Shown: piece by piece, positions 1 to 64,000 of the stretch
Numbering within the stretch: position 1 is the stretch's first letter
Layout: each line of letters begins with the position of its first letter
Assembly (NCBI GenBank): GCA_000165345.1
Contig: CM000436.1
Location: forward strand, 96,001-160,000
Direction of reading: 5' to 3'
Length of the DNA: 64,000 nucleotides
Made by a program: the position numbers and the translations under genes
The notes under the pieces: generated by a model
What the model was told of the DNA's origin: nothing
The model's database searches: none
What the model saw: the letters and a program-made list of their open reading frames with translations, nothing else

Positions 1-294
1 ATAATATTAAATATAATTGCCTTGAATAGTAATATATTTAAATATTTTAGCGGCGAATAAAGGAATACAATTTGACAACAAAAACAAGAATAATTGTTTC
101 TAATAACAATTAAAAGTCCTCATAAATTTACGAGTGGAAGAAATTTTCAAGGTATAAGATTGACAAAGATTTATAAATCTGAGTTAATTTTGAGCCAGTT
201 TTTAATAAGGGAAGAAGTACGTAAATAATATTTAAATTTATATATATACACATAACATCCATCGAGTTTAGTAATTAAATATTGAAAGGAAAAA

Positions 295-867
295 ATGAAG
301 GACATTTTCACTTATGAATCATTCCGTGTAATGGAAGGAACAACAGTTTCTGTTAAGTCTAGAACCGTTACTGTTACTGGAAAGTTTGGTCAAGTTACAA
401 GATCTTTCAACCATTTACCGGTAGATATTAAGTTATGTGGTAATGGTAAGGTTGTTAGAATTGAAGTATGGTTCGGTACTCCACGCCATCAATCAGCTAT
501 TAATACTGTCTGTTCAGCAATCAAGAACATGATGGTTGGTGTCATGAAGAAGTTTGAGTATAAGATGCGTCTTGTATATTCCCACTTTCCAATTAACTCA
601 AATATCTTAAACAATGGCAGTTTGATTGAAATCAGAAACTTCTTGGGAGAGAAGAGGGTCAGAACTGTTAAGATGCTTCCAGGAGTTGTTGTTGAGAAAT
701 CTAACTCTGTTAAGGACGAGTTAATCATTACAGGTACTGATTTAGAGCTTGTATCTCGTTCTGCTGCTTTGATTCACCAATGCGCTCTTGCAAGAAATAA
801 AGATATACGTAAATTCCTTGACGGTATTTATGTTAGTGAAAAGGGTACCGTTGTTAAGGATGAGTAA
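295..867 (+). CDS. RPL9: 60S ribosomal protein L9 (uL6), 190 aa
   Basis: Full-length similarity to eukaryotic RPL9, for example the [23 protein letters not shown] and [18 protein letters not shown] motifs. ATG at 295, TAA stop. Confidence 0.9.
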   Translation: [190 protein letters not shown]

Positions 868-1686
868 ATTAAGGTATTTAGAAGGAGGAAACATTGCACA
901 ATATGGTGATTGTGAGGTTGATTATTACAAATTCATATTAATAACATGAAAGTATCCAAAACTAATAGAATAAAATATTAATAGGAAATATGCTATAAAT
1001 AAGTTTCTTCTTCCTAATGTTTTGCTTTCTTCTTTTGTAAATATTATTTCCTATAGATTACTAACTATTGGAAAAGGGAGGTATGAGTATTGCAGTAAGG
1101 GCATAGAGTTTAGGTTTAATATTCACAGCTACACTTTGATAATGAGCCATATAGTTTAGAGAAGCAATTTGACTAATAAGTACAAGTTATATAAAGGCAA
1201 AGATTTTCAAATATCTTCTCCCTATCATAATTTGCTCAATATTCTGTATAATCCTTGTGTTAATTATAAATTGTTTATTGATCCCTGGCATGAAAAGTTT
1301 TGAATTATTGTAATTAATTAATTTTTCAAAGTAAGAGGAACCTTGCGAGATTCTAATAACTCTAAAAGCAATAATAATACAATTTCAAAGAATATTCAAT
1401 TCATCTATATGTAACTTATTCACAGTACACAAAATTATTATCTTATAATTAAAGGATTTATTTTTTTAAAAGAATGTTTTTTTCTTCCAATCCTCCCCCC
1501 TAAAGTTATTCCTATACCGGCATTAAGTACCGACACATAATGTCAACTAGACTTTGGCGCCATCTATTTTTGAAAAATAAGATTTTTTAATAGAAGAAAA
1601 AAAATATATTAAGAAAAACTTCAGCAAGAATTATTACATTTAAAGTAATATAAAGGGAAACTAGTAACATAACCAATCAATAGAGG

Positions 1687-4404
1687 ATGAGGTTTATGCT
1701 GAATGATTCCCAGTTCCAGAATTTAGGATCGATTATTAAAGATGTTAATAATTCCAGAGGTTTAGATTGTAATACAACATCTATCTGTCAAATTTCAGAC
1801 ATTTTATTTGTAGAATCTGAAGAATCTACTACTCCTAATAAATGCAACTGTAATCCAGAAGTAAATAATAATAATAATAATGATAATGATGATACTGAAG
1901 AATTTTCTTATTGTGAAGAAAAAGCCTTGTTAATTAAAGCTGGTTTCTCTGCCTGTATTAGAGCTTTTACTTTTGAAGGATTTTCTTCCCAAAATACTAT
2001 TGCAAAAGTAATTCGAATCTTTAGAAGGCTATTAAAAGGTGCTTCTATTATTAATATAAATTGCAATATCCATAAAGAAATGTTACAAGGATTAAGTGTG
2101 ATCTTCGGTATGATACCAGATTTCAATATTTTCAAAGTACTTCAAGCTCCTCTTAAAAACTATTTGTTTTGGTGTTATTCACAATCCGAAGATGATTTTG
2201 TTATTAATAATTCTAGAATTCTTCTTTGTGCTATTACTTGGATGAGGGAAGTTTCTTCTGGTAATAATAGTAATAATAATGATAATAACAATAGTAATAT
2301 TAACAATTATAATTCTAATAATAATGGACCAAAATATGGACTCACATTATTAAGTCAAGATTTACTTAACTTTCTAATTTCTGATATAAATATTTCAACA
2401 GAGCAGTTCCAACAAGAATCTAAACTTACTTTGAACAATCCAAATTCTTCTATTTTAGAACTTAAAAAAAGAATTCTTCGAAACCTTGAATTATTCTCTA
2501 ATCTTATCATATATTCTGGATTTTATCTTCCACCAAATTCCAATATATCAATTAACAGCCAGAATCTTTTTAATACCGGTGGGAATTTAGAAAATACATG
2601 CAAAAAAGAGGCGGGGAATTTTGTTACCACGCTGATTACTCCTCAAATTATGCAGGTTTTAAGTAATTTAAGAATAATTATTTTAGAAGAGGTATATAAA
2701 GTAGTTGATGAGTTTGTAAGTATTCATTTGGAAAGAGCTGAATCAGATCTTAATATTAATTCAAATGACAAAGTTAAGGAAAATTCAAAAGTTAAGCCAA
2801 AGTCAAAAGCCATTAATGATTCGGATTTAAGTAATGAATATGATAATAATAAATCAACCCAGTTAATTAAGGTTAAAGTATTGACTTGGATAATTTCTGA
2901 TATATTCGATATAAGGAATAATAGCAATAAGTTAAAGAATAAAGAAAATTCATATTCAACTTTATTCAACATAGGTAATAATAGTATTGAATCCAAACAT
3001 GAGTTATTCAATAAAGTGGAGTATATATTAATGCTTTCAAGTCTTCACCAAGACATCCTTGAAAATATGTTAAAAGTTTCAGGAAAAACCGGTTTGGTTG
3101 TTTATTCCCACATGATCCAAGAATATTTAATCTCAATCTTCTCATTAGAATATGTTCCTTCAACTTATTACAAATTCCAAAATGCTGAGATTTCTCAGTT
3201 TTTATTCAAAAATTATTACTCTAGTATTCTTTTTGGATTTGGTTTAATTCCAGAAACTAGATTCAATGATTTTGATTTCCAGATCTTTTTAACTTTCAAT
3301 GCAAGTATGAAGATATTGGAGTATTTTGAGAAGCTTTTCCAAGAAATATTAACTATTCAGGAATTCTCTATTGAATTAATAAATTTCAATTCGTCTCTAA
3401 ATAATAGCCATGAAAGTTATATACATTTTTCGACCTTAAAAGATATAATTACCATTAAATCACAAAGTCAAAAACTTCTCTCTCTTATAGAAACTTTTTG
3501 TCTTGCTAATAATGTAATTTTGGGTCTTAGATATACCAGAGTTGCTAAAGATTTTAGGCAAAAGAACCCATGCTTATCCTTGGATGGAATAATTAATAAA
3601 TATCATATTTCAAGTTCAAATGTTTTATACAATTTAATTATTAAGAATTGCCAATTATTCAATTTGAATCCTCTTGGAATTCAAAATTTAATAAATTCAG
3701 ATCCTCAAATTAAAAAGATTTTTATTAATTTGACTTATTGTATAGCAAATACTATTTCTGAATACTACCAAGACTCTGAAATAATTGCAAATCTTGCAGT
3801 TTTTAGTAATATTAATCAAATCTTGGACTGTCTATTATTCAATCTGGATTATAATATAAGAGATGAGAGATTTGAACCAATTTTCAAGTTCTTTAGGTCG
3901 AAAATTTATTTAGATTCTTTTTCAAATGATAAAGATAATGATGAAGCATGCTTCAATTCAAAAAATCTCAACAATATTCTTCTTAGTGCATCTTCTTATG
4001 ATTATTCCAAGAAAGAACTGCTTTATTTAGACTATAATGATAAGGACTTTAGTTCTGAGCCAGATAACAAATTAGAATCTGTGGATATAGATTCATTGCC
4101 TCAAGAACAACCAAATTATTTAGAACATCCTATTACTGTTTCTTCATCACCTTCATCTCCATCATCTCAAGTTGAAGAATCCAAAGAATTTGAAATGACT
4201 TCTTCCATGGATTTAGAAGAAGTTATGAAATCCGAATCTGAGACTGAATCTAAATCTGAAACTGACTCTGAATCTGAGTCTGAACCCGAGTCTGAGTTTA
4301 ATAATTTGAAACATGATGAAAACTCTAAAAAAGAGTCGTTGGATATGGATAATATTGATTTTAGTATGAATTTGGAGCCTTCCTCTGGAGAAGATGAAGA
4401 CTAA
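1687..4404 (+). CDS. Hypothetical 905-aa protein with Asn/Ser-rich low-complexity tracts and an acidic C-terminus of Ser-Glu (SESE/SETE) repeats
   Basis: Long uninterrupted ORF from ATG 1687, with coding-like codon usage. An E2F-like box lies about 125 bp upstream at 1554-1563. I recognise no conserved domain. Confidence 0.6.
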   Translation: MRFMLNDSQFQNLGSIIKDVNNSRGLDCNTTSICQISDILFVESEESTTPNKCNCNPEVNNNNNNDNDDTEEFSYCEEKALLIKAGFSACIRAFTFEGFSSQNTIAKVIRIFRRLLKGASIININCNIHKEMLQGLSVIFGMIPDFNIFKVLQAPLKNYLFWCYSQSEDDFVINNSRILLCAITWMREVSSGNNSNNNDNNNSNINNYNSNNNGPKYGLTLLSQDLLNFLISDINISTEQFQQESKLTLNNPNSSILELKKRILRNLELFSNLIIYSGFYLPPNSNISINSQNLFNTGGNLENTCKKEAGNFVTTLITPQIMQVLSNLRIIILEEVYKVVDEFVSIHLERAESDLNINSNDKVKENSKVKPKSKAINDSDLSNEYDNNKSTQLIKVKVLTWIISDIFDIRNNSNKLKNKENSYSTLFNIGNNSIESKHELFNKVEYILMLSSLHQDILENMLKVSGKTGLVVYSHMIQEYLISIFSLEYVPSTYYKFQNAEISQFLFKNYYSSILFGFGLIPETRFNDFDFQIFLTFNASMKILEYFEKLFQEILTIQEFSIELINFNSSLNNSHESYIHFSTLKDIITIKSQSQKLLSLIETFCLANNVILGLRYTRVAKDFRQKNPCLSLDGIINKYHISSSNVLYNLIIKNCQLFNLNPLGIQNLINSDPQIKKIFINLTYCIANTISEYYQDSEIIANLAVFSNINQILDCLLFNLDYNIRDERFEPIFKFFRSKIYLDSFSNDKDNDEACFNSKNLNNILLSASSYDYSKKELLYLDYNDKDFSSEPDNKLESVDIDSLPQEQPNYLEHPITVSSSPSSPSSQVEESKEFEMTSSMDLEEVMKSESETESKSETDSESESEPESEFNNLKHDENSKKESLDMDNIDFSMNLEPSSGEDED

Positions 4405-4537
4405 TTAAGCCAAATTGCAAGTTTCTCTTGAGTAATAGCTGCCTGAATTTAAATTCATATATTTTATAGGTATCCATTTATTTATTTTTTTTTTTAACGA
4501 AATAAATAATCACTAACTTTTTCATTAATCCCCAATT

Positions 4538-7500
4538 TTATGTTGTTATCTTTACGAGATTTTGAACAATTTCATTCCATTCACTTATATTCACTTGCAT
4601 TGTATTGTTCTGACTCTTAACCATCCTTAACACAGAGTCCTGTCCAGCAGATGGAACTTTAAGTAACATCTTTCCAATCTTTTTGTTTATATAAGTATCT
4701 CCTGAGTTATTAGATATATTTTCTTCCGTTAATTTCCCTGTTTCAGATATTAATCCTTGCAAAGAAGTTTTCATTATATGCAATTTATACTTGAGCTTTG
4801 ACTCTTTTTTTGTGTATTCTTCCCACTCCTTTTCGAATGATGAGGTTCCTTCTGATCCTTTGTTATTCATAATTGGCATTGAACACCTGTGAAGCATAAT
4901 TTGTCTCTTTAGCTCTTTAAACTCTTCGAATAAAGTCAATATATCTGTATAGTCGTTCTCATCATCCTTGAGCTCGTCAAAATAATTGCATTTCAAATTA
5001 TCATTTTCTTGGCAATGACTTTCGTTTTGTGGATTTAAATCATAATCCATATTCTCGCCTTTATCCTTTTCTTCTTTATTCTCTTCTTTTGCTTCATCCC
5101 TTTCTTTTTCCTTTTGTTTCTCTTCTCTCTTCCTTTCCCTTTCCAGAATCCTTAATGCGATTTTATCCAATGAATTCTTTGAGCGAATTTGGCCCAACAT
5201 AATCTTTTGTGAATAATTTGACTTCAATATTCTATTTGGATCTTCCTTTGCTATTTTCTCGTTCCACCTATTCATTTCTAACTCATATAACTTATTGCTC
5301 ATTAATCTGATTAACCGTCTTAAATATACTGGTTCCAACACATCCAACTCACTATATGCCTTTATCTTTGGAATATTATGCAAATTCTCCAAATCACGCC
5401 TCAAATGATCAGAATCAATTTTCATTTGCCTCACAGTATCTTCATATTTCTTTACACGTTCTCGACTCATTCTCATCTCAAGCTCCTGCTCTTCTATTCT
5501 ATGCATAAGTAGCTGCTTATGATCATGAAGTTTCTTATATTCATCCTGCATTGCTTCAAATGAAGAATATGCTACCTCTTTTTCGGTTAACTCTTTTTTT
5601 AAAGACTGAATCTTCTCATTCAATAATTTGATTGAATTTTCATATCTTGCCTTCTTTGGACTATCCGAATTAACTGTATTAATCAGCTTTGAATCAGCAA
5701 TCTCTACCATTCCAACTGGCCCTGAATCCATATCGACTAAATCTAGCCCTCGAGCTTCAACTGAATCCTCTGTAACTCCTCTCCCTTCTTTGTTTTGGCC
5801 TATTAATGAGTTAGTTCTATTATTATCATTCGCATCTCCATCCAATTCAATTTGGTCATCCGTGCTCAATATCAATTTTTGTAGCTTGTTTGAAATAATG
5901 ACTTCAGGAAGGGAGTCCATACTAATAGTAGTTTTAGAATTTTCTATTTCCAATTCCATGTGAATAGGGTTCAAAAATTCATCTAAATTTGCATCAATTT
6001 CTTGAATCGATTTAAATAACTTATCCACAGATTCTGTTATATTGACTCCATGATTTTCTCCTGGATTATGTATTGTTTCATAAATTTCATTTTGTTTAAT
6101 TATCATTTCTTCAAAATATGTCTTAAGTGCTCCACTTTTACTTTGGTCTAGTATTCTAATCCAATATAGTCCATTCCATAAATATAGCCTATCATCAATT
6201 GGATAATGGATCCCATTCAAACTCAAGTTTCCACATTTTGAGTAAAATTTTTCTGATATTTCTAGCGACTTTTTATATATTTCATCCAAATTTTTTTCTT
6301 GTACTGATTTTATATTTAATCTTAGCAGAATTGATAGTGAAATATTAATATTCATTATTGCGTCCACACAGCACACTGGCAATAATTCTATACCGGCGTT
6401 TTTATTGTCAATATTTTCATGTGGACATGCATTCACAATTTTTGCATGTAGGAGATTTTTAAATTCTTTAATTTCTTCATAAGTAATATTTTGATTTAAA
6501 TTATCATTCAAGGTATCTTGGGATACATTATCAGTCCATTTCAAAATTGCCTTTATTTCAGGAAGAGATGGGAGTTGAGCAATTTGAGAGTTTTGTAGGC
6601 CGGATTCATCTTTATTTAATGATTCTTTAGATGACTTGTACTTGGAAAAATCTCTTATGCTCATTATGAATGAACCTAAATCTAAGATTAGAAAGCCTAT
6701 TTCAATTGTGAGATTACAAACCCATTGTATAATTCCTGTAATTTCTCCTCCATTTGTCATGTTAGGTATATCATGAATCTGTAAATACCTTAGAGCTTTA
6801 TATTGGAAATACTGTAAAAGTATATTGAACTTGCAGAACAAGTCGTATAAGCCCAAAATTCTGTTAATATAGTCAGAGTAAGCAGAGCATGCATCTGAAG
6901 TTGAAACATTCTTGTTTAGTAGCAAATCATTTAAATAGTTACTATTTATTTCACTTTCTTGTCCTTTTAAGTTAAAAGATAGCTCCAAAAGCTCACATTT
7001 TCTTTGGAGTGATTTTTCTTGGCAGTTACTCCAAATAATACCAAATTCATATTCTAAAGGATTCATAATTTCTTTATTCGAATCGTCATTTAAGCTGCTT
7101 TTTTTATTAATTTGGTTCAATATTCCGTTTTGTCTTCCAATATTGTTGTACAAAAACCTTCCTCTAAAGTTATCCACAATTAAAGCTAAATGGCGAATTA
7201 GTGATTGTTGATTATCTATTTTACTAGTGTAGTTTGATATTTTCTTTTGGGTATTTTCGGAAATTGTTTTCAATGCTGTTATGTACTTTTTGTTATCTTC
7301 TTCTAATTTCCGTATTCTATTGTTTAATTCAACCTCTATTTGCTTTGACTGTTTCAAGAGCTGCTGATCTATCTGAATTAATTCTTCATACGAAATTAGC
7401 TTACTATTATTCTCTCTATTTAAAATTTCTTGCTTCTTTGTCTTTTCAAAGAATTTGTCCATTTCCTCCTTCATATTATCTATTGATTTATTTTTCTTAG

Positions 7501-7810
7501 AAATCTGATCTACTAACAATTTTACATATCCTTTCCACTTTGCATTGCTTTCCAAAACCTTCTCATTTATCTTTTTTATTTCCTCATCCTTAACTTGCAC
7601 CATTTGCATACTGTAATTTATGGCACCATCCATATCATCTATCAACTTTTTAAAATCATCAATCATAGTTTCATCTTTATTCCCTTCTTTTAATTGCTTA
7701 TTTTCTGTTTCTAGCTCTTTAATTCTCGCCAAGAGTTTGTTTTTCTCATCATTCTCATCTTCCAATGTTTTCCCAATATGGGAATTTGGATCCTCTTCAT
7801 TAATACTCAT
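4538..7810 (-). CDS. Hypothetical 1090-aa coiled-coil protein rich in Lys/Glu, with heptad-like stretches at both ends
   Basis: Single long ORF starting at ATG (complement of 7808-7810). A cluster of E2F-like boxes lies 190-250 bp upstream at 7999-8060. Confidence 0.6.
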   Translation of the reverse strand: MSINEEDPNSHIGKTLEDENDEKNKLLARIKELETENKQLKEGNKDETMIDDFKKLIDDMDGAINYSMQMVQVKDEEIKKINEKVLESNAKWKGYVKLLVDQISKKNKSIDNMKEEMDKFFEKTKKQEILNRENNSKLISYEELIQIDQQLLKQSKQIEVELNNRIRKLEEDNKKYITALKTISENTQKKISNYTSKIDNQQSLIRHLALIVDNFRGRFLYNNIGRQNGILNQINKKSSLNDDSNKEIMNPLEYEFGIIWSNCQEKSLQRKCELLELSFNLKGQESEINSNYLNDLLLNKNVSTSDACSAYSDYINRILGLYDLFCKFNILLQYFQYKALRYLQIHDIPNMTNGGEITGIIQWVCNLTIEIGFLILDLGSFIMSIRDFSKYKSSKESLNKDESGLQNSQIAQLPSLPEIKAILKWTDNVSQDTLNDNLNQNITYEEIKEFKNLLHAKIVNACPHENIDNKNAGIELLPVCCVDAIMNINISLSILLRLNIKSVQEKNLDEIYKKSLEISEKFYSKCGNLSLNGIHYPIDDRLYLWNGLYWIRILDQSKSGALKTYFEEMIIKQNEIYETIHNPGENHGVNITESVDKLFKSIQEIDANLDEFLNPIHMELEIENSKTTISMDSLPEVIISNKLQKLILSTDDQIELDGDANDNNRTNSLIGQNKEGRGVTEDSVEARGLDLVDMDSGPVGMVEIADSKLINTVNSDSPKKARYENSIKLLNEKIQSLKKELTEKEVAYSSFEAMQDEYKKLHDHKQLLMHRIEEQELEMRMSRERVKKYEDTVRQMKIDSDHLRRDLENLHNIPKIKAYSELDVLEPVYLRRLIRLMSNKLYELEMNRWNEKIAKEDPNRILKSNYSQKIMLGQIRSKNSLDKIALRILERERKREEKQKEKERDEAKEENKEEKDKGENMDYDLNPQNESHCQENDNLKCNYFDELKDDENDYTDILTLFEEFKELKRQIMLHRCSMPIMNNKGSEGTSSFEKEWEEYTKKESKLKYKLHIMKTSLQGLISETGKLTEENISNNSGDTYINKKIGKMLLKVPSAGQDSVLRMVKSQNNTMQVNISEWNEIVQNLVKITT

Positions 7811-7998
7811 ATCTTTGAACTTTTTTTTAAAATACTCTTTCTATATTTTAGTTAAGCCTATCCATCAACACACGTCTAAATGAGCATTTCTTTCTTTCTA
7901 AATTATTCTCAATAATTGTTATTATCGCAAAATTTACCTTTCTACGTTAATTTAGTTTATTAATTTCCAATTAATCTGTGGGAACCATTTACATGCAC

Positions 7999-8060
7999 AT
8001 GCCCGCCACATATTTGGCGGTAAACATATGAGATGGCCAACTCCGTGATTGGCGCCTATA
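7999..8060. promoter_or_regulatory. Cluster of three E2F-like boxes (GCCCGCCA, TTTGGCGG, TTGGCGCC) in the promoter of the 1090-aa gene
   Basis: Sequence atgcccgccacatatttggcggtaaac...gattggcgcctat. It is an island of GC-rich motifs in AT-rich intergenic DNA, with a TGCATGCA box at 8092-8099. Confidence 0.45.
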
Positions 8061-8384
8061 TGTCGGTACCACGGCAAGCAAGGTTGACGAGTGCATGCAA
8101 TATCAGAGACAATAGTTGCAACAAAAACAACAGAAAAAATGAACAAAGGATAGAAAACTAATAATTAAAGTGAATAATAATAATAATAACAATGACAATT
8201 ATATTATTTAAAAGTTTCAAATGATACATAATGCTATCGCGTAAATTCCAGATAGAGATTTTAATCTTCCTCTTGTTAAGAATAAGTCAGAAAAATACAT
8301 TGACAGCTCTCCGTCTTCATTTTTTTTATCATTCAACCTTGTCAAAATTATTTGTTTTATTATAAAATTTCAGCCCAAATTAAA

Positions 8385-9164
8385 TTAGGCAACAAGACCA
8401 ACCTTCTTTGCCTGTTCCATAGCAAGGATTTTCTCTCTTCTCTTGATAACATGTTGTGCCTTAACACCCATGATTCCACCTCCCCATTTTCTTCTCAATT
8501 CAACATTATCGTTATACTGAGCTCTAAAGTTGTTGCAGAGTAAGTCGAATTCGGCTTGATCTTCCTTTCTAACACCCTCGATTGCTACAACAGCAGCAGT
8601 CTTCTTACCAATTAATTTTCCAAGTCTGGCCTTTCCACCGATGATACAGAAGGCAACATCCTTTCTTCTGCATAAAGCTGGTAGGAAACATACAATTTCA
8701 ATTGGATCAACATCAGAAGCAATTACTACAAGCTTAGCCTTCTTCATTTCAACGAGGTCTGTTACATGGTTTACACCATACTTGAGGAATAATGGCTTCT
8801 TGCTCTCAGTTGTTTCACCAGCTGCTGCCTTCTTAGCTTCCTCCTGGAGTCTAGCCTTCTTCTCAGCACGAGTCTCTGGCTTGTACTTACCCATTAAACG
8901 GAGTAACTGGGATGATTGGTTCTTATCCAAAGTGCAAGTGAATTGGTTCAAAGTTGGTGGAACCTTTAAGCGTCTCATCAAAGTACTCTTTTGACGTTGT
9001 AATAAAATGTAACGTGGATAACGTACATAACGAGTTAAATCAGTCTTTGGACGGATATCACCTCCAAGTCTAAAGTTTCTTGAGGTCTTTTCGATCAAAG
9101 GATGACGAACCTTTTGAGTACTTGTGTTTTTCTTGTTTTGTCCTGATTTGTTTGATGCTACCAT
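8385..9164 (-). CDS. RPL7A: 60S ribosomal protein L7a (eL8), 259 aa
   Basis: Contains the [41 protein letters not shown]-type N-terminus and the central L7Ae fold motifs (VVIASDVDPIEIV...). ATG is the complement of 9162-9164. Confidence 0.9.
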   Translation of the reverse strand: MVASNKSGQNKKNTSTQKVRHPLIEKTSRNFRLGGDIRPKTDLTRYVRYPRYILLQRQKSTLMRRLKVPPTLNQFTCTLDKNQSSQLLRLMGKYKPETRAEKKARLQEEAKKAAAGETTESKKPLFLKYGVNHVTDLVEMKKAKLVVIASDVDPIEIVCFLPALCRRKDVAFCIIGGKARLGKLIGKKTAAVVAIEGVRKEDQAEFDLLCNNFRAQYNDNVELRRKWGGGIMGVKAQHVIKRREKILAMEQAKKVGLVA

Positions 9165-10070
9165 CTTTACTAATTCTTATTTCTCCTAAATATCGTCAAA
9201 TTCCTGATACCTTTCCAGTTAATAAGTTTTTTGAGGATATAAAAAAAATGTTCTCCAGTAAAGCTATTTTTAACTTTTAAAAAAACAGCAACTTCTTGTT
9301 TCTTCTTCTTCGACCTTAATTTAATAACCTTTTACAATTAATATTCAGATTATTACACCGCCTATTTAATTTACTTAGTCCAAGGTATGTTGTTTTGTAT
9401 ATAATTTATATATAAAAGAGACGCCAAATACTAAAAATTAATATATAACTATTTAAAATGTTTTTGAGACGTTTAATAAATTTATGCTTAATTTTAATTT
9501 TTCAATTATAATTATTAAATTAATGTTAACCTAAAAATATAAATATATATTTATTCATTTATTCATTAATTTATATATAAAATATAAATACAATTATTTT
9601 TGACCTTAACCTTTATAATATACCGGCAAAAAAATGTCGTCTCGTCTCCCAATTATATTATACATGTCTCAATTAGAAAAAAAATTATAAATTAACTTAT
9701 GACTACAAGTATAAATACCATTGAGACAGAAGTTTGTTTAAAATATTTATTGACAATATCATTATTAATTAATTTAAGCTTGAATAAATTTTAAAGTATT
9801 TAAGTTTATTTAATAAAATTTAATATACAATATATTTATTAATTACCAATTATAGTATTATTTTTTGGCGGCAAACTGATTAATTACTTAAACAATAATA
9901 ATCAATAAATAGTAATTAAAGATTAAATTTGACAATTATAAGTAACTATTAATAATAAGTTTTCCACAAATAATTAAAAAAAGCAAAAGCTGAAAAAACA
10001 AAAAGATCTTTATTTTGGTTTTTAAGGCAAAAAGCATTAGGCATTTTTATTAGTATCTTATATTAAAAAT
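9165..10070. promoter_or_regulatory. Shared divergent promoter region for RPL7a (-) and RPL5 (+)
   Basis: A 906-bp AT-rich intergenic region between two divergently oriented ribosomal protein genes. It contains an E2F-like box TTTGGCGGCAAA at 9865-9876 and TACCGGCA at 9621-9628. Confidence 0.5.
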
Positions 10071-11006
10071 ATGGCTTTTGTTAAGGTTTTGAAGAATAAG
10101 GCATACTTCAGCCGTTACCAGGTTAAACCACGTAGACGACGTGAAGGTAAGACTGATTATCAAGCTCGTCGTGCTATGATTTCTCAGGACAAGACAAAGT
10201 ACAACTCACCAAAGTACCGTTTTGTTGTAAGATTGACCAATACAAAAGTAATATGCCAAATTATCTATGCCACAATTGAGGGAGACAGAGTGATTTGCTC
10301 AGCAGACTCTACAGAATTACCAAGATATGGCGTCCCAGTTGGTTTAGCAAACTTTTCAGCAGCATATTGCACTGGTCTTTTATGTGCCAGACGTGTATTG
10401 AAACAACTCAATATGGATAAAATCTTCACTGGAGTTGGTGAGATTACTGGAGATGACTACCATGTAGAGGAAGAGGCTGAAGATAGAAGACCATTCAAGT
10501 GCATTTTAGATGTTGGTCTCACTAGAACAACAAGTGGAAACCGTGTCTTTGCTGCCATGAAGGGTGCTACTGATGGTGGAATCTATATACCACATTCCCC
10601 AAACAGATTCCCAGGATTCACCAAAGGTGAGAATGGTGCTGAAGACTCGTTCGATGCTGAAGTACTCAAGGATCGTATTCTTGGAAAGCACATTTCCAAC
10701 TACATGTCTGAGATGCAGGAAGATGATCCAGAGAAATACAAGGCTCACTTCTCTCAGTACATTAAGGCTGGTATCACTGCTGACAAACTCGCTGATATGT
10801 ACAAGAACGCCGTCAAGGCAATTCATGCTGACCCATCTCGTCAGAAGAAGCCAGCAAGAAAGGTAACCAAGACTCGTGTTGGAAACACTATTAAGACCGA
10901 GAAGTCCCAATACGTTAGACATGTTAAGCTAACTAACCAACAGAGAAAGGAAAGAGTCCAGAAGAAGATCGAACTTGTTGCTCAGTTGGCTGCTCAGGAA
11001 GAGTAA
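10071..11006 (+). CDS. RPL5: 60S ribosomal protein L5 (uL18), 311 aa
   Basis: N-terminus MAFVKVLKNKAYFSRYQVKPRRRREGKTDYQARR is diagnostic of eukaryotic RPL5, and there is full-length similarity. Confidence 0.9.
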   Translation: MAFVKVLKNKAYFSRYQVKPRRRREGKTDYQARRAMISQDKTKYNSPKYRFVVRLTNTKVICQIIYATIEGDRVICSADSTELPRYGVPVGLANFSAAYCTGLLCARRVLKQLNMDKIFTGVGEITGDDYHVEEEAEDRRPFKCILDVGLTRTTSGNRVFAAMKGATDGGIYIPHSPNRFPGFTKGENGAEDSFDAEVLKDRILGKHISNYMSEMQEDDPEKYKAHFSQYIKAGITADKLADMYKNAVKAIHADPSRQKKPARKVTKTRVGNTIKTEKSQYVRHVKLTNQQRKERVQKKIELVAQLAAQEE

Positions 11007-11621
11007 ATTTTGTAGAGGTATCATATAATAATGATGTTGCATCTATAGTGATAGTAACCCTTATTTAACACGTAGCTTTCTTCTTTTCAGTACATTCTTC
11101 CTTTTTTTTCATCTTATTGCGCTATTGCTTATGATTGACGTGCATTCTGACCTTATCTACGCTTTTTCCTTGCTTGTATTTAATTCTCACTCGATTTGTT
11201 CATTTTGTTTTATTCTCAGCTCTAATTTTGATTCCCAATTTAATTTAAATAAATGTTGCTAATCAAATTTACTTGTTCTAATTCTTGATTAAGCTATAAT
11301 TCTAACTTTTAACATTTTGTTCCTTTTTAATTAAACAATAATCATCCAAAAACTCTATATTACATGTGGATAAATACCGGCATTACTATTAATTATTTCG
11401 TCCACATTTTTTTAATGCATGTGCATGTTTTACCCGCCTAAATGAAGGTTAAAAATTAAAATACCGGTAGTACGTCAAAATATAGTAAAAAAAATTCAAG
11501 TTTGAAAGGAAAAAAAAAGAAACTAGGGGTAAAATAAGGAGCATCAAAACTTCCTCAGTCAAATAATGGAGCTGAGTGATTACATTTTGTACGTGAGTTA
11601 CAAGAGAGGAAATCAGTGAAG

Positions 11622-12500
11622 ATGGAGGGGAGTGAAGGTGGTGAGAATGGAACTGCCGAGTTTGATCCAAAAAGTTACGAAGAAAAATCCAGAGATCAAA
11701 AGACAAAGAATACTCAAAGCGAAGATGACCTTTTTGATTTGTTTATGAAGGAGGTTAATGAAGCAAACAGTAAAAGCACTAACCAAGGAAAAAACATTGG
11801 CAGAAATAATCATTCAAAAAGGGTCAAAATATCAAAGTTATTAATTGAAGGAAAAATAAAGGAAGCCATTAGTAGCTCATATGGCAATGATGAATTAACT
11901 ATAGGAACCTCAGAAGAAGAAATCCTACGTCTAACTTCACGTGTGTTTGCCAATGCATATGAAGTTATAGGGATACCAGTCGATTCTGATGATTCTGTGA
12001 TTGGTAAAAAGTATAGAAAGCTCTCATTATTGATCCACCCTGATAAGACAAGTCATGAAAAGGCTAGAGAAGCGTTTGAAATACTCAATAAGGCATATGA
12101 GGAGCTACAAAAGGCTGAAAATCGTGTCAAATACAAGGAAGTCTGGAAACGTGCTGAGGAATTAGTTAAGAAAGAAAACAAGAAAAATAAGCTCTTCAAA
12201 AAGGATCAACAAGATCAGGAAACCTATAAAAAGGAGTTTAATAAACAGGTTATAGAAATGTGCGAGAAGCTTTTAAATGATTTACAGGAGCGAAAGGAGT
12301 ACAGTGAAAAGTGTCTCTTAGCAAATCATAGATTTGAACAAGAATTATATAGACAAAAATTGCAGGAAGAAAAAGAAAGGTGTGTTCAAAGACAAAAATG
12401 GAATGAAAAATTTGAGGAAAGAGCTCAAGGTTGGAGATCATATAAACAAAATAACTCTAAATTATTCAACAATAAATCTAGCTTCGATAATGATGATTAG
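11622..12500 (+). CDS. DnaJ (J-domain) protein, about 292 aa
   Basis: J-domain with the HPD tripeptide (KYRKLSLLIHPDKTSHEKAREAFEILNKAYEEL). The ORF track begins at a GTG at 11616; the first ATG is at 11622. The C-terminal half is KE-rich. Confidence 0.7.
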   Translation: MEGSEGGENGTAEFDPKSYEEKSRDQKTKNTQSEDDLFDLFMKEVNEANSKSTNQGKNIGRNNHSKRVKISKLLIEGKIKEAISSSYGNDELTIGTSEEEILRLTSRVFANAYEVIGIPVDSDDSVIGKKYRKLSLLIHPDKTSHEKAREAFEILNKAYEELQKAENRVKYKEVWKRAEELVKKENKKNKLFKKDQQDQETYKKEFNKQVIEMCEKLLNDLQERKEYSEKCLLANHRFEQELYRQKLQEEKERCVQRQKWNEKFEERAQGWRSYKQNNSKLFNNKSSFDNDD

Positions 12501-12548
12501 ATTATTGAAACATATCAATTGTAAGACAGTTTCAGCAAACTATGTGAA

Positions 12549-14891
12549 TTATAGCAACTGGATTGGTAAGGTAGAATCTTCAATATTCTGTATTAAGTTG
12601 CAGATCTTTTCTCTAATTTCTTTATTATCATTAGGTTCTGTTAAAATTATTCTTTCTTTATAAAGTATATTAACTATAACATTTCTTTTGTTATCTCTGG
12701 TATCTTTTACCGAAAAATAAAAGTTTGGAAAGTTGTCTTTTTTACTATATTCATCAATTTCAAGATTCTTATCCTTAATTTGAGCTTCTATTTGAGGATG
12801 AATACCATCTATACATAATCCATAGTTATTTTCTATAGATGATCTTAAAGTATTATATATTTCAATGTCTGCTAGGCTATTTTCATCCTGTTTATTTTCT
12901 GATAGAAAAGCAATATAATCCAGAATCATGAATGAAAGAGTATCTACTACCAAATCACATAATTGTGAAGAATTCCATTGAATTATTAACTCATGATCAC
13001 CAAGATCATGCCCATCCTGTCCAATTTCTTTTATTATATATATTACAATACTATTTTCATATAGATAAATCATTTCATTATTTAATATAACATCATCAAA
13101 AGATTTCTCAATTTCTTTCTCCAATTTGTTTAGATCCATTACAAAATTCTTTGGTAATGGTATTCTCATTGTTTGTTTAATACAAGACTTTTTCACATCA
13201 ATGATTTCTGATACATCTTGTGGTTTCATTAATAATGTTGGTTCAAAAGGGCGCATAATCAATAAAGTTTCCTCAATATCAATTTTAGAACTTTCTCTTC
13301 TTATTTTTTTAATACCATTATTACTATTCATATCAATTTGATTATCTTTCTCTCCTTTAACAAACAATTGCTTCTCATTTTCTTCTTTTTCTGTCAAATT
13401 CTTGATTNCATTNNNAATGCTTCCAATTGCATGTATTGCTTGTTGTGTAGGGAAAGTTAGTCCTACTTTTTGAAGAATTTCAGGAGCAAAAACAGCCAAA
13501 GATGGAGATAATTCTTTTAGCTTATCTTTAAGCTTCTTGCATTCTCCTCTTTCTCCATGAACAAGAATAACATTTGGGACTTTTAAACTGTTTATAAACT
13601 CTTGGGTCTGAGTAAAATCAGAGTGTGCTGAAAACGATATTTGGTCAAATTTAGCTCTCATTGGGATAACTTTTTCTCCAAGTTGAATCATTTCAGGCTC
13701 CTTACGAAGTTCATAAGCTGGTGTGCCTCTAACTGCATATCCTGTCAATATGATTCCATTTCTCTTATCTGGGGCCCAAATTTCAAAAATGTCACGGGAT
13801 GTACCATTTTGAAGCATACCTGGAGCTGCCATTACTACACAAGGACCTGGATTATAGATAATATCTTTAATTTCATTAAGTGAATTGACTGTTTTAATAT
13901 AATTGAATTGAAAAGGATTAATTCCTAAATCTGCTTGTCTTCTAACAGAATCTCCACACTGGTTGATATATGTCTCAAAGACTCTCATACATTTAATTGA
14001 CATAGGGGATGCATATATGATTGGAACATTTTGGATTGATGGAGTTCTCGACCAGTGTTCTTCTAGAATTAAAAGAAGTTCTTGAGCTCTGCCAATAGCA
14101 AATACTGGAAGCAAACATTTTCCTTTTCTTGTGATAATTGACTGAACTCCACCAAGAAACCTTTTTTCTCTATCAATTCGTGGTTCGTGTATTCTTGTCC
14201 CATATGTAGATTCACAAATCAAGACATGCACATCTATTGGAGGTATTTCTGCTCTTGGAACATGACGATCATCTTCTCTACTATAATCACCAGTATAAAG
14301 AATTCGAACTCCTCCAATTTCTACTAGAAACATACAAGCTCCCAATACATGTCCAGCTCCATAGCATGAAAATCTGATTCCATCCAGTTCAACTTGTTGT
14401 CTAAAATCGATAATTTCTGTCATATTAATAGCTTTCTCAATATCTTTTTCCGTATATAAGTTAATACTTGATAATGGTGCTTCCTCTGATTCGATGCTTC
14501 CGGCGGAGAATTTGTTAACTCTTGCATAGTCTTGCCAAACTAGTTTACAAATAGCCTTAGTAGGTTCAGTCATAAATACTTTACCATTAAAGTCTGTCAA
14601 ACTAACAAAGTAAGGAGTTGCCCCAGAATGATCCAAATGAAAATGAGTAATCAAACAAAGATCGATAGTACTCACATCTATTGCATCAAATACCGGAAGA
14701 GATCCAATGCCTGAAAATGCTGGATGTATTCCACAATCAAACATTACTGAACGACCTTTGAAGGATACGACAACGCATGAACGACCTACTTCACATCCTG
14801 CTCCAAGAACTTGAATATAGAGAGTCTCCCCTTCTATATCAATAGTCTGTTCAGTCACTCCTGAGTCCAAAACTACTTCATTGTAACTCAT
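12549..14891 (-). CDS. CPSF3: Cleavage and polyadenylation specificity factor 73-kDa endonuclease (CPSF73/CPSF3), 780 aa
   Basis: N-terminal metallo-beta-lactamase motifs (GAGCEVGRSCVVVSFKGRSVMFDCGIHP, ITHFHLDHSGATPYF), beta-CASP region and C-terminal domain. Ambiguous bases at 13408 and 13413-13415 give X residues. Confidence 0.85.
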   Translation of the reverse strand: MSYNEVVLDSGVTEQTIDIEGETLYIQVLGAGCEVGRSCVVVSFKGRSVMFDCGIHPAFSGIGSLPVFDAIDVSTIDLCLITHFHLDHSGATPYFVSLTDFNGKVFMTEPTKAICKLVWQDYARVNKFSAGSIESEEAPLSSINLYTEKDIEKAINMTEIIDFRQQVELDGIRFSCYGAGHVLGACMFLVEIGGVRILYTGDYSREDDRHVPRAEIPPIDVHVLICESTYGTRIHEPRIDREKRFLGGVQSIITRKGKCLLPVFAIGRAQELLLILEEHWSRTPSIQNVPIIYASPMSIKCMRVFETYINQCGDSVRRQADLGINPFQFNYIKTVNSLNEIKDIIYNPGPCVVMAAPGMLQNGTSRDIFEIWAPDKRNGIILTGYAVRGTPAYELRKEPEMIQLGEKVIPMRAKFDQISFSAHSDFTQTQEFINSLKVPNVILVHGERGECKKLKDKLKELSPSLAVFAPEILQKVGLTFPTQQAIHAIGSIXNXIKNLTEKEENEKQLFVKGEKDNQIDMNSNNGIKKIRRESSKIDIEETLLIMRPFEPTLLMKPQDVSEIIDVKKSCIKQTMRIPLPKNFVMDLNKLEKEIEKSFDDVILNNEMIYLYENSIVIYIIKEIGQDGHDLGDHELIIQWNSSQLCDLVVDTLSFMILDYIAFLSENKQDENSLADIEIYNTLRSSIENNYGLCIDGIHPQIEAQIKDKNLEIDEYSKKDNFPNFYFSVKDTRDNKRNVIVNILYKERIILTEPNDNKEIREKICNLIQNIEDSTLPIQLL
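13408..13415. other. Ambiguous bases (N) inside the CPSF73 CDS
   Basis: n at 13408 and 13413-13415. The frame is preserved, so these are base-call ambiguities rather than a gap. Confidence 0.9.
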
Positions 14892-15090
14892 TTCTAATAT
14901 TCTTTAAATTAGCGCCAATAATCAATTCCTTTACATTTGTGAATCCAAAACCTTTATAGACAATCCAATACTCTTTCAATAAAAATAGCTTTAACTAAGA
15001 AGAAAATTATGATTTAAGTCACTTTTTCTTGAAATTTTTTTTTTCAATAAAAAAAACCCTTTCTTTTGGCATCTTTTTTTATCATAAACC

Positions 15091-15105
15091 TTTGGGCGGG
15101 AAATG
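15091..15105. promoter_or_regulatory. E2F-like box TTTGGGCGGGAAATG, about 200 bp upstream of CPSF73
   Basis: Close match to the canonical E2F site TTTGGCGGGAAA, read directly. Confidence 0.45.
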
Positions 15106-15235
15106 TAGATCACGAGACGATACATTTTAGGGTATCGGTATTAATTACGACAAAGTTTAAAAATTGTAATAAAATTTGGATTTTTAGATGAAAAATATGG
15201 ACACTGCCGGCTTAATTAGAATCGAAAATCTCTTA

Positions 15236-16225
15236 TCAAATTGAAAATGATTTGTAGTTTCCAATAGAAAATTTTGAGACGTTGTTATTAAAATAGTCAA
15301 TAAATGAATTTACAGTTTTTATAAGCTCCAGTTTGATTGTTTTTACAATTATGTAGTCTGGTTGATTATTCTCTTCATCAGGATCAAGACTTAGGTTATA
15401 TTCACCGAATGAAATATGATCTCCAATAAGTTTCGGTAATATTATTAGTAGTCTAAGTAAGTGCTCAATGCCAAATATTTCAGAAAATTTGGTGCTTTTT
15501 GTAATATTCTTCTCGAAGTAGCTAACTTGATTCATTTCTGATGGGTAAATAAGTCTCTTTTTGAGAGATTTATTGAAAATCTTTGTCAACATATTTAAAA
15601 TCAATTTCTGAATCTCTATTTCAGGGGAAGTTTCTTTCTTTTTCTTTATTAGATTACTTTCATAGATGATATATTCTGAAAAGATATCCTCAATGTTTGG
15701 GCTTTTGGGTAATATCACCAATTTTCCGTGACTTATTTGGTTTTTGTCATGTATCAAGACACTGTATATCATCTCAGAAAATTCAAACCATTCAACTTCT
15801 ATTTTATTAAAGTTTAATATTGAAATTTTCATCTCTTGTTGGGAGTGAAGCTTTCCAAGCATATCCTCAACTATTGCTCGATCTTGGTCTTTTAAGGCAT
15901 TTCGAAGCATTTTCTGAGTTTCAGCACTTTTTTTTCTCGTATATCCATCTATTTCAAATATGAGAGCTTCTGACTTCCACTCATTATAATCTTTATTGAA
16001 ATAATAATTCTTACTCCCAGTCTTGTGCTTTGTTACATATCCCACATAGTAAATGGGGTGCCACCCATTTGGATGTATTTTTAATGAAGTATCTAAAATA
16101 ATTGCTTTCCATAGTTGACCTTTCCATAATGAATAAACCAAATCACCGATTTTATGCTTAAATTTTACTTCATCCTTAACATTATGGGAGTGCAGCTCCT
16201 GGACTAATTTCTCCACATTTTTCAT
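15236..16225 (-). CDS. MRG/Eaf3-family chromatin protein (N-terminal chromo-barrel or tudor-knot, C-terminal MRG domain), 329 aa
   Basis: N-terminus (GDLVYSLWKGQLWKAIILD...YYVGYVTKHKTGSKNYYFNKDYNEWKSEALI) resembles the MRG15/Eaf3 chromo barrel (…YFIHYSGWNKNWDEWVPESRV). The C-terminus (KLVILPKSPNIEDIFSEY…GIEHLLRLLIILPKLIG) resembles the MRG domain (QLFYLPAKKNVDSILEDY…GAPHLLRLFVRIGAML). Confidence 0.65.
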   Translation of the reverse strand: MKNVEKLVQELHSHNVKDEVKFKHKIGDLVYSLWKGQLWKAIILDTSLKIHPNGWHPIYYVGYVTKHKTGSKNYYFNKDYNEWKSEALIFEIDGYTRKKSAETQKMLRNALKDQDRAIVEDMLGKLHSQQEMKISILNFNKIEVEWFEFSEMIYSVLIHDKNQISHGKLVILPKSPNIEDIFSEYIIYESNLIKKKKETSPEIEIQKLILNMLTKIFNKSLKKRLIYPSEMNQVSYFEKNITKSTKFSEIFGIEHLLRLLIILPKLIGDHISFGEYNLSLDPDEENNQPDYIIVKTIKLELIKTVNSFIDYFNNNVSKFSIGNYKSFSI

Positions 16226-16801
16226 TGGTTTCTATTTTTATCTAATATTAATAAAGTTGAACCTTGATAAATAACTAAATTACCACAACTTGAGTTTATC
16301 ACTCACATAAATTAGCTTAATCAATAATGATTAAATCAAATGTTAATATTAGCCTTTCTTTATTTTATTTGCTAATTTATTATTTTGTTTCTTTTTTCCC
16401 TTTCAGTTACTACATATTATACATGCCTTTTGTCTTGTCTGTGTTTAATAATATACCAGAAATTCATATAACAGCCTTTTTCCCCAAATTTTACCGCGCA
16501 TTTGACATTTTTATTTTTTAGGCCCATTTAAAATAATTCACACGGGCCCCACGTCTTGTCTCCAAAATAATTAAATATATTATTTAATCTTATTGGTATT
16601 GGCATAATGTCAAATAATTAGCATTAGAATGTGTAATGACTAGACAATAATATTCGAAAATGTATTTGAATAATTGTGATTAGCAAAATAAATAGTCTGA
16701 ATTAATATAATGTAATGAGGAGAATTTGATCATTAACCAAATTTTTTTTGAATTATTATAAATAATCTGAGATAATAAGATAAAAATTTTGAATTTCCAT
16801 A

Positions 16802-16818
16802 TAAATTAATCGGTTGGT
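16802..16818. repeat. (GGTT)4 microsatellite in the MRG–HDAC intergenic region
   Basis: cggttggttggttggtaa read directly. Confidence 0.7.
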
Positions 16819-17069
16819 TGGTTGGTAATTAAAATCTGTTTGTTCTTTAATTCTGGCTAGGTCAGATTCAAATATAATATTAATTGTGGTTTTATGAATC
16901 TTGAAATTTCAAGATCAAGGATTAATCTGAATTTATGACCAATCTTTAATCTCATTTTTTTTTTTTTGTGAAAAAACTCTTGGACTTCTTTTTATTTCCT
17001 ATATATATATTATAAGCGTGTATATAAATATATGCATAAAATATATATATTTAAATAAATAAAGGAAAT

Positions 17070-19991
17070 ATGGACCCGGACAAAAGTCTAAATGATCACC
17101 AATTAAATATTAAACAAGATGAAGTTTCTCTTCAAAGCTTACCAATAGATAATGATTTAAATCTGGACCACTCACAGAATAACTCACAAAATATTGATAT
17201 TTTCACAGTTAATGCTGATACAATTAATGATAGTAAAGATCAAAATAGTACTAATGAGTTAAATATGGAGGTTATTTCTGACCAAAAATCAACAAATCAA
17301 AGTGAAGATTTTGGCTCTAGGTCAAATTTAGATCAATTGATTAAGTATCCATTATTGGATAGTTTCAATCCCAAACCTGGATTCTTCCAGAAGCTGATTC
17401 ATTCTCGTGACTCAAAAACTCTGAAGGAGTACATTTTCAGCCCAATGAGATGTATTATCAACGATAGGGACTCATCAGGGTGTACTGCTCTGCACATTGC
17501 ACTTTTGAATGCTTATCCGGAGATGCTGGAGATCCTCTTAAGCTGCCAGTCAGAAGATTTAAGACCAAATAATAGTACTGAAAATACTTATATTGCTGGT
17601 GATTCTTTATCAAATACTGCGTACCAAAATAATAATATTATTCCAATTGATTTGTCTATTCCATATGCTGGTATACCAATTTCTCATCTAGTACTTTGTA
17701 AGGCAATTTTTCCAGAGAGATATGAGGATTGTATGAATTGTTTATATCTTCTTTTGCCTTTTACATTAACTCATGGTACTTCTCAAAATGTATCATGGCT
17801 GGATATTAACGCTACAGATCAGCTTGGAATTACTGCATTACATTTAGCATGTAGCTTTGGTGATTCAAAAATTGTATCTTTATTACTAGAATATGGTGCA
17901 TTAGCAAATATTTCAGATTTGAATAATGATGAACCAATTCATCATGCCATATCAAGCAGAGATCCTGATACGCTTTCTGTAATGCTTTCAAGTGGAGGTG
18001 CTGACCCATTGAAAGAAACAACTTGCACAGCGAACTTAATAAAATGTTGTATAGATAAATCAGCGTGGAGATGCCTTCATACATTACTGACAGATTCAGA
18101 ATATCAGCAACATCCTATTTCTGAGAGTGAATATGATTTGCTTTCTTTTCATGCACAAAAACTGGGATTAGGATCTGAATTTGAAAGAGTATTTTCTATA
18201 GCTGTTGAAATTGCCACTAATGATGAATCCGAGCAAAGAAGGGTAGGAATAAATGAAAGTCTAATTGCAGATGGCCCTTCAATGGGACTAGCTTCAACTA
18301 GAATATTCACACATGGTTGTTGCATAGACCATATTTCTCTTCCAGAACCAATGGATATGCCAATTAGACGTTCAAAATTAGTGAATAAGATTCCAGAGAA
18401 TCCAACACGTATGGAAGTATTAGTCAAACCAAATGTTGGAATTTTAAAGAGTAATGAGTTTTCATTACTTCAATGGACTGAGTCGTGTAAGCCTGCAATA
18501 TTATCAGATATTCTTAGAGTTCATGATTGGGCATATGTTCGTTTATTACAACATAAGGTTGAAGAAAGCCGATTAATTTGGGATCAAAGACCATTTCTTA
18601 CCGGATCTATAGATGATGATACCCAGTTAACTCCAGGTTCTTGGAAAGCAGCTTTACATGCTAGTGGCTCAGTTATTAATGCCGTTGATTGTGTCTGCAG
18701 AGGCGAGAATCGAAATGCCTTTTGTGCTATAAGGCCTCCTGGACATCATCTTGGAACATGGGGAGCTGCGCAAACAGTTGGTACTGATGAAGGAATTCCA
18801 TCAGGATCACAAGGATTTTGCCTATTAAATAACGTTGCAATAGGTGCGGCTTATTGTAGGTATACATACTCCAATTTAGGTATTTCAAAGATTGCTATTA
18901 TAGATTTTGATGTGCATCATGGTAATGGTACTGAACAAATTGTCCGAAATGCATCTCCAGGAAATAGGAAGATCAAAACATTGTTTAATCCAGTTCCTGG
19001 TATCAACTTGGATTTGGAGCAGGATATATCTTATTATAAGATTTGGAGGGATGAACTTGATGCGGAAAATATATTTTTTTCAAGTGTTCATGCGTATGAT
19101 GGCACATTTTATCCAGGTACAGGGCCAGATCAATGTATTTCTAAGCCTAATATTATTAATATTGGACTCTCAGAAAAGACCACTTCAAAAATCTTCAGGA
19201 ACAAAATTAAGAGATTTTTGTTACCAAAGCTTCTTCAATTTAGGCCTAATATTATTTTCATTTCAGCAGGATTCGATGGCCATGTTATAGATATTGTGGG
19301 AAAAGGATTCACTTCATGCACTGAGGGAGATTATGCATGGCTTACCCAACAGCTGATAAGTATTGCAAATCTTTGTTGTAATGGTAGAATTGTATCAGTT
19401 TTAGAAGGAGGATATAATACAAAAGCTTTAAGCCTTTCACCTCTGGCAAAGTCTGTCGCAGCTCATGTGAGAACTTTACAGTGGACTTCTCCAAACTTAA
19501 TGCCAAATCCACAAGAGTGGGATGATGAGTTATTAACCGAAGATAATGAAGATCTTGAGAATGAAGATAATGATATAACTGATCACAGAGATTCTGGCGT
19601 TTTTGACGGCTATCCCAATAATGATCTAATCGCTTTTGGTAATTCAAATGTTATTAGCTATAATGCTGATAATCTGAACAATTCAAGCAATTCTAATCAT
19701 TATGTTGTTGATACTGGAGGAGAAGCATCTTATTCACCAAGCTTGAAAAGATATAAATCTCAAGAAAAGAGCGAAACAGATGAAAACCCGCCATCTAACA
19801 ATGATTCATCTTCAGCAGTATTTTCTAACTCTCAAATGGGGAGTTATGAAGTTCATAGCAATGCTAGTAATGTTATTAGGCCAAAGCGAGCAGCGGCGAT
19901 TAAAGCTGAAGAAAGTATCCAAAAGAAGATTCAATCTGAATTGGATTCTTCAAAACAAATTAATGGCAATAACTTGAGCGAAAATATTTGA
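17070..19991 (+). CDS. Histone deacetylase with N-terminal ankyrin repeats (class II-like HDAC), 973 aa
   Basis: Ankyrin repeats (GCTALHIALLNAYPEMLEILL; GITALHLACSFGDSKIVSLLLEYGALANISD). HDAC catalytic motifs CAIRPPGHH, FCLLNNVAIGAAY, IIDFDVHHGNGTEQI, SAGFDGH and LEGGYN. Confidence 0.85.
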   Translation: MDPDKSLNDHQLNIKQDEVSLQSLPIDNDLNLDHSQNNSQNIDIFTVNADTINDSKDQNSTNELNMEVISDQKSTNQSEDFGSRSNLDQLIKYPLLDSFNPKPGFFQKLIHSRDSKTLKEYIFSPMRCIINDRDSSGCTALHIALLNAYPEMLEILLSCQSEDLRPNNSTENTYIAGDSLSNTAYQNNNIIPIDLSIPYAGIPISHLVLCKAIFPERYEDCMNCLYLLLPFTLTHGTSQNVSWLDINATDQLGITALHLACSFGDSKIVSLLLEYGALANISDLNNDEPIHHAISSRDPDTLSVMLSSGGADPLKETTCTANLIKCCIDKSAWRCLHTLLTDSEYQQHPISESEYDLLSFHAQKLGLGSEFERVFSIAVEIATNDESEQRRVGINESLIADGPSMGLASTRIFTHGCCIDHISLPEPMDMPIRRSKLVNKIPENPTRMEVLVKPNVGILKSNEFSLLQWTESCKPAILSDILRVHDWAYVRLLQHKVEESRLIWDQRPFLTGSIDDDTQLTPGSWKAALHASGSVINAVDCVCRGENRNAFCAIRPPGHHLGTWGAAQTVGTDEGIPSGSQGFCLLNNVAIGAAYCRYTYSNLGISKIAIIDFDVHHGNGTEQIVRNASPGNRKIKTLFNPVPGINLDLEQDISYYKIWRDELDAENIFFSSVHAYDGTFYPGTGPDQCISKPNIINIGLSEKTTSKIFRNKIKRFLLPKLLQFRPNIIFISAGFDGHVIDIVGKGFTSCTEGDYAWLTQQLISIANLCCNGRIVSVLEGGYNTKALSLSPLAKSVAAHVRTLQWTSPNLMPNPQEWDDELLTEDNEDLENEDNDITDHRDSGVFDGYPNNDLIAFGNSNVISYNADNLNNSSNSNHYVVDTGGEASYSPSLKRYKSQEKSETDENPPSNNDSSSAVFSNSQMGSYEVHSNASNVIRPKRAAAIKAEESIQKKIQSELDSSKQINGNNLSENI

Positions 19992-20723
19992 GCCTTTTTG
20001 TTCATTTTTTCTTTTTAGATAACAATCTCGTTATTGTATATTCATAGCTTTAATTATTATATTTTTTTTTTAAATAGTTTTCTAAAGAAATAATTTTTAA
20101 AAACTTTCTCCTATAAAAATTAGTAAATTACCTATTACGTCATTTTTTACATATAGCTTTTGTACACGTATAATCATCTATATACCGGTATTGCATGCAT
20201 CCACATGAATTTACAAACATCAATAAAAAAAACTTTTGCATGCCTCCCCACATAAGCAATTGCGCGGTACTAGTTAGAGCAAAAAAAAAAAGTGAGTTAA
20301 TTCATTTTAATATTGTAAAAGAGAGGAAATAAAGAGTTTCTAAAAGAGGGTGGAAGGTAGGAATTAATAGCAAATAATTAAGTGACTAAAAAGTAAGGAG
20401 GAGGATAGATGTAAGATTTGGTCTCAGTTGGTGAATTCTTCAAGTTTATTTTGTGTAATTAGAGTTTATTTGCTGAAATACTGTGGATGAGAATCGCGGA
20501 ATAATATTTCTGGTTACTTTTTATATGAAAAGTTTTAATAAATAATTAGGTTTAAGAAAAGAGTGATTTGAATTCTACTGGCTGCTATAAAAAAAGAAAC
20601 CGTAATAAAATTTATAATACTTATACATTGTAACGTTTTTCAAGTAATAGAGCAATAATTACTGATTTTGTGAAATAGAAGAAATTCTGAGTTTTCAAGA
20701 ATCAATGCTAATTTAAGTTTGAT

Positions 20724-23495
20724 ATGCATAATTCAATGAATTTCCATGAAGAAATGGAATTGCGAAATAGCGAAAGTTTAAGAATAGAAAGCGACTTTGA
20801 AACATTTCAAGGACGTAAGAGTAGAACAGGGTATAACAGGTTTTTGAATGATGATGAGGTTGAAAACGTCGTACACATAAAAGATGTACCAATTTATATA
20901 AAATATAATTCAATTTCTTCAACATGTACTAGCACAGCCCCATCCACCCCAAACTCTCGTGAATTTGACCGTCTAGAAAATAATGCAAGACTTAATAACA
21001 ACATTGTAAATAATGAAAGTTTGCCGCTCCGTTCACAAGTTTCTCACTTTGGAAAGGTGGGAGAGGAAGGATTTTGTAATAATACAGGTAATAGTTTTGG
21101 TAGTTCATTATATAATAGAGGAGGAATTTTGGAGAGCTCGAATATGACTATGCAGTTTTTTAACTTCAGGATAGTTAAAAGAAGGCACTATTCAAGTTCC
21201 AGTAACTTATTAAAAAGTTTTAACAGAGTACATATAGAAATGACCAAGCCGAACGATTTTTCTTTCTTATTGAATAGCGATATTAATGATGGAAATGACT
21301 TTCTACACTTGAAATCAGAACAACGACTTTTGGTTGATTTTCAGGAATTTCCGGTGATGCTGGTTGATTTATTGAATAGGTCTAAGGGAAATGGGTTTTC
21401 TGAAAGCTATTTTGATGCAAGAGTGAATAATAAAGGCATAAATATAGAAAAGGAGACAGTATTTCCTGGTATAAATAGGTACGATCCTGGTAATTTACGG
21501 TCCAGCTTTTCTCCATCAGCAAGCGATAATTTGAACTCACTCAAGATTGTTTTGAACTTGAATATTTCAGAAGGAGGGATAGAGCAGTCATATTTAGGGG
21601 GGCTATCTTCAGGAGCAACTTTCAATTCTGCAGTATTAAGTCGGGTTGATTCATCTACATTGCATTTTGTGGAATTAAACCATTACAAGGAAATTGTTCA
21701 CTTATCACTTCCATTTGAGATGGCTAATGAAGCTTTCTTTAGGGACTATATTTTAAGACATTTGAATAATTATTTTGATTTGTCTAATAGACAACAGAAG
21801 ATAATTACTGGCTATGAGGCAGATCTAGAGTCATTAAGGAAGGAAATAGGACTACTTAATGAGAAACTTTCAAAGACTAATTATCTCTCAGCTCAGAATG
21901 AACGTGATATGTCTGAAAAGTTCCAAGCTGAGATTAAGAGAATTTTTGAAAGGTATGAAAACGATTACAATCAGATAAAAATGATTTATGAGGATACACA
22001 TAATAGAGAGTTGGAGCACTGGAACCAAGAAAGATTATCAAATGAAAAGAAAATTAAAGATTTGCAACAACAACTTGACGAACTTGGAAATGCATTTAAT
22101 GAGCTTAGTAAGTCAAAATCTAGCTTGGAAAGGTATATCAAGGATGACAAAGAAACTAATAATGGGCTTAAAGCTAAGCTGGAGGCAATTCAAAGCTCAT
22201 ATGACGTATTATCCAAGATAAAGGATGAGCAGGAACAAGAGTTGAACAACTTAAAGCTGGAGTATAACAGTTCTATTGAGGCCAATAAGACTCTGAGGGA
22301 CGAAATAGATAAAAAGAAAAAAGAAATTAGTGAGTTAGATACCGCATTAGACGATGCATGCAAAGAGATCGAGAAAGGAAATCAAATTATTTCAAGCCTT
22401 CAGACATCTTTGGGAAATGTAGATTCTAAGTATAAGCAACAAATGACAAGTTTTAGTAATCTAAAAAGGAGTTTTCAGCAAATTGAAAGCAAGAATAGGA
22501 ATTTTGAGGAACGGATTAAGGACTATGAACAATCATTGGATGATTCAAATAATCGTCAGGAACAGCTTATAGAGGAAAATGAGAGATTGAGGAAGATTTT
22601 AATCGAAGCTGAGAGACAAATTGAGGTAAATCAAAGCGTCATATCATCATTGAAGAGACAAATATCTATCAATGAATCGAATTTTTATGGCTTTGACCAC
22701 AATTTTAATGCTGGAATGTCCAGGAGTTACTCTAAATCTTATCAGGGTTTATATAATACTATAGGCTCAGGACAAAGTAATTTAGCTTCTCTGAGTGGGA
22801 CCCACTATTCACTCGGAAACTTGCAGCCAGCTATTGCTTCCGTTTCGGCATCTCGAAGTTCGTATCTCGGTACACAATCGATTAACTCTGTCAAACATAG
22901 AAAGAGATCAGAAGCTACATTTGATGCTAATTCCGTTAATAGAAAATATTCTATGTCTGTTCAGCCAAGAAGATCTCAGACTTGGACAATGGAAAGCGTA
23001 AATCATGAACCGAGATACACTAGTGAAGCTTTTGAAGTAAAAAATCAAAAGAGAAGTGCTGAGACATCGAGCTCAAGGGATCGCCAGAGGATTTCAAGCT
23101 CTTTATATTATCGTGATTTAAATGATGGAACCGGACATGGTGGAGGTAGCAATAATAAAAAGGCATTAGAGACTATAGATGAAAGAGCTTCTTCTATTTT
23201 CACTCCACCAAATAACAGGAAAAAATTAGAGGAAGCTGGAAAGAACAGAAATATTAATTCAAAGAATACTACTAAAGCTTATAAGGAAGGAGAGATTCTT
23301 AATATGGAAGGAACTACATCGTTTGATATTACTGATAAAACAGAAGTTGAAAGGAGCGATTACCACGAAATTGACGATATATTATTTCAACTGGAAGGAA
23401 CTGGAGATAGTTTTGAAAGATCAGCCAAAGATTTGACCACTCCAAGACTTAAAACTCCAATTAAGCCGGTAATATCTGACAACAATGGGAGCTAG
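20724..23495 (+). CDS. SAS6: SAS-6-like centriole/basal-body cartwheel protein, 923 aa, with N-terminal low-complexity extension and central coiled coil
   Basis: PISA-like head-domain motif LLVDFQEFPVMLVDLLN (compare SAS-6 LLVDFLAFPQKFIDLL) and NHYKEIVHLSLPF (compare NPFKHLTHLSLKL), followed by about 300 aa of coiled coil. An alternative start is the Met at MTMQFF. A TACCGGTA and GCATGCA promoter sits at 20182-20200. Confidence 0.7.
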   Translation: MHNSMNFHEEMELRNSESLRIESDFETFQGRKSRTGYNRFLNDDEVENVVHIKDVPIYIKYNSISSTCTSTAPSTPNSREFDRLENNARLNNNIVNNESLPLRSQVSHFGKVGEEGFCNNTGNSFGSSLYNRGGILESSNMTMQFFNFRIVKRRHYSSSSNLLKSFNRVHIEMTKPNDFSFLLNSDINDGNDFLHLKSEQRLLVDFQEFPVMLVDLLNRSKGNGFSESYFDARVNNKGINIEKETVFPGINRYDPGNLRSSFSPSASDNLNSLKIVLNLNISEGGIEQSYLGGLSSGATFNSAVLSRVDSSTLHFVELNHYKEIVHLSLPFEMANEAFFRDYILRHLNNYFDLSNRQQKIITGYEADLESLRKEIGLLNEKLSKTNYLSAQNERDMSEKFQAEIKRIFERYENDYNQIKMIYEDTHNRELEHWNQERLSNEKKIKDLQQQLDELGNAFNELSKSKSSLERYIKDDKETNNGLKAKLEAIQSSYDVLSKIKDEQEQELNNLKLEYNSSIEANKTLRDEIDKKKKEISELDTALDDACKEIEKGNQIISSLQTSLGNVDSKYKQQMTSFSNLKRSFQQIESKNRNFEERIKDYEQSLDDSNNRQEQLIEENERLRKILIEAERQIEVNQSVISSLKRQISINESNFYGFDHNFNAGMSRSYSKSYQGLYNTIGSGQSNLASLSGTHYSLGNLQPAIASVSASRSSYLGTQSINSVKHRKRSEATFDANSVNRKYSMSVQPRRSQTWTMESVNHEPRYTSEAFEVKNQKRSAETSSSRDRQRISSSLYYRDLNDGTGHGGGSNNKKALETIDERASSIFTPPNNRKKLEEAGKNRNINSKNTTKAYKEGEILNMEGTTSFDITDKTEVERSDYHEIDDILFQLEGTGDSFERSAKDLTTPRLKTPIKPVISDNNGS

Positions 23496-23943
23496 GAAGA
23501 TCGAGTATTTTCTATTCCATGAAAAATTTACAAGAAATTTTCTCTGTTTCCTTTTGCTGTCTCAATTCAATTTTGTGATGGTTAAAGTTAATTAGTTATT
23601 CATAACTCAAATTGAAAGATAAAAAAGAAGTTATTCAAAAATATATTCTATACATACAGGAAGCCATATTTATGTTAATGAATATCATTACACAGAGTAA
23701 TAACAGTATTATTATCCAAAAACTTCTACAAAACTAGCATATATTTCTTCTCTATGGTAAATGGATATAATTTTGGTACTAATCTATTATCTTGAGATAC
23801 AAATTATTATATAATTTATCATTTTTCCTTACTTTTTTGATTAGGAAAGAGAATCTAGGCAGCTATTAAGGAAATCTTGGATGATAATTACTCCTTTAAA
23901 ATTCAATGGTCTTGGTAAGAGATAATGGTAAAGCTTCCAATAT

Positions 23944-24387
23944 TTAACATTTTTCAGAGTAACGATGGAGTGCTGATAGAAGATCATCAGGGGAAATGGC
24001 ATTATCTCCATCACCATCTAAGTTAGTTAACATAGTTTTTAATTCTTCCTCACTCATTGAAAGACCAAGTCTGGAAGCACATGCTGAAAGATCCTCAAGA
24101 TCTATTGTTCCAGTCTTCTTGATATCAAGGCAACTAAAGATATTTACAGCATCTTCAACAGTGAATTTTTTTATCTCATTTCCACTGTTTACAAGACTTA
24201 CAAATCCTGCAAAATCTAGTTTACCTCCACACTCCTGAGTTAGTGAGTTTAGTCTTCCAATGACTGTGTTATCTAATGGAATATCCATACACGTAGCTGC
24301 AGCTCTTAAGAACCCAACATCTAACCCTGATTTACCATCAAGTAAATCAAAAACATCTCTCAATTCTCTAACTTCAGTACTGTCCAT
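23944..24387 (-). CDS. EF-hand (calmodulin-like or myosin-light-chain-like) protein, 147 aa
   Basis: Four degenerate EF-hand-like loops (DLLDGKSGLDVGFL, DIKKTGTIDLEDL, DGDGDNAISPDDL) and the size and acidic composition typical of calmodulin-family light chains. They are not canonical Ca-binding loops. Confidence 0.6.
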   Translation of the reverse strand: MDSTEVRELRDVFDLLDGKSGLDVGFLRAAATCMDIPLDNTVIGRLNSLTQECGGKLDFAGFVSLVNSGNEIKKFTVEDAVNIFSCLDIKKTGTIDLEDLSACASRLGLSMSEEELKTMLTNLDGDGDNAISPDDLLSALHRYSEKC

Positions 24388-24742
24388 TTTTTTTAAAATA
24401 AAATCAAACTGCCAATATTAGTATTAGTTTTCCTTGGATAAAGCCAAATAAAAGAAAATTAATAAAGCTCTGATATATAATTACTCTTTTTTTTTTTTTT
24501 TAAATCTTTACAAATACAACTTCCTTTATAATCTATTTATTACCTTGGCTTAAACAAATACAACAAATCTCGTCAGAAAATAATAATTCGCTTCCACTAT
24601 ATTCGTATTTTATTATTCTCCCTTCCCCTTTGCTCCTCTTTAATACTAAGCTTATATCTGAGATGCTTATATTTATACTTTCTCTTATTTTCCATGTATT
24701 GCCGTTTACATGTCTAATATTATGCACACTTTAATGATGCAA

Positions 24743-24790
24743 ATGTGGCGGCAAAAATGCCCGCCAGACATGCCATATGGCGGTAATGGT
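24743..24790. promoter_or_regulatory. Bidirectional promoter with three E2F-like boxes (ATGTGGCGGCAAAAA, GCCCGCCAGAC, ATATGGCGGTAATGG)
   Basis: Lies between the divergent EF-hand gene (start 24387, -) and the two-exon gene (start 24858, +). Read directly. Confidence 0.45.
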
Positions 24791-24857
24791 GGGGAATTGT
24801 GTAAAAGATTAAAAGAGCTAATTTAGTAGAGAATATAAAGGATGGAAAAGAGGGATT

Positions 24858-25636
24858 ATGTTAGGTAGAGGAGAGGACAATGTGAATGATAGAGACAGTA
24901 ATAGTTTGGAAGATAGTGTGAACGGTTTAGTGGAGGATGAATTGGCAGAGATGATATTGCTGCAGGAAGTGTATGATTTAAGGTTGGAGAAAAAGAAAAT
25001 TAGAGTTGCTGGAATTGTAAAATCCGTGGACTTGATTGAGCAGGAGATTGCGATATTCTACGAGTCCAGAAGCTTAAGAGTGAGTTTGAGGTATGGATTT
25101 TAACTTATAAAGTGCATGGTTTTGGTGAAGGAAAGTAAATATATAGATAATAATTATTGAAAAAAAAAGAAATTAAAAGAAGGGGAGGAGCCATCGTAGT
25201 CAGGTGTGTAATAAGGATAAAAATAACCAATAACACGAGCAATGCTGGCGCCTTTACACGTCATTTCAATGTTTTTAGGTTTTAAACATTGTTTTACCAA
25301 AATCATGTATCATTTCCATAGAGAAAAAAAACTTTTTTTCTTCGAGTAGAAATGATTACTAGATTAATTATCTAACTTTAATATTAATTTATTTTTAGGA
25401 ACTTGAAAAAACCAAGGATTCAAAGCATAGAAAAAGGAAGTAAGGTGGAAGTTATAGGTTACATAATAAATCAGGAAGATTTCAATACATGCGAACTGAA
25501 AGAAAGCAAAACTAAGGGGAATTTGGTTATGATCGCTCAAGTAATAAGAAATATTGATGAAACTAATTTATATTTCCATCAATTAAGTATTATTTTACGT
25601 AGAAAAATACTAAATTCCGTGAATATTATATATTAA
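24858..25636 (+). CDS. Hypothetical small protein, possibly OB-fold-like; proposed two-exon gene join(24858..25090,25399..25636), about 157 aa
   Basis: Two adjacent small ORFs of 81 and 77 aa in compatible phase. A GTATGG donor at 25091 and a ttatttttAG acceptor at 25397-25398 rebuild an AGG codon across the junction. The polypyrimidine acceptor sits immediately before the second ORF. Beta-strand-rich stretches (KIRVAGIVKSVD, GSKVEVIGYIIN). The splice model is unverified. Confidence 0.4.
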
Positions 25637-25941
25637 AGGGTTATAATTTAATTAATTTTATTTTCTAATTGGTTTTTTTTTGCATAGCTTGTATCATATA
25701 TTAAATTATCAATAATAAATGGGTGTCTGCTAATTGATTCAATCCATTCAATCCATCTAAATAGGTAAAGAAAAAAGAGTTAATTTCAAAGTCAGATTTT
25801 GTTCAATTTTTTTTTTTATTAAATAATTTATGTAATCGTAATTATTATTGAATTACGTGTTTTTTGCATGCATGCAAAAAATAACGGTAATTAAATAAAT
25901 TATTAAAAAAAAAAATTGGTATTAGTGATCCCAAAGTAAAC

Positions 25942-27447
25942 TTACTTGTTATAGTTTTCTTCTGAAATAGTTGAATAGATTTTGGAGTAGATTGAGTTAA
26001 CTTTAAAAGATTCCATTTCTTTAACAAAATGGCAATCCTTAATATGAAATGAGAGAAATTGAATTGCAAAATCAGTTTGATCAGTGGAAATGCTTCTTTT
26101 TGTATTATATGAGTTATAAAAAACTCTATCTAGAAGAAGTCCTTGGCTTGGAGCTAAATGAATGGAAAATTTATCGGGTAAAAAACAAAGTTGAATTCCA
26201 TTGCTTGGAGCTGTTCCTCTAAAAATTTCTATAGCTAATGCTACCATTTTTCTTATTTGGTGCAATAGAAATGACTGGCCTTTAATTATAATCTTAATAA
26301 GGTTAATTTCCCCTTTAATTTCGTTTTGACTAACTTTTACTACTTTAATTTCTTCAATATGCCTCCAAGAAGTGGAATCTTCATAACTTGATTTTGATGT
26401 AAAATTATGAAAACTATGTGTACCAATATATTCATTCAAAATTGATTGAAATCTCTTTAAATCTTCATCTGATAAACTGAATCTCCTTTTTGGGTCTAAA
26501 TAATCCTCAATTTTATAATTTACCAACCTGTAATCATTTCCAAAACCATAGTTGTTGAGTCTATTAGTTTGATGAAATTCAAACTGTTTCATCCTCTCTC
26601 CTTTTTCATCATCCTCATCATCTTCTTCTCTTTCAACTTCTTCTTCGATTTCATTGACTTCAGGGTTATGGTTTAAACTTGTATTGATAGTTTCTCTTTT
26701 TCTTTTTTTACTTGCATTCTTTAATTCATTTAATCCTTTCTCAAATCTAGATAAGCTTGCTTTGTTAAGCTCTTCTTTGAAATCATCATTGTTAATATTT
26801 ACATGTTTAAGAAGAAATTCAGGCATTAAGTATTCGTATTGTCTTCTAGAACAATCTGTTCTGGCATCAAAATTCTTTGTTACTCTAAAAATCTTAAAAA
26901 CCTTAATTTTTGTTGATTCTAAAAGTTCATTGAGTTTAGTTACTATATAATCAAGAATCAATAATTCATCCAAAAATTCATCCAAATTATTTTTTAAAAC
27001 TAATGAAGCTCCTCCTAATAGAGGATTTATACTCTGAATTTTATCTACTCCATTCTTATTTAAAATATCTCTCTCTTCTTTAAGTCTTTTACAGATTTCT
27101 ATTATTTTTTCATCAACATCCTTATTCTTTAAAATAAGTTCTAACTCGTCATTTATTTTAATTTTAGCTCTAAAAGATACTACTTGACAAACTGAATGTA
27201 CCCCTTTATCAGTTCGCCCAACTCTAGACCACTTAATCTTCTTTAATAATCCTCCTTGATCATCATTTTGTTCATTACTTAAAAAAAACATACCAAGCTT
27301 CTCTAAACAATCTTCCATTTCTCCTTCAATAGTTCTCAATTCTTCTACCTTTTTATTATTTCTCATTTGAATCTGCATCCCATGATAATCTGATCCATCA
27401 TATCCAAAGGACATGCAATATGTTTTCATAGGGATTACCTCTTTCAT
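25942..27447 (-). CDS. tRNA pseudouridine synthase (TruA/Pus1-3 family), 501 aa
   Basis: N-terminus YCMSFGYDGSDYHGMQIQ and catalytic-Asp motif GRTDKGVHS, both TruA hallmarks. Acidic low-complexity insert. An alternative start is the Met at 27429. Confidence 0.8.
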   Translation of the reverse strand: MKEVIPMKTYCMSFGYDGSDYHGMQIQMRNNKKVEELRTIEGEMEDCLEKLGMFFLSNEQNDDQGGLLKKIKWSRVGRTDKGVHSVCQVVSFRAKIKINDELELILKNKDVDEKIIEICKRLKEERDILNKNGVDKIQSINPLLGGASLVLKNNLDEFLDELLILDYIVTKLNELLESTKIKVFKIFRVTKNFDARTDCSRRQYEYLMPEFLLKHVNINNDDFKEELNKASLSRFEKGLNELKNASKKRKRETINTSLNHNPEVNEIEEEVEREEDDEDDEKGERMKQFEFHQTNRLNNYGFGNDYRLVNYKIEDYLDPKRRFSLSDEDLKRFQSILNEYIGTHSFHNFTSKSSYEDSTSWRHIEEIKVVKVSQNEIKGEINLIKIIIKGQSFLLHQIRKMVALAIEIFRGTAPSNGIQLCFLPDKFSIHLAPSQGLLLDRVFYNSYNTKRSISTDQTDFAIQFLSFHIKDCHFVKEMESFKVNSIYSKIYSTISEENYNK

Positions 27448-27651
27448 CTTAATTTTTCAATTTTTTTCCTTTTAACTTATAATAAAAAAAACCTATCTAA
27501 TTATCTAAAACATTTATTATATTAGAAATAGTAATCAAATGAAATCAGAAAAACTTTTTTTAATCTTGAAATATCACTTTAAATTCAAAACCTTAGATTA
27601 CTAATATTTTCCTCCATCTAATTATATTTTTTGATACTTAGAAAAGTCTAG

Positions 27652-27671
27652 ACTAGTTACCGGTAACTAGT
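27652..27671. promoter_or_regulatory. Perfect 20-bp palindrome ACTAGTTACCGGTAACTAGT centred on the TTACCGGTAA core, in the Pus promoter region
   Basis: Read directly; the reverse complement is identical. Further ATACCGG and E2F-like (TTACCGCCTAAAC, 27778-27790) and GCATGCA (27803-27814) boxes lie nearby. Confidence 0.45.
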
Positions 27672-27885
27672 TTTTTTTATTAAAAAATTACTTTTAATAT
27701 TCTTCATAACCAAAAATTATTTTATACTTAAATATTTTAAATAATTAATGCCGGTATAGAAAGTAGTTTTTTCTAATTTACCGCCTAAACTGAATTTTTT
27801 TAATGCATGCAAGTACAATAATTAAATTATTAAAAGTGTTGAATTTTCTTTTTAAATTATATTAAGAAACTTTTTGACTTTAGAA

Positions 27886-28989
27886 CTATTCATCGTCATC
27901 ATCAATATTTGAAGCTGAGCTTTGACCATTGTTACCAGCTCTTCCGCCTCTAGTCATTTTCTTTACGATGAATGCTAATTTAGATATATTACTATTGAGT
28001 CTCTTGATTACATCCTTTCTTTTTTTATTTTTTGAAATCAATTTACTAACTTTAGCTTCCAAAGCAGATAATCTGGTCTCAACATCTCCTCCAATTACAT
28101 CTCCAGTACCTGCGCCGCCAGTACCACCAGCACCACCAGCACCACCGGTGTTGTTATATAAGTTAATTAAGGTCAATCTTGGATTTCCATTCTTCCTTGC
28201 TTGTTTAAGTTGTTTTTTAAGCTCTTTTACTTTTTTCTTCGCATCTTTCTTGTTCATACCAGATGAAGTCATCATTTTAATTAATTCTTTTTCATCTTTT
28301 TTGTCTTGTTTCTTTTGTTTCTTTTTCTCTTCTTTCGTTAGTTCTGCTGTAGATGCAGCTCCAGCGGTTACATCAGTAATAGAGTCAGATGCGTCTTGAA
28401 TTCCTGAATTTGAGTCTGTATCAGAATTAGCATTAGCGGCCCCACTACCACTAAAACCTCCAGAATTATTAAATAATTGCATTAGTGTTAATTGAGGATT
28501 ATTCTTTCTTTCAGCCTTAAGTTGTTTCTTTAGCTCTTTTAGCTTCTTACTAACTTCTTTTGAAGGTACATTATCTTTCTTTCCCAAATTTTTAATTTCC
28601 CTTTCATCCTCTTTATCTTTTTTCTTCATTTCCTTAGCTTGAGCTTTTGCTGAGGCCTTTTCTTGTTTCTTCTTTTCTTTTTCTTGTTTCTTCCTTTCCT
28701 TCTCTTCCTTCTTTTTTCTTTTTTTTTCTTCTTTGTTTTTACTTTTAGATTTTTTCTTTTTTGAAAGTTGAACAAGTGAAACATTTTCAAAGACAATACC
28801 AGTTTGTTTTTCTTCTAAAAAGAAGGAAAACCCAGGTTTTCTTTCAAACAATTCTGATCGAAAGAATTCATCTACTAAGAATGAACAGCTTTTTCTTAAA
28901 TGGTGGCTTTCTTCTCCACTAAATAAAACAATAGCACTCAAACTTAATAGTGAGTAACCATAGAAAAGGAGTTTTTTTATTTTACTCAT
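27886..28989 (-). CDS. Secreted Lys/Glu-rich repeat protein with Gly-rich segments, 367 aa from ATG 28989
   Basis: N-terminal signal-peptide-like MSKIKKLLFYGYSLLSLSAIVLFSG. Two internally duplicated modules of about 70 aa (…KKLKELKKQLKAERKNNPQLTLMQLFNNSGG… and …KKVKELKKQLKQARKNGNPRLTLINLYNNTGGAGGAGG…). Acidic DDDDE tail. The ORF track starts at an upstream TTG. Confidence 0.6.
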   Translation of the reverse strand: MSKIKKLLFYGYSLLSLSAIVLFSGEESHHLRKSCSFLVDEFFRSELFERKPGFSFFLEEKQTGIVFENVSLVQLSKKKKSKSKNKEEKKRKKKEEKERKKQEKEKKKQEKASAKAQAKEMKKKDKEDEREIKNLGKKDNVPSKEVSKKLKELKKQLKAERKNNPQLTLMQLFNNSGGFSGSGAANANSDTDSNSGIQDASDSITDVTAGAASTAELTKEEKKKQKKQDKKDEKELIKMMTSSGMNKKDAKKKVKELKKQLKQARKNGNPRLTLINLYNNTGGAGGAGGTGGAGTGDVIGGDVETRLSALEAKVSKLISKNKKRKDVIKRLNSNISKLAFIVKKMTRGGRAGNNGQSSASNIDDDDE

Positions 28990-29157
28990 CCTCCAATTGA
29001 TTTGTTCTCGTCTCTTTCTGAACTTACTCAGCAACTTATACCTTATATATGCATATATTATTTTTGTTTATAAGTATTTTTAAATATATCCAATTATCAA
29101 TAAAATATTCCTCATATTTGCACCTGTGCATGCATTCATAATAATGTGTGACTATTT

Positions 29158-29172
29158 TGATTGGCGCCAACC
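29158..29172. promoter_or_regulatory. E2F-like palindromic box GATTGGCGCCAACCC, about 170 bp upstream of the secreted K/E-rich gene
   Basis: TTGGCGCCAA palindrome read directly. A GCATGCA box sits at 29126-29138. Confidence 0.4.
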
Positions 29173-30066
29173 CATTAGTAATATTAAATTTAAAGATTTT
29201 TAAAGTGAAAAGAAGATATTTTTGAGTTCTAAAGCAATGGAATTTGTTATATAGTTTTACTGAAATGGAAACAGATTGATTGTTTTTTTCTACTTTTTTC
29301 CCCATTCTATCTTTCTTTCATAATAAATTCCAATAAAATACATTGCTAATAGTTAGTTTGTTATATAGAAAAAATTTTTGAATTTATTTGGGGTTTAAAT
29401 TAGAAAAACAAAGATAAATTAAATAATTTTTTGAGTAATCTTTGAAAATTTATTCCAATTCTAATTCTAACTAAATAAAAACTCGTAATTTTTTTTAGAT
29501 TTAAATAAGCTTAAATGTAGAATTAACTTCTAATAGATTTTTGTCATCTAAATTATCAATCAGCTCATATTTCAGTCAAAATTTTTTTTATATTATTGAT
29601 TTATTTTATCCCACATATCATACTTTATTAATAAAAATGATGAAAGATGCACTCACAATTATTTTCAACAATAATGAATATAAAAACCTAGTTAGAAAGT
29701 AAGTGTAATTTCTTCCACTTAATCTTAATCAGTTACGTTTTATTTAATATCTTGTATACCATTAAAATATAAATAACCAAATTAAATAACGTTGGTTTGA
29801 AGTGTTTGCCGCCATTTGTGTGCATTGTATTAAAATAAATAATAAAATAAGATGCGTGTAAAAATATTTGTGGGTTAGAATTGAAATAATTAATATTTGT
29901 GTAGAATTTAAATTAAAATAATACTTTTTGGTATGAGGTGAAGTGGTTTGATAATCATATAATTTATTATTTAGAAACAACCTTAAAAGCCAATTTGATA
30001 TTTAGCCGGAAATATTTTCATTACTTAGTCAAGTCAATTTGACATTAACAAAGTATATTTTCATTG

Positions 30067-30087
30067 ATATATATATATATATATATA
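30067..30087. repeat. (AT)10 microsatellite or TATA-like tract immediately upstream of ATG 30095
   Basis: Read directly. Confidence 0.8.
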
Positions 30088-30515
30088 AAGAAAAATGTCA
30101 GCTGCTGAAGTAAGTTTTGACTACAGGTATACTTGAAGTTTTTTTTTATATTTTTTTTAATTAAAAAAAATATTCAATAGCTCTGTTTCCTTCTTTAGGT
30201 GAGAATAAGAAAGAAACAAAAGCAATAATTCATTTTTTGAATTTTCGAAAATTTATAAATTACTTCAAGTATCCCTTCCTTGCCGTGTTTTCTATTTAAA
30301 CTCAAATACTCATCTTAAACTGCTAGATTGAAAACTGTGCCAACATTCTTGATTGTGAAAAAAAAAATCAATATGATTTAAAACTATCCCATAGAATTCT
30401 AATTTTGGCGGGTGTTTTTGTTAGGTAAGTTTATCGCATGTATTACTTATTAAAGAAGTAAATTAAACAAAATATTTGATTTATAAAATCTAGTGAAGAT
30501 AAAGTACAAGAGTAT

Positions 30516-30944
30516 ATGGAAACCAACTCCAAAACTTCTTTAACCATTGAGGTAAGTCTAATTTCTAAGATTTATGCAATTTCAAAAACGATGTTGTATC
30601 AACCCATAAAGTAAATTATCCAGAAAATTTTTATATTTATTCAACTTTAATACACTCCAATCTTTTTACAGGATTTAAAATCATTTGCGGGAAATGCTAA
30701 GTCAGGTATTCCTACTAAAGATTCTATTAAAAATATGTTTAACCTATTAGATGTTGGTAAATCCGGCCAAGTTGACCTCGAACTACTTAAATATGGACTT
30801 ACATCCATTGGTGCTGACAAATTTAATGGATTTGAAATGGAAGATTTCTACAAATCATTGAATATTAATCTAGAAGAAACAAAAACTGTCACTATTGACC
30901 AAATGGTTGATCATATAATGGAATTACTAACAGCATTCAAATAA
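30516..30944 (+). CDS. Small EF-hand-like protein, spliced; minimal model join(30516..30551,30672..30944), 102 aa, with possible additional 5' exons
   Basis: Terminal exon ORF (…NMFNLLDVGKSGQVDLELLKYGLTSIGADKF…EDFYKSLNINLEETKTVTIDQMVDHIMELL) with EF-hand-like loops. Upstream exon 30494-30551 ends at GAG|GTAAGT and joins in frame to tttttacAG|GAT at 30672. The 120-nt intron contains in-frame stops. E2F-like boxes at 30403-30414 and 29804-29818. Confidence 0.45.
30552..30671 (+). other. Spliceosomal intron (GTAAGT…tctttttacAG), 120 nt, in the EF-hand gene
   Basis: Consensus donor and polypyrimidine-AG acceptor. Exons are in frame only when this is spliced out. Confidence 0.55.
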
Positions 30945-31276
30945 AGTCTAGATTTTACTCCTTATCTGATATCTTAAACTTATTTTAAATCAATTAAATA
31001 TATTACTTTGCCATTTTCATAATTTATTATTTAATGCATATTTATTTCTTTTTTTTAATTTGATTTGCATGATTTTCCCGCCTACATGTAATTATTTTAT
31101 TTAATATTTCATTCTGTCCCATTTTTAAATATTAAATATCAAAATTTAACAAATACCGAAGATTCTGAAAGAACTTGTTCTATAAAAACCTGTTTGCTTA
31201 AGTTAAGAGAAACTTGAGAGTTAAAGAGCTGTTTAACTATTGAAATTGTAAATTATTACATAGGGGAAAATAAAAA

Positions 31277-31425
31277 TATTATATGTATATATAACATATT
31301 ATATGTATATATAACATATTATATGTATATATAACATAATATATATATATATATATAAGTGTATATATATATATATATATATATATGTTATAATATATAT
31401 ATTTATATTTATATATTATTCATTG
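31277..31425. repeat. Tandem repeat (20-bp unit TATTATATGTATATATAACA x3) followed by an (AT)n microsatellite
   Basis: Three near-identical tandem copies at 31277-31336, then long AT dinucleotide runs at 31337-31425, read directly. Confidence 0.85.
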
Positions 31426-31752
31426 ATGTGTGTATAAATCAAATATAATACAGGTAAATTGAATCGAATCAGATAATAAATAAATTAATAATAAAGGTGT
31501 CTGGACAAAGTTCTTTCCCCATTTTTTTTACGCTTATCTGCTTTTCTTTCGACAAAATATCTTTAATATAACTCAAATAATAAATATTACTAAAAAAAAT
31601 AACATTAATAATTCCGATAACTCTTAAATAATTAATTCTGCCAATTTCAATATTCAAAATCACTTAAGATTAGTATTACTATTCTTTTAACTTGATATTA
31701 AAGTATTAATATTCACTTCACACCTCACTATTGATTTATTTTTCATATTAAT

Positions 31753-32469
31753 ATGGCATTATCAATTTCAATATTCCCACCAAGAATTTGGTCAAAAATT
31801 ATTTCTAGAACCAATGGAAGATCTTTGGATATCTTTAAATACTGCTGTTGTTGTACTTCTAGTACTACTAAAGCATTATATAGATTTATCAGCATTTGGA
31901 GTGGGTTCTTACTTATATTCAATATTTTAATACTATTGCTTTGTTTAAGAACATCCAATAAATATCCATTGTTTTTAAAATATTTATTCCCCAAATTATC
32001 AGAAGCTTTATCTGTTGAAATTGGTATTATTTATATACTACTTTATATTATTTCAGCTTCCAATATTATTACAGGATTTGTTGGTGCTATAACAACGTAT
32101 TCTTATAATATTATAGCTCTCAAGATATATATGGTATGCAATTATTTAAACATCATTAAAGATATTATATTCTTTATTGTTATTAATATATTGTTAAATA
32201 AATGGCATATAGCTTTCATTCATGTTGTTACTTTTTTCTTTATGTTGTTCCTTATATTTATACTTATTGGGCTTTTAAGTTCTTTTGTAGCAGAAAATCT
32301 CTTATATATTCTTGAAGAAGAAAGAGATGAGAGTTCTACTGCTCAAAATACTGAAACAGCATCAGATTCAACAAACAGTAGAATTGCCAAGAATGATGAA
32401 AATGGTAATAAAGATCTTGAAGTAGCCAAAGATGATGAAACTAATAATAATTCAGCAATACAAAATTAA
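31753..32469 (+). CDS. Hypothetical multi-pass membrane protein, 238 aa
   Basis: Four or five hydrophobic helices (FLLIFNILILLLCL; IIYILLYIISASNIITGFVGAI; IIFFIVINILL; FFFMLFLIFILIGLLSSFVA) and a C-terminal acidic, Asn-rich tail. No recognisable family. Confidence 0.5.
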   Translation: MALSISIFPPRIWSKIISRTNGRSLDIFKYCCCCTSSTTKALYRFISIWSGFLLIFNILILLLCLRTSNKYPLFLKYLFPKLSEALSVEIGIIYILLYIISASNIITGFVGAITTYSYNIIALKIYMVCNYLNIIKDIIFFIVINILLNKWHIAFIHVVTFFFMLFLIFILIGLLSSFVAENLLYILEEERDESSTAQNTETASDSTNSRIAKNDENGNKDLEVAKDDETNNNSAIQN

Positions 32470-32482
32470 ATATAATTGTAAA

Positions 32483-34960
32483 TTAAGAATGAATTCCAAT
32501 TTTCTTTAAATACTTATCAGTTCCCATTACATATCTTCTACCATTTGGACATACATTAATACAATCAACATTAGTAATAGATTCATCAACTCTGAATTCA
32601 GTTGGAACAGTACATGCACCTCCATTTTTTGGAGATGTAAATTGACGGTAAGCTTCTATAGTAAAAATATTAGTCTTGGAACATTTTATACAATCTTTTG
32701 CATTTTTTGGTAACAAATCAACATGACAAGGTTGTGGTAACAGTACTTTTGTTTGAAGATTACATACCAATTCCTCTGGCTCTTTCAGGGAATTTGAACC
32801 GCGTGCAAATAATCTGAATTGTTCATTATTTAATTTTCCGTCTGGTAATACTAAACCTTCAGCATTACCAATTTTCATAGGCATAAATAACCAATTTGGT
32901 TTTTCATTTCTAGATTGTTCACTAAATATAGATCTCGTAGCTTGAACAGTACTATCTAAAATAATTAATGCTTCTTTGTAATTTTCTATTTCATGATCTT
33001 TTAAATTATGATGACTTTTTAATTGACAAGTCTTGATAGATCCAAAAGATGCTGCAGTTACCTGACATCTTGTGAAATTACTGTCAATATTATTGTTTTG
33101 TTTGTTATTACTATTATTATTATTGCTATTATTATTATTGTTATTATTATAATCATCATTTTTTGATTCGGGTATGCCTGAATTTTTACTAACATCACCA
33201 AATATTATACGATTAAATAACTTTTTAATAATATCAATATAATTACTTTGGTTAACTTTTATAGCCTTTTTAATACTTGTAATAATTTTAGTATTATTTT
33301 CAAACTTTGAATTTTTATCCTTTGCTATATTATGTATTAATTCATTATCATTACTCTTTAAAAAGGTGAATCCATCTGGTAATACAAATCTAATTTCATC
33401 AGCTTCTTGAAATAAATGGAAAAATACCCAAATATTAGTAGTCTTATTTAACTGGGAATCTTCAAGATATACCATACAATCACTGCATGGATTTGTATTA
33501 CATGGTTTATATTCAACAATAGGCTTCTTATTACTAACACATGGGTATTCAAATGAATCTGGATATAACTTCTCACCAATCCATCTTGGTATTCCATTAG
33601 CTACTTGTACAATACTTGTAATATTACCAAATCCGCCACATGGAAATGGACAAAATCCCCATGGATATTCTGAAGCTATAGTTCTTAAATTTTCTCTCTC
33701 AACTCTACATCCAAATTCTTTGTTACAATCCTGTTTCATTTCAAATGGACAATCAGAATATTTAATAACCATACCTAAAGACTTACTCCATCCCATTTGT
33801 TTTTCTTCATTCCATGGGTATAAAGTCTCACAATCTGGACCATTACCAGAATTAGTTAATAATATTTTTCTATACTCAATTCTTTTTCCTTTATTCTTTG
33901 AAGCATTACAAGTAACAGTACATGGTATTAATTCTTCCCATGGACCTAATTGGCAACTTACATTACATGGTGTATCACCACATTCTCTTTTCTGATAAGC
34001 TCCACCACATAATTCTTCATCTTTACCAGAAAGTAGAGTTCTTCTCCATATTTCAACACCAGAATCACAAGTTGAACTGCATCCAGTTTCTCTTCTCCAT
34101 GGACTCCATTGACATTCAGCTTTAAGCAATAAACGCGTATTTTCATGTACTTTAGTAATATAATGACCAGATGAAAAGCGAATTTTTGATAGCCACCAGA
34201 AATTCTTGGGGTCATTTTGAACTTTTCTTGTTTCAACAGGAGTTCTTACCTTTAATTGAAATCGATAGTATCCCGGCGCAGGGAATACAGATTCATCTTG
34301 ATTTTGAATTACAAAGTAGATTGACCCATTTGCAGATACTGTTGTACATTTGATTGATATTGGAATAGATTTCATTACTTCTGGACTAATTTCTTGTAAA
34401 TGTTTAACACATGTACATAATTTCTCACTTTTTGGCAATGTATATGATGGTGGAGTAGAAATAATAAAGTAATCAATGGTATGACCTTCAAAAGTTGAAA
34501 AAGGTAAGGTAAGAGTTGCAAATATATCTATATCTGAATCAACAAAACGATTATTTTCTTCAATTTGAAAAATCATTGTTTTCTGAAAATCTATTTCATT
34601 TTGAGATTTTCTTCCTTTTGTTTGAGTTGAAGTTTCTAGAATTGAATCCTTATTCATACCAATAAGTAAATTATTTAATTCCAAATTGTTAGCAAAAATT
34701 TGATCAATATCAGTTTCACTTGCTTTATTTAATTGAAGTGAATCAATTTCATCATTTTGCATTCTATAAGAGTCATTTATTGACTCCAATTTCGATATTC
34801 CAGTTACTTCATTATCTGTTTGTTGCTCATTACTTCCCCTTGATCTAAGTATACTTTCGTCCATATTTTGTATACTTACAGGAGGAGAATAATCAGTAGA
34901 TTCACCAAACAGTCCCCCCACATAATATATAATTAGTATAAATACAAATTTAATTCCCAT
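32483..34960 (-). CDS. Secreted thrombospondin type-1 (TSP1) repeat protein, 825 aa
   Basis: Signal peptide MGIKFVFILIIYYVGGLFG. TSP1 modules CQWSPWRRETGCSSTCDSGVEIWRR…C and CQLGPWEELIPCTVTC, plus further Cys-rich modules. poly-Asn linker. No C-terminal TM helix. Confidence 0.75.
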   Translation of the reverse strand: MGIKFVFILIIYYVGGLFGESTDYSPPVSIQNMDESILRSRGSNEQQTDNEVTGISKLESINDSYRMQNDEIDSLQLNKASETDIDQIFANNLELNNLLIGMNKDSILETSTQTKGRKSQNEIDFQKTMIFQIEENNRFVDSDIDIFATLTLPFSTFEGHTIDYFIISTPPSYTLPKSEKLCTCVKHLQEISPEVMKSIPISIKCTTVSANGSIYFVIQNQDESVFPAPGYYRFQLKVRTPVETRKVQNDPKNFWWLSKIRFSSGHYITKVHENTRLLLKAECQWSPWRRETGCSSTCDSGVEIWRRTLLSGKDEELCGGAYQKRECGDTPCNVSCQLGPWEELIPCTVTCNASKNKGKRIEYRKILLTNSGNGPDCETLYPWNEEKQMGWSKSLGMVIKYSDCPFEMKQDCNKEFGCRVERENLRTIASEYPWGFCPFPCGGFGNITSIVQVANGIPRWIGEKLYPDSFEYPCVSNKKPIVEYKPCNTNPCSDCMVYLEDSQLNKTTNIWVFFHLFQEADEIRFVLPDGFTFLKSNDNELIHNIAKDKNSKFENNTKIITSIKKAIKVNQSNYIDIIKKLFNRIIFGDVSKNSGIPESKNDDYNNNNNNNSNNNNSNNKQNNNIDSNFTRCQVTAASFGSIKTCQLKSHHNLKDHEIENYKEALIILDSTVQATRSIFSEQSRNEKPNWLFMPMKIGNAEGLVLPDGKLNNEQFRLFARGSNSLKEPEELVCNLQTKVLLPQPCHVDLLPKNAKDCIKCSKTNIFTIEAYRQFTSPKNGGACTVPTEFRVDESITNVDCINVCPNGRRYVMGTDKYLKKIGIHS

Positions 34961-35350
34961 TTCCTTTCCACATGTATATATTGAAAATTATTTTTACCTT
35001 ATATAAACTTTAATTATGATTCACTTATTTCTTAGGCAGATAACTTGTACCAATATCTGAAAAATATATTTATTGTAAGCTTAATTAATTGGTTTATTAT
35101 TATTATTATTATATTTTTTTTTCTGGTTGTTTTGAATAAGTATATTTGAACTTTACTTTTAATGACTTAGCTGTTAGCACTCTAAGTTTTCTTATCTTTC
35201 TATAATGATTAATATTTACACTGTTTTATTCAATGATTTCTTTAAACCAGTATTCATATCACAATTTGTTCTCCATTTCAAGCTCATCCCGTCTAATGTC
35301 GATTTTTATTATTTTTTAAAAATTTTCCTTCAAATGCATTTCCATTTACA

Positions 35351-35365
35351 CACGGCGCCAATTCC
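35351..35365. promoter_or_regulatory. E2F-like box CACGGCGCCAATTCC, about 400 bp upstream of the TSP1 gene
   Basis: GGCGCCAA core read directly. Confidence 0.35.
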
Positions 35366-36872
35366 CCACATGCATTTTAGTGTCATATCCAACCACTAAA
35401 AATTTGACCAAAAAGTTTTTTTTAATAACTTAAATTGTATAAAACAACCTCTAAGTTAACATTTAAGTATTATTAATCTTTGTTTTTATTTATTGTTTTC
35501 AAAATTATTTTATTCCCAATTTTGTCATTGAACTTTAAATAAAGATGGCCTTTCATCTTTTCCCCACATAGTTGCACACGTAATTATAATAATCAGATTA
35601 TAAATATATTTTCTCCTTAAAATTTGGATCTTTTCAAATTGTTTTCTCTATCATTTAAAATTATTCTCATTTTCATTTTCTTATTTCATTCTTATTGTCC
35701 GTTTCTATTGCCATTAATTTAATAATTTTTAAAAACCGTCAAATAATTTCAAAGTATAAATATTAATTTAGTATTTTTTTTCTATAAACTTATTGGTATT
35801 TCAACTTCTTATTATTGTCCACATAATACTGGCATGACAAAAACAAATTATTTTCTTAACTACATACCGGAGTACATGCAATCCTTGCATGTAGTAAAAA
35901 AAAAAAAAGAAAGTTGATATAAGGAAATTTGAAAAAATGAGATAAAATTATGTTGATTAAACTTTCAGAAAATGTACAGAACTTTGTAAATCTTACAACT
36001 ATCGGAAATGAAAGCATTAAATAATTAAAAAATAGAGTAAGAGTTATTGGAATAATAACATTAGTAGATTTAAACCAGAGATAAAAGTAGTTAGTTTAGT
36101 GGTTGCATTAGTACTAGTGGTGCAGTAATAGCAGAAATTATTTTATTCATATTAAGAAAAAATTAATAAGAAAGGAAGTAATAGGTAGTTTTATGTCCAA
36201 CCCGAAATGCAGAATCTAAAACTAAGCTTAAAGTAAAAGAAAATACATTGTCTTTTCAAACATTTGAAGCACAAATAAAAAGCAGTACCAATTAACTGTA
36301 GAGTAAATGCACGACAAATTCAGGGTAAAATTAGAAATTAATTTTTCATCTTAAGTTATTCACTGGAACACTTATTTATATTCAAAAATAAGAGAATTAT
36401 TCAGAGAATTGAAAACTAACACATAAAAAAAAAGATGAAAATTAATAGAAGAGAATTCAATATTAACAAAAAAAAAATTCACAAATTCAAAATACTCTTT
36501 CAATAAAGGGAATAATACGTCAAAGTGACGCAAGTTTTTTTAGGCAGCTCCTCTACTAAATTTAAAAAAAAAATTCATTTATCTCTATTATTATTTAATT
36601 TAAATACAATGCTATATTTCCATTATTAATATTAATTCATAAATATATATTACAGTTCGACCTTTTCTTCAAATTTTATCTATGATTACCGCTAATTCTG
36701 ATAATTTTCATTCTGCTAGTTTTCATATGTAATTTTTAATTAACTACTATTATTTCACAATAAATTCCTATTTATTTTTCATTTATCTATTCTATTAATC
36801 AATCCCTGCCTTATTACCCATTTTTCACTATTACTTTAATCTGACATAAATAGTCGAATAATATATTTTATT

Positions 36873-36940
36873 AGGCGGGAACTCAGAAACAATTTTTGGG
36901 TGCCCCACTTATAGTAATTTGTAGACATTTACCCGCTCAG
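36873..36940. promoter_or_regulatory. Two E2F-like boxes (TTAGGCGGGAACTC; ATTTACCCGCTCAG), 90-150 bp upstream of small ORF 37027
   Basis: Read directly. They imply a transcription start ahead of 37027, either for the 68-aa ORF or for a 5' exon/UTR of the giant downstream gene. Confidence 0.35.
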
Positions 36941-37026
36941 ACAAAGCAAAAGTTTTCTTTAAAGTTAAGATCAGAAAGCTAAATTAATCTATAAAAGGTA
37001 AAAAGACACTAATTCTCTTATAAATT

Positions 37027-37233
37027 TTGTGTTTAAAGAGAATCCAGTGGGGATCTATGGAAAACCATCACAAGCCTGGAACAATCTACTCGAGCTTGCA
37101 GATAAAAGAGGCGATCTTATATGAGCTAAAAAGATTGCCAAAAGACAACAAGGTATTTAGGAGGGATGCTAATTTATTCTTTCTCTCAGACAGAGATTCG
37201 GTTAAGGAACTTTGTGAACAGAAAGAGAACTAG
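37027..37233 (+). CDS. Small 68-aa ORF of uncertain status, downstream of promoter-like E2F boxes
   Basis: ATG in a good context, no low-complexity, and preceded by E2F boxes. It is short, has no recognisable homology, and could be a uORF or exon of the next gene. Confidence 0.25.
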   Translation: MCLKRIQWGSMENHHKPGTIYSSLQIKEAILYELKRLPKDNKVFRRDANLFFLSDRDSVKELCEQKEN

Positions 37234-37456
37234 TATTATTTCTTCATTGGTTGGAATAAAAGACTAATTAAGCTTTAATTAATACTTAAAATTGGAAAAA
37301 TCGATTTGTCTCACTTAAGTTTTAGAAATCTTAATGTTATTTGGCTGATTATTTATGTACATTGGAGTATTATAGTGTACATATCTGAAATCAATACTAA
37401 AACTTTACTTTATGTGTTAAGTCTTCTATCGTTTGATATTTTTTCATTTTGAAACA

Positions 37457-40400
37457 ATGCATAGCAACAAAAGAAAACATAGAAAAAACAAGGAATTTAC
37501 CAATAGTTGGCCTCTAACACTTGACCATAGTTTAATGGAGTCATTGACGAAGAATGTTTCCGCCAGAGAAACCGAATTTTTAGAGGAAGTTAAACTCTAT
37601 AAATCAAGACTAATTAATTCCAATAACTCTTCAACAACTTTAAACTCCATGATCCTTCATTACAGTGACAAATTTCCTGCTGACTCATTCATCTCGAGAT
37701 TGTATGCTAACCCACATTCTATTCTATTTCTATTCAATATTATCCCTCCTTTGCTTTCTTGTTCTAGTACTGGAACTCCTTTTTTAAGCAAAGAAAGATC
37801 AGAAATACTCACTTTTGTTATTCAACTCCTCTTTAAATCATTAATCAAACACTGTCAGATTATCCTCTCTATTGACAAGAGATTAGATAATTCTATTGTG
37901 AATCTGAGTATGAGTTTAACACATCATATTCAAACAGTATTCTCTGGAAATCAAGATCTTGCAATTATGATGAGCTCATGCACAAGTCTATTAATTATCC
38001 TCTCAAATAGTTCAGCTAACTATATTCGAAATATTGTCTCTAACTTTGAAGTCGTTTCTGGTAATTTATCTTACGAATATGATTGTATCCGTAAAATGGC
38101 CTCTAGAGAATCCATTGTCAGCAATAATAAACTCTTTCAAAGACTTCCTTTTCAAAATAACCTTAAAATTGGTAATTTTATCTCATATTTAAGGTATTTA
38201 GAAGGAATTGCTAACCTTTATCTTTTAAATGTTGAAAGACCCAATTTTCTTACTCCTAATAAAAAAGCTACTATTGAAAAAGTTATCCTCTCCATGTCTC
38301 CTGTAGTTCTTGAACAAATGGAGAAACTTATCACTATCTACTTTTCTCAATACAAACCCGAAAATATCTTTGGTGATTATTCTCTCTTTTATGATGGAGA
38401 AGGAGCTAGACTGAAATTTATTGATTTTATTGCACCAATAATTATCCAAACTTCACTCAAATGGGTATCTGCATCTCAAGAAATCAGCCTTAGAAGATTT
38501 AGCAAGTTACATACTAGCTCCTATTTTGATATCTCAAAGTTCCCTAATATCCTTGAAATGGTATTATTACCTATACGAAGGGACCAAATCAGTGATGAAG
38601 TTTCGGATATCATCCTAAACTTTTTAGAAAGTTACTCAGCTCATCTTAGTCTATCAAACAAACACTCTGTACCGATCTCTGTATTATCCAAAAATATTCT
38701 AATCTCATCATTGTTATTGTCAAGCTCAATGAACAAGGATTCTACAATATTCACTTTGAGAGAAGAACTTTCTTTATTAAATACAAACCTAAACTGGCTT
38801 AAGGTTTTAATCAAGTACTTTAAGATCTTTTCTCATTCTTTAGTACCTTTACTAATCATTTTTGATCTAATGGATCTTCCCTTAAACTCTGATCTTGAAA
38901 AGCTAGAGTTTGAGGATCCATCCATTCAAGATTTATATCAAGAATGGATCGATACTTGTTCAACAACTTTTTTGAAAATTGTCTTTGAAACAATTTCCAA
39001 GGCATCTAGAATCTCTAAGGTTAACAGAGCCACATTTTCTGCACCAATCATGATCACATGTGGTGATTATCATCAATCAAAAGATTTGAAGTCATCTGTT
39101 AATGATCAAAGCTTTATCAAGAGTAACTTTGATATTGCTGATATGAGAGTAGGACTTGAGATGGATCTAGATTTAGATCTTGATCATGAAATTCCAAGAA
39201 TTATCGATGATTTTGGTCAAACTTTAGGAATTGATTATAGAAATGATCCAGATTTGGGTTCTGGATTACTTTTTCTGCCAGAAACTCTTAATGTTAATGA
39301 TAATACAAAATTACCATTTAACAAATTATCTCAAAGTAATGTTCATAACAGTACTTCAATGATTCCTAATCCTATTCAGTTTACTGACTTCAAACACCAA
39401 CATATTCATCATTATCAGCACCAACATCAGCAGCATCTTATGGACGTGCCAGATTTTAACATTCAACTAGGCAGTGAAAGTAGCCATATTTTCCAAAAAT
39501 ATCGTCGAGAAGTACATTATTTAATGTGTTGCTTATCCTTAATCACTTTAAGAGGATCATCTGAGTTTATATTACTCTCGATTTCTGGTTGGGGAAGTTT
39601 ATGTAATTCATTGAGAATTTCATCTTCATGTAGTTCATATCTTGAAGATCTTTTAATGATCACCAATCAGACTAAGTTTAAGCCTTTAGAAGAATGCTTT
39701 CAAAAAATTAAAAACCAAAGAGAAAACGTTTCTGACAAATTTGCAGATATTGATGAAATTGGTCTTGTTGGAATACAAAGGTACTTTGTTTGGTCAATTG
39801 TCCAATTAGGAGAATTTCCTGATGAGCTTTATAACTTTGAAGATCATTCAGATTCATATTTCCCAAAATTCTCACAGAAGAAATCGAATCATTTGAAGAT
39901 TAGAGAATCTATCAGAGATGCTGTTAGAAATGCAATATTCTTCCCAGAATCTCCCAATATTGCAAATCCTGGTTTTGATGATAATGATAATAATAATATT
40001 AACAAAATAAATTATCATCTTTCAACAAATTCAAGAGGTATTATTAAATATATATTGCCTTTCTATTCTTTCCAAATGTTCCTTAAAGATACATATCTTC
40101 ATCTAAATGGATTTAATCTTGTTAGTTATATTGGATCTGGACAAATCAAAATTAAAAGATCTATACCAAATACTAATAATATACAAATTAAAAGCTTTAT
40201 TGTACGCTTAGAATCCATTTTACATGCATTTAGTGCAATTATTAAGAAGGGATTAACATCTTTCCCTTTAAGACCTAATACAACCAAAATAACTGAAAAG
40301 ATGGGTAATGATGATCTTAATAGAATGTATAACAATGAAGATGAAATTAGGAGTTTGTTAGAAATGGTCAATGCTTCCTTAAAAATTGATGATGAAGATG

Positions 40401-43400
40401 TAATTAATAGTGAACTTAATAATCGCGAATTAGTTCTTGGTAATGAAAATGACTATTTTGAACAAACTCGAATTCTCTTTGATGCTGTTATGCTTAAAAT
40501 CTTCAAAGTAACTGGCGAATTTGAAGGTCTTATGGACATTTACCTTAGAAATTGTCATCAGAGATTAGCAGACCAAAGAATTATGATTGATGATGGAGTT
40601 AGAGTTTATGAGAGATTATTTAGACAATTATTATGTACTTTAATTACTCTACTTGGAGTTAGCTCAGTTTGGTTTAATGATAAATCCATTCTAGTCACTT
40701 TAAAAGGTCTTAAATATATTTTTAGATCACTACAACTTATTCAAGAAGATCATTTCTTCCCATTGGCTCTAGAACAAGATCATGTTGGAGCCTTAGCCTT
40801 GTTAAAGCTTTCTCAAAACAAGACATGTTTTGAAAATGAAATCTTGGATTATATGGTTGTCAAATGTATGGATTCATTTTCTAGACTATTCTCTGATTCT
40901 AAAAAACAAGTTGAAATTCCCTCAATGACTTTTGAGAGCTATCTAATTCTATTAACTTCACTTGGAATTTGTATTTCACATATCATTTCTGATGTTGATA
41001 AAGATCATCTATCATTCTATTCTTGTACTAATTCACCAAAATCCATTTCAGCAACAACTTCTTCATCAGTTTCAGCTTCAAATGTTGGTAATAACAAAGA
41101 ACATCTTTATCTATTTAAAAAACTACAAAAATGGAAGAAGTATACTGGAATGGTCTTGGAGAAATACTTGTATCTATTAGATAGATTAATTGAGATCTAT
41201 AATGTCAAGATTATGGATCAAGATTCTTTCAAGAATATGGATGGCAATCATGGTAATTGTAGTCATAACAAAAATAAGATACCGGTAACTGATGATGAAA
41301 TTTGTCAAATTTATAATTTATTATTAGTGACTTACATGTTATTTTGTGGACTTGAAGCATTCTTTTCTTCAATATTTCCATGTAAGTATAGGCCGTATAG
41401 TTATGTAATACTTACAATAGGAGCAGAGAAATTTTCTCATTTGAATATTTTGGAATATAGCAAGAAATTATTCGAGTCAGAGAGTAATCTAAAATCTTCT
41501 ATTGCTGCTAAGATTTTAAAGGATGCTTCTAATTACATTTTAGGGTTCTTTTCAAAGGAGTTTTATTCAAGGATAAGAATTATTTTACGTTTATCATGTG
41601 CTATTTCACCAAATTGGTTACAAGTACTTTATCATCCATATACTTGTATAATATCTTGCATACTCCAATTACCATTTTTGAGTACGAATAATATAAATGG
41701 TGAGGGGGGAGGCTCAGACCTTCTTCTTGGGTTGTATAGATATATTGGTTATGATGAGTTCCAATTTCTTTCAATGGACGCTCCTTTTGGCAATCTACGT
41801 GGTTGCGTTGGTGTAATGGGTGGTCATATTATTACTAATAGTAATGGTAATAGTAATAACAGCAACTTGAATATGAGTATTAGCAGCAGTAGTGGTGGTA
41901 GTACCAGTATAAATATTATTAATAATAATAATAATATTAGTAACAATGGTAATAGTAATAATAACAGTAATAATAATCATATTAACAATAACAATAATAA
42001 TATTAATAACAATACTATTAATAATAACAATAATAGCGGAATTGGGATAGGAGGAATGATAGCAGGAATTACTGCTAATAATGGTGTTATGATTCCTAAT
42101 ATCCAGAGAGGTAGAGATTTGGGGAGTAAATGTAATTGTTGTTTTAATGGGGAAAATGAGGGTTTTGGTTCCAATGGGATAATAAAGAAAGGGTTGCATC
42201 CTATAATAACTTTGATCTACAAATTATTACTATTTAATAGGGGGTTAAATGTTGATGCAATTTCTATTACGAAATTGCTACAATCTAACTTTCGGGGTTT
42301 GGGAAACTTTAGTGTTGGTGGAAGTGTGATAACTGGAGGGACAGGAGCGGGAGTAGGAGTGGGAACGGGAATAGAGGTCGGTCTAAGTGGATGGTCACCA
42401 TTATCGTCATCATCCACTTTGGGTTTTGTCAGTAATGGCGGAAATAACCAGAAATATCTTAAGGACGTGTTTAATATGTTGAAAGGGGACTTAATGTTTT
42501 ACAGGGGTGATGGGGGGAATTGTCATAATGGTGACAATCATAATAATGATAATAATAATAATAATGCTTTTTCAAAAGTATGTATTTGCAATTATGTTCC
42601 AAATATTTTTTTACCATTGTCAGTAATGATGTTAAGGGTACCATATTTTACACTAAAAGGGAAGCAGAAATTTTTGGACCCAATATTGTCATTTATTAAC
42701 TCCTTTAAAACATTTAATGTGCATCCAATCATCCAGTTTTTGAGTTATTACTCTGTTAGTGTTTCTACTTTAACTAGCATAAATAGAGATGATTATAAGC
42801 TACAAGATTCGACGGGTTATTTTAGATATTTTAAGAAAGATTCTGGATTACAAGATGTAAATAAACTAAACACCTTTTGTATGTATGTGAATCAGATGAG
42901 TAATTTAGATGGTAATCTCCGAATGAATAATAGCAGAATTGATGATCATTGTTCTTGCTTGGAGTACCATGATGGCGTTTGTTTAACTTTACTATTATTG
43001 TTACAGAATTTGACAAATTTATCAGTAACTAATGATAACTGTTATCCTGGACAAGGGGGAGGTAATACTGGGATGGGAATTTTAGGTGGATGTAATGGAG
43101 CTTATAACGTGAATACAAGCTTCATTAAGATCGTTGGTACTCCGATACGAGCGAATTTGGAAGTATTTATAGAATATGTAATATCAAGATGTATAGTTAC
43201 ATTATTAATATGTATAGGAGCACAAAATTGTAATATAAAGAGAAGAGTAGAAAAGGAGAGGATTATGAATTACTATAATAATAATCCTATAGAGATGAAT
43301 TTAAATGATTATAATAGTTACAATGATGGTTCAAATGGGGCATTATCATCAATTAAATCAATATTCAATGAAAATAACAACAGCAGTAGAAGGATATTTA

Positions 43401-44515
43401 ATCAAGGAGGACCAGTAGTAGATAGAGGAATGATAATTACTACTCCAGGATCCGAAACAATACAAAATATTGGAATAAATGGAGGAGGTATAAGTATGAA
43501 TGGAACAGGATCATATTCTGTGTTATGCGGCAATAATGGTAATAATAGTAATAATAATAATATGAATATGAACAATGTGAATAACAATAATATAAGCTTT
43601 TCAGGGGAAAGTATTTATGATATGGAACCCGATCAGATTAAAGATGAGTTGAAACAAAATGAGATTAATGAAAGGTTTATACCACAAAAACTACTTTCAA
43701 ATCAAAGGTGGGTAGTAATTACAATAAAATATTTACTAGGAACAGAATTTACAAGTAGGATTAATAAACAACAAATTGAGAGATTATTTACAAGCTCAGT
43801 TTGGGGTGTAGAGTTGACAACAACCATTTTATTGGCAATTTTAGAATCATATTGTGATTCTGAATCCTTTTCAATACTTTCCGATATTTTGATTTTAATT
43901 AGACAATTACTTAACAAGAAACGTTTCAGAAATCTTTTAGAAGCTTCGTTCTGCAGACTTCCAATAAGAATGTTGATTCATTCAGCAAATATTTCAACTC
44001 ATTATCCGATGTTACACTTCCCATTAACAAATGGTATAAAAATGAATGATTATTTCTTAAGAAGGGATTTTGAGAAGAATTTAACAAAAAATCATGGAAG
44101 TAATTATCACCAGAAATCAAAGAGTTCTTTGGTTGCTTGTACAGTTCGACAGTTCGTCTATAGACTATTAGAGGAGAATTTCTTTTTAAATTCGAACATG
44201 ATGGATATGGGTTTTCCTCATAATGGGAATAATGGAAATGGTAATATGAATATTTTTGATTTCAATAGTGGTAATTTTGGTAAGAATTTTGTGAATAATG
44301 AAGAGTTTTCCCACATGCACGAGGATATGTCATTTGGCGGGAATGTGAATTATAAACTTCCATATATATTAAAGTCTTCATTTACATCAGATGTGATAAA
44401 GGATTTTATTCAACAGATTGTGAGCGTTTCAGTGTCTCAAACGAACAAGACAAAGTTCAGGCAGATTTTGAAAGAATTTTGCGTAAAATCAGTGTGCAAG
44501 AGAATGGATGAATAA
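37457..44515 (+). CDS. Giant hypothetical protein (about 2352 aa from first ATG) with long Asn/Gly-rich low-complexity inserts
   Basis: Single 7-kb ORF. The track start at 37433 is a TTG; the first ATG is 37457. Non-repetitive alpha-helical-looking segments are interrupted by poly-N and poly-G tracts (for example 41820-42060 and 43500-43580). No domain recognised. Confidence 0.65.
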   Translation: MHSNKRKHRKNKEFTNSWPLTLDHSLMESLTKNVSARETEFLEEVKLYKSRLINSNNSSTTLNSMILHYSDKFPADSFISRLYANPHSILFLFNIIPPLLSCSSTGTPFLSKERSEILTFVIQLLFKSLIKHCQIILSIDKRLDNSIVNLSMSLTHHIQTVFSGNQDLAIMMSSCTSLLIILSNSSANYIRNIVSNFEVVSGNLSYEYDCIRKMASRESIVSNNKLFQRLPFQNNLKIGNFISYLRYLEGIANLYLLNVERPNFLTPNKKATIEKVILSMSPVVLEQMEKLITIYFSQYKPENIFGDYSLFYDGEGARLKFIDFIAPIIIQTSLKWVSASQEISLRRFSKLHTSSYFDISKFPNILEMVLLPIRRDQISDEVSDIILNFLESYSAHLSLSNKHSVPISVLSKNILISSLLLSSSMNKDSTIFTLREELSLLNTNLNWLKVLIKYFKIFSHSLVPLLIIFDLMDLPLNSDLEKLEFEDPSIQDLYQEWIDTCSTTFLKIVFETISKASRISKVNRATFSAPIMITCGDYHQSKDLKSSVNDQSFIKSNFDIADMRVGLEMDLDLDLDHEIPRIIDDFGQTLGIDYRNDPDLGSGLLFLPETLNVNDNTKLPFNKLSQSNVHNSTSMIPNPIQFTDFKHQHIHHYQHQHQQHLMDVPDFNIQLGSESSHIFQKYRREVHYLMCCLSLITLRGSSEFILLSISGWGSLCNSLRISSSCSSYLEDLLMITNQTKFKPLEECFQKIKNQRENVSDKFADIDEIGLVGIQRYFVWSIVQLGEFPDELYNFEDHSDSYFPKFSQKKSNHLKIRESIRDAVRNAIFFPESPNIANPGFDDNDNNNINKINYHLSTNSRGIIKYILPFYSFQMFLKDTYLHLNGFNLVSYIGSGQIKIKRSIPNTNNIQIKSFIVRLESILHAFSAIIKKGLTSFPLRPNTTKITEKMGNDDLNRMYNNEDEIRSLLEMVNASLKIDDEDVINSELNNRELVLGNENDYFEQTRILFDAVMLKIFKVTGEFEGLMDIYLRNCHQRLADQRIMIDDGVRVYERLFRQLLCTLITLLGVSSVWFNDKSILVTLKGLKYIFRSLQLIQEDHFFPLALEQDHVGALALLKLSQNKTCFENEILDYMVVKCMDSFSRLFSDSKKQVEIPSMTFESYLILLTSLGICISHIISDVDKDHLSFYSCTNSPKSISATTSSSVSASNVGNNKEHLYLFKKLQKWKKYTGMVLEKYLYLLDRLIEIYNVKIMDQDSFKNMDGNHGNCSHNKNKIPVTDDEICQIYNLLLVTYMLFCGLEAFFSSIFPCKYRPYSYVILTIGAEKFSHLNILEYSKKLFESESNLKSSIAAKILKDASNYILGFFSKEFYSRIRIILRLSCAISPNWLQVLYHPYTCIISCILQLPFLSTNNINGEGGGSDLLLGLYRYIGYDEFQFLSMDAPFGNLRGCVGVMGGHIITNSNGNSNNSNLNMSISSSSGGSTSINIINNNNNISNNGNSNNNSNNNHINNNNNNINNNTINNNNNSGIGIGGMIAGITANNGVMIPNIQRGRDLGSKCNCCFNGENEGFGSNGIIKKGLHPIITLIYKLLLFNRGLNVDAISITKLLQSNFRGLGNFSVGGSVITGGTGAGVGVGTGIEVGLSGWSPLSSSSTLGFVSNGGNNQKYLKDVFNMLKGDLMFYRGDGGNCHNGDNHNNDNNNNNAFSKVCICNYVPNIFLPLSVMMLRVPYFTLKGKQKFLDPILSFINSFKTFNVHPIIQFLSYYSVSVSTLTSINRDDYKLQDSTGYFRYFKKDSGLQDVNKLNTFCMYVNQMSNLDGNLRMNNSRIDDHCSCLEYHDGVCLTLLLLLQNLTNLSVTNDNCYPGQGGGNTGMGILGGCNGAYNVNTSFIKIVGTPIRANLEVFIEYVISRCIVTLLICIGAQNCNIKRRVEKERIMNYYNNNPIEMNLNDYNSYNDGSNGALSSIKSIFNENNNSSRRIFNQGGPVVDRGMIITTPGSETIQNIGINGGGISMNGTGSYSVLCGNNGNNSNNNNMNMNNVNNNNISFSGESIYDMEPDQIKDELKQNEINERFIPQKLLSNQRWVVITIKYLLGTEFTSRINKQQIERLFTSSVWGVELTTTILLAILESYCDSESFSILSDILILIRQLLNKKRFRNLLEASFCRLPIRMLIHSANISTHYPMLHFPLTNGIKMNDYFLRRDFEKNLTKNHGSNYHQKSKSSLVACTVRQFVYRLLEENFFLNSNMMDMGFPHNGNNGNGNMNIFDFNSGNFGKNFVNNEEFSHMHEDMSFGGNVNYKLPYILKSSFTSDVIKDFIQQIVSVSVSQTNKTKFRQILKEFCVKSVCKRMDE

Positions 44516-46319
44516 ATGTGAGCGTAACCTAAGATAGGTTTGTATGCATGTGGTAATTTTGTATAAGGGCGTACATTAGTGAATGATATTATATATATTT
44601 GTATATATATGTATATGTGCTTATATGTTATAAATATTTATATATAACAATTACAATGTTGTAACCATATTACAAAATGAATACAGATACGCCTGTATGC
44701 AATACTTTATTTTGGGTTTGCCTTTTTTTCCTATTTCAATGTTTTTTTTGCAAGGCAATCTCTTCTTCTTGATTCAATATTGTTTTCTTTTTTTTTGTAA
44801 CATTTTGAATAGTGGGATGCTTTGGAAAGAAAGATAACTTGAAAAAGGGGGAAAGTGTGAACGGTTTTAATATAAAAAATAATATTGAATACAAATCACG
44901 GAGAGATGGTGGGAATATTACAAAGCTAATATGTGTCATTAATTAATTTGATAAAAATTGAAATGGTCTTGTGGGTTTGAGTTTTTGATTACTAATTATT
45001 TAAATGAGGGTTTTTAAAAAAAAAAAAATAATAAAAGAAATGGATTTATTGATAATTTGAGATTAGGTAAAGAAATAATTTTAAAAAATGATTTAAAGAA
45101 ATGATGATTTTGTTTTCTTTAATATTATTACTCTCAATAATAACTAAGTTCGGGCCTTGACACAAATACAGAAAAAATAAGGCGGCAACTCTGGTGCTCA
45201 TAATGCTTCCAGAACTTTAATATAGCCAAGAAGGTCTAACAATTCCAAGCAAGAAAGTCAATGTTTGGTTGGATTATGGGTAATTGGGGTATTTAAAAAA
45301 AGATGTATTTGAAATATGATTTTGGGGGATCCTGGGGACTTTTTTTTTTTTTTTAGATGATACATATTAATGGACAAGGTATTTCTTCACAAGTAAGAGT
45401 TAAAGCTCTTGTGAAAGAAAAAATTTAGGCTAACAATCGAAGGAGAGGGAATTGTTGATCATTACATTCAATATTTATTTTTTAGCTTGCTTAGTATTTA
45501 AATTTGTTGAAAAAAAGAAAAAAAGAAAAAAAAATCATTTGTCATTGGGGTTTATATTGGATTGCTATTAATAAATATTGGAATGCTGGTTTTTCTAACA
45601 TTTCGATATGTATTACCGATGTTCAATGATTATTTGTATTTATTTAAATAATGAATGAATGTTTATGAATACACTCGAATATATCATTTTCAATTTAAGA
45701 TAAGAGGCAATTATGATCATTTTTTCCTCTCGTTTCTTGAGGAAATGATGATTAATATATTGTGGGGGAGGAAAGTAGAGTTGTTCTTCTCGAGTAAAGT
45801 TTTAGATTGTGAATTAGGTGGGCAGATGGCGTGAGAGTTTTGAGATATGGATGAGTTTGAGTGGGTTTTGGATGCAGGATGGTGGCGAGTGCGTTAAAGG
45901 AGGATTAGAGGAGGGGGAGAATAGAGAAATTAGAGTGAAAGGAATTTAAGGAGTTAAACTTAGAGATTAGCAATATGAATATTTGTTAGGATTTATTGCG
46001 GATGTTTTTTGAGAAAATTTAGTTTGGTATGAATGAGTGAAATAGAAACTTGTGCAATCTCACCTGATTTTGTGAAATATCATTTTTCATTGGAATTGAA
46101 AGGTAATCTTGTGATTCGGTTATAACTCTGAAATTTTAGTCAATTTTCTAGAGTTAGTAAGATGTTGTCATAGGAATATGTTGTTTCAAATTGTACATAT
46201 TCTGAATTAAATTTGTTAATTTGTTTGTGTCATGTTGAAACATGCAGTGGCGCCATTAACTAATTTTGTTAATTGTATTAGTAGTATTTAAATTTAAAAA
46301 AAAAAAAAATCAAGAAAAA

Positions 46320-47073
46320 ATGAAGATAACAAAAAAGAGTATATTACTTTATATACCAAATTTGATAGGTAAGTTTTCTTGTAAATCATTTATAAATATG
46401 AGAAAATATTAATAGCCTTGACTTAAATTATAAACTTTATAACAAAGGGTACTTAAGAATATTATTGGGATTGACACCACTAATTATTAGTACCGAGTAT
46501 TACTATATCTCAATACTTTTCTATGGAATAAGTCAGATTTTAGATGCATTTGATGGATATTTTGCGAGATTATTATCTCAAGAAACAAAATTTGGAGCTA
46601 TATTAGATATGATTACTGATAGATGCAGCACAGTAATAATAATAATATTAGCAATCACATTAAATAAGAGCTACACATTTTTGATGATAATATTTTTGAT
46701 AGGAGATATTTCTGGTCATTGGCTATACATGATTTCAAGTATTTCATCAGGAGGAAGTTCACATAAAAGTATTAAAGAAGAAATGTGGCCGATTTTAAAA
46801 TTATATTATTCAAAAAAACCATTATTATTTACATTACATGCATGTAATGAAGCTTTATGGTTAATTTTATATGGCCAGGGATGTATTTACGATAAAGCTA
46901 CAAACCTAAAACAATTAAATCAAATTGATAAAAAATTCATTCTAGTAACATCATACTCTCTCTACATGATTCTGCCACTTGCCTTGATCAAAAATATAAT
47001 AAATTTTGTTCATTTATTTTATGGTTGTAATATTATTTTGGAAACTGATGTTAAAGAAAGAATGAAAAATTAA
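46320..47073 (+). CDS. PIS: CDP-diacylglycerol–inositol 3-phosphatidyltransferase (phosphatidylinositol synthase), join(46320..46368,46448..47073), 224 aa
   Basis: Exon 1 MKITKKSILLYIPNLI + G joins to YLRILLGLTPL…, giving the canonical N-terminal IPNLIGYLRI. CDP-alcohol phosphatidyltransferase motif DAFDGYFARLLSQETKFGAILDMITDRCST. Intron is GTAAGT…acaaAG, 79 nt, phase 1. Confidence 0.7.
46369..46447 (+). other. Spliceosomal intron (79 nt) in the PI synthase gene
   Basis: GTAAGT donor at 46369 and AG acceptor at 46446-46447. Splicing restores the conserved NLIGY motif and the reading frame. Confidence 0.65.
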
Positions 47074-47245
47074 TGCACACAAAAGGCGGGTTGTAGTAAA
47101 ATATCAATTTATTTTTAAATTTTCTAGTATCGCTAATATTTGTTTTTTAGTTACTAATCTTAAAATGCCTACCTTTGCTCTAATATTCTCCCGACTCTTC
47201 TTTTGTATGAATTGAATACATGCATACAACGCATAATATCTACTT

Positions 47246-50200
47246 TTACTTATCACTAGCGCTTGCCCCGCTATTATCAGCCTCTGGATTTCGCTCCAGA
47301 ATTACAATATCCTCAATAGCACTACAAGCTGGAACAAATTCATCAGTTGCTAACTCTGCTCTCTCATTAAACCCAAGAAGAACTGGAGTGTTGTGTGTCT
47401 GGAATCCCGTAATCTTTCTTGGATTCCCTGCTTGCCCTACAGTGTCTACCATCTGCCCCACACGTACCAGAGTTTGTATTGGCGCCAATGACGTGTCGAC
47501 TGTGACAACATGTCTGGGAGTAATAGCAGGAACAATTGAGAGTAAAAGATAATGATAATTGCCAAAAAGAATAGTTCTAGACCTTAGAGCAAGATGGAGA
47601 GTTGTGATAATGGAAACCAGACTTATTGGATTTAAAAGAAGTTTGTTTGCGTGGCAAGGATTCACTGTTACGAGACCTTTACCCATATATAGAAAACCTT
47701 GAGCAATTCTGACTGCATAAAGAGCATGCTTATCTTTTCCATAATACGAGGCCAACTGTCTCAGTAAGTTGGCAGTTCTAGAGTTATTTGTCCCTGCTGA
47801 AATTAATCCAAGAGCAAAAATTGCATTAAGAGCAACATCTGGATCGGAATCGTGGGTTAGTTTGGAAATTGTGTCTATCAACACTGGTTTAGGATTTCCA
47901 ATTGAAAGGGCAGCCAAACTTATTGGAACAGCTCTTCTAATAAAAACTGATGAGTATTGAAGGACATTGTCAAGTGCTCTAAGTGCCATTTCAGTTCCAA
48001 TTTCTTCTCCAAGACTTATTAATGCCATGTTTAATACGCATACTAATACTGAAATATCTGATTCATCATCATCCATTTGATCTTCATCCTCAGGTAGCTT
48101 CTTTCCTCCTTTAGCAAGGGTCTCCTCAACAAGAACTCTCTGCATTTCTTGGATCTTAAGTACATCTCCTGATCCTGTGTATGCACACCCAACCACAGTT
48201 TGTCTGCAGTGAGCTCCTATTGGATGAGTTATCGCAGAAAGAGCTTCCAAAGTTGTCTCACAAGCCTCTCGTTTTCCCAAAAAGAGTAATCCTAGACATA
48301 ATCCATAAAGGATACTTAAAGGATCATCTAAGAAGGAATTACTTTCAAGTTGTGAATCTCCTGTAGATTTCTTTTTATCTTCGCCACTATTAGATAAATC
48401 TCCATCTTCCATACTTGCACTAGTGAGTCCAATTGTCAGAAGAAGGTCCAAAACAGCTTCAATAATACTCTGATTTCCGGATCCTGAGAATATTAGTCCT
48501 AATGATAAAGCAGAAATAGCTGAACATTCTAAGCTTGAGAAAGGATCNATNNNGATTGGAATTAGTAATTCCAAGNTATCTTCTCGGCAGGTACCAATAT
48601 ATGAATAACCAAGGCCTAAAATAGCACCCATTCTAATGGTATAGTTTGGAACAGCCGTTTTGATTATTGAAATCTTATTATCATTTGAGTTATTTGCTGA
48701 TTCACCAACTATTTCCATCTTTACATCATCCCCTCCATCTTTACTACCGCTAGTAGCTACCTCTTGGATTGGTTCGTCTCCAGAATTGATATATTCAGAT
48801 AAAAGAGCAAAAGAAGGATCACAGTCGTTCTTGATTCTGATAGAAATTAATCCAAAAGCTATTAGAGCACCAGCTTTAATAAATGGATCATCACTCCACT
48901 GAAACTTATCAATGTTAGCCAAACCTTCATCAATATTCCAAAGATTAATCACTCCCAAGGAGGCACTTACTGCCATCTTTCCGGAATCCTTATTCTTATA
49001 GAGCCAGGATGAATCATCCTCTCCAATTAGTTTATCCTTACAAAATCCAACATTTACTAAGGCATTCACATATGTGGATGCTAAATTCTGTTTTGCTGTA
49101 TCCAAAACCATCATTGATCTACTAGAATACCTACCATTATTTTCCAGGTGGGTCTTGTAAATTTCCTCTGGAGTTTTTGGCTCAAGAACCTCCAATTCTT
49201 TTGCTAAGAATAAATAAAATTTGCTAAGATATTCATTTGAAAAGATACCTTCAATTATGGATAGCTCAGATTCTCCATAGATCTTACAGAAATCCCTGCT
49301 AACTAAATGAGCTTTAAGCTCCTCTAAGTCTATATTACTTGAGAATTTAGCAAGTTGGAAGAAGATTTGCTTCAAAATACTCAATCCTGAGACTCTGAAA
49401 GTGTTTGATGAGCTTGAGATATTAGAATCATTGGCCTCATCCTTAACTTTGTCCTTCTTTGATTCATATGACATTATATCATCTATTACAGAAAATACTT
49501 TCTCTTTACAATTTTGACCATCCAATTTAAGTGCTATAGAAACAGCCCAAGAGTGCTTTTCAAAGCTTAAAAGTAGCTCAAAGCAAAGTTTCAGATATAA
49601 ATCATGTTCTTCTGCTGATATAGCATATTGAGAAAGTTGTTGTAGGTATAATACGATCCTTTCCATTTGTTCAATATCAATTTTAGCTAAATATTCCAAT
49701 AATGTCTCCATTTGCTCGACTTCACAGAGCAGATCAATAGCTTCCAGTTCACAGTGCTTCTCAATCTGATAAGGTACCATAATCTTAACCAGTTCAAGGA
49801 GATCAGAAACATCTGCTTCTTGATCTGAGACTCCTGATAAGTCTTGGTTTGTTTGTCTTTCTGAATATTCTAATGTAATTTCACCTACAATATTTCTGAC
49901 ATACTCTTGACCCCAGTCTAATATTCCTTTCTTGTTTCCAGAAAGTAATCTATACTTTAAAGCTCTTTTCTCTTTCATATCCCCCAAAGTAGTTGATAAA
50001 ACAGAAATAATCTCACAAGAAAGTTCAGAAAGTTGACCTTTATTGGAAACCTGGGAATCACAAAATTCTTTCAGAGTTTCATAATGTATACCTAAGAACT
50101 TTAAAGCCTTTGGAACAGATGTCATTCCACTAGTAGATGTCTTTATTAAGCTCGAAAGGGATTCCAAGCTGGACTTAGAAACCTCAAACTCGGACTTTCC

Positions 50201-50362
50201 TGATACAACTTTCTCAACCAATTCATCTATTTCCTCTTTCAAAACTTTATCTTCCTCTGTTAAATCCATCATATCTACATTTGGAATTGATTCTACCTCT
50301 TTTAATCCCTCCTTCTTACCAGAATCCTCATTTTTGGACAAATTTTCTTTGTTTGACGTCAT
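47246..50362 (-). CDS. RPN2: 26S proteasome regulatory subunit RPN2 (PSMD1), 1038 aa
   Basis: Full-length similarity to RPN2, including the PC-repeat solenoid (…GALIAFGLI…; LGLGYSYIGT; AILGLGLI…) and an acidic N-terminus. Ambiguous bases at 48548, 48551-48553 and 48576. Confidence 0.85.
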   Translation of the reverse strand: MTSNKENLSKNEDSGKKEGLKEVESIPNVDMMDLTEEDKVLKEEIDELVEKVVSGKSEFEVSKSSLESLSSLIKTSTSGMTSVPKALKFLGIHYETLKEFCDSQVSNKGQLSELSCEIISVLSTTLGDMKEKRALKYRLLSGNKKGILDWGQEYVRNIVGEITLEYSERQTNQDLSGVSDQEADVSDLLELVKIMVPYQIEKHCELEAIDLLCEVEQMETLLEYLAKIDIEQMERIVLYLQQLSQYAISAEEHDLYLKLCFELLLSFEKHSWAVSIALKLDGQNCKEKVFSVIDDIMSYESKKDKVKDEANDSNISSSSNTFRVSGLSILKQIFFQLAKFSSNIDLEELKAHLVSRDFCKIYGESELSIIEGIFSNEYLSKFYLFLAKELEVLEPKTPEEIYKTHLENNGRYSSRSMMVLDTAKQNLASTYVNALVNVGFCKDKLIGEDDSSWLYKNKDSGKMAVSASLGVINLWNIDEGLANIDKFQWSDDPFIKAGALIAFGLISIRIKNDCDPSFALLSEYINSGDEPIQEVATSGSKDGGDDVKMEIVGESANNSNDNKISIIKTAVPNYTIRMGAILGLGYSYIGTCREDXLELLIPIXXDPFSSLECSAISALSLGLIFSGSGNQSIIEAVLDLLLTIGLTSASMEDGDLSNSGEDKKKSTGDSQLESNSFLDDPLSILYGLCLGLLFLGKREACETTLEALSAITHPIGAHCRQTVVGCAYTGSGDVLKIQEMQRVLVEETLAKGGKKLPEDEDQMDDDESDISVLVCVLNMALISLGEEIGTEMALRALDNVLQYSSVFIRRAVPISLAALSIGNPKPVLIDTISKLTHDSDPDVALNAIFALGLISAGTNNSRTANLLRQLASYYGKDKHALYAVRIAQGFLYMGKGLVTVNPCHANKLLLNPISLVSIITTLHLALRSRTILFGNYHYLLLSIVPAITPRHVVTVDTSLAPIQTLVRVGQMVDTVGQAGNPRKITGFQTHNTPVLLGFNERAELATDEFVPACSAIEDIVILERNPEADNSGASASDK
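48548..48576. other. Ambiguous bases (N) inside the RPN2 CDS
   Basis: n at 48548, 48551-48553 and 48576. The frame is preserved. Confidence 0.9.
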
Positions 50363-50754
50363 ATTACTTTGAATTCTCTCTTCCTAACTCTTCTAATTAT
50401 CTTATATTCCAATTCCCTCTCTCAAACCATTTCCTTATTACTTTGTTTTTTATTATTTTATTTTTATGTGAAAAAACGCTTTGCCTCTCAAAGCCTAAGC
50501 CAAGCTATTCACCCGCCCCACAGTTTTTTAATTTATTTTCTTATTTTTACCCTGCAATCTACTTACTCAAAAATTTATGTATTATTAAAATTTTCAGTGT
50601 GTGCGTGCTTATCAACCTCAAACCCTAATATTATTGCTTCCAAATGAATATCTAAACCGATAATATCCTGGTTTTTTTTAATAATATTAGAACTCTTATT
50701 ATCCTTTCCTTTTTTACCTGTATTTATTTTTTACCCTGGCATTATTACAAAAAC

Positions 50755-50792
50755 ATTTGGCGCCGGAATGTGGCGCTGATTTTTAAGCGGGC
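50755..50792. promoter_or_regulatory. Bidirectional promoter element with tandem E2F-like boxes (ATTTGGCGCCGGAATGTGGCGCTGA…AGCGGGC)
   Basis: Lies between divergent RPN2 (start 50362, -) and UEV (start 51081, +). Read directly. Confidence 0.45.
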
Positions 50793-51080
50793 TTGGAGCA
50801 TTTAAAATTATTTAGTTGATAATAATCGAGGAGGAAAATATTGGTAAAAGATAAATTATTATAGTAGGAGTTAAAGAAGGAGAAAGTTATTGTTAAGAAT
50901 TCAAGAAAAAAAAAAGATAAGGCACTGAAGTTTATAATTAGATTTTCTGTGTGTGTGATATAATTAACAAAATTTTTTGTTTTCTTGCAATCTTTCAATA
51001 AGGCAAGAGATACATTGGAAATAGGTTATTATAGTATAGGAATAAATAAATTGATTTATTACATTTTTTGTTGTTACACA

Positions 51081-51560
51081 ATGGATGAAGTTATTGTTCC
51101 AAGAAGTTTTAGATTACTTGATGAATTAGAGAGAGGTCAGAAAGGGCAAGCTACTGATGGAGTATCATGGGGTCTGGACCAACATGATGATATTACATTA
51201 AGTACCTGGGCGTGTACTATTTTTGGTCCTCCAAATGTAAGTTTATATAAACTGTTATTTATTTACTTAATTTCTTGACTATCATTTAATTAGACTACTT
51301 TTGAAAACAGAATATACTCACTAACTGTTTCTTGTGGTCCAAATTATCCTGATGAAGCTCCTATTGTCAAATTCAATACAAAGATTTCTCTTGGATGTGT
51401 GGATGGGCATGGATTTGTCAGCCCAAGTTTTGCTGTACTAAAGCAGTGGCAAAGGAATTTTTATATTGAGAATGTTTTAATAGCGTTAAGACATGAAATG
51501 GCCTCCAATTCTAATCGAAGATTAGCTCAACCTCCTGAAGGTACTTTTTATGATGATTGA
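51081..51560 (+). CDS. MMS2: Ubiquitin-conjugating enzyme E2 variant (UEV1/MMS2), join(51081..51236,51294..51560), 140 aa
   Basis: Exon 1 [22 protein letters not shown]…[12 protein letters not shown] matches Mms2 VPRNFRLLEELEEGQKG…GPPR. Exon 2 [31 protein letters not shown]… matches [22 protein letters not shown]…. The 57-nt intron is GTAAGT…aattAG, phase 0. The upstream part of track ORF 50985 is spurious. Confidence 0.75.
51237..51293 (+). other. Spliceosomal intron (57 nt) in the UEV/MMS2 gene
   Basis: GTAAGT donor directly after the GPPN codon. An AG acceptor at 51292-51293 restores the conserved TxxENRIYSL continuation. Confidence 0.7.
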
Positions 51561-51762
51561 TCTCATGCAGCCAAAGTTACTATATGAAGTGATGAAAGGG
51601 AAAATTAATATCATTTAGGGTATACTAAAAATTTGCTTTCCTAATATTTGTTATACTACGAGCTATAAATAAAAAAAAAAAAAAAAAAAGGTCTTGGAAT
51701 TAAGAATCCTATAATCTTATTATCTTTAATGAACTTTTTTTCTATCAATAACTTAATTCTTT

Positions 51763-52740
51763 CTATTTTTGTTGAATCTCATCTTGAATTATAATAGATT
51801 CTACGGCTAAACCTATTTTAGAATATTCAGATTCTGAGTTAGAATTGAAATATTTAACTATATCACCAACAATATTATGACCCTCCTCTAAGAGCTGATG
51901 TTTACAGTTTTGATAGATGATCGCCCTTGTTTTTGGCATCATCTTTTTTAGCTTTGGAATTAATAAATCAGCAGGAACCATATCATCATACAGACCCAAA
52001 AAAAAGCATACTCCAGTTATTCCTCTTAATGAAATATATTTATCCATAAATACTTTAAGAGCTTGTTCATTTTCCCAGAAATCAAAACCTGTTACCACTC
52101 TACCAAAAGTTGATCGTAATTGTCTACCATAATATCTGTGCCTTAAATACCTCAAATTTACAATTTCTTGATTAATTTTTTCAGGATCATAGTAATCTTC
52201 CAATATATTATCTCTACTCTTTAATAGATATAATGGAAGTGAATTTTCAAAAAATCTAAAAACTCCTGGAAAATTTTTTAAAACAAAACTTTGTATTCCT
52301 GAGAGTGGCCTGCAAAAACAAGCTGGACATAAAGAAGCTACCTTAAGTACTTTCTCTGGATGGGCCCCTGCATAACATAAAGTCATTAAACCTCCCATGG
52401 AAATCCCAACTAAATATAATAACAATTTTTCTAAACCCAAATTTATTAACACTGTATCTACTTGTTTAATAAAATCATCAGTTGTCAATTTTCCAAAATA
52501 GTTCCAAGAAGAAAGTCCATGTCCAGGCATATCTATTCTCAGTACTGCTAAGCCTGACTTTAAACATTCAGTCTCTAACTGCTTGAAAGAAGAAATTGAG
52601 CTTAGTAAACCATGAAAGCATATTACCAAAGGACCTTTATATGCTGCCTTCTCAATATTTGGGAACGATAATGCATAGTTTATTCTTCCATTTGGGCCTT
52701 CTGTGAATTTCCCCTCTTCAAATTTATATTTAGATTCCAT
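51763..52740 (-). CDS. Alpha/beta-hydrolase fold protein (lipase/esterase-like), 325 aa
   Basis: HG oxyanion motif (LVICFHGLLSS), nucleophile elbow GISMGG (GxSxG), and a C-terminal His in NCKHQLLEEGH. Paralogous to the 53620 gene. Confidence 0.7.
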   Translation of the reverse strand: MESKYKFEEGKFTEGPNGRINYALSFPNIEKAAYKGPLVICFHGLLSSISSFKQLETECLKSGLAVLRIDMPGHGLSSWNYFGKLTTDDFIKQVDTVLINLGLEKLLLYLVGISMGGLMTLCYAGAHPEKVLKVASLCPACFCRPLSGIQSFVLKNFPGVFRFFENSLPLYLLKSRDNILEDYYDPEKINQEIVNLRYLRHRYYGRQLRSTFGRVVTGFDFWENEQALKVFMDKYISLRGITGVCFFLGLYDDMVPADLLIPKLKKMMPKTRAIIYQNCKHQLLEEGHNIVGDIVKYFNSNSESEYSKIGLAVESIIIQDEIQQK

Positions 52741-52956
52741 TTCCTTTTTACAAACGTTCTAAATTAATAGTTTATTTAATATAATTCCAAATTCTATTTT
52801 ACAATTGTCTTAAATCTAAATTATATATTGCTAGAATGATTAATTAATCCAGAATATACTGCTATATAAATCTAATTCCACCTAACTATTGCCACGTAAT
52901 TCAACAAAAAAAAAATGGCTAAATGTGAATTTATTTTTATTATTACAAAGAATTGT

Positions 52957-53475
52957 GCATGTGCCCGCCAAATTGACTTATATTTGTCATTTAATTTTTA
53001 TTGGTACTAATAATATAAAAATGTGAAAACAAATTTTTTTTAAATAAAAAAAATTACTTGATTAGTGATCCATTATGAAAAAGAATATGTCTGAATTCTT
53101 TAAAACATATTGCTATCCTATTGTTACATATTTTTATAAAGTTGATTTGCTTTCGACAAACTGATAAGGAAGAAATAAAACAGAATATCCTTATACTACT
53201 TGTTTTTCTACTATTCTCCTTTTTCCTACCTTACAGCCTATTTCAGTTTAAGTAGATATACCGGAGTCTTCACACCAAAAATTGATTTTAAGAAAGTAAA
53301 TAATTACATAACAAGCAATTTAAAATAAAAAAAAAGACTAGACTAAAGTCAAACAATCTCTTCCATCTTATTATTTTATCTTTTTTTAAAGTATTTACCG
53401 TCTTATAATTAATTAAGACTCACCCCACTGTAAGAATCGGGAAAAAAAGAAGTGGCGCCAAAATTTGGGCGCTGG
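52957..53475. promoter_or_regulatory. Divergent promoter region of the hydrolase paralog pair, with E2F-like boxes at 52957-52974 (CATGTGCCCGCCAAATTG) and 53450-53475 (AAGTGGCGCCAAAATTTGGGCGCTGG) and ATACCGGAG at 53258-53266
   Basis: Motifs read directly in the 879-bp intergenic region. Confidence 0.4.
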
Positions 53476-53619
53476 ATCGAATTATAGAGGACAATAAAGG
53501 CAAATAAGAAATATCAAAGGTAAAGTCAAATATAATAAAAAAATTAATACATTTTTAAAAGTTAAATTAATAGAAAAAAAAAGGGGCAAAATAATTTAAT
53601 AACTTTTAGTAATAGCAAT

Positions 53620-54873
53620 ATGTGGTTATTCAAATACATATTTGCAATCATAAGTTTTGCTTATGTAGGTATCTTCAAAGTTTATGGAGAAGAGCAAAAA
53701 GTCATTCCTGACCACTTTTACTTTGAAGAAGGCTCTAAAATCCAATTATCACATGGAATAGTTAATTATCAATTACATAAAGAAAATGATGATGGACCTA
53801 TTTCTGTATGTCTTCATTGTTTTATGGGTACAATTTCAGATTGTTCAAGTATTTCAAAGAATTTAGCTAAGAATGGTTATAGAGCTTTAAGATTTGATTT
53901 TTATGGGCATGGTTTGTCTCAATATAAAAATTTTGGACAATATTCTGTGGATGATTATGTTGACCAAACAATGGAATTACTTGAGAAATTGGGTCTTTAC
54001 AATGTAACTGCTATTTCTGAAGAAGAGTTACATTCAAGTAGTTTTATACCAAAGTTGCATGTAATAGGTACATCTTTGGGTGGATTTGTAGCAATGAGAA
54101 TTGCTCAAAGATTTCCAAAACATATTAGCAAGTTAGTTTTAGATGCTCCTCCTGGTTTATTGAAGAAGAAAGTTGCACCTTATTTACAATATTCAATCAT
54201 TAACTATCCATTACAACTTTTTGCCAATATATACTCACCAGTTTGGGGTTGTTATCAATTTATGGATCCTCCATCTGAGAATCTTTCTTCTCCAAAGCTT
54301 GATTTTAGAGCAAAGCACTATTGTAAACAAATACTTTTAACATCTCTACAACTATTTTTGGGAATTAATTTATGGAATAATCAACAAATTTATCAAGAAT
54401 TTAGTAAAGTCGATGTACCAACTCTTTTTTTCTGGGGAGCTGAAGACAGATTATGCCCACTTTCTTCAGCCATTACTATTCTAAATGAATATGTACCAAA
54501 CACAAAGATTATTGTTTATGAGAATTGTAAGCATAGATGCTCTAAATATTGTAAAGAACAATTTGTTGAAGATGTTATTAAATACTTTAACAATGAATTA
54601 GACCAAGAACTTGTGTCAATGTCACAATATTACAATTCAGTGCATGATATAGTTCATTCTTCAGAAAAGAGATCACTTCCATCAATTAGAGGTACCAAAA
54701 CAGATACTTTATTAGAGCCTAGCTCAATACCTGAAGATACATGTTCAACAAGTACATCTGGTAGTCAAGAAATTGCAGTTCAGTTAGCATCCTCAACTGA
54801 AGAAAATACCGAGACTGGGAGTTCTATGAGTAGTTCAGAAAATTTCGATGATTTTTGTAAAACTAAGAATTAG
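53620..54873 (+). CDS. Alpha/beta-hydrolase fold protein with N-terminal signal/anchor and Ser/Thr-rich C-terminal tail, 417 aa
   Basis: N-terminal hydrophobic MWLFKYIFAIISFAYVGIF. VCLHCFMG oxyanion region, GTSLGG nucleophile elbow and C-terminal NCKHR. Clear paralog of 51763-52740 (NYALS…ICFHGLLSSISSFKQL…GHGLS versus NYQLH…VCLHCFMGTISDCSSIS…GHGLS). Confidence 0.7.
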   Translation: MWLFKYIFAIISFAYVGIFKVYGEEQKVIPDHFYFEEGSKIQLSHGIVNYQLHKENDDGPISVCLHCFMGTISDCSSISKNLAKNGYRALRFDFYGHGLSQYKNFGQYSVDDYVDQTMELLEKLGLYNVTAISEEELHSSSFIPKLHVIGTSLGGFVAMRIAQRFPKHISKLVLDAPPGLLKKKVAPYLQYSIINYPLQLFANIYSPVWGCYQFMDPPSENLSSPKLDFRAKHYCKQILLTSLQLFLGINLWNNQQIYQEFSKVDVPTLFFWGAEDRLCPLSSAITILNEYVPNTKIIVYENCKHRCSKYCKEQFVEDVIKYFNNELDQELVSMSQYYNSVHDIVHSSEKRSLPSIRGTKTDTLLEPSSIPEDTCSTSTSGSQEIAVQLASSTEENTETGSSMSSSENFDDFCKTKN

Positions 54874-55544
54874 ATAAAGATATGAGTTTAGAAAAAAAAA
54901 AAAAAAAAAAAGAAATTACCAATTTCTATCAAAATTTTAATTAGAAAGCTTCTTGCTATGAAAATGGGATATTAATCAATGAATATATTAGAATGAGTGA
55001 GAATTGGATGACACTCCTGGGAGTCCTAAATGTTAGCCTGTAATCAGTTATACTTTAATTGGTGTGCTTCATTAAATAGGATTTCCCAATACTGGAGATA
55101 GAACAATTACAGTTGAAGGAGTTAAATTATAAAATATCTCAGAAACCCAAACTCCTTAACTGCTTCAGTAGGAGATAACGTTCTATTCTTTTATACATTT
55201 TATTCAACCAAATTTTACTAGAATTGAAGTATTTTCTAATTAATATTTATGTTTAACTTAAAAATATATTAATTGAAACTTGATAATATGTGAGCGAAAG
55301 CTTTTACTTCTTAAAAAAACAGAATAAAAGTTCTTATGTTCTCTTGAAAATTTCTATTAATTATATTTTTCCATAAACTCTTCAAGAATTTGGAAATTTC
55401 TGCATGCATGAATACATGCACTAATTTCTGGGAATGCCGCTTTTTCATAAATGACATAATTGTTACGTGTATGTTTAAAAAACAAGAAAAAATTAATTAA
55501 ACATTATTTACAGAATACTAGAGTAGCATATAAATTAAATATTG

Positions 55545-58109
55545 CTATTTAGTTCTTTTCTTAGTTTCTTTAGTTTGTCTTCCTAAAGCTTTGCTTTTTT
55601 TGACTTTAATTAGTGAGCCAAGGTCATTGGACGCTTTAGATTTGCTTTTTGAAGATTTAGAAGAGTCTTCATCTTGGTCAATATCATCGTCATTTTCATC
55701 AAATTCATCCTCGCCTCCATCATCTCGATCTTCACCTCCTTTTCTTGAGAGTTCATCAGAGTCTTCAGATTTGTTATTTTTTTTTGATTGAATAGAAAAT
55801 TTGACTGCATGAGTAGTAGAATTGATCATTCTAGTCATAGTAGTTTTAGTTTTGCTATCAACTTTATCATAGGTTCTGACTTGGTTTTTAAGCATTAAAG
55901 ATGAGATATGTTCAATTAGATGATTTCTATTGAGACAATATTCATCCATGAATGAAATACTCATTTGAATAGCATCTTTTGTATCCATCTTACTATCAAG
56001 TAAAGGAGCTGTGGCCTTAAAATAAATTAAATCAAGATATCCAGAAAGTTTTAGTCCTTTCGATGAAGGACAGTTTCCTTTTCTTCCAACAGTAATAATA
56101 GCCATAAGTTCACTTAAAAGTCTCTTATTTTTATTAGTTGTAGAGTTCTTTCCAAGCCATTTTGGGAATTCAGGTCTAGCTAAAAATGAATTTGTAGAGC
56201 AAAGTCCTGGAGCAACTGCACAATTCACTGCAATTTCAGAAAGTAAGCTCCATTCATTATCAGTTCTGAGTTTGGCATTAAATACATCAGCTTCAACAAA
56301 TAAGTTTGCAGTTTCAAGAACGCTTTCAATCATTTGAGGAGTTACAGTCATTTGCTGATTAGAAGATCCTGATCCAAATCCGCCTCCACTTTTTACAGAT
56401 AATGCTGAAATGTAATTCTCCTCAAGTAAAAGAGGCATTAAATCAAAATCTATAAAAAATATTTCCAGCTTATCATTTATTGAAAGATGTGACGATTCAC
56501 TAGTTGTTAAGAGTTTTTTTGTTGCTGAGAATACATCTAAAGTAACCTGAACATCTTTTAAGTGACCTGAGATTTCTGTTTTAACATCAGAAAAGCGAAC
56601 ATTTATATTTGATAAAGATAATAGCTGTAATTCGTTGAGTATTTGTCTTAAATCATTACCAACTGATTCACAAAGTAGCTCAATTGCATTTGGTTCGATC
56701 TTCATTCCTTCTTTATTTGCAATTTCTTGCATTCTTTTTATGATTTGAACTTTCGATGGACGACTAAATCTTAAATCATAACATTTTGGAGCCAAATTAC
56801 GTACTTTCTCACTCATTCTATCATTACATATACATATTATTGGCCACCTAGTCTTCTGAATTAGCCTTCCAAGAGCTGCTGCTCCTCCTCTATCACTTCC
56901 ACCTAAGCCATCCATCTCATCCATTATCAATAACATATTAGTATTTAGGCCACCTTCTTCACCAAATTGGCTACTAGATGAAGATTTTCTAGCAAAAGTT
57001 GATAGAGAAAACCCACCAACAGCACTTTCCGATAGATTTTCAATTACTTCTTTTGTTCTATCATCACTTGCATTCATTTCTATTGGGATATATCCACACT
57101 TCTTCGCAATTAAAGTAGCTACTGTAGACTTTCCTATGCCAGGAGGACCACTTAATAAAGCCGCTCTAGCATTGATATTTTCAACTTGAGGAAATCGACT
57201 ACCTGGTGAAAATGAGGCTTTAGGAGGGGCTTTCTTCTTACCCTCGATTACTACTGATTTCCAATCAGAAAGCCAAGTTTGTAATTTTTTAATCACTTCT
57301 CCATTACCCAATACTTGGTCAAGTGATTCTGGTTTGTGTCTATCTGTCCATAAAGAACTATTTCCATCAAAATTACTATTATTCATATTTCCTTCATTTA
57401 TTTTATTTCCGCTTTCAAACACTCCATGAGATTTCCGGTTTGGAGATTGACTATCATATTTTGCTTCTTTTTGTTTATAATTTGTATAAATCTCAATAAA
57501 CTCATCCTCACTTAGAATATTGACACCTTTTGATTTGGCATTACGATATTTGCTGCCTTCTTCAATTGATCTTCCATCTTCCAAAGAGTTGCCTGCTATT
57601 AAGTATGAGGTTCTACCACTTACAGCTGAGGTCAACTTTCCTCCTAAAATCTTTACAAAATCTTCTATTTCTTGTCTAGAATTGTTATTAAAAGTACCGG
57701 TAACGACTATACTCATCCCGTTAAAAGGACCTATCAATTCTTCGTCACTTTGAGAATTAGAGCTAATTTTATCTGTTTTTGTATTTAAGTTTGATTTTGA
57801 TGATGATGATTTATTTCTTTTAGGTGAACTTTCTTTTTCAGCTTTGACTTTTACATCCTTTTTTCTTCTACTTACAGGGCTTTTCAAATCTTCTTCTTCA
57901 TCCTCATCACTGCTCATTACTTTGTGTAATCTAGATCTCTTTGAAGTTTTTTTCAACTTTATTTCATTGTCTTTAGTTTCATTATCACTATTTACATTTA
58001 CTTTATTTTTCTCATCTTTGTTTATTTGAGTATTTGAATCCACTTTTTTATTATCTTGCAACTTCTTCTTCTTACAGCTTGAAAAGTAATCGTCCAATGT
58101 TAACTCCAT
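55545..58109 (-). CDS. RFC1: Replication factor C large subunit (RFC1), 854 aa
   Basis: BRCT domain (GMSIVVTGTFNNNSRQEIEDFVKILGGKLTSAVSGRTSYLIAGN). AAA+ Walker A LLSGPPGIGKST, Walker B LIMDEMDG and sensor CICNDR. KE/S-rich termini. Confidence 0.85.
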   Translation of the reverse strand: MELTLDDYFSSCKKKKLQDNKKVDSNTQINKDEKNKVNVNSDNETKDNEIKLKKTSKRSRLHKVMSSDEDEEEDLKSPVSRRKKDVKVKAEKESSPKRNKSSSSKSNLNTKTDKISSNSQSDEELIGPFNGMSIVVTGTFNNNSRQEIEDFVKILGGKLTSAVSGRTSYLIAGNSLEDGRSIEEGSKYRNAKSKGVNILSEDEFIEIYTNYKQKEAKYDSQSPNRKSHGVFESGNKINEGNMNNSNFDGNSSLWTDRHKPESLDQVLGNGEVIKKLQTWLSDWKSVVIEGKKKAPPKASFSPGSRFPQVENINARAALLSGPPGIGKSTVATLIAKKCGYIPIEMNASDDRTKEVIENLSESAVGGFSLSTFARKSSSSSQFGEEGGLNTNMLLIMDEMDGLGGSDRGGAAALGRLIQKTRWPIICICNDRMSEKVRNLAPKCYDLRFSRPSKVQIIKRMQEIANKEGMKIEPNAIELLCESVGNDLRQILNELQLLSLSNINVRFSDVKTEISGHLKDVQVTLDVFSATKKLLTTSESSHLSINDKLEIFFIDFDLMPLLLEENYISALSVKSGGGFGSGSSNQQMTVTPQMIESVLETANLFVEADVFNAKLRTDNEWSLLSEIAVNCAVAPGLCSTNSFLARPEFPKWLGKNSTTNKNKRLLSELMAIITVGRKGNCPSSKGLKLSGYLDLIYFKATAPLLDSKMDTKDAIQMSISFMDEYCLNRNHLIEHISSLMLKNQVRTYDKVDSKTKTTMTRMINSTTHAVKFSIQSKKNNKSEDSDELSRKGGEDRDDGGEDEFDENDDDIDQDEDSSKSSKSKSKASNDLGSLIKVKKSKALGRQTKETKKRTK

Positions 58110-58514
58110 GACTATAGACTCTTCAGCTAGATTTAAAAGAAAAACTTTATTTATTCTTTGCTGAATCCTTTAAATCTTATTTTTCAATCATTATGGTACC
58201 CCACTTTCATGTTTGCCGGCAGTATACCTGTTTTTGATTATTTGTTAAAATATTTGAAATTATTCAAAAATTAATTTTTTTTTTAATTTTATTCCAATTA
58301 AAAACTTTGCGATTACCTAGAATGAATTATTTTCTTTGACTTTATTATAAATCCTTGAAAAATCTTATTGAAAGAAAAAAAAGTCTTGTTCTTCCTTTCT
58401 TGTTAACTATTAAAATAATCTAATCTTGTTATTTATTCTTTTTGCAATTTCTGATTTTCTTATTATTATTGGAAATAGCACTAAATTGATTTTACTCCTT
58501 TATCTAATAATATA

Positions 58515-59297
58515 TTAATAATTAAATATTGAATTATTATTTTCATTTAAAAGTTCCATGATTTCGTATTCAACTTTGTATCCATTTTTTATATTATAAT
58601 CTATATCCTCACTTAAAATCCTCGTTCTATTCTTTTTAACAGTAGTTATATATGGAGAACGGTAATAATTAATTGGATTATATGGATATCCTAAATATCC
58701 ACTTCTAAACATTGGATACTGATTTTGTGGTATTTGATGTATGACTTGTGGAATTACATCAAATTGATGATAACCAACAGGTCTAAAAACTACTTGATCT
58801 CTATGTATTAGTTCATATTCTGCCATTCTTCTTGAATTTAAAGGTTGATATGATACTGTATTGTTGTTGTAATCAGTATTGTTAAAAATATTTTCATAAT
58901 TGAAATTATATTTTGGATTTGGAATAAGTGGAGTTACTAATTGAAAAGTATTATTAAATGTTTTGTTTCCAAGCCCTAATAATCCTATATTTCCAATAGT
59001 ATCAAGGAATTTTTGACTGGAGTTTCTGTAAATATTTGATCCGCCATCCTCTTCTTCTTTAATTAACATTGTTAAATTGTAATTATTCAAATCTCTAATA
59101 TTTTGGTTTTCTTGTAAATATTTAATTCCCATTTTAGCTTCATTATTTCCTATATTTTGAGTAACTAAATCTCCTTTTCCATAACTTTCCATTGACTTGA
59201 AAATAATGAAAAACAAAATGGTTCTAATTCTCCAACTTGATTTTCGAGATAAAATCCCCTTTAAAAACCCCCTGGCCTCAATTTCTGAATACCTCAT
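58515..59297 (-). CDS. Hypothetical secreted or membrane-anchored Tyr/Asn/Pro-rich protein, 260 aa
   Basis: N-terminal hydrophobic segment (WRIRTILFFIIFKSMESYG). Mature region has about 13% Tyr plus Asn-rich composition, with N-glycosylation sequons. Upstream boxes include ATGCATGCATGCAAT (59518-59535) and TTGTTACCGCCATTTC (59553-59568). Confidence 0.5.
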   Translation of the reverse strand: MRYSEIEARGFLKGILSRKSSWRIRTILFFIIFKSMESYGKGDLVTQNIGNNEAKMGIKYLQENQNIRDLNNYNLTMLIKEEEDGGSNIYRNSSQKFLDTIGNIGLLGLGNKTFNNTFQLVTPLIPNPKYNFNYENIFNNTDYNNNTVSYQPLNSRRMAEYELIHRDQVVFRPVGYHQFDVIPQVIHQIPQNQYPMFRSGYLGYPYNPINYYRSPYITTVKKNRTRILSEDIDYNIKNGYKVEYEIMELLNENNNSIFNY

Positions 59298-60222
59298 ACC
59301 TCAACTCTTTGTTTAAAATAATATTTAGAAATATCCTTTAATAATTATAATTTATATAATATATATATTATAAGGATTTATCATTCAAATAATAAAAAAT
59401 TATAATTTTTATTTTGACCTTTCCCCATTTTTTTTGAATTTTTTAAACGTAATTTTTATTGATATTCATTTGATGCAACTTACATCCATAATAATTTGGC
59501 ACATGCTTGTATTGCAAATATGCATGCATGCAATTTTGTTACAAAATGACAAATTGTTACCGCCATTTCTAAATTATTGCATGTGGAAAATTATATGAAA
59601 AAACGAATAATAATGTTATTTAACTAAAATACGAGAATAAGGTAATTAGAGTTGAAGTTTTTTTATAACAACTAATACGAGTATAAGAATTTCTAGTTGT
59701 AATTATTTTTAAACAATATGAAAATAATATAGAGCAATCATTGGGAATTAATAGTAAATGTTTAAAAATAGTTTTTGTTAAATTTATGATTCTTTAAATA
59801 AATTAAAATATTATTTTTCTCTTTTTTTCAGAAAAGAAGTATAATTATAATTTAAAGGTCAATGCAATTGTTAAAAGTGTAATTATTAGAAATTCTAAAT
59901 AAATTAAACTCTGTAACAATAATAGTTCTTTAGAGACTACTCATACTATCTGCGAACTATTCAAATAAACACTTCGTACTATTTACTGATTAAATAATGA
60001 AAAAATCAAGCAATGCATTTTTCACATCCTGGTGTGAAGATTTTTTAAAAAAGGGCAAGTATTTATGTATTTATATTAGTTTTCTAGCCCTTCAAAACTC
60101 TATAAATCTTAAAAGTGAGAGTGGTCAAAATAAATAGTGGTAATTCTATGGAACTTATTTTATTATTATTTCTTTTTTATCATTCTCAGCTATATATAAG
60201 AATTTGACAGTAAATCACTATT

Positions 60223-60287
60223 TTATTGGCGGCAATTTGTCAATTTTCAAGTATAATAAAAATTTTAGAATACTTTGGCGGTAAATG
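60223..60287. promoter_or_regulatory. Two E2F-like boxes (TTATTGGCGGCAATTTG; TTTGGCGGTAAATG) in a long ORF-free region
   Basis: Read directly. They lie about 770-830 bp upstream of the PSMD5-like gene and may drive an unannotated transcript. Confidence 0.35.
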
Positions 60288-61050
60288 TGATTTATATTAA
60301 TCCTAATTATTTAATTATTATATACTGGTAACATTTAATAAAGTAATAATAACAAAAGGCAAAGTGAAAAGTAAATAAATATACAAGTTAAATTTTACGG
60401 AATAAATATATTTATTTATAATTTCTTTATTGAATGACTTATTTTCCCATATCAATATTAAGGGAGTAGAGATTAAAATATCCCTATGTTTGGAATGAAT
60501 TCAAATAATGAATGCATCCTTATTAGATAGTACAATATTTTAATGTGAACGCCTGTATCTAAGACGACATGCTGCAATTACCACTTGTTCGTTAATTCAC
60601 CCTGGCAATATTGATTTGAGTATGGAAATGAATTATTCAATATAATACTGGTCAGAATTTTTTTACTTTTGGCTGGGTAAATAAGTGCTCAAATAGGTGA
60701 ATATTAATTTTTCCCACCATTCGATACAGTGAATATTGTTATGAATAAAGTGGGTAGGTTTAAAGTTCCATAATCTTAGAGATAGAACTACAATAGAATA
60801 TAGGATGTTCTAGTTCATATAAGGATGCCGAAATTGAGGAATTTTGACCACCCGGGATGTACATTGTATTAAGGTGGCCTTGATCGGTTATATTTGTTAT
60901 TCTTATTCGTTTAGGTGATTCTGGCGCACACAAAGATAATATGTCAGTCTCGAAAAAATAAATAAATAAATATTAATATTCCAATTAATTAATTAGGAAA
61001 AGAAAATAAAGAAAATTGAATTGATATAAATTTTGAGATCATTTCCAAAC

Positions 61051-62568
61051 ATGGGCAGTAATTTGGATAATGACTTGAAAAAGAAATTACAGGTTTTTTT
61101 AGCCTCCCCCCTATGTAAAGAGTCTTATAATGAACTTTCTAATGTAATATCAATAATTGGTTTACTAGAATTATTACTTAATTCAAATACTATGGATGAC
61201 ATTACATTGATTACTGAAGTTTTAAAACGTTTGACTATATTAGGAGTATTGGACGATGCTATTTTTGATATTCCAAATTCTATAGAGATGTTAGAGAAAG
61301 GATCAAGATCACAAACGGAATGTATTAGATTACTGGTAGCTTTTATTTTAAATTCACTTTCTATGGATGAGTTAAAATGTAAAAAAGCTTGTGAAAAAGG
61401 ATTTTTTTCAGTATTGGGATTATTATTAAGAGATATAGATATATCAATAGGTGAGTCAGCATCAAAAACACTAAAATCTATTTCAAAAAGTAACCCGGAA
61501 TTTGTATATGATCAAAATTTAATAAATAAGTTATTGGAAAATTTTAAATCATTGAAAGATGAAACTAGATTGAGAATTATTGATACTTATATATCAATAG
61601 GTTCAGTTTCTGAAGATTTATTTAATAAATGTCAAGAAAAAGGTGAATTCTACTCACTAGCTTTAAAAGAATATTTTACAGAAGATATTTTGTTAAAACT
61701 AGTTTCAATGAAATTATTAGAAGATTTAGGTGAATATAATTGGGGAGTAAAGTTTATAATAAACAATTCAACTCCAGAATTATTAATTGATGATCTTAAT
61801 AATCCAATGTTTGATGATGAAATAAAAATTTCAATAGTATATTTATTGTCAAAGATGGTAAATAATAATCCAGAATTGTCACAAAAAATACTTACAATGT
61901 CAGGGAATTCATTTGTTCAAACTTTCAAGGAGTTTATGGGATCTTATAACAGCATAAGTTGTAGTGAAGATTATTTAAAATCGGTCTGTGCAATAAATTG
62001 TTGGGGATTATTTGCTTCTAATTTAATAAGTTTTCAAAATTTAATGAATGTTTGGGAAGATTCTTTTCACCTAATGCTCAAACTTGTCTCTAATTCAAAA
62101 TCAGAGATTTCTCTTTCTAGTTTGAATTCTTGGGTAACTTTCTTTGAGAGTAAGGATATAAATCAAATACTAAATCAAACAAAAACAACTTTTGGATTGA
62201 AACAAAGTATTGAAACCCAACTTTTACCTATAATTATTTCAGATTTAATTTCAAAACCTTTTCCTGAAAATAGAACATTAATTTACAAAATTTTAACATT
62301 AATGATACCTTATTTCTCAAACATAACATCGAATTTAATTTCAAATAGTAAAATTAGAGATATTTTGTTGAACCCAAATAGTGATTCAAATAAAGATATT
62401 CTATATATCAAATATGACCTTGTTAAGCAGATGGTAAAATACGATCAAAACACTATAAATAATATTCCTGATCCTAATTTCAGTTCATCTTTGCAAGAAT
62501 ACGTTAAAGTTGGACCATTTTATAAATCTAGCTCAGCAGAAATGCAAATACAAGACATAACTATGTAG
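61051..62568 (+). CDS. PSMD5/Hsm3-like proteasome assembly chaperone (ARM/HEAT-like), about 505 aa from first ATG
   Basis: Length and segmental similarity to PSMD5 (ETRLRIIDTYISIGSVSEDLF versus RYRVYELIIEISSVSPESL; C-terminal YVKVGPFYK versus YLSEGPYYVKP). The track start at 61033 is a TTG; the first ATG is 61051. Confidence 0.5.
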   Translation: MGSNLDNDLKKKLQVFLASPLCKESYNELSNVISIIGLLELLLNSNTMDDITLITEVLKRLTILGVLDDAIFDIPNSIEMLEKGSRSQTECIRLLVAFILNSLSMDELKCKKACEKGFFSVLGLLLRDIDISIGESASKTLKSISKSNPEFVYDQNLINKLLENFKSLKDETRLRIIDTYISIGSVSEDLFNKCQEKGEFYSLALKEYFTEDILLKLVSMKLLEDLGEYNWGVKFIINNSTPELLIDDLNNPMFDDEIKISIVYLLSKMVNNNPELSQKILTMSGNSFVQTFKEFMGSYNSISCSEDYLKSVCAINCWGLFASNLISFQNLMNVWEDSFHLMLKLVSNSKSEISLSSLNSWVTFFESKDINQILNQTKTTFGLKQSIETQLLPIIISDLISKPFPENRTLIYKILTLMIPYFSNITSNLISNSKIRDILLNPNSDSNKDILYIKYDLVKQMVKYDQNTINNIPDPNFSSSLQEYVKVGPFYKSSSAEMQIQDITM

Positions 62569-63163
62569 ATAATTTTTATTGCATATTTATATTTAATTAT
62601 TTTTTATTTCTTTTTTTTTTATTTATTTTTACCATTTTTTGTTGAAATCATTTTCATAATTCATTTTAATTTTTTTTTATTATAATAAAAATTTTGCATG
62701 TGGACAATATTTTGGTTAGTAAACACCGGTATATGCAATAATTAGAATTACGTGTAATACCGGCAAGTCAATAAAAAAGTAGATAATAATTGCGGAAAAA
62801 AAAAAATCATAATAATTTTCCATGTGTGAGGAACTAAAAAAAAATTTATAAAAAAGAAAAAAAGAATAATAAACAATAAATAAATAATAAAGTTAAAAGG
62901 AGTAGTAAATAAATATTTTATTTTTTACATAATAAATAAATTATTTTCTTCAATAAAAGGAAGGATTATTTGTTTATATTATCAATTTAATAAATTTAAT
63001 ACATAAAGTAATAAATATTAAACAAAAATAAAACAGTATTTAAAATATCACAATTAATCACAACATAATTCAAATATTTATATTATTATAAGTAAATTTA
63101 TGTGAATATACATAATTGTATATATTTATATATATGTACATTATATAACTTTAAATTTATATA

Positions 63164-63187
63164 ATATATATATATATATATATATAT
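63164..63187. repeat. (AT)12 microsatellite in the promoter of the terminal ORF
   Basis: Read directly. Confidence 0.8.
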
Positions 63188-63209
63188 TTCTATAAAGAAA
63201 TGAATAAAA

Positions 63210-64000
63210 ATGGGGAAAAAATTCAAAAGTTTGATTAAACAAGAAGATGTTCAAGAATGGGACTTCCAAAGTAAGTATTCAGAAAGTTCAATAAGACAAG
63301 TATTTTTATCTTATGATAAAAGTGTAGATGACCAATTAAGATTAATTGTTCAAACAAATGAGACATCATCAATAGAGATAATACAATTTTCTGATGAAAA
63401 CAAATTATATAGCAGAACATGGTGTCCACAAGAAAATAAAATAGAGGAAGAATTTGATTTTATGCAGATGTCGTCATGTTTATATACAAAGGATTATGTA
63501 TGTATAGGATTTTCAAATGGAAGTGTGAGATTATATAATTTTCCAAAATCTAAATCATCAAGGAATGAGGAATTAATAGAGAAAGATAGTGAAGATAAAA
63601 TTCATGATCATTATTATAATACAATGTTTGGAGATTCACAAGAGATGGAAGAAGATAATGAAAGTAGTAAATTTTGGTTAGACAATCCATCATTAAAGAA
63701 TTTACCTTCAAGACTGTTGATGAAACATATGGGATATCCAATATGTATTAAAGAAAGGAATGGTATTATTTATGTTCTATATGATGATGGAGCCTTAATG
63801 AGTACTAGTATTGAATCAAATATTGGTTACAATGTAATAAGATATGATAAATCTTTCCAGGGTGCTATAAACTTTTCATTGAATCCAGAAGGAGATAAGA
63901 TTGCAGTTTCAACAAGTAATAGAAAGTTAATAGTTTCAAGTTTGGAAATGAGAGAGCTAAATAAAAAGAATGATGATGGGATAAGAAATTGTAAACACTT
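63210..64000 (+). CDS. 3'-truncated ORF of at least 263 aa running off the window end; beta-propeller-like, possibly Elongator ELP1/IKI3 N-terminus
   Basis: Open frame from ATG 63210 to the window end with no stop, so it is absent from the ORF track. Repeated VxxDxxxxxIxVSTSNG-like strands. Weak similarity to the ELP1 N-terminus (FSNGSVRLYNF, ESSKFW). Product identity is of low confidence. Confidence 0.5.
   Translation, partial: MGKKFKSLIKQEDVQEWDFQSKYSESSIRQVFLSYDKSVDDQLRLIVQTNETSSIEIIQFSDENKLYSRTWCPQENKIEEEFDFMQMSSCLYTKDYVCIGFSNGSVRLYNFPKSKSSRNEELIEKDSEDKIHDHYYNTMFGDSQEMEEDNESSKFWLDNPSLKNLPSRLLMKHMGYPICIKERNGIIYVLYDDGALMSTSIESNIGYNVIRYDKSFQGAINFSLNPEGDKIAVSTSNRKLIVSSLEMRELNKKNDDGIRNCKH

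Follow-up and report, generated by a model that had tools for sequence, protein, structure and literature searches.

The word TRCCGGYA recurs in intergenic DNA of Cryptosporidium, where it is over-represented, largely restricted to non-coding sequence, specific in its letters, and conserved across the genus. We consider it, with a probability of about 0.75, to be a functional Cryptosporidium promoter element, most likely the binding site of a sequence-specific transcription factor; protein binding, a dimeric reader and an effect on transcription are inferred from sequence. The analysis covers a 64 kb window of Cryptosporidium parvum chromosome 8 around cgd8_440, together with syntenic loci from eight other Cryptosporidium species, for seven of which enrichment was computed.

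Counts, word specificity and layout in the window

A preliminary description of this DNA had reported that ATACCGG recurs between genes, and that recurrence is real: the word occurs 15 times on both strands of the window, against 1.07 +/- 1.03 expected from dinucleotide shuffles, none of 100 of which reached 15. The expectation of about three given earlier holds for a single-base model, but falls to about one under the dinucleotide model. The full palindrome TACCGGTA is found at six sites (0.13 expected), and TACCGGYA gives 17 strand hits (0.33 expected). Among non-trivial intergenic words the motif ranks third, behind the E2F box GGCGCC and TGCATGCA. All twelve sites named earlier are present, some with coordinates shifted by one base, and are as follows:

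1514–1523, plus strand: ATACCGGCAT, with the ATG (1687) of a 905-aa ORF about 170 bp downstream
9620–9629, plus strand: ATACCGGCAA, then TCGTCTCGTCTC, in the divergent L7Ae / RPL5 promoter
11374–11383, plus strand: ATACCGGCAT, in the RPL5-DnaJ spacer, upstream member of a pair
11461–11470, no strand assigned: ATACCGGTAG, with palindromic core TACCGGTA, 151 bp upstream of DnaJ
20182–20199, no strand assigned: ATACCGGTAT abutting TGCATGCA, 538 bp upstream of SAS-6
27652–27671, no strand assigned: perfect 20-bp palindrome ACTAGTTACCGGTAACTAGT, 214 bp upstream of a pseudouridine synthase gene
27748–27757, minus strand: ATACCGGCAT, 305 bp upstream of the pseudouridine synthase gene and 91 bp from the palindrome site
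35864–35881, plus strand: ATACCGGAGT, then ACATGCAA, in the long spacer from a TSP1-domain gene to a 2360-aa ORF
53258–53267, plus strand: ATACCGGAGT, in the divergent promoter of two alpha/beta-hydrolase genes
58214–58221, no strand assigned: TGCCGGCA, each half being of the weaker TG type; 107 bp upstream of RFC1
62724–62733, minus strand: TATACCGGTG, 484 bp upstream of the Mcl1/Ctf4 ORF (ATG 63210)
62757–62766, plus strand: ATACCGGCAA, 450 bp upstream of Mcl1/Ctf4 and 34 bp from the site at 62724

Exact ATACCGG lies outside ORFs at 1514, 9620, 11374, 11461, 20182 (both strands), 27751 (minus strand), 35864, 53258, 62726 (minus strand) and 62757. The 20-bp palindrome reported at 27652–27671 is exact; its core spans 27658–27665, and the site at 27658 reads TTACCGGTAA, which holds TACCGGTA without ATACCGG. 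The consensus across sites is A-TACCGG-T/C-A-T, and we write the element as TRCCGGYA.

Enrichment is confined to a narrow set of letters. In a scan of one-mismatch neighbours of TACCGG, the enriched words were TACCGG itself (9.4x), TGCCGG (16x) and TACCGC, an exception that belongs to the E2F-like box, while the remaining 13 neighbours ranged from 0.2x to 2.0x. Intergenic CCGG in the window carries TA on at least one side in 11 of 17 cases. The second half-site prefers T or C, then A, and the full TACCGGTA palindrome is present at 3 of 11 sites in C. parvum and, across other species, at 17 of 38. On the strength of these half-site preferences and palindrome counts the binding factor is probably dimeric, as had been proposed earlier. 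The two-fold symmetry of the motif suggests a homodimer or domain-swapped dimer, which would contact a strong half-site, TACC, and a tolerant half-site, GGTA or GGCA.

The distance from a site to the start codon that follows it is about 100 to 550 bp. Downstream genes, which belong to a growth and housekeeping class, encode ribosomal proteins L5 and L7Ae, DnaJ, SAS-6, pseudouridine synthase, RFC1 and Mcl1/Ctf4. Homotypic pairs, spaced 34 to 91 bp apart, are more frequent than expected (3 observed, 0.61 expected; P ~0.024). In C. parvum, TACCGGCA looks consistently oriented towards the gene downstream, but the C. bovis orthologous site is flipped, and we therefore make no orientation claim for this word. 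Frequent adjacency to GCATGCA or E2F boxes had also been proposed. Individual cases stand, with TGCATGCA abutting the motif at 20192 and ACATGCAA at 35874, but adjacency is weak as a general rule: a GCATGC-type word lies within 30 bp of 3 of the 12 sites (P ~0.03), and an E2F word within 30 bp of 1 of 12, which is not significant. At site 1514, the E2F box GGCGCC is 41 bp away. Some sites belong to composite modules that also contain E2F boxes and the ApiAP2 word TGCATGCA; around site 11461 the order is TGCATGTGCATG ... CCCGCC ... TACCGGTA ... ACGTCA.

Coding DNA was treated separately. ATACCGG lies inside ORFs at 2573, 6390, 14690 and 41279, and TACCGGTA at 416, 41280 and 57695. The C. parvum coding hexamer count of 8 exceeds the 1.6 expected by dinucleotide shuffle, but this apparent excess is mostly gone under a codon-aware null, in which synonymous codons of the C. 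parvum ORFs are shuffled (4.85 expected, P 0.12, not significant). Coding DNA of the other Cryptosporidium species likewise shows no excess of the motif. For the hexamer, the excess is accordingly confined to non-coding upstream DNA. The 8-mer TACCGGTA stands apart, with 3 copies in C. parvum ORFs against 0.29 expected by the codon-aware null, so a pure promoter model leaves these coding copies unexplained.

Enrichment and conservation across the genus

Six of the seven other species, the gastric C. andersoni among them, show intergenic enrichment of the motif, and with C. parvum counted the excess extends to seven of the eight species compared. Intergenic counts (expected values in parentheses) are 9 (0.48) in chipmunk genotype I, 4 (0.33) in C. 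ubiquitum, 6 (1.26) in C. canis, 3 (0.40) in C. bovis, 3 (0.60) in C. ryanae and 4 (0.32) in C. andersoni; C. felis shows no intergenic enrichment, with 1 observed and 1.43 expected. With 300 dinucleotide shuffles per species, none reached the observed count in five species, and only 4 of 300 did so in C. bovis and C. ryanae. In the word ranking of the gastric clade, ACCGGT(A) is the second family, behind an E2F-like box.

Conservation at orthologous positions exceeds that of the surrounding sequence. Seven of the twelve C. parvum sites, ten of which were compared, occur at orthologous positions in diverged species, amid otherwise diverged sequence, although the analysis covered 64 kb of C. 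parvum and two syntenic blocks, so that orthologous sites are not mutually independent. Retention extends to the 40% GC spacers of C. canis. In the alignments, motif hexamers have an identity of 0.439, whereas all positions give 0.133 and GC-matched words 0.216 (P ~0.0002); among known motifs, TGCATGCA words reach 0.548 and E2F words 0.488.

The site 151 bp upstream of DnaJ (11461) retains its core in all six other aligned species, C. bovis having TGCCGG and the other five TACCGG, while its partner at 11374 is common to chipmunk genotype I only and is poorly conserved. In the L7Ae / RPL5 spacer, where site 9620 lies 460 and 447 bp from the respective ATGs, chipmunk genotype I, C. ubiquitum and C. 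canis all have TACCGG at the matching position, and C. andersoni carries two TACCGG-type sites. The block at 20182 is conserved in seven species; it is exact in four others, while C. ubiquitum (TACTGG) and C. felis (TACCGT) each depart from it by one base. At the 20-bp palindrome, chipmunk genotype I and C. ubiquitum keep the core (T/A)ACCGGTAA alone; since the outer arms are not conserved even in these close relatives, the core alone counts. The position aligned to site 27748 reads TACCGGTA in chipmunk genotype I and C. canis. At 58214, chipmunk genotype I shares the block GGTATACTGCCGGCAAACATG, which in C. canis reads AACCGGCA. Upstream of Mcl1/Ctf4, site 62724 is retained in chipmunk genotype I and C. 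canis, both of which also have an identical TATTGACTTGCCGGTATTACACGTAA block at 62757 with the same 34-bp spacing, and C. ryanae has one site where C. parvum has the pair. Site 53258 is missing from the orthologous spacer in chipmunk genotype I, C. canis and C. ryanae, and given this absence it is the weakest of the twelve. Together, intergenic excess in other species and retention upstream of genes while flanks diverge support the cis-regulatory role put forward in the preliminary description.

Alternative readings

The motif might be a variant E2F/DP site, with one Cryptosporidium E2F/DP combination binding TACC|GGTA instead of TGGC|GCCA half-sites. Both are 8-bp palindromes in a T...A frame, eight intergenic TTACCGCC words in the window share TACCG with the motif, TGCCGGTA differs by one base from the E2F-like TGGCGGTA, and CCGGCAAATTTTGGCG and GCCGGCA were classed as E2F-like in earlier work; oomycetes, which have the same TACCGGTA motif, also possess E2F/DP. 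We nonetheless regard this identity as improbable. The motif does not carry the [C/G]GCGC[G/C] core, set between a T run and an A run, that characterises E2F/DP sites; its core has no GCGC or CGC, and neighbours with GCG fall outside the enriched set, the separate TACCGC words excepted. Flank preference differs as well, with A preceding TACCGG at 10 of 11 sites and T preceding TACCGC in 7 of 8 TTACCGCC words. Besides the non-significant adjacency of E2F words, each box forms its own conserved block, and in the RPL5-DnaJ spacer the two blocks lie 29 bp from one another. The earlier proposal that the element is distinct from the E2F box is thus supported.

Alternatively, the sites could be conserved for a reason other than transcription factor binding, as a chromatin boundary, a nucleosome-excluding or replication site, or an RNA element of a long 5′ or 3′ UTR. 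Several lie between tandem genes, possibly in the 3′ region of the upstream gene (site 20182 is 195 bp past the HDAC stop, and site 11461 is 459 bp past the RPL5 stop), and the excess of TACCGGTA in ORFs over the codon-aware expectation is also compatible with such a role. However, the L7Ae/RPL5 spacer, which holds one of the sites, separates divergent genes and so offers no 3′ region, and the motif is absent from convergent 3′-3′ spacers, which total only ~1.5 kb. In addition, palindromic sites and sites on either strand suit DNA recognition better than RNA recognition, and sites share blocks with known DNA-binding motifs. This explanation is unlikely.

An artefact of chance or composition, such as CpG context bias or a dispersed repeat, would be favoured by the small sample and by the rarity of CCGG in AT-rich DNA, where few sites weigh heavily. 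It is contradicted by the tests run, namely the shuffles of the window and of five species that never reached the observed counts, the lack of enrichment of one-mismatch neighbours, the end of flank similarity among sites at ~11 bases, and the conservation of sites where flanks diverge, and we consider it very improbable.

Other identities were rejected. A dispersed repeat or mobile-element remnant does not fit the unrelated flanks, whose longest common stretch is TACCGGCATTA, found at three sites. Rfam and tRNA scans found no Rfam family and no tRNA in the window, which argues against a structured RNA gene or its promoter. The RFX X-box has the consensus GTNRCC(0-3N)RGYAAC, which only 27656–27667 (GTTACCGGTAAC) fits, as other sites read ATACC without GT. 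The ETS-like ACCGGAAG is a single word, at 14691, inside the CPSF73 gene.

Known motifs and candidate readers

Among known Cryptosporidium motifs, the E2F/DP box ([A/T][C/G]GCGC[G/C][A/T], TTTGGCGCCAAA), described as very abundant upstream of replication and ribosomal genes, resembles the new element in having a GC-rich palindromic core in AT-rich promoters, but has GCGC where the motif has CCGG. The AP2_1 word TGCATGCA, which in Cryptosporidium and other Apicomplexa is bound by ApiAP2 domains (cgd2_3490 and others) on protein-binding arrays, is similarly an 8-bp T...A palindrome with intergenic enrichment and conservation (0.55 versus 0.44 for the motif), and sometimes directly abuts it. Its core is GCATGC, whereas that of the motif is ACCGGT, with no GCATGC.

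The element also bears comparison with a plant motif. The plant dehydration-responsive element TACCGACAT has an A/GCCGAC core bound by DREB/CBF AP2/ERF domains, which are homologous to ApiAP2 domains. ATACCGGCAT, the sequence of three window sites, matches TACCGACAT at 8 of 9 positions. The CCGAC core is, however, absent here: the sites have ACCGGC or ACCGGT in its place, TACCGA is no commoner than background (5 versus 4.5 expected), and the palindromic form has no plant counterpart. Because ApiAP2 domains resemble the plant AP2/ERF group (2025 review), it is plausible that a CCG core is read by an AP2-type protein. None of the primary ApiAP2 array motifs in that review contains CCGG or matches the motif; cgd6_5320, cgd3_1980 and cgd6_1140 are among the ApiAP2 proteins with no assigned motif. 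The factor could well come from another family (bZIP, single-repeat Myb or zinc finger); an ApiAP2 protein whose isolated domain gave no array motif is a tentative candidate, and a divergent E2F/DP pair an unlikely one.

A further match lies outside the Apicomplexa. In oomycetes, TACCGGTA has been reported as M94 in Phytophthora infestans (PMC3597505), GTACCGGTA as motif-9 upstream of 1,284 genes (Seidl et al. 2012; PMC3520976), and ATACCGGTAT as streme-5 in Plasmopara halstedii (PMC10031896). This is an identical 8 to 10-bp inverted repeat, abundant and over-represented upstream of genes, as (A)TACCGGTA(T) is here; it differs in its stramenopile lineage and in being tied to infection-stage, RXLR-effector and elicitin genes rather than housekeeping genes. 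In the papers searched, the oomycete palindrome is not reported for Cryptosporidium. We found nothing relevant on a CCGG-containing motif in Oberstaller 2013/2014, Mullapudi 2007, Cohn 2010, Campbell 2010, the 2019 ApiAP2 review, the 2021 lncRNA and 2024 macrogamont papers, the 2025 review, or the 2025 ATAC-seq preprint, in which MEME on sporozoite open chromatin returned E2F and poly-T motifs only. The motif is thus absent from searchable published Cryptosporidium motif catalogues; its palindrome is a predicted oomycete promoter motif. A speculative and rather doubtful extension is that an ancient TRCCGGYA factor is common to Cryptosporidium and oomycetes, ATACCGGTAT being shared by SAR common descent, and adds a third main component to the Cryptosporidium promoter code, alongside E2F/DP and ApiAP2; such a factor would have been missed by expression-cluster-based motif searches because it serves constitutive growth genes.

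Cryptosporidium is a major cause of childhood diarrhoea, and its gene control is poorly understood; the 2025 review lists six upstream motif families, several without a known factor. A genus-wide conserved motif ranking just behind E2F and TGCATGCA in our sample offers bait for a missing regulator, and knowledge of it could improve promoter design for transgenic tools in Cryptosporidium. Its match to an orphan oomycete motif raises the question of a regulator shared across distant parasites.

Enrichment and consensus of the motif

The window has the compact, nearly intron-free layout of a small eukaryotic genome (G+C ~30%), and contains exact C. parvum protein matches, among them ribosomal protein L5 (cgd8_440), an ankyrin-HDAC protein, and RFC1, which assign it to C. 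parvum chromosome 8. The heptamer ATACCGG has 15 both-strand matches in the window relative to 1.07 expected from dinucleotide-preserving shuffles, while TACCGGTA occurs 6 times (0.13 expected) and TACCGGYA has 17 strand matches (0.33 expected). When all 6- to 8-mers were ranked in the 21.6 kb outside long ORFs, treated here as intergenic, ATACCGG/TACCGGTA emerged as the third non-trivial family behind the E2F box (GGCGCC) and the ApiAP2 word TGCATGCA. All twelve intergenic sites listed in the preliminary description are present, some shifted by one base; ten carry the exact heptamer, and the other two read TTACCGGTAA (27658) and TGCCGGCA (58214). The 20-bp palindrome reported at 27652-27671 is exact, and its outer arms are not conserved in the aligned species. 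Additional copies within ORFs, absent from that description, comprise ATACCGG at 2573, 6390, 14690, and 41279, and TACCGGTA at 416-423, 41280-41287, and 57695-57702.

TA is found on at least one side of 11 of the 17 intergenic CCGG sites in the window. TGCCGG, the other half of TACCGGCA, is the sole one-mismatch neighbour of TACCGG enriched as part of the motif; TACCGC is also enriched, but as part of E2F-like TTACCGCC words, and the remaining 13 neighbours occur at 0.2x-2.0x of expectation. The consensus is therefore TRCCGGYA, with a preference for A before the motif and A or T after it. The eight intergenic TACCGC words (8017, 16492, 20264, 24780, 27779, 36687, 59558, and 60278), of which five continue as TACCGCC, resemble a variant of the E2F box; T precedes seven of the eight, whereas A precedes TACCGG.

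TACCGG occurs eight times in coding DNA relative to 1.6 expected from dinucleotide shuffling, an excess that is not significant under within-ORF synonymous-codon shuffling (4.85 expected, P 0.12). The three ORF copies of the full 8-mer TACCGGTA stay unexplained by synonymous-codon shuffling (0.29 expected). The copy in RFC1 specifies V-T-G-T of the BRCT domain; chipmunk genotype I retains it, and C. ryanae nearly does.

Synteny revealed genes for Ten1, a ubiquitin-conjugating enzyme, and a CDP-alcohol phosphatidyltransferase in stretches counted as intergenic. These genes, which did not appear as single long ORFs (about 24388-25941, 50363-51762, and 46465-47073), probably contain introns, and no TACCGG sites lie in their regions. 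Nine N characters, masked or unresolved, fall in the CPSF73 and RPN1 coding regions (13408-13415 and 48548-48576).

Placement relative to genes and other promoter words

Every intergenic site occupies a position expected for a promoter:

1514: ~170 bp upstream of a 905-aa ORF
9620: L7Ae/RPL5 divergent spacer
11374 and 11461: upstream of the DnaJ gene
20182: upstream of SAS-6
27658 and 27751: upstream of the pseudouridine synthase gene
35864 and 53258: divergent spacers
58214: 107 bp upstream of RFC1
62726 and 62757: ~450-480 bp upstream of Mcl1/Ctf4 (ORF start 63210)

Convergent spacers of the window contain no motif site, but are too small for this to carry weight. Three homotypic pairs, spaced 34, 87, and 91 bp, compare with 0.61 expected (P ~0.024).

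The E2F box differs from the motif in both core and flank preference and was rejected as an explanation. The two are distinct, as previously proposed; in the RPL5-DnaJ spacer, CCCGCC and TACCGGTA form separate conserved blocks 29 bp apart. A dispersed repeat was rejected from the unrelated flanks of the sites, and an RNA gene from the lack of any Rfam or tRNA match in the window. The frequent adjacency to GCATGCA or E2F boxes suggested earlier holds in part: sites 20182 and 35864 are truly associated with TGCATGCA, but the association is modest across the whole set (3 of 12 lie within 30 bp of a TGCATGCA-type word, P 0.03), and that with E2F words is not significant.

Other words were also observed in these spacers. 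Intergenic DNA has an excess of CCACATG/CATGTGG (7 vs. 0.64; at 11360, 20205, 62700, and elsewhere), which adjoins TACCGG and TGCATGCA blocks, as in TGCATGCATCCACATGAA at 20192-20209. GAGACG/CGTCTC boxes (GAGACGCC, TCGTCTCGTCTC, TGTCTCAAAT, and TTGAGACAG) are repeated in the L7Ae/RPL5 divergent spacer (9400-9720), are conserved in up to seven species (aligned identity 0.667), and resemble the orphan "unknown set 1" motifs of Oberstaller 2013 (PMC3734150).

Conservation across Cryptosporidium

Syntenic 22-kb loci, with gene order identical to the window, were reached through HDAC and RFC1 protein orthologues in chipmunk genotype I, C. ubiquitum, C. canis, C. felis, C. bovis, C. ryanae, C. andersoni, and C. 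serpentis. Of the seven HDAC-block species tested, six show an excess of TACCGG-type cores in intergenic DNA but none in coding DNA; C. felis is the exception.

Intergenic TACCGG-type cores, observed vs. expected
Chipmunk genotype I: 9 vs. 0.48
C. ubiquitum: 4 vs. 0.33
C. canis: 6 vs. 1.26
C. bovis: 3 vs. 0.40
C. ryanae: 3 vs. 0.60
C. andersoni: 4 vs. 0.32
C. felis: 1 vs. 1.43

Gene order is likewise identical in the C. canis (L002) and C. felis (L003) loci, and their G+C content is 45-47%, compared with 29-33% in the remaining species; motif sites are retained in C. canis despite this shift, and most are lost in C. felis. ACCGGT(A) ranks second among word families, behind an E2F-like box, in the two gastric species, C. 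andersoni and C. serpentis. The top intergenic word of their loci (L006 and L011) is GGCGCTA/AGCGCC instead of GGCGCC, which suggests a shifted E2F-box consensus in the gastric clade.

Among individual sites, all seven aligned species retain the one at DnaJ. Five have an exact SAS-6 site and two differ there by a single base. The L7Ae/RPL5 site persists in four species, and C. andersoni carries two motif sites in that spacer. Three to four species retain the synthase pair and two to three the RFC1 upstream site. The Mcl1 pair lies at an identical 34-bp interval both in chipmunk genotype I and in C. canis, with its spacers of ~40% G+C. Site 11374 is common to the closest relative only, and site 53258 lacks conservation. 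At orthologous positions the motif alternates between TACCGGTA and TACCGGCA, which shows tolerance at the Y position. In the spacer separating the 1090-aa gene from L7Ae, chipmunk genotype I, C. ubiquitum, and C. canis share a conserved CCGGTACC word (L007 1067, L001 1108, and, in C. canis, L002 1444); the C. parvum spacer (7811-8384) has no counterpart, an example of site loss or turnover.

Conservation was measured as the mean fraction of other species with an identical hexamer over 8,086 aligned intergenic hexamer positions.

Mean hexamer identity
All positions: 0.133
Other words with four G/C: 0.216
TACCGG/CCGGTA: 0.439 (P ~0.0002)
E2F words: 0.488
TGCATGCA words: 0.548

Literature and candidate binding factors

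TRCCGGYA is absent from the 25 upstream motifs of Oberstaller et al. 2013 (PMC3734150, Table 1) and from the six motif families of a 2025 review (PMC12246861, Table 3), in which no primary ApiAP2 array motif contains CCGG and four ApiAP2 proteins yielded no array motif. The 2013 supplement lists CCGGCAAATTTTGGCG and GCCGGCA for two clusters, classed as E2F-like (PMC3734150); the word was thus glimpsed and then merged. The other Cryptosporidium and apicomplexan papers searched contain no CCGG-containing motif, and as far as the searchable literature shows TRCCGGYA is an uncatalogued, probable cis-regulatory word for Cryptosporidium. The palindrome also occurs in oomycetes, as an orphan motif predicted in promoters: M94 (TACCGGTA) in Phytophthora infestans (PMC3597505), motif-9 upstream of 1,284 genes (Seidl et al. 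2012, PMC3520976), and streme-5 (ATACCGGTAT) in Plasmopara halstedii (PMC10031896).

Motif symmetry and the graded second half-site suggest that the binding factor may be dimeric. An ApiAP2 protein with no assigned motif ranks first among candidates, followed by another dimeric family such as bZIP or single-repeat Myb, with a divergent E2F/DP pair as a minority option. ATACCGGCAT presumably resembles the plant AP2/ERF element TACCGACAT.

Across the 64 kb and two syntenic blocks, the motif is enriched and specific, restricted to non-coding DNA, placed upstream of genes, present in homotypic pairs, and under purifying selection similar to that on known motifs. This combination fits a predicted transcription-factor binding site, which would act in promoters of growth-related genes.

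Follow-up and report, generated by a model that had tools for sequence, protein, structure and literature searches.

The divergent genes cgd8_470 and cgd8_480 of Cryptosporidium parvum, which encode an MRG/Eaf3-like protein and the ankyrin-repeat histone deacetylase CpHDAC3, are in our estimate (probability about 85%) two independently regulated chromatin genes that became head-to-head neighbours by happenstance within a gene block common to the genus, and that share a spacer without coupling of their expression. Since co-expression is absent and a functional partnership improbable, the pair is an ordinary finding.

The window analysed, a stretch of 64,000 nucleotides, is part of chromosome 8 of C. 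parvum Iowa II, and the architectures of both genes have been known from GenBank annotation since the 2004 genome. The outline of the original prediction, a 329-aa minus-strand gene with a chromo barrel and an MRG domain, a 973-aa deacetylase with N-terminal ankyrin repeats and an 844-bp intergenic region between them, was borne out (Table 1). Counting ORFs of 150 aa or more, the window has 21 junctions, of which six (about one quarter) are divergent, with the 844-bp spacer the smallest of the six; the head-to-head placement is no more than chance would give.

Table 1. Features of the cgd8_470/cgd8_480 locus, in window coordinates.
Feature	Position	Strand	Evidence or remark
cgd8_470 (MRG/Eaf3-like, 329 aa)	15236..16225	-	ORF; protein identical to EAK87491.1 of C. 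parvum Iowa II
MRG domain (Pfam match aa 141-268; helices run on to ~aa 319)	15422..15805	-	PF05712
Predicted divergent chromo barrel (aa ~24-92)	15950..16156	-	AF2 model, Foldseek, N-terminal-only profile, alignments
Divergent spacer, start codon to start codon, 844 bp	16226..17069	.	ORF coordinates
Candidate E2F-like box TTTACCGCGCATTTG	16490..16504	.	~265 bp upstream of MRG ATG
(GGTT)3.8 short repeat	16812..16826	+	TRF score 30
cgd8_480 = CpHDAC3 (ankyrin-repeat class II-type HDAC, 973 aa)	17070..19991	+	ORF; exact match to EAK87492.1; literature identity
Ankyrin repeats: one at ~aa 134-165, two to three at aa 244-313, non-repeat insert between	17469..18008	+	Pfam Ank_2, Ank_4, Ank, Ank_3, Ank_5
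Zinc-dependent deacetylase domain (aa 442-789)	18393..19436	+	Hist_deacetyl PF00850, E=1.7e-62
RPPGHH	18732-18749	+	aa 555-560 of CpHDAC3
DFDVHHGNGTE	18903-18935	+	aa 612-622 of CpHDAC3
SAGFDGH	19263-19283	+	aa 732-738 of CpHDAC3
EGGY	19404-19415	+	aa 779-782 of CpHDAC3

cgd8_470 is predicted to be a divergent member of the MRG15 (MORF4L1)/Eaf3/Alp13 family, sharing its two-domain order of chromo barrel and then MRG domain although identity to canonical members is only 20–25%. The MRG domain was detected by Pfam with E=1.5e-21 and 77 bits (cut-off 22.8) in a match that spans only profile positions 16–152 of 190, and among PDB entries the cgd8_470 profile hit Eaf3, MORF4L1 and MSL3 at their MRG domains, with values as low as 6.8e-13. 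There are 1,059 relatives at E<=1e-3, the closest outside Cryptosporidium being named MORF4L1/2 and EAF3 (animals, fungi, plants and stramenopiles); dN/dS is 0.11–0.13 against C. meleagridis and C. ubiquitum. The chromo barrel lies below Pfam thresholds and was likewise undetected by the PDB sequence profile, and it was recognised by structure and by an N-terminal profile. In the AF2 model, where pLDDT is only 62–77 in this region, aa 29–112 form five strands (29–34, 37–51, 54–64, 82–85 and 89–91) and a helix. By Foldseek, the Eaf3 chains of Rpd3S are the best structural matches of the full-length model (8jho_O, E=4e-6), and the N-terminal fold matches the chromo barrels of MRG15, MRG701 and MRG2 at E=2e-3 to 2e-2, with TM 0.6–0.8 on target. 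Further, an HMM of the N-terminus only matched chromo regions in 10 of 147 MRG-family representatives (E<0.01), the best being canonical MRG proteins (P0140, 3.8e-11; P0230, 2e-6; P0188, 1.4e-4) with Tudor-knot/MSL3_chromo-like Pfam domains at the same position.

The methyl-lysine aromatic cage of MRG15 comprises Y26, Y46, W49 and W53. Three of these positions align with W39, Y63 and W83 of cgd8_470, which do not vary among 12 Cryptosporidium sequences; in place of the GW(N/K)xxW segment, which holds the fourth, there are about 10 inserted residues, many of them Y or F (Y74, Y75, F76). Because this insertion replaces one canonical cage tryptophan, methyl-lysine reading by the cgd8_470 barrel is uncertain.

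cgd8_480 is the same gene as the CpHDAC3 of Rider & Zhu 2009 (Int J Parasitol 39:747), with no differences from the account given of it in citing papers. CpHDAC3 has already been characterised, its recombinant form having been assayed with inhibitors, and is described in the literature as the sole ankyrin-repeat class II HDAC of C. parvum; the two class I HDACs of this species, cgd6_80 and cgd6_1380, are encoded on chromosome 6. Ankyrin families matched with E=1e-10 to 1e-16, best over aa 244–313, and include the motifs TALHIA (aa 141) and TALHLA (aa 257). The combination of ankyrin repeats with PF00850 was found in all Cryptosporidium orthologues, in the green alga Trebouxia (P0023) and in metagenomic eukaryotes; this agrees with its description as an apicomplexan/algal architecture (Rider & Zhu 2009, as relayed in PMC12246861) and with the earlier statement that such fusions had been reported in apicomplexans. 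The catalytic motifs RPPGHH, DFDVHHGNGTE and EGGY are intact, as originally read, and the class II HDAC hallmarks are all present (His-His dyad, Asp/His zinc ligands, catalytic Tyr of EGGY). Among the best 60 solved relatives the closest are the bacterial HDAC-family protein 5ji5, HDAC6, HDAH, HDAC4/7, Clr3, HDA15, Hda1, HDAC10 and Hos3, and there is no class I enzyme. From its sequence, CpHDAC3 is classified as class II-like (Hda1/HDAC6-like), not Rpd3/class I, and it is placed in class II in the literature (bioRxiv 10.64898/2026.07.12.738121). CpHDAC3 as the deacetylase of an Rpd3S-type module was rejected, the enzyme being class II-like rather than a class I Rpd3 orthologue among those 60 relatives. 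The H3K36me-directed Rpd3S complex (Rpd3-Sin3-Ume1-Rco1-Eaf3) does include an Eaf3-like reader, as is predicted here; however, its deacetylase is Rpd3/class I, whereas the one adjoining cgd8_470 is Hda1/HDAC6-like.

Published 18S-normalised RT-PCR data cover four independent 72-h infections at seven time points, with primers that map inside both ORFs (at 15356 and 15451 for cgd8_470; at 19038 and 19119 for cgd8_480). The time courses of the two genes were uncorrelated in all four infections (Pearson -0.12 to 0.23, Spearman 0.04 to 0.29), in data that are bulk and in vitro, with the fourth replicate on a different scale and minor-stage co-expression beyond their reach. The cgd8_470 transcript is undetected at 2 h and climbs to a maximum at 72 h, that of cgd8_480 has its peaks at 6 h and 24 h but is down by 72 h, and from 6 h to 72 h the MRG/HDAC transcript ratio shifts by a factor of about 80. 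The original prediction had proposed co-regulation from a shared promoter and had itself named uncorrelated expression as grounds for dropping that idea.

The spacer does contain the GC-rich box reported earlier at 16489, although TTTACCGCGCATTTG begins one nucleotide further on, at 16490. Like the E2F/DP promoter sites of Cryptosporidium (Oberstaller 2013; Xiao 2025 preprint), it is GC-rich, TTTSSCGC-like and set in AT-rich upstream DNA; it is a predicted site only, and the C. parvum box TTTACCGC differs from TTTSSCGC by one mismatch and does not match the palindromic WSGCGCSW. Orthologous boxes are TTTATCGCGC in C. meleagridis, TTTCCCGC in C. ubiquitum, TTTCCCGCC in C. felis and TTCCCGCC in C. 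ryanae, the aligned position in C. ubiquitum and C. felis holding the canonical TTTCCCGC. Within the window, nine of 10 TTTSSCGC sites fall in noncoding DNA, where motifs of this class are enriched about 20-fold; E2F also ranks first among the motifs of open chromatin (ATAC) in C. parvum. The CCGCGC box is a positionally conserved candidate E2F-like site, of the generic type that is the commonest promoter motif in the genus. The GGTT repeat that had been noticed is also present; (GGTT)3.8 is unique within the window and in C. meleagridis and C. ubiquitum is mostly conserved and not length-variable.

The gene order L5e, DnaJ, CPSF73, MRG, HDAC, SAS-6 is fixed across the genus, with the whole six-gene block syntenic in C. 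meleagridis, C. ubiquitum, C. felis, C. ryanae, C. serpentis, C. andersoni and C. muris, and the MRG-HDAC adjacency is kept in all Cryptosporidium species examined. In C. muris and C. andersoni, however, the MRG gene is a decayed pseudogene while the adjoining HDAC is intact. Both pseudogenes have a GTG start, a TAA at Q59 and a 4-nt deletion, and each also carries lineage-specific stops and frameshifts. In these two species dN/dS is 0.56–0.69 for MRG versus 0.11–0.15 for the adjoining HDAC, which is under strong purifying selection. No MRG gene lies within 10 kb of the ankyrin-HDAC on two non-Cryptosporidium contigs (L009, L011). The pairing is neither conserved beyond background synteny nor co-inherited.

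If the two genes are independently regulated neighbours, as we favour, the 844-bp spacer would hold each gene's own promoter and 5' UTR, together with an E2F/DP-type site typical of most C. parvum promoters, and expression would be uncoupled despite the common spacer. Going by its family, the chromo barrel of cgd8_470 would presumably read methyl-lysine, with H3K36me a candidate mark since C. parvum has a predicted SET2 (cgd5_400), and the MRG domain would presumably dock into a NuA4-like and/or class I HDAC (Sin3/Rpd3-type) complex. CpHDAC3 is an active class II-type zinc deacetylase whose N-terminal ankyrin repeats may serve as a protein-binding platform.

It could be argued that a single bidirectional promoter, built around the CCGCGC/E2F-like box, makes reader and eraser together, given that the positionally conserved box lies in a common spacer and that over half of the ATAC peaks of C. 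parvum carry a bidirectional-promoter annotation. This is largely refuted by the RT-PCR time courses, with their peaks at opposite ends of infection, and we consider it highly improbable. The two genes were also clustered apart by expression (cgd8_470 is listed in cluster 112 of Oberstaller 2013, cgd8_480 is not), and the RT-PCR study concludes genome-wide that neighbouring genes are not co-regulated. Further, the box is some 570 bp from the HDAC ATG, against about 265 bp from that of MRG, and the spacer is only about 297 bp in gastric species, that of intestinal species being about three times longer. This greater length, together with conserved blocks, could instead reflect a further element that has escaped annotation, for instance a micro-ORF or small RNA. 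For most of its length the spacer is 85–98% identical to that of C. meleagridis, and it is 52–88% identical to that of C. ubiquitum; in a three-way alignment the blocks 16597–16745 and 16850–16965 reach 75–88% identity to C. ubiquitum, on a par with coding DNA. A perfect 18-nt palindrome lies at 16898, and the minus-strand fold of 16850–16965 has z = -2.6, although other spacer folds range from -0.2 to -1.9. However, the two blocks are not kept in C. felis or C. ryanae, an Rfam search of the spacer gave no significant family (best E = 1.6, far below gathering scores), lncRNA catalogue supplements link none to cgd8_470 or cgd8_480, and the 64-aa ORF at 16327–16521 is low-complexity, so that such an element is unlikely. 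Given the genus-wide adjacency and the coding-like conservation of the blocks, some shared regulatory element may exist.

Independent regulation leaves room for a physical partnership without co-transcription, in which the MRG protein recruits CpHDAC3 to methylated chromatin, for example via the ankyrin repeats of the latter, so that the two form a lineage-specific class II counterpart of Rpd3S. Each is a predicted chromatin protein, and their genes stay adjacent throughout the genus. MRG domains bind an FxLP motif, and the sequence FLLP of CpHDAC3 (aa 716–719) formally fits it; however, it lies inside the catalytic core, directly before SAGFDGH, and is probably a buried structural element. 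The known partners of MRG/Eaf3 proteins are class I HDAC complexes and NuA4, in line with the PDB neighbours of cgd8_470, whereas CpHDAC3 is class II-like. The constraint on the HDAC of C. muris and C. andersoni, which lack the MRG gene, and the two outside contigs also count against a partnership, which we regard as very unlikely; cgd8_470 and CpHDAC3 are probably not functional partners. The earlier inference of a reader and deacetylase working as co-regulated partners therefore fails on the uncorrelated RT-PCR, the class II-like HDAC, the genus-wide synteny, the gastric MRG pseudogene and the generic nature of the E2F box.

C. muris and C. andersoni keep a DOT1 methyltransferase, whereas C. 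parvum is without DOT1 (PMC12246861). It would be a long shot that MRG reader and CpHDAC3 form a lineage-specific methyl-lysine-directed deacetylation module in intestinal species, which C. muris and C. andersoni dismantled by loss of the reader, possibly in connection with this different chromatin toolkit. The MRG pseudogene of the gastric lineage is possibly the sole candidate for a new observation at this locus, and the disappearance from the C. muris/C. andersoni lineage of the sole MRG/Eaf3 protein detected may be an unreported and datable change in apicomplexan chromatin machinery.

The gene pair cgd8_470, encoding an MRG/Eaf3-like reader (MRG), and cgd8_480, encoding the ankyrin-repeat deacetylase CpHDAC3 (HDAC), most likely consists of two chromatin genes that are regulated independently and owe their proximity to synteny across the genus. 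ORF calling placed both genes where the original prediction had them and confirmed the 844-bp spacer that separates them, in a window with a G+C content of about 30% and long ORFs without introns. Each protein exactly matches a GenBank entry of Cryptosporidium parvum Iowa II (EAK87492.1 for HDAC), and the gene identifiers are fixed by published RT-PCR primers (Mauzy et al., 2012, PMC3305300, Table S2) that fall inside the ORFs at 15356/15451 (cgd8_470) and 19038/19119 (cgd8_480). The original observation is accurate, but its content is already annotated and partly characterised. GenBank and CryptoDB have carried the two genes with their domain architectures since the 2004 genome.

Features of the MRG-HDAC region and of related loci (window coordinates unless marked aa, for HDAC residues, or L001, L008 and L012, for the C. 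andersoni, C. serpentis and C. muris contigs)
Feature	Position	Strand	Basis or note
MRG gene cgd8_470	15236..16225	minus	ORF, 329 aa
HDAC gene cgd8_480	17070..19991	plus	ORF, 973 aa
Hist_deacetyl domain of HDAC	aa 442-789	plus	Pfam, E=1.7e-62
Ankyrin repeats of HDAC	aa 244-313 and one near aa 134-165	plus	Pfam
RPPGHH motif of HDAC	aa 555-560	plus	sequence
DFDVHHGNGTE motif of HDAC	aa 612-622	plus	sequence
SAGFDGH motif of HDAC	aa 732-738	plus	sequence
EGGY motif of HDAC	aa 779-782	plus	sequence
SAS-6 homologue	20724-23495	plus	SAS-6 N-terminal domain PF16531, E=4e-15
Canonical TTTSSCGC sites	1553, 9868, 15096, 24748, 29805, 30687, 31074, 50756, 53455		9 of 10 sites in the window noncoding, upstream of many different genes
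MRG pseudogene, C. andersoni LRBS01000045.1	L001:8499-9690	minus	alignment to intact orthologue
MRG pseudogene, C. muris DS989727.1	L012:2151-4000	minus	lesions shared with C. andersoni
Intact MRG copy, C. serpentis	L008:6001-7230	plus	409 aa

The three HDAC catalytic motifs predicted to be intact (RPPGHH, DFDVHHGNGTE and EGGY) were all located in the sequence. The best 60 solved relatives of the protein are a Burkholderia HDAC-family protein, HDAC6, HDAH, HDAC4/7, Clr3, HDA15, Hda1, HDAC10 and Hos3, with no class I (Rpd3/HDAC1-3/8) enzyme among them, and CpHDAC3 is therefore class II-like. The closest solved relative of the HDAC domain (18300-19550) is bacterial (Burkholderia 5ji5, E=1.3e-49), ahead of HDAC6, in line with the GenBank annotation 'of possible bacterial origin'. 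MRG domains bind the motif FxLP. The tetrapeptide FLLP at 19215-19226 (HDAC aa 716-719) formally fits this pattern; it was rejected as an MRG-binding motif and is probably structural, since it sits within the catalytic core, immediately before SAGFDGH. Ankyrin repeats were seen combined with PF00850 in proteins of every Cryptosporidium species, of the green alga Trebouxia and of metagenomic eukaryotes, a distribution in agreement with the title of Rider & Zhu (2009, PMC4616004).

Published work identifies cgd8_480 as CpHDAC3, the sole ankyrin-repeat class II HDAC in C. parvum (PMC12246861 Table 1; bioRxiv 10.64898/2026.07.12.738121); vorinostat inhibits the recombinant enzyme, and among the HDACs of sporozoites CpHDAC3 has the highest abundance (both PMC12246861 Table 1; bioRxiv 10.64898/2026.07.12.738121; PMC9505670). 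CpHDAC3 is an established drug-target candidate (vorinostat, abexinostat). C. parvum has two class I HDACs, cgd6_80 and cgd6_1380 (PMC12246861; bioRxiv 10.64898/2026.07.12.738121). In Rpd3S the deacetylase partnered by Eaf3 is class I, whereas CpHDAC3 is class II-like and hence a different enzyme; by analogy with its family, the MRG protein would act in complexes of the NuA4-like or class I HDAC kind.

A chromo barrel plus an MRG domain had been predicted for the reader itself. Pfam bears out the MRG domain (PF05712, aa 141-268, E=1.5e-21) and has no match to a chromo or Tudor-knot domain in the protein; likewise a 12-orthologue Cryptosporidium profile matched the MRG domains of the solved Eaf3, MORF4L1 and MSL3 structures and left the N-terminus unmatched. 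The predicted N-terminal barrel is nevertheless supported by three independent tests. In the AlphaFold2 model, which is of low overall confidence (mean pLDDT 58; 62-77 across residues 11-60), the N-terminus forms five strands (29-34, 37-51, 54-64, 82-85 and 89-91) followed by a helix, and Foldseek matches the model best to the full-length Eaf3 chains of Rpd3S (8jho_O, E=4e-6; 8tof_D) and next to isolated chromo barrels, those from human MRG15 (2f5k), rice MRG701 (5in1) and Arabidopsis MRG2 (4pl6; target TM 0.79). An exhaustive profile search retrieved 1,059 relatives with E<=1e-3; of these, several align continuously over profile positions ~21 to 268, with their Pfam Tudor-knot/MSL3_chromo-like domains falling exactly at the N-terminal part. 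Finally, a profile of residues 1-125 alone, searched against 147 representatives retrieved largely via their MRG domains, matched the N-terminal chromo regions of three representative proteins (P0140, 3.8e-11; P0230, 2e-6; P0188, 1.4e-4) and of seven others at <0.01.

Residues W39, Y63 and W83 align to cage positions and are invariant across Cryptosporidium, yet the canonical GW(N/K)xxW segment is replaced by an insertion of ~10 residues, so that methyl-lysine reading by the predicted barrel is plausible from the alignment but unproven. The nearest named relatives outside the genus are MORF4L1/2 and EAF3 of animals, fungi, plants and one stramenopile. In the intestinal clade, MRG evolves under purifying selection (dN/dS 0.11-0.13). 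A profile search of a word-indexed database added only C. serpentis, and a metagenome scan for MRG relatives gave no confirmed locus. A literature search for a Cryptosporidium MRG protein returned nothing relevant, 'MRG' being author initials or the drug code MRG-106.

In C. andersoni, by comparison with the intact C. serpentis gene, the MRG copy has an ATG to GTG change at the start, is interrupted by stop codons at K5, Q59, Q173 and W95, the last being the invariant cage Trp, and shows indels of -4, -2, -1, -1, -2, +3 and +1. Introns and sequencing error were both considered as explanations of these stops and rejected: the stops hit the most conserved blocks, the locus is identical in three assemblies, and lesions are shared with C. 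muris RN66, the product of an independent genome project. The common lesions comprise the GTG start, the 4-nt deletion, the Q59 stop (CAA to TAA) and other indels; each species also has stops of its own, W157 in the case of RN66. Because lesions are shared, the inactivation of MRG dates to the ancestor that C. muris and C. andersoni have in common, after the C. serpentis split. The decayed copies have a dN/dS of 0.56-0.69 versus 0.11-0.15 for the neighbouring HDAC, which in C. andersoni, C. muris and C. serpentis encodes 956 aa at >=90% identity. MRG has thus decayed while HDAC stays constrained in the same species, and the two genes are evolutionarily uncoupled. At the MRG slot C. muris has no annotation and C. 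andersoni just a 94-aa fragment. No report of MRG pseudogenisation in either species was found in the literature searched, and its ancestral loss is the only observation here that is possibly new. The decay of the sole MRG/Eaf3 reader detected, next to a constrained neighbour, shows that the reader is dispensable in this lineage and provides a naturally occurring knock-out for comparing chromatin between species.

The original prediction had envisaged a reader and an eraser coupled through a shared promoter; published expression, the HDAC class and these separate evolutionary fates all contradict it. In the RT-PCR data from four independent 72-h infections (Mauzy et al., 2012, PMC3305300), cgd8_470 transcript was not detected at 2 h and rose to a maximum at 72 h, and cgd8_480 transcript peaked at 6 h and 24 h and was down by 72 h. 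The two profiles were uncorrelated in all four time courses (Pearson r -0.12 to 0.23, Spearman 0.04 to 0.29), an outcome that the prediction had itself set as refuting. Mauzy et al. (PMC3305300) conclude for the whole genome that neighbouring genes lack co-regulation, and cgd8_470 belongs to expression cluster 112 of Oberstaller (2013), a list from which cgd8_480 is absent. Divergent junctions are common, accounting for 6 of 21 in the window, with ORFs >=150 aa as gene proxies, and the 844-bp spacer is the shortest of the six. The gene order L5e, DnaJ, CPSF73, MRG, HDAC, SAS-6 is common to C. parvum, C. meleagridis, C. ubiquitum, C. felis and C. ryanae and also to C. serpentis, C. andersoni and C. 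muris; since the whole block is kept across the genus, conservation of the pair is background synteny. On two non-Cryptosporidium eukaryotic contigs no MRG gene was found within 10 kb of the ankyrin-HDAC. Five lines of evidence thus argue against a functional meaning of the adjacency, and the useful outcome is negative: adjacency in the compact C. parvum genome is not evidence of functional coupling, a point already made by published expression data. On one of the two contigs, a metagenomic one (L009:17390-22290; contig G+C 45%), the ankyrin-HDAC lies ~5 kb from adjoining PWWP/FYRN, PHD and SET gene calls, which may be one split trithorax-like gene.

The predicted box is present in the spacer as TTTACCGCGCATTTG, beginning at 16490 and not at 16489. 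In the aligned spacers of other species, at a similar distance from the MRG start codon, the corresponding box is TTTATCGCGC in C. meleagridis, TTTCCCGC in C. ubiquitum, TTTCCCGCC in C. felis and TTCCCGCC in C. ryanae; these boxes are putative E2F-type sites. Nine of the ten TTTSSCGC sites in the window are noncoding (0.41 per kb noncoding versus 0.02 per kb coding); the AP2-type TGCATGCA shows the same bias, with 9/10 in noncoding DNA. E2F sites dominate ATAC-seq peaks, more than half of which are annotated as bidirectional promoters (10.1101/2025.01.17.633476; PMC12246861), and it is normal for a bidirectional spacer of C. parvum to contain E2F boxes. The box at 16490 is thus probably a genuine cis-element, though of a generic kind.

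The predicted microsatellite, (GGTT)3.8 at 16812-16826, is mostly kept between species and is not length-variable. Spacer length is 770-930 bp in intestinal species versus ~297 bp in C. serpentis. Two noncoding blocks (16597-16745 and 16850-16965) are 75-88% identical to C. ubiquitum, near coding conservation, and a perfect palindrome of 18 nt, ATCTTGAAATTTCAAGAT, lies in the second at 16898. Both blocks probably belong to UTRs or promoters. A permissive Rfam scan of 16100-17200 gave only matches to snoRNAs and miRNAs that were no better than chance (E>=1.6, scores 18-20 versus gathering thresholds of 50-90), folding of the blocks was not convincing (z-scores -0.2 to -2.6), and the lncRNA catalogue supplements have no entry for cgd8_470 or cgd8_480. 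A bacterial promoter/terminator scan was discarded as inapplicable to a eukaryote, its promoter-like sites being no commoner than in shuffled sequence.

Primers for cgd8_490 (Mauzy et al., 2012) have no exact match in the window. The ORF beyond HDAC is a centriolar SAS-6 homologue, given its clear PF16531 match. Ambiguous (non-ACGT) bases occur at 13408, 13413-13415, 48548, 48551-48553 and 48576; the first group lies within the CPSF73-like ORF (12549-14891) and yields X residues in its translation.

Follow-up and report, generated by a model that had tools for sequence, protein, structure and literature searches.

Two small open reading frames (ORFs) that follow one another on the same strand of Cryptosporidium parvum chromosome 8 raise the question of whether they are separate coding units or the two parts of one spliced gene, and if they are spliced, what the joined product is. 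The original prediction, made within a 64-kb window (the whole stretch of 64,000 nt that was analysed, with ~30% G+C, to which all positions below refer), held that the ORFs form one gene with a 308-nt intron, that the product is a small OB-fold protein reminiscent of RPA3 or TEN1, and that the gene is driven from a cluster of three E2F sites. Here we examine these claims through the splice sites, comparison across the genus, profile searches, structure modeling, and the organization of the locus.

Gene model and conservation of the intron

Both ORFs are present on the + strand, at 24858-25103 (81 aa) and 25403-25636 (77 aa), at the coordinates and lengths given in the prediction. The second owes its detection solely to the bacterial code applied by the ORF tool, its 'start' being TTG; the first ATG of this frame corresponds to residue 122 of the joined product, which means that this ORF cannot be an independent eukaryotic gene. 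Joining 24858-25090 to 25399-25636 yields an open frame of 471 nt that encodes 156 aa and a stop codon, with a predicted protein mass of 18.0 kDa. The features of this gene model are as follows.

24858-25636, + strand: candidate Ten1 gene with two exons, Cryptosporidium parvum chromosome 8
24858-25090, + strand: exon 1 coding sequence, 233 nt, codons 1-77 and the first two bases (AG) of codon 78; product, an acidic, poorly conserved N-terminal tail (aa 1-29) followed by OB-fold strands 1-3 (model)
25091-25398, + strand: intron, spliceosomal GT-AG, 308 nt, after the second base of codon 78
25091-25096, + strand: donor GTATGG
25372-25376, + strand: branch-point-like CTAAC, 22 nt upstream of the acceptor
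25386-25398, + strand: pyrimidine tract and AG (TTTATTTTTAG ending at 25398)
25399-25636, + strand: exon 2 coding sequence, third base of codon 78 and codons 79-156, stop codon at 25634-25636; product, OB-fold strands 4-5 and the C-terminal helix (model)

The intron (27% G+C) thus combines a GT donor, a pyrimidine tract-AG acceptor, and a branch-point-like motif, and its removal restores the frame. In the frame of the second ORF, three stop codons fall within 25373-25387, and the sole AG between the last of these (25385-25387) and the ORF is the one at 25397-25398, which follows a T-rich tract. The donor at 25091 and the in-frame join through a re-formed AGG codon, both proposed in the original prediction, were borne out: ligation of 25090 to 25399 restores AGG and leaves the frame open. 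Two of its details need small corrections. The polypyrimidine-AG acceptor aatttatttttag exists as described and occupies 25386-25398, not 25387-25398, and the product contains both of the quoted peptides, KIRVAGIVKSVD and GSKVEVIGYIIN, and consists of 156 aa, the proposed figure of 157 being the number of codons with the stop included. The expectation that 308 nt would be long for this genome agrees with the published mean length of C. parvum introns, 99 nt (PMC4637869). An alternative donor with a better consensus, GTGAGT at 25080, was rejected: it cannot be joined in frame to the 25399 acceptor and is in frame only with acceptors inside exon 2 (25445 and 25475), with loss of the conserved GSKVEVIG strand.

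The comparative evidence comes primarily from a genomic alignment of six species, C. parvum, C. hominis, C. meleagridis, chipmunk genotype I, C. ubiquitum, and C. canis. The annotations of C. hominis, C. meleagridis, and C. ubiquitum place donor and acceptor at the homologous sites (with introns that measure 303, 292, and 252 nt, respectively), and the junction is also kept in the sequences of C. canis and chipmunk genotype I. Exon 1 is 233 nt long and gapless in all six species, and the donor AG-GTA[T/A]GG and the acceptor TTTTAG-G (hyphens mark the exon borders) are conserved. Indels are confined to the intron, the lengths of which (308, 303, 292, 282, 252, and 191 nt) differ by numbers that are not multiples of three. 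Identity to C. parvum declines more slowly in the exons (96-95, 89-88, 83-82, 76-78, and 69-56%) than in the intron (94, 81, 69, 53, and 33%), and the dN/dS values, 0.1-0.34 for exon 1 and 0.22-0.41 for exon 2, indicate purifying selection in both. Splicing at the homologous sites produces a full-length ORF in each of the six species.

An intron at the same codon and in the same phase is annotated in C. andersoni (156 nt, donor GTAAGT) and in C. bovis (61 nt, donor GTATGT). Translation in the deposited model of C. ryanae (175 aa) continues through an in-frame segment of 57 nt, GTACGT...CAG, which, judging by its sequence, is probably the same intron. With C. ryanae included on this reading, codon and phase are common to nine species, with lengths from 57 to 308 nt. 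Given that position and phase are shared with C. andersoni and C. bovis, the intron is old and has grown to ~300 nt in the C. parvum group. Compared with the ~60 nt of C. bovis and C. ryanae, the introns of this group (191-308 nt) are several-fold longer.

Four deposited C. parvum proteins agree with the joined product at every residue: QOY39799.1, which we take to come from the IOWA-ATCC annotation, KAL5366780.1, WKS79299.1, and WRK33795.1. These identical entries carry the names "hypothetical protein CPHLJ_8g505", "OB domain-containing protein", and "Telomere-capping CST complex subunit", and orthologues are found in C. hominis, C. tyzzeri, C. meleagridis, C. ubiquitum, C. canis, C. bovis, C. 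ryanae, and C. andersoni. Both the gene model and the Ten1 label are therefore already in public databases, and we claim no new discovery. In the re-annotation of C. parvum, new models needed RNA-seq or cDNA support (PMC4637869), and the introns of the IOWA-ATCC annotation are, according to its paper, 100% RNA-seq supported (PMC8744675). Taken together, the choice of donor and acceptor, the identity of the product to a deposited C. parvum protein, and the conservation of the junction within the genus uphold the central claim of the prediction: on the basis of comparative genomics and the annotations of other groups, 24858-25090 and 25399-25636 are almost certainly spliced as one gene.

Relation to the Ten1 family

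The joined product matches the Pfam family Ten1_2 (PF15490, "Telomere-capping, CST complex subunit") with 35.8 bits and an E-value of 7e-9, above the curated cut-off of 27 bits. The match covers residues 30-150 and positions 5-115 of the 117 in the profile, in one stretch that runs across the exon junction at residue 78. The first ORF alone has no Pfam match, and the second alone scores a sub-threshold 20.8 bits at Ten1_2 profile positions 66-115. All eight full-length Cryptosporidium orthologues match Ten1_2 (best E-value, 2.2e-12). A HMMER search of 1.84 billion representative proteins with a Cryptosporidium profile yielded sequences from this genus exclusively, which indicates that the family is very divergent.

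Alignment with MAFFT nevertheless places the protein end to end with vertebrate TEN1, pairing IRVAGIV with LRTFGRL, GSKVEVIGYI with GSLYIVLGEL, and IAQVIRNIDETNLYFHQLSI with KARVLTCVEGMNLPLLEQAI; seven residues (E37, R49, G52, G91, G98, A124, and R146) are invariant in this alignment, in 28 of the 28 sequences. The profile-profile comparison with vertebrate TEN1 gave a weak match (E-value 0.002, probability 13%) that extends over residues 45-149 and 23-116, respectively. Comparison of the profile with single human sequences by hhalign was uninformative, with probabilities of 7% for TEN1 and 2% for RPA14. Sequence searches of the PDB returned chance matches only, namely, GTP-binding proteins with phmmer (E-value ~0.3) and SilF with the Cryptosporidium profile (E-value 0.7).

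An AlphaFold prediction from Cryptosporidium sequences alone, a shallow alignment of 6 in which two were mis-annotated, was all-helix with pLDDT 39 and was discarded. With vertebrate TEN1 added to the alignment, the pLDDT rose to 74, and to ~90 in the core. The resulting model consists of strands at residues 47-58, 63-68, 71-76, 93-102, and 120-129 and a C-terminal helix at 135-155; the protein is accordingly modeled as a single OB fold, with an acidic, disordered N-terminal tail and a C-terminal helix. Because the exon junction falls between strands 3 and 4, each exon would code for half of one OB fold, and according to the model, neither ORF can yield a folded protein alone.

In Foldseek searches with this model, the top six matches are all Ten1, from human and Schizosaccharomyces pombe, with E-values of 1e-7 to 2e-6; the match to human TEN1 is partly circular given that vertebrate TEN1 was in the alignment, whereas S. 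pombe Ten1 was not. The predicted five-strand OB barrel with a C-terminal helix is closest to the solved Ten1 structures. The proposed likeness of the joined product to small OB-fold proteins of the RPA3 or TEN1 kind, and the structural similarity the absence of which was to count against the proposal, were thus both found, in the form of an above-threshold Ten1_2 match and an OB-fold model with Ten1 proteins as its best matches; of the two families that had been named, TEN1 is the better supported. Considering the sequence profile and the predicted fold jointly, we conclude that the protein likely belongs to the Ten1 family.

The Ten1_2 profile also bears on the gene models of other species, several of which depart from the conserved splice sites. 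The C. hominis TU502 entry consists of the 81-aa first ORF alone, and in chipmunk genotype I, translation of the deposited model (100 aa) continues past the donor. Of two C. canis annotations, one, with a model of 134 aa, is spliced at sites that are not homologous, and the other gives the form of 146 aa. Re-splicing at the conserved sites raises the Ten1_2 score in C. canis to 37.6 bits, compared with 31.3 for the deposited model, and in chipmunk genotype I gives 41.5 bits, compared with no match for the deposited model. The main value of the present analysis is as a check of method: a reading of the raw sequence sufficed to find a gene of two exons that annotation of the 2004 era had overlooked or cut short, and at which some recent automatic annotations (chipmunk genotype I, one C. 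canis assembly, and C. ryanae) are still wrong.

Locus organization and the upstream region

The gene lies between a divergent and a convergent neighbour, and the region upstream of it contains a conserved non-coding block and a cluster of E2F-like sites.

23944-24387, - strand: EF-hand protein gene, 147 aa, immediate neighbour, divergent from the candidate Ten1 gene
24690-24745, no strand assigned: non-coding block (..CCATGTATTGCCGTTTACATGTCTAATATTATGCACAC..), nearly invariant in six species, C. canis included
24747-24754, + strand: E2F-like site GGCGGCAA
24760-24765, - strand: E2F-like site GGCGGG
24779-24786, + strand: E2F-like site GGCGGTAA
25247-25252, no strand assigned: palindromic, E2F-like GGCGCC, mid-intron, in a locally conserved stretch
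25648-27447, - strand: tRNA pseudouridine synthase gene, immediate neighbour, convergent with the candidate Ten1 gene

The gene order SAS-6 (+), EF-hand (-), Ten1 (+), pseudouridine synthase (-) is kept at every locus compared, in 8 other Cryptosporidium genomes. The pseudouridine synthase gene likewise contains an intron, of 189 nt at 25757-25945 (minus strand, GTAAGT...CCTATTTAG), the removal of which links a 501-aa ORF to a conserved 3' exon (25651-25756); the resulting 536 aa equal the models of C. hominis and C. meleagridis in length. Only 11 nt separate the stop codon of this gene (25648-25650) from that of the candidate Ten1 gene (25634-25636), so that the 3' untranslated regions of the two convergent genes must overlap.

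The three E2F sites that had been predicted upstream of the gene are present and conserved across species. The cluster spans 24747-24786, 72-111 nt upstream of the ATG, and is likely a promoter element of the candidate Ten1 gene; it is plausible that this promoter works in both directions. The three sites agree with the E2F-like motifs published for C. parvum (PMC3734150). Such motifs are strongly over-represented in the window, with 14 occurrences of GGCGGBAA against 0.38 expected and 37 of GGCGSS against 3.4 expected. In C. parvum, E2F-like motifs (cores GGCGGG and SGCGCS) are the commonest upstream motif (PMC3734150) and also dominate open-chromatin peaks, more than half of which are annotated as bidirectional promoters (PMC11761812). 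Being so general in this species, E2F sites say little on S-phase regulation specifically. An out-of-frame upstream ATG (ATGGAAAAGAGGGATTATGTTAGGTAG, 24842-24868) opens an 8-codon frame that overlaps the start codon of the candidate Ten1 gene; whether it lies within the mRNA depends on the transcription start site.

The wider block 24533-24745 is conserved like the coding exons or more so (99, 96, 86, 77, and 62% identity to C. parvum), with indels that are not multiples of 3. Its nearly invariant part, 24690-24745, holds ACATGT and TGCACAC beside the E2F sites, and ACATGY and HTGCACH are published as over-represented upstream motifs (PMC3734150). The order ACATGTCT..TGCACAC..E2F sites is found again in C. 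bovis and C. ryanae; in C. andersoni the run is altered to ACATG..ATGCACAC..GCGCC-type sites and adjoins the EF-hand gene. This recurring order, including the C. andersoni run next to the EF-hand gene, fits one promoter shared by divergent genes, and from its motifs and conservation we consider the upstream block to be probably a promoter module shared by the EF-hand and Ten1 genes.

The possibility that the block encodes an RNA was considered and dropped. RNAalifold gave modest z-scores of -1.5 to -4.4 with no usable covariation, owing to the invariance of the core, and the block is read as a promoter module. An Rfam scan of 24300-26000 (E-values up to 1) found nothing for either the upstream block or the intron; its lone match, a snoRNA inside exon 1, was dismissed as a chance hit. 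C. parvum, C. hominis, and C. meleagridis share TGGCGCC at the intronic E2F-like site; chipmunk genotype I has TGGCGCA, C. ubiquitum TGCCGCC, and C. canis TGGCGTC. Given that the intron diverges at about the synonymous-site rate, a function of this GGCGCC is uncertain.

Putative role and comparison with known systems

If the protein acts as its family suggests, it would be the smallest subunit of a CST (Ctc1/Cdc13-Stn1-Ten1) complex, and we put an actual CST-type telomere role at about even or slightly better. By analogy with the human, yeast, and Tetrahymena CST, it would pair with a Stn1-like (RPA32-like) subunit, making contacts through the C-terminal helix and R49 of strand 1, which corresponds to human R27. 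The resulting CST-like complex would bind the G-rich telomeric overhang, the repeat of which we take to be TTTAGG, restrain telomerase, and bring in DNA polymerase alpha-primase to fill in the C strand; possibly, it would also restart stalled replication. Transcription probably starts at the E2F cluster, which would fit a replication-linked gene. A search of the 64-kb window for a telomere-template-like repeat (CCTAAACCTAAA) found none.

That Cryptosporidium keeps a working Stn1-Ten1 (CST-type) system of end protection and C-strand fill-in is a proposal, drawn by analogy, that we hold with slightly less than even confidence. No CST-type system in any apicomplexan is described in the literature searched. 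Should the proposal be correct, this divergent, genus-restricted Ten1 would be the first handle on such a system in apicomplexans, tagging of the protein could reveal Stn1-like or Ctc1-like partners, and the work could show how chromosome ends replicate in Cryptosporidium, a genus in which the subtelomeres of C. parvum are reported to be duplicated between chromosomes (PMC8744675). The apparently unstudied gene points to a candidate CST-type telomere or replication factor in Cryptosporidium and, apicomplexan telomere end-protection proteins being poorly known, is a reasonable candidate for tagging. Nothing relevant appears in the literature searched under cgd8_505 or CpRPA3, and one supplement that seemed to list cgd8_505 in fact has cgd8_5050.

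The most serious competitor, although in our estimate an unlikely one, is that the protein is a genuine member of the Ten1/RPA3 superfamily of OB-fold proteins that does not act at telomeres in Cryptosporidium, for example, a general accessory factor of replication or repair, or a protein that pairs with the short-type RPA1 in the absence of a Ctc1/Stn1 complex. Animal CST has genome-wide replication roles, HMMER finds no homologue outside Cryptosporidium, several of the STN1-contact residues are not conserved, and the literature searched yielded no paper on either Ten1 or CST in this genus, all of which would suit such a factor. Yet at the level of families the match is to Ten1_2 in particular, the arginine of strand 1 that forms the bridge to STN1 does not vary, and Ten1 acts together with Stn1 in the systems studied; we therefore prefer a Ten1 subunit of a CST-like complex.

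Somewhat less probable still is that the gene is spliced as described and encodes the RPA3 (RPA14) subunit of replication protein A or an RPA3 paralogue. In the Foldseek ranking, RPA14 proteins come behind Ten1, with E-values of 5e-6 for archaeal RPA14 and 3e-4 for human RPA14, the latter ~1000-fold worse than those of the six leading Ten1 chains. The profiles, too, are at odds with this reading: at E-values up to 10, no Pfam RPA3 family matched any of the same eight orthologues that all match Ten1_2 (HMMER filters can drop very weak matches), and the hhalign alignment with human RPA14 spans 15 columns only (E-value 0.026). Furthermore, a separate C. parvum RPA3 of ~12 kDa is reported (PMC12427563), compared with 18 kDa for the protein described here.

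The view that no splicing occurs, so that the ORFs are two separate small genes or chance ORFs with a coincidental in-frame join, draws on the older or automatic annotations that call the first ORF only (C. hominis TU502 and the chipmunk genotype I read-through) and is very improbable, since the second ORF has no ATG of its own before residue 122 of the joined protein, the Ten1_2 threshold is passed only by the joined product, the junction keeps its position and phase from C. parvum to C. andersoni across introns of 57-308 nt, the modeled OB fold requires both halves, and the read-through tail past the donor (YGF*) is not conserved as coding sequence.

With the candidate Ten1 subunit as the preferred reading, the protein can be set against characterized members of the family. 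Ten1 (human PDB 4JOI, 8D0B, and 7U5C; S. pombe 3K0X and 3KF6) is a single OB fold of ~120 residues with a C-terminal helix, an architecture common to both it and the Cryptosporidium model. The Cryptosporidium protein is just 17-21% identical to Ten1 and differs in having an extra acidic N-terminal tail of ~29 aa and an insertion of 12-15 residues between strands 4 and 5, where residues 107-116 are of low confidence in the model and have no vertebrate counterpart in the MAFFT alignment.

The surface that would face Stn1 is a mixture of kept and altered positions. The salt bridge to STN1 that R27 of human TEN1 makes is conserved, and the helix interface comprises M100, L104, L105, A108, I109, Y115, and R119 (PMC3691326). 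Human R27 is equivalent to the invariant R49 of the Cryptosporidium protein, and the changes of I109, A108, and L104 to I142, S141, and F137 are conservative, whereas L105, Y115, and R119 are not kept, their counterparts being H138, I148, and V152. With such mixed conservation, the predicted Stn1-binding surface is only partly recognisable.

In contrast to Ten1, RPA3/RPA14 (human PDB 1L1O and 2PI2; Pyrococcus abyssi 8AAJ_C) lacks a profile match to the Cryptosporidium protein and is weaker in Foldseek. Besides the human and S. pombe proteins, the Tetrahymena CST (p75-p45-p19, PDB 7UY5 and 7UY7) counts among the closest known systems.

Follow-up and report, generated by a model that had tools for sequence, protein, structure and literature searches.

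Cryptosporidium parvum, a major cause of diarrhoeal disease, has a very compact genome of about 3,900 genes that serves as a reference. The systems described so far that come closest to the locus analysed here are the microprotein ASDURF, together with the beta-prefoldins, and the published lincRNAs of this parasite. ASDURF has been proposed as a beta-hairpin contributor in the URI/UXT/PDRG1/PFD2/PFD6 module of the PAQosome. It has been reported in humans and Arabidopsis (PMC10893143) and is therefore ancient in eukaryotes. Among the papers listed by our literature searches, none was relevant to ASDURF or prefoldin in apicomplexans, Cryptosporidium included, or to Cryptosporidium microproteins. 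For the lincRNAs, a strict published pipeline yielded only 33, one of which is Cp_lnc_349 (PMC7840661).

We analysed a window of 64,000 nucleotides of C. parvum chromosome 8. A gap of 2,496 bp (34961-37456) lies between the TSP12 ORF (32483-34960, minus strand; 97% identity to C. hominis TSP12) and the ATG at 37457 of a giant plus-strand ORF, which encodes a 2,352-aa protein. As the initial annotation had pointed out, the gap is unusually long: the median gap between window ORFs of at least 150 aa is 732 bp, and the genome-wide mean intergenic gap of C. parvum is 504 bp (PMC7840661). A long gap is found at the same position in all eight species, with a length of 1.6-2.5 kb or, going by the Logan contig's gene call, as much as 3.2 kb. 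The lincRNA table of PMC7840661 puts CPATCC_0000585 between CPATCC_0000580 and CPATCC_0000590. An antisense RNA of CPATCC_0000590 has CPATCC_0000580 as its next gene, and therefore no CDS is annotated between them. The longest ORF of the gap has 68 codons, as had been claimed, and the complete set of gap ORFs of at least 50 aa has four members:

35205-35399, plus strand, ORF of 64 aa
35856-36017, minus strand, ORF of 53 aa
36372-36533, minus strand, ORF of 53 aa
37027-37233, plus strand, ORF of 68 aa from a TTG codon and of 58 aa from the ATG at 37057

The strand composition flips near 35,870, where both AT and GC skew change sign (35,860-35,900). The T-rich and the purine-rich, C-poor tracts noticed earlier are both real on the plus strand. 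The region 35400-35850 contains 46% T and 40% purine, and the pyrimidine richness of 35019-35802 is that of minus-strand coding regions. The region 35870-36560 reaches 60.9% purine (A 46%, G 15%, C 11%), a value within the top 2.3% for all windows of 691 nt; elsewhere this level is reached within plus-strand coding regions. Neither a tRNA scan nor an Rfam scan of window and gap gave a match (for Rfam none at the gathering score or at E up to 1), and a repeat search of the gap returned low-complexity A/T matches only.

We propose that the gap is a composite divergent regulatory region holding five elements and not one feature, and we regard this full reading as likely. From left to right, it would comprise (i) a block with the TSP12 promoter; (ii) an AT-rich spacer that evolves fast and in which a conserved TGCATG palindrome and an A-tract would mark the composition flip; (iii) the lincRNA Cp_lnc_349, whose start is to the right of the flip and which is most likely a by-product or local regulator of the promoter region; (iv) a compact gene with a putative E2F-like and TATA-like promoter, predicted to encode a 58-aa ASDURF homologue; and (v) a conserved, hairpin-bearing spacer of 223 nt that would lead into the 2,352-aa gene. 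The features are as follows:

35265-35390, minus strand, conserved non-coding block, some 300-430 nt 5' of the TSP12 ATG
35873-35893, no strand, palindrome TACATGCAA-TCC-TTGCATGTA at the strand-composition flip
35993-36369, plus strand, lincRNA Cp_lnc_349 (CPATCC_0000585), exact match (377/377 nt) to the supplementary FASTA of PMC7840661
36874-36998, plus strand, conserved upstream block of the small gene, from the multi-species alignment
37057-37233 (stop included), plus strand, 58-aa protein-coding gene MENHHKPGTIYSSLQIKEAILYELKRLPKDNKVFRRDANLFFLSDRDSVKELCEQKEN, from conservation, dN/dS and ASDURF homology
37354-37383, plus strand, hairpin/palindrome TATGTACA-(TTGGAGTATTATAG)-TGTACATA, 75-105 nt upstream of the giant-gene ATG

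On comparative sequence evidence, the 68-codon ORF is a genuine 58-aa gene that starts at its ATG and is under purifying selection. A tblastn search identified syntenic orthologues in seven other Cryptosporidium species or contigs, with identities of 95% (C. hominis), 93% (C. ubiquitum), 80% (Logan contig), 78% (C. canis), 72% (C. felis), 59% (C. bovis) and 44% (C. serpentis). In all eight orthologues (54-61 aa) the ATG and the stop are at the same place. The dN/dS values are 0.09-0.32 with an excess of third-position changes, and tblastx in distant species finds only the small ORF frame conserved. Thus, of the options raised in the initial annotation, the small protein gene is upheld, and the ORF which it placed at 37027-37233 exists, although the gene itself begins at 37057 and is ten codons shorter than the 68 aa counted from TTG. 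The gene is called as a separate gene in the C. bovis annotation and is missing from the checked annotations of C. parvum and C. hominis. The peptides of these two species were not found in a collection of 15 billion proteins. With the 58-aa peptide as query, a word-indexed search of 5.8 billion proteins gave one orthologue only, from a Logan assembly. HMMER, run exhaustively over 1.84 billion representatives, added to this Logan orthologue only that of C. bovis and P0148, a spurious tandem-repeat protein. Predicted tryptic peptides of the protein are ENHHKPGTIYSSLQIK, EAILYELK and DANLFFLSDR. A further exon lengthening the C-terminal helix was also considered and rejected; there is no coiled-coil-like frame downstream, and the downstream conservation is at the nucleotide level in all frames.

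The product had been described as of unknown affinity, a statement that does not survive the profile searches, which link it to ASDURF and beta-prefoldins. All eight orthologues match Pfam PF21975 (ASNSD1-SEP; best E 2.9e-5) and PF01920 below threshold. For PF21975 the scores are 15.9-24.5 bits (window peptide 18.6 bits, E 0.002), and none of the eight reaches the gathering cut-off of 27 bits. In the two deepest-branching orthologues PF21975 scores higher than PF01920 (24.5 vs 21.2 and 24.1 vs 16.4). In an hhalign comparison the eight Cryptosporidium peptides align with 13 vertebrate ASDURFs over 44 columns at 36% identity, with a probability of 97% and E 1.3e-10, and BLASTP against Sapajus ASDURF gives E 4e-7. 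In the reverse direction, a vertebrate ASDURF HMM run against 1,171 ORF segments of the window matches only the small ORF (E 1.8e-4; next best 0.3). An AlphaFold2 model, computed from an alignment of the window peptide, P0027 and vertebrate ASDURFs, predicts H13-26, E33-36, E39-42 and H46-54 with a core pLDDT of 70-78; this is the beta-prefoldin topology of N-terminal helix, beta-hairpin and C-terminal helix. Fold searches with this model gave no significant match (Foldseek E about 3). Full-length coiled-coil arms are missing in these short chains, and the alignment stops at residue 74 of the 96 of ASDURF. Judged from these profile matches, the small protein is an ASDURF-like beta-prefoldin microprotein in shortened form, homologous to ASDURF. 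Its beta-hairpin would join the beta-barrel core of a prefoldin-like hexamer, as proposed for ASDURF, while its coiled-coil arms would be much shorter than the animal ones. Membership of a prefoldin-like complex is thus presumptive, and the transcript boundaries are likewise putative.

Upstream of this gene, the block 36874-36998 is 79-88% identical to C. ubiquitum. It is non-coding, because its tblastx matches have stop codons in every frame. It contains the E2F-like GGCGGGAA (36874-36881), a CCCGC word, a 37-mer GTGCCCCAC...TTTACCCGC (36900-36936) whose E2F-like box TTTACCCGC itself occupies 36928-36936, and a TATA-like TATAAAAGG (36990-36998) about 60 nt ahead of the ATG. The E2F-like boxes noted earlier at 36873-36940 are present, and they are conserved in other species. 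The block would be the E2F-like and TATA-like promoter of the small gene.

At the opposite end of the gap, the block 35265-35390 contains GGCGCCAA (35354-35361) and TGCATG-type words. It is 83% identical to C. ubiquitum, with flanks of about 50-60%; by blastn it is 79% identical to C. canis and to the Logan contig, and 19 identical nt remain in C. felis. This block is probably the TSP12 core promoter. The palindrome at 35873-35893 is directly followed by an A13 tract (35896-35908) and lies 100-120 nt upstream of the lincRNA 5' end; the motif table of PMC7840661 lists a poly-A/T motif at -96 of Cp_lnc_349. Its arms are kept in C. ubiquitum while the spacer is altered, and C. canis, the Logan contig and C. 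felis carry TGCATGCA words about as far from TSP12. The palindrome is a candidate bidirectional or distal regulatory element.

The purine-rich tract carries the already published and annotated lincRNA Cp_lnc_349 on the plus strand, so the suggestion of a non-coding transcript was correct. The transcription evidence comes from PMC7840661. Cp_lnc_349 is longer than 200 nt, lies between annotated genes and is without coding capacity, as a lincRNA should be; no plus-strand ORF of at least 20 aa was found inside it. An automatic gene call on the Logan contig gives one further ORF of 47 residues, which may lie in the purine-tract stretch.

Whether Cp_lnc_349 acts as a regulatory lincRNA, for example on TSP12 or its neighbours, and is more than promoter-associated noise, was weighed from several sides. 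It passed the strict pipeline mentioned above, it is up-regulated from oocyst/sporozoite to intracellular stages, it correlates positively with both neighbours (r 0.68 and 0.66) (PMC7840661), and the long gap that houses it is retained in all eight species. Against this, its expression is near the floor (5.2 rising to 6.2 on the scale of PMC7840661), its folding stability gives a z-score of 0.02 with no structure signal, no Rfam family is matched, and it is the least conserved part of the gap, with an identity to C. ubiquitum of 45-57%, similar to that of the other poorly conserved stretches, and no sequence conservation beyond C. hominis. A regulatory role is hence somewhat unlikely in our judgement; with expression this low and no conserved sequence, the RNA may be without a function of its own. 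Could the same tract instead conceal an intron-containing protein gene missed by the ORF scan? The other two window gaps above 2 kb (23496-25941 and 29035-31752) hold spliced small genes (EF-hand, Ten1) in the C. hominis annotation, and the composition of the tract resembles coding sequence. We nevertheless find a hidden gene highly improbable: six NCBI genome annotations call none there, tblastx shows no frame-specific conservation across 35400-36870, the tract is unalignable even to C. ubiquitum, and the lincRNA is devoid of plus-strand ORFs, as noted above.

The relation of the small ORF to the 2,352-aa gene allows further readings. The spacer 37234-37456 is 84-89% identical to C. ubiquitum, which equals the conservation of the coding part, and its short length is conserved: three species have 223 nt, three others 183-242 and C. 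serpentis 96. The hairpin within it has a 14-nt loop that is invariant in six species and an 8-bp stem that is 100% paired, with two compensatory and two G-U changes among five distinct sequences; in the covariation control 34 of 500 shuffles do as well. These features, the common strand of both ORFs, the fit of the G-U changes to a plus-strand RNA and the lack of conservation in C. ubiquitum of the AATAAA word 3' of the stop codon are consistent with a uORF on the same mRNA as the giant ORF, a bicistronic arrangement like human ASDURF-ASNSD1 in which spacer and hairpin would control downstream translation. In that case the peptide could still be a functional microprotein as well. However, three ATGs within the spacer would hinder reinitiation, a spacing of about 200 bp is normal for tandem genes in the C. 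parvum genome, and the C. bovis annotation treats the small gene as separate, so that we consider a shared mRNA unlikely. The more specific version, in which a minimal ASDURF of beta-hairpin and stub helices is the 5' cistron, the 2,352-aa protein the second, and the invariant-loop hairpin governs reinitiation, is decidedly doubtful; if true, it would echo vertebrate ASDURF-ASNSD1 and give this parasite its first described conserved bicistronic mRNA. We rejected a splice that would make the small ORF the first exon of the giant gene. In the window, GT at 37232, at the stop codon, and AG at 37463-37464, just after the annotated ATG, would join the frames without a stop. Yet no in-frame donor/acceptor pair joins the ORFs in C. 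hominis, C. ubiquitum or C. bovis, and the GT is GC in C. hominis and C. ubiquitum (TAGCATTA, TAGCTTCA). With the donor not conserved across species, a first exon is extremely improbable.

We favour the reading of a composite region with a compact small gene. The gain is one of annotation, through this gene, and does not amount to a new type of system; the remaining region is ordinary. That the gene sets of C. parvum and C. hominis lack it illustrates that ORFs below 100 codons are still lost there. The ASDURF link also suggests something that can be tested, namely that this reduced parasite may possess a prefoldin-like assembly chaperone module of the PAQosome type. As a natural minimal ASDURF, the protein could help to ask which part of a beta-prefoldin complex assembly needs.

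A comparison with the described systems places the elements of the gap as follows. Cp_lnc_349 is the same entity as one of the C. parvum lincRNAs of Li et al. 2021 (PMC7840661), AT-rich, single-exon and intergenic, but with 377 nt it is short against the mean lncRNA length of 1,267 nt in that study. The match of the small protein to the canonical beta-prefoldins (PF01920, Prefoldin_2) is sub-threshold and spans the hairpin, at positions 25-70 of the 106 in the profile. Among PDB entries, 1FXK (archaeal prefoldin beta) is the best sequence match, at a non-significant E of 0.4, and also has the best TM-score. Canonical beta subunits have 100-130 aa, and the coiled-coil arms of the small protein are far shorter. 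Compared with vertebrate ASDURF of about 96 aa, the Cryptosporidium proteins (54-61 aa) lack the disordered N-terminus of about 20 residues and about 20 residues of the C-terminal helix, their Pfam scores stay below the cut-off, and the downstream gene encodes a 2,352-aa protein without a Pfam domain instead of an asparagine-synthetase-domain protein. Common to both are the microprotein size class, the core motif ...EL..L.K..KVY/F(R)...N(I/L)FFL.DR..., the predicted helix, beta-hairpin, helix topology, and the encoding just 5' of a much larger ORF on the same strand.

The gap between the TSP12 ORF and the giant gene (34961-37456) spans 2,496 bp, compared with a median distance of 732 bp between large ORFs in the window and a published genome-wide mean intergenic distance of 504 bp (PMC7840661). 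Long ORFs are densely packed in the window, whose GC content is 29.6%. The longest ORF in the gap (37027-37233) has 68 codons, counted from a TTG. The plus strand of 35870-36560 is 60.9% purine, which ranks in the top 2.3% of same-size windows and is a level elsewhere seen in plus-strand coding sequence. The pyrimidine content of 35019-35802 matches minus-strand coding sequence, and the AT and GC skews switch sign near 35,870. E2F-like words are located at 36874-36881 and 36928-36936. The unusual length, the lack of any longer ORF, the strand asymmetry and the E2F-like boxes described in the initial annotation are thus all confirmed. It had offered three interpretations, a lncRNA, a small protein gene and a uORF or long 5' UTR of the giant gene, and the first two hold up. 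The lincRNA had already been published. No tRNA and no Rfam family were found by scans of the window and the region.

Features of the gap and its flanks
32483-34960, minus strand: TSP12 ORF, 825 aa, left of the gap
35265-35390: conserved island, 83% identity to C. ubiquitum, also in C. canis, the Logan contig and C. felis
35873-35893: conserved island, short palindrome
35993-36369, plus strand: lincRNA Cp_lnc_349, 377 nt
~36,860 to 37,456: conserved island, 79-89% identity to C. ubiquitum throughout
37057-37233, plus strand: small ORF, 58 aa from its first ATG
37354-37383: hairpin/palindrome TATGTACA-TTGGAGTATTATAG-TGTACATA, 75-105 nt upstream of the giant-gene ATG
37457-44515, plus strand: giant gene, 2,352 aa, right of the gap

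Syntenic loci were fetched via TSP12 orthologues from C. hominis (two loci), C. ubiquitum and C. canis, and further ones came from C. felis, C. bovis, C. serpentis and a Logan-assembly Cryptosporidium (SRR31860986, contig 670). Orthologues named TSP12 are present throughout Cryptosporidium, and the C. hominis protein (818 aa) is 97% identical to the product encoded here. Together with the exact match to the 377-nt C. parvum transcript Cp_lnc_349, this identifies the window as C. parvum DNA. In the C. hominis record LN877954.1 (1.32 Mb), taken as chromosome 8, the syntenic region lies at 118-140 kb. The TSP12 ORF scores 24.8 bits against the Spondin-like TSP1 Pfam model, under the cut-off of 41, and the giant gene has no Pfam domain. 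The two genes are divergent neighbours at every fetched locus, separated by 1.6-2.5 kb; the Logan contig has 3.2 kb, with its giant-gene start called ~570 bp too far downstream relative to the other species. The long gap is therefore a conserved property of the locus. The sole gene in the NCBI annotations of the gap is a 57-aa "hypothetical protein" of C. bovis, just 5' of the giant gene. On the Logan contig (TSP12 identity 78%; GC higher, 36% in the gap), automatic gene calling for the gap yielded P0027, a 61-aa small-gene orthologue and the one further copy called by machine, together with two short ORFs (81 and 47 residues).

Two other ORF-free gaps above 2.4 kb are present in the window (23496-25941 and 29035-31752). 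Their syntenic counterparts carry small spliced genes in the annotations of C. hominis and C. ubiquitum; the products are a Ten1-like protein and two EF-hand proteins, one calmodulin-like with 147 aa and one of ~100-148 aa. Therefore, 'empty' long gaps in this window are usually intron-containing small genes.

The conservation of the gap was profiled by blastn and a three-way global alignment. Between the islands identity to C. ubiquitum is 45-69%, with a minimum of 45-57% over 35,961-36,360; measured against the other parts of the gap, these values are near the bottom.

The rightmost island contains the small ORF. The TBLASTN comparison proposed earlier recovers it at the syntenic position in each of the seven other species, with identities of 95, 93, 80, 78, 72, 59 and 44%. 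The ATG is at the aligned position in 8/8, the stop positions differ by no more than a few codons and the lengths are 54-61 aa. Pairwise Nei-Gojobori dN/dS is 0.09-0.32 wherever dS is unsaturated; the exception is C. parvum against C. hominis, two near-identical sequences for which just 3 substitutions give 0.47. Changes cluster at third codon positions (6/8/23 against C. felis, for example), and tblastx of distant comparisons gives a strong match in the frame of the small ORF only. This is the pattern of a peptide kept by purifying selection, not that of a conserved DNA element. None of the ~15 billion predicted proteins in the collection searched is identical to the C. parvum or C. hominis peptide; orthologues from C. 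bovis and C. xiaoi are included there, labelled "hypothetical protein". The neighbour table of the lncRNA paper lists no annotated CDS between CPATCC_0000580 and CPATCC_0000590 (PMC7840661). The small ORF represents a real, conserved gene that is missing from the queried protein sets of C. parvum and C. hominis. In a 978-aa tandem-repeat protein, P0148, 13 stretches match the small-peptide profile via a short C-terminal segment; this was judged a repeat-driven artefact and not homology.

In the multi-species alignment a conserved non-coding block lies 5' of the small gene. It includes GGCGGGAA and a nearly invariant 37-mer with the 3' end TTTACCCGC; TATAAAAGG is found ~60 nt 5' of the ATG, followed by a short conserved leader. 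This block looks like a dedicated promoter of the small gene. On the other side, the 223-nt spacer to the giant gene is conserved as strongly as coding sequence. Six Cryptosporidium species share an identical 14-nt hairpin loop, TTGGAGTATTATAG; C. bovis and C. serpentis lack the hairpin as such. Among five distinct sequences the 8-bp stem stays paired throughout and shows two compensatory changes and two G-U changes; the evidence for it is weak because 34/500 shuffles do equally well. The spacer and hairpin could be a promoter or leader of the giant gene, or an intercistronic element. The small ORF may have an mRNA of its own or act as a uORF of the giant gene; we consider a bicistronic mRNA carrying both unlikely. 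Splicing of the small ORF into the giant ORF is excluded, since the donor is not conserved.

The lincRNA was found by searching the supplementary FASTA of Li et al. 2021 (PMC7840661) with 13-mers from the purine-rich tract. The entry ">Cp_lnc_349(+)" matches the window exactly. It is one of only 33 transcripts of the lincRNA class (CPATCC_0000585), and its expression correlates with those of its neighbours CPATCC_0000580 and CPATCC_0000590 at 0.68 and 0.66 (PMC7840661). Expression is 5.23 in oocysts, 5.20 at 0 h, 5.28 at 2 h, 5.72 at 24 h and 6.18 at 48 h on a scale with a floor of 5.19, and the transcript is flagged as up-regulated from the oocyst/sporozoite to the asexual stage (PMC7840661). 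It contains no plus-strand ORF of at least 20 aa, shows no excess folding energy (z 0.02), and no sequence conservation was found outside C. hominis. Cp_lnc_349 is a published transcript without sign of sequence or structural constraint. Another lncRNA, Cp_lnc_377 (CPATCC_0000593), lies antisense to the giant gene CPATCC_0000590 (within 37457-44515, minus strand), and its expression correlates with that of TSP12 at 0.83 and with that of its sense gene at 0.69 (PMC7840661).

The palindrome TACATGCAA-TCC-TTGCATGTA, followed by A13 (35873-35908 together), is located 100-120 nt 5' of the Cp_lnc_349 start and exactly at the skew sign change, so that composition flip, palindrome and lincRNA start coincide. 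Its arms are retained in C. ubiquitum with a changed spacer, and C. canis, C. felis and the Logan contig carry TGCATGCA words about as far from TSP12. TGCATG-type words, to which the palindrome belongs, are among the upstream motifs reported for lncRNAs (PMC7840661). We infer that the palindrome region may be a regulatory element, distal or bidirectional, within the sequence upstream of TSP12 and that Cp_lnc_349 would be its rightward product.

The identity of the small protein is suggested by two sub-threshold Pfam matches on the same central stretch, Prefoldin_2 (PF01920) and ASNSD1-SEP (PF21975), both present in 8/8 orthologues. The most divergent ones score higher with PF21975 (C. bovis 24.5 vs 21.2 bits; C. 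serpentis 24.1 vs 16.4), and none of the eight reaches its cut-off of 27 bits; homology to ASDURF is established by profile comparison. ASDURF sequences were retrieved with a query 97% identical to the Sapajus "ASNSD1 upstream open reading frame protein", and 13 from vertebrates were aligned. Their profile matches that of the eight Cryptosporidium peptides with 97% probability (E 1.3e-10, 44 columns), and BLASTP with the single window peptide gives E 4e-7. E23, L27, K29, K32, V33, N39, F41, F42, L43 and R46 are invariant in the joint alignment. In reverse, the vertebrate ASDURF HMM finds the small ORF alone among 1,171 six-frame ORF segments of the window (E 1.8e-4; next 0.3). The AlphaFold2 model has helices at 13-26 and 46-54 on either side of strands 33-36 and 39-42 (mean pLDDT 68), a predicted beta-prefoldin layout. 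Structure searches with this model gave no significant match, the best TM-scores being those of prefoldin beta chains.

The small-gene stop is conserved and no downstream exon is detectable. Human ASDURF is a candidate beta-type subunit of the prefoldin-like module with URI, UXT, PDRG1, PFD2 and PFD6, and in Arabidopsis ASDURF was recovered with UXT (PMC10893143, PMC8567396). With ASDURF in both humans and Arabidopsis, an orthologue in an alveolate is plausible, and by analogy the small protein may have a prefoldin-type biochemical role. The Cryptosporidium protein is ~40% shorter than ASDURF, and the description that fits it best is a truncated, ASDURF-like beta-prefoldin microprotein.

Follow-up and report, generated by a model that had tools for sequence, protein, structure and literature searches.

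The PIS (phosphatidylinositol synthase) gene of Cryptosporidium parvum is preceded by a gap of 1.8 kb in which no gene is called, which raises the question of whether this DNA encodes a product, regulates its neighbours or is transcribed for some other reason. A sequence-only reading of the window (the whole 64-kb stretch of DNA that was analysed) had singled out, within this gap, a G-rich, C-poor block and a GC-rich patch, and had proposed a structured small RNA, a non-coding RNA gene of a known kind, a G-rich regulatory element or a long PIS 5' UTR.

Locus and comparative set

The PIS locus is situated about 135-148 kb into the 1.34-Mb chromosome 8 record of C. parvum. The gap (Table 1) is bordered upstream by a + strand ORF of 2360 aa with its stop at 44515, which is CPATCC_0038550 and whose protein has no domains found with Pfam, and downstream by PIS, whose ATG is at 46320, not 46321, and whose spliced product is 100% identical to the C. 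parvum CDP-diacylglycerol-inositol 3-phosphatidyltransferase. RPN1 is the minus-strand gene downstream of PIS. The orthologous loci compared were those of other C. parvum isolates, C. hominis, C. tyzzeri, C. meleagridis, Cryptosporidium chipmunk genotype I, C. ubiquitum, C. canis, C. felis, C. bovis and a relative from run SRR31860986 (44% GC). In 10 Cryptosporidium genomes or species, this locus still has a gap, about 1.3-1.9 kb long, in which no gene is called.

Gaps of this size are neither rare nor unique in the window. Indeed, four other ORF-free gaps of 1.5-2.7 kb are present (24388-25941; 29035-31752; 34961-37432; 59298-61032), which is about three times the mean intergenic distance of 504 bp published for C. 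parvum (PMC7840661). A BLAST search for paralogous copies of the gap in the rest of the window returned homopolymers only, and no tRNAs were found. A scan for bacterial promoters and terminators gave background level and is irrelevant to a eukaryote.

Table 1. Coordinates of the features in and around the gap upstream of PIS (positions of the window)
Feature	Positions	Strand	Description
Non-coding gap	44516-46319	+	between CPATCC_0038550 (2360 aa) and PIS (CPATCC_0038560); + strand depleted in C throughout
Conserved non-coding island	45090-45510	+	contains the GC-rich patch of the sequence-only reading; coding-like conservation in six species
E2F-like match AAGGCGGCAAC	45179-45189	-	DTTGSCGCCH; invariant from C. 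parvum to C. canis
Candidate 17-bp helix, 5' arm ACUCUGGUGCUCAUAAU	45188-45204	+	RNAalifold, 8 sequences
Candidate 17-bp helix, 3' arm AUUAUGGGUAAUUGGGGU	45273-45290	+	RNAalifold, 8 sequences
G-tracts TTTTGGGGGATCCTGGGGAC then T15	45320-45354	+	G-tracts and a T-run of at least 8 nt kept in 7 species
Conserved hairpin UUCACAAG...CUUGUGAA	45386-45415	+	UAAGA internal motif
Most conserved island block	45456-45507	+	TGATCAyTAmATTCAATATTTATTTTTTAGCTTGyTTAGTATTTAAATTTGT
G-box motif 2 match TTGTGGGG	45760-45767	+	DTGTGGGG; kept only in the parvum-meleagridis clade
G-rich block	45764-45943	+	73 G, 8 C, 51 A, 48 T; fast-evolving
PIS core promoter motifs	46229-46255	+	GTCATGTTGAAACATGCAG (ACATGY/TGCAT type) then E2F site TGGCGCCA, about 70 nt before the ATG
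PIS gene	46320-47073	+	exon 1 46320-46368; GT..AG intron 46369-46447; exon 2 46448-47073

Coding potential of the gap

The gap is genuinely non-coding, and the earlier description of 1.8 kb without a credible ORF upstream of PIS was accurate. The longest ORF inside it has 67 aa, no gap ORF has a match in Pfam, and none keeps its reading frame in related species, because the indels are not multiples of 3; in two GC-richer relatives the gap is without any ORF longer than 51 aa. One gap ORF (59 aa) is present in a protein collection according to an exact look-up, as an automatic call on genomic Logan contigs, not on transcripts. Small ORFs or micropeptides were rejected, being neither conserved nor matched in Pfam, and a missed or spliced protein-coding gene was rejected in view of 1-, 2-, 4- and 5-nt indels in the island and the G-rich block, with no conserved frame. 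Read as splice sites, GGGTAATT, CAAGTAAGA and the T-run followed by AG lack the GT or AG in C. canis, the SRR31860986 relative, chipmunk genotype I or C. ubiquitum.

Conservation profile and the non-coding island

In the six-species alignment, invariant columns amount to 72% in PIS exon 2 and 78% in RPN1, to 40% in the gap overall, to 6-8% in the G-rich block and to 52-86% per 50 nt in the island; conservation is moderate in the first 50 nt past the stop of the 2360-aa ORF and in 44850-45000. The sole constrained part of the gap is this clade-restricted non-coding island of about 420 nt, which is conserved like coding DNA while carrying no coding signal. Indeed, stops occur in every frame of the island, its indels are of 1, 2 and 4 nt, and a 51-aa minus-strand ORF in it is disrupted in C. 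hominis and C. ubiquitum.

The GC-rich patch reported at 45170-45215 has the sequence that had been quoted for it, and the E2F-like match falls within it. Blocks of the island such as AAGGCGGCAACTCTGGTGCTCATAATGCTTCCAGAAC, GTTGGATTATGGGTAATTGG and ATTCAATATTTATTTTTTAGCTTG show no or hardly any variation across the species from C. parvum to C. ubiquitum. Its most conserved block includes 24 invariant columns in a row in the six species (45466-45489) and is recognisable in C. canis and in the SRR31860986 relative. Homologues of the island were obtained in C. canis (profile search, E = 1e-17) and in the SRR31860986 relative (nhmmer, E = 1e-11). The island was not found in C. felis or C. bovis by nhmmer, BLAST or a covariance model, and the same three methods gave no second copy in the 64-kb window. 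The conserved G-tracts of the island (45320-45339) are followed in seven species by a T-run of 8-15 nt, and a long C/T tract takes its place in the SRR31860986 relative; the T15 of C. parvum may be either a terminator of the Pol III type or a pyrimidine tract. The E2F-like motif matched in the island, DTTGSCGCCH, is a published Cryptosporidium upstream motif (PMC3734150).

If the island were a real RNA gene or regulatory module, it would represent one conserved, clade-restricted non-coding element in a very compact parasite genome with little-understood gene regulation. It adjoins an essential lipid-synthesis gene.

Search for known RNA families

That the gap holds a member of a known family (snRNA, SRP, RNase P/MRP, telomerase RNA or snoRNA), or else a missed protein-coding gene, is largely refuted and can be given hardly any weight. 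Beyond the absence of a conserved ORF and of a Pfam match, this follows from searches with Rfam covariance models, in which a score at or above the family gathering score was taken as a match. At this level there were no matches in the 64-kb window, including the gap, for which such a scan had been suggested; the best match in the C. parvum gap, at E = 2.9, was far below gathering. A relaxed search of the gap and of the loci of C. ubiquitum, C. canis and the SRR31860986 relative returned low-complexity miRNA-type noise, with lowest E-values of 0.007-0.3 and scores well under the gathering level, so that none of the four species has an Rfam match.

The Cryptosporidium telomere repeat is TTTAGG, and the mark looked for in a telomerase RNA was a conserved template, complementary to at least about 1.3 of these repeats. 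Neither strand of the gap has a (CCTAAA)n of at least 8 nt in C. parvum or in six of the seven other species; the chipmunk genotype I gap has two telomere-template 8-mers, which are not conserved, and the template 7-mers that directly follow the stop codon are missing from chipmunk genotype I or C. ubiquitum. Telomerase RNA was rejected for want of a conserved template. To our knowledge, this RNA is not described for Cryptosporidium, and a literature search returned no report of it, which is one of the few points in favour of a known family.

Two short motifs are the other such points. (i) AUGAUGA at 45101 resembles a C box (RUGAUGA), which in a C/D snoRNA is located near the 5' end, with a D box near the 3' end and a terminal stem; but it is lost in C. 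ubiquitum, and the + strand of the island has no D box (CUGA). The E-value of the snoR30 match in Rfam is 7.5, and both C/D and H/ACA snoRNAs were rejected by eye on the alignments, neither the boxes nor a second hairpin being conserved. (ii) On the minus strand, at about 45336-45344, AAAGUCCCC bears what we take to be a resemblance to the CR-I motif of RNase P/MRP. The P4 helix of these RNAs is formed by CR-I together with CR-V. RNase MRP was nevertheless rejected, since AAAGUCCCC has no downstream GGGG or GGGGAC-type P4 partner and the C. parvum RNase MRP RNA is encoded on chromosome 4 (381884-382317; PMC1796607 supplement). The snRNAs U1, U2, U4, U5 and U6, as well as U3, SRP and RNase P, are encoded by single C. 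parvum genes detectable with Rfam (PMC9465071); snRNA, SRP and RNase P were rejected, as these single-copy genes are detected elsewhere by Rfam and the gap has no match. Among the kinds of RNA that had been put forward for the gap, all are therefore excluded or unsupported.

Predicted RNA structure in the island

A structured small RNA had been proposed for the GC-rich patch. What stands of this proposal is the conserved island and the location, in the patch, of one arm of a candidate helix with some covariation; on the other hand, the folding is no better than that of shuffled sequences. RNAalifold gave -36.5 kcal/mol for the + strand versus -22.2 kcal/mol for the minus strand. In its model of eight sequences, 92% of cells are paired, 25% of those as G.U, versus 70% for the minus-strand reading, and because the pairing depends on G.U pairs that exist only on the + strand, the candidate 17-bp helix is counted for that strand. 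Changes on both sides are seen in four pairs of the whole model, three of them among the 17 of the helix. Four both-side changes were reached by 28 of 500 shuffles and the covariation score by 9 of 500 (3-28 of 500 across all measures), and these measures are within the range attainable by related but unstructured sequences. The candidate helix was not recovered in the single-sequence minimum-energy folds of four species, which differ between species. The folding z-score of 45085-45345 was +0.57 (+0.57 and +1.28 for the two strands, no better than shuffles), and that of the island core ranged from -0.9 to +0.5 in four species.

The one solid structural element predicted in the island is the hairpin downstream of the T-run. 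Its region (45380-45420) has a z-score of -3.0, with 2 of 200 shuffles folding as well; the CACA/UGUG stem is present in all 8 species, and paired 2-nt insertions are found in chipmunk genotype I and C. ubiquitum.

These data bear on the possibility that the island is a Cryptosporidium-specific small structured RNA of the + strand, about 200-260 nt long, extending from about 45090-45140 to the T15 at 45340-45354 and perhaps transcribed by Pol III. Such an RNA would be consistent with the helix (three both-side changes and 92% of cells paired, matched by 3 to 9 of 500 shuffles), with its requirement for + strand G.U pairs and with the T-run of at least 8 nt in 7 species. It could be among the unnamed intergenic is-ncRNAs of Li et al. 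2022, who described 43 novel ones (PMC9465071); for 15 of these, conservation is limited to close relatives of C. parvum, a distribution that the island fits. We nevertheless regard it as distinctly unlikely: the z-scores are not significant, the single-sequence folds vary by species and are without the helix, conservation runs 150 nt past the T-run, a C/T tract stands instead of the T-run in the GC-richer SRR31860986 relative, and there is no Rfam match.

The G-rich, C-poor block

A GA/GT-rich tract with almost no C had been described at about 45780-45960 as strand-skewed and atypical, and its composition agrees with this. Indeed, 45764-45943 has the highest G-minus-C of all 180-nt stretches on either strand of the 64-kb window, and the skew of 45780-45960 itself is matched by only 0.4% of 180-nt stretches. 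The conservation of the block, in contrast, goes no further than the parvum-meleagridis clade as far as its sequence is concerned; together with the lack of an Rfam hit, this makes up half of what had been named as refuting the sequence-only reading. It is the fastest-evolving and least conserved part of the gap: the blastn alignment with chipmunk genotype I is interrupted across 45671-45909, blastn gives no alignment of the block to C. ubiquitum, and indels of 1, 4 and 5 nt among close species mean that it is not coding. Its position is steadier. The most G-rich 180 nt of the gap are located at -505 to -558 from the PIS ATG in C. parvum, C. hominis, C. tyzzeri, C. meleagridis and chipmunk genotype I and at about -515 in C. 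ubiquitum, and the G count of the richest 180 nt goes from 71-75 in the parvum-meleagridis clade to 51-53 further out. What is conserved is only the G-rich, C-poor composition, together with this offset, and not the sequence.

The G-quadruplex prediction that had been suggested for the + strand was negative. The criterion was either four G-runs of at least 3 separated by short loops or a G4Hunter score of at least about 1.5. No canonical three-tetrad motif (G3+N1-20) is present anywhere in the gap, where only two-tetrad motifs occur; the G-runs of 3 or more in the block are spaced 40-55 nt apart, and its best 25-nt G4Hunter score is 1.36. No tandem or dispersed repeats of note and no Rfam match were found in the block. 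G-box matches are present at 45760, 45762 and 45911, the last being the second G.GGGG match, and they are lost outside the parvum-meleagridis clade; two such matches are about what is expected for a tract this rich in G. The G-box (G.GGGG, DTGTGGGG) is bound by the ApiAP2 protein cgd8_810 (PMC3734150). In brief, the block is neither a discrete structured RNA nor a G-quadruplex element; its composition is extreme but can be explained, and it does not amount to a new kind of element.

Strand asymmetry of the gap

The whole gap has 361 G and 149 C, i.e. a GC skew of +0.42, which is the strongest in the window, where the absolute skew of the other gaps and ORFs does not exceed 0.29. Averaged over the 23 other genes that the window contains, the skew of the sense strand is about 0 at -500 and climbs to +0.29 in the last 100 nt ahead of the ATG; it is about +0.1 inside genes and about 0 past their stop codons. 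Since skew is high before ATGs and about 0 past stops, the gap resembles a leader and not a 3' flank. The leader-type skew is, however, stronger in the PIS gap (0.8) and extends over 1.8 kb, so that it also takes in the 600 nt that follow the upstream stop codon. Several of the other highly skewed stretches in the window turn out to be 5' leaders or N-terminal regions when read on the sense strand of their gene, e.g. those preceding the gene at 20724, UBC and RPN1.

This pattern also concerns an explanation in which the gap is mostly UTR: the 2360-aa gene would have a long 3' UTR that extends across the island, with the PIS leader after it. Both flanking genes are on the + strand, AATAAA is found at 45030 and 45570, and the moderately conserved segments (the first 50 nt past the stop and 44850-45000) would fit a 3' UTR. 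Yet the skew past the stop of the upstream gene is +0.57 to +1.0, whereas the other 3' flanks are at about 0, chipmunk genotype I and C. ubiquitum do not share the AATAAA at 45570, and a 3' UTR of 0.5-1 kb would be unusual given a mean intergenic distance of 504 bp, so that this explanation is very improbable.

Substitutions were polarised by parsimony within the parvum-meleagridis clade, with chipmunk genotype I and C. ubiquitum as outgroups; the alignment is poor in the G-rich block. On the + strand of the gap, A>G substitutions (65/365) exceed T>C substitutions (33/395; p = 1.3e-4). Each of the two island flanks has the excess (p = 0.005 and 0.001), which is absent inside the island and in the pooled other intergenic DNA; in the RPN1, UBC and hydrolase leaders, each read on its own sense strand, the bias also goes towards A>G but is weaker. 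Transcription-associated mutation is known to leave more A>G than T>C on the coding strand, and the presence of this signature here suggests that the gap may be transcribed on the + strand. The G-rich block would then be a compositional product of transcription-linked asymmetry, possibly with some selection for G-box sites.

PIS promoter and upstream motifs

The ACATGY/TGCAT-type and E2F motifs upstream of PIS are published motifs (PMC3734150). There is an exact match to the E2F-type motif at 46248, and TGGCGCC and CATGT of the putative PIS promoter are invariant in six species. Since the conserved ACATGC-type element and TGGCGCCA are located at -70, the main PIS start site is probably proximal, which constitutes the chief argument against a simple long PIS 5' UTR. 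Furthermore, a leader running through the G-rich block would contain several upstream ATGs. The proposal of a long PIS 5' UTR or a G-rich regulatory element consequently fares unevenly: the two G-box matches and the leader-type skew are on its side, and the promoter at -70, which argues for a proximal start, is not.

Regulation could also be exerted by the DNA itself, with the island as a distal regulatory module for PIS or a neighbouring gene, the G-rich block as a drifting cluster of G-box or GAGA-type sites and no stable transcript. The E2F-like motif at 45179-45189 and the G-box matches at 45760, 45762 and 45911 are what such a module would contain, phospholipid biosynthesis is over-represented among gene clusters with the G-box (PMC3734150), similar conservation is seen upstream of RPN1, and the island is without a thermodynamic folding signal. 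However, its invariant runs of 18-24 nt and its blocks of about 40 nt exceed typical binding sites, the G-boxes are absent outside the parvum-meleagridis clade, and the motifs are 560-1140 nt away from the ATG, much farther than the invariant E2F site at -70. Moreover, binding sites alone fail to explain a strand-asymmetric composition over 1.8 kb and the substitution bias. A module of this kind is thus considered unlikely.

Possible transcription of the gap

The explanation that is tentatively preferred, with a probability approaching but not reaching an even chance, is that the gap corresponds to an unannotated non-coding transcript of the + strand or to an extended PIS leader, with the island as its promoter or core. 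Transcription would proceed on the + strand, which is the strand of both flanking genes, and would yield either a non-coding transcript or an upstream PIS leader. The island could be the promoter and/or the conserved core of this transcript, as suggested by its E2F-like motif, its stable predicted hairpin and its long invariant blocks. The G-rich block would be the extreme of the sense-strand excess of G over C that marks the 5' leaders of the window; this skew may have built up via the A>G over T>C excess in the unconstrained parts of the gap, and the block would in addition hold a couple of clade-specific G-box matches.

In the published set of C. parvum lncRNAs (Li 2021), only two RNAs are reported at this locus, both antisense to the upstream gene, and the gap sequence was not found in the portion of the corresponding FASTA file that was covered. 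At this locus, that set counts against an unannotated + strand transcript.

A bolder reading, which is possible but on the unlikely side, would make the island a lineage-specific ncRNA gene that arose after the split from C. felis, and the flanking skew the mark of an unusually active, unannotated + strand transcription unit modulating PIS expression. If this were true, the ncRNA of the island would have been kept at coding-level conservation in the clade that infects humans and livestock.

Comparison with known systems

A GC skew at transcription start sites and a transcription-associated asymmetry of A>G over T>C substitutions are described in plants, fungi and mammals. As in these systems, the sense strand in the window has more G than C, with a peak in 5' leaders, and the A>G excess of the gap is confined to its unconstrained parts. 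Unlike in these systems, the skew of the PIS gap spans 1.8 kb and reaches 0.8, far above the other 23 genes, and the link to transcription is one that we infer.

In mammals, G-rich, R-loop-prone pause or termination elements occur between closely spaced tandem genes. The gap resembles this arrangement in having a strongly G-skewed non-template tract that follows an AATAAA by about 190 nt and precedes the next promoter by about 300 nt, but this AATAAA is not conserved, and the parallel is purely an analogy.

Exact matches to the Cryptosporidium E2F-like (TGGCGCCA) and G-box motifs (PMC3734150) are present at 45179-45189, 45760, 45762, 45911 and 46248. Of these, only the sites at 46248 and 45179 are conserved, and the G-boxes of the gap are far from the ATG, in contrast to the site at -70. 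The island is also comparable to the C. parvum intergenic is-ncRNAs and lncRNAs (PMC9465071, PMC7840661) in being intergenic, non-coding, single-copy, present in part of the genus and without an Rfam family; its RNA-structure support, however, is weak.

Finally, 5' leaders in the window are marked by their sense-strand skew and by A>G asymmetry, a combination that might help to find unannotated transcription units in Cryptosporidium. Another strongly skewed stretch of the window is a small G-rich coding ORF at about 24840-25110.

Repeated motifs around PIS and the RPN1 leader

Two short sequences recur around the phosphatidylinositol synthase gene (PIS). The first, TAAAGAAATGATT, is repeated about three times in tandem along the 5' margin of the island (the conserved non-coding segment upstream of PIS), and its core, GAAATGATGATT, occurs once more just 5' of the G block (the G-rich, C-poor tract of the same gap). 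The second, TAGTATTTAAATTT, is a 14-mer with an A-rich run after it; one copy lies at the 3' end of the island and the other directly before the PIS ATG. The TAAAGAAATGATT/GAAATGATGATT element is a candidate repeated motif for protein binding. Across species, the upstream copy of TAGTATTTAAATTT is conserved and the PIS-proximal copy is not.

The 380 nt preceding the ATG of RPN1, the minus-strand gene downstream of PIS, are also G-rich and C-poor on the sense strand of that gene. E2F-type sites (GCGCCA, GGCGCC) are found between the RPN1 and UBC leaders. The arrangement resembles a bidirectional promoter that carries a long, conserved leader.

Features in the window
Feature	Positions	Strand	Remarks
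Intergenic gap	868-1686		819 nt
TAAACCTAAAC	1108-1118	minus	11 nt, within the 819-nt gap
Ambiguous bases (N)	13408-13415; 48548-48576		nine in all
Gap with open frame	24388-25941		
G-skewed stretch	24775-24954		61 G, 6 C
Open frame	about 24840-25110	+	about 95 codons, with many D, E, G and R residues
ORF-poor stretches	29035-31752; 34961-37432; 59298-61032		1.7-2.7 kb each
CPATCC_0038550	37433-44515	+	
TAAAGAAATGATT tandem copies	45068-45105		
TAGTATTTAAATTT, upstream copy	45492-45505		
GAAATGATGATT, extra copy	45737-45753		
TAGTATTTAAATTT, PIS-proximal copy	46282-46295		
RPN1 leader	50363-50745	minus	
Conserved part of RPN1 leader	50363-50600		70-84% invariant columns, six species
E2F-type sites	~50750-50775		

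Other G-skewed, ORF-poor and telomere-like sequences

The stretch that ranks second in the window for G skew is held by an open frame that falls under the 120-aa cut-off of the ORF listing and that appears to be a small coding gene. Three more stretches devoid of any ORF of at least 120 aa may contain spliced genes, small genes or other non-coding elements.

The telomere repeat of Cryptosporidium is TTTAGG, and an intergenic gap encloses TAAACCTAAAC, a match to the complement of (TTTAGG)n. Such a match would have the shape expected of a telomerase-RNA template; since about 0.25 telomere-complement matches are expected at random per 64 kb, it is probably a chance occurrence.

Antisense transcripts, sequence quality and comparator locus

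Two lncRNAs antisense to CPATCC_0038550, the gene upstream of PIS, namely Cp_lnc_67 and Cp_lnc_68, appear among the supplementary data of PMC7840661. The ambiguous bases, some of which lie within the RPN1 coding sequence, indicate a source record of draft quality. Furthermore, a syntenic locus was found in a Cryptosporidium-like organism of 44% GC (L006; Logan SRR31860986, contig 670). Because its PIS and RPN1 are respectively 71% and 83% identical to those of C. parvum, this organism is, on sequence identity, nearer to C. parvum than C. felis or C. bovis, and its locus serves as a divergent comparator.
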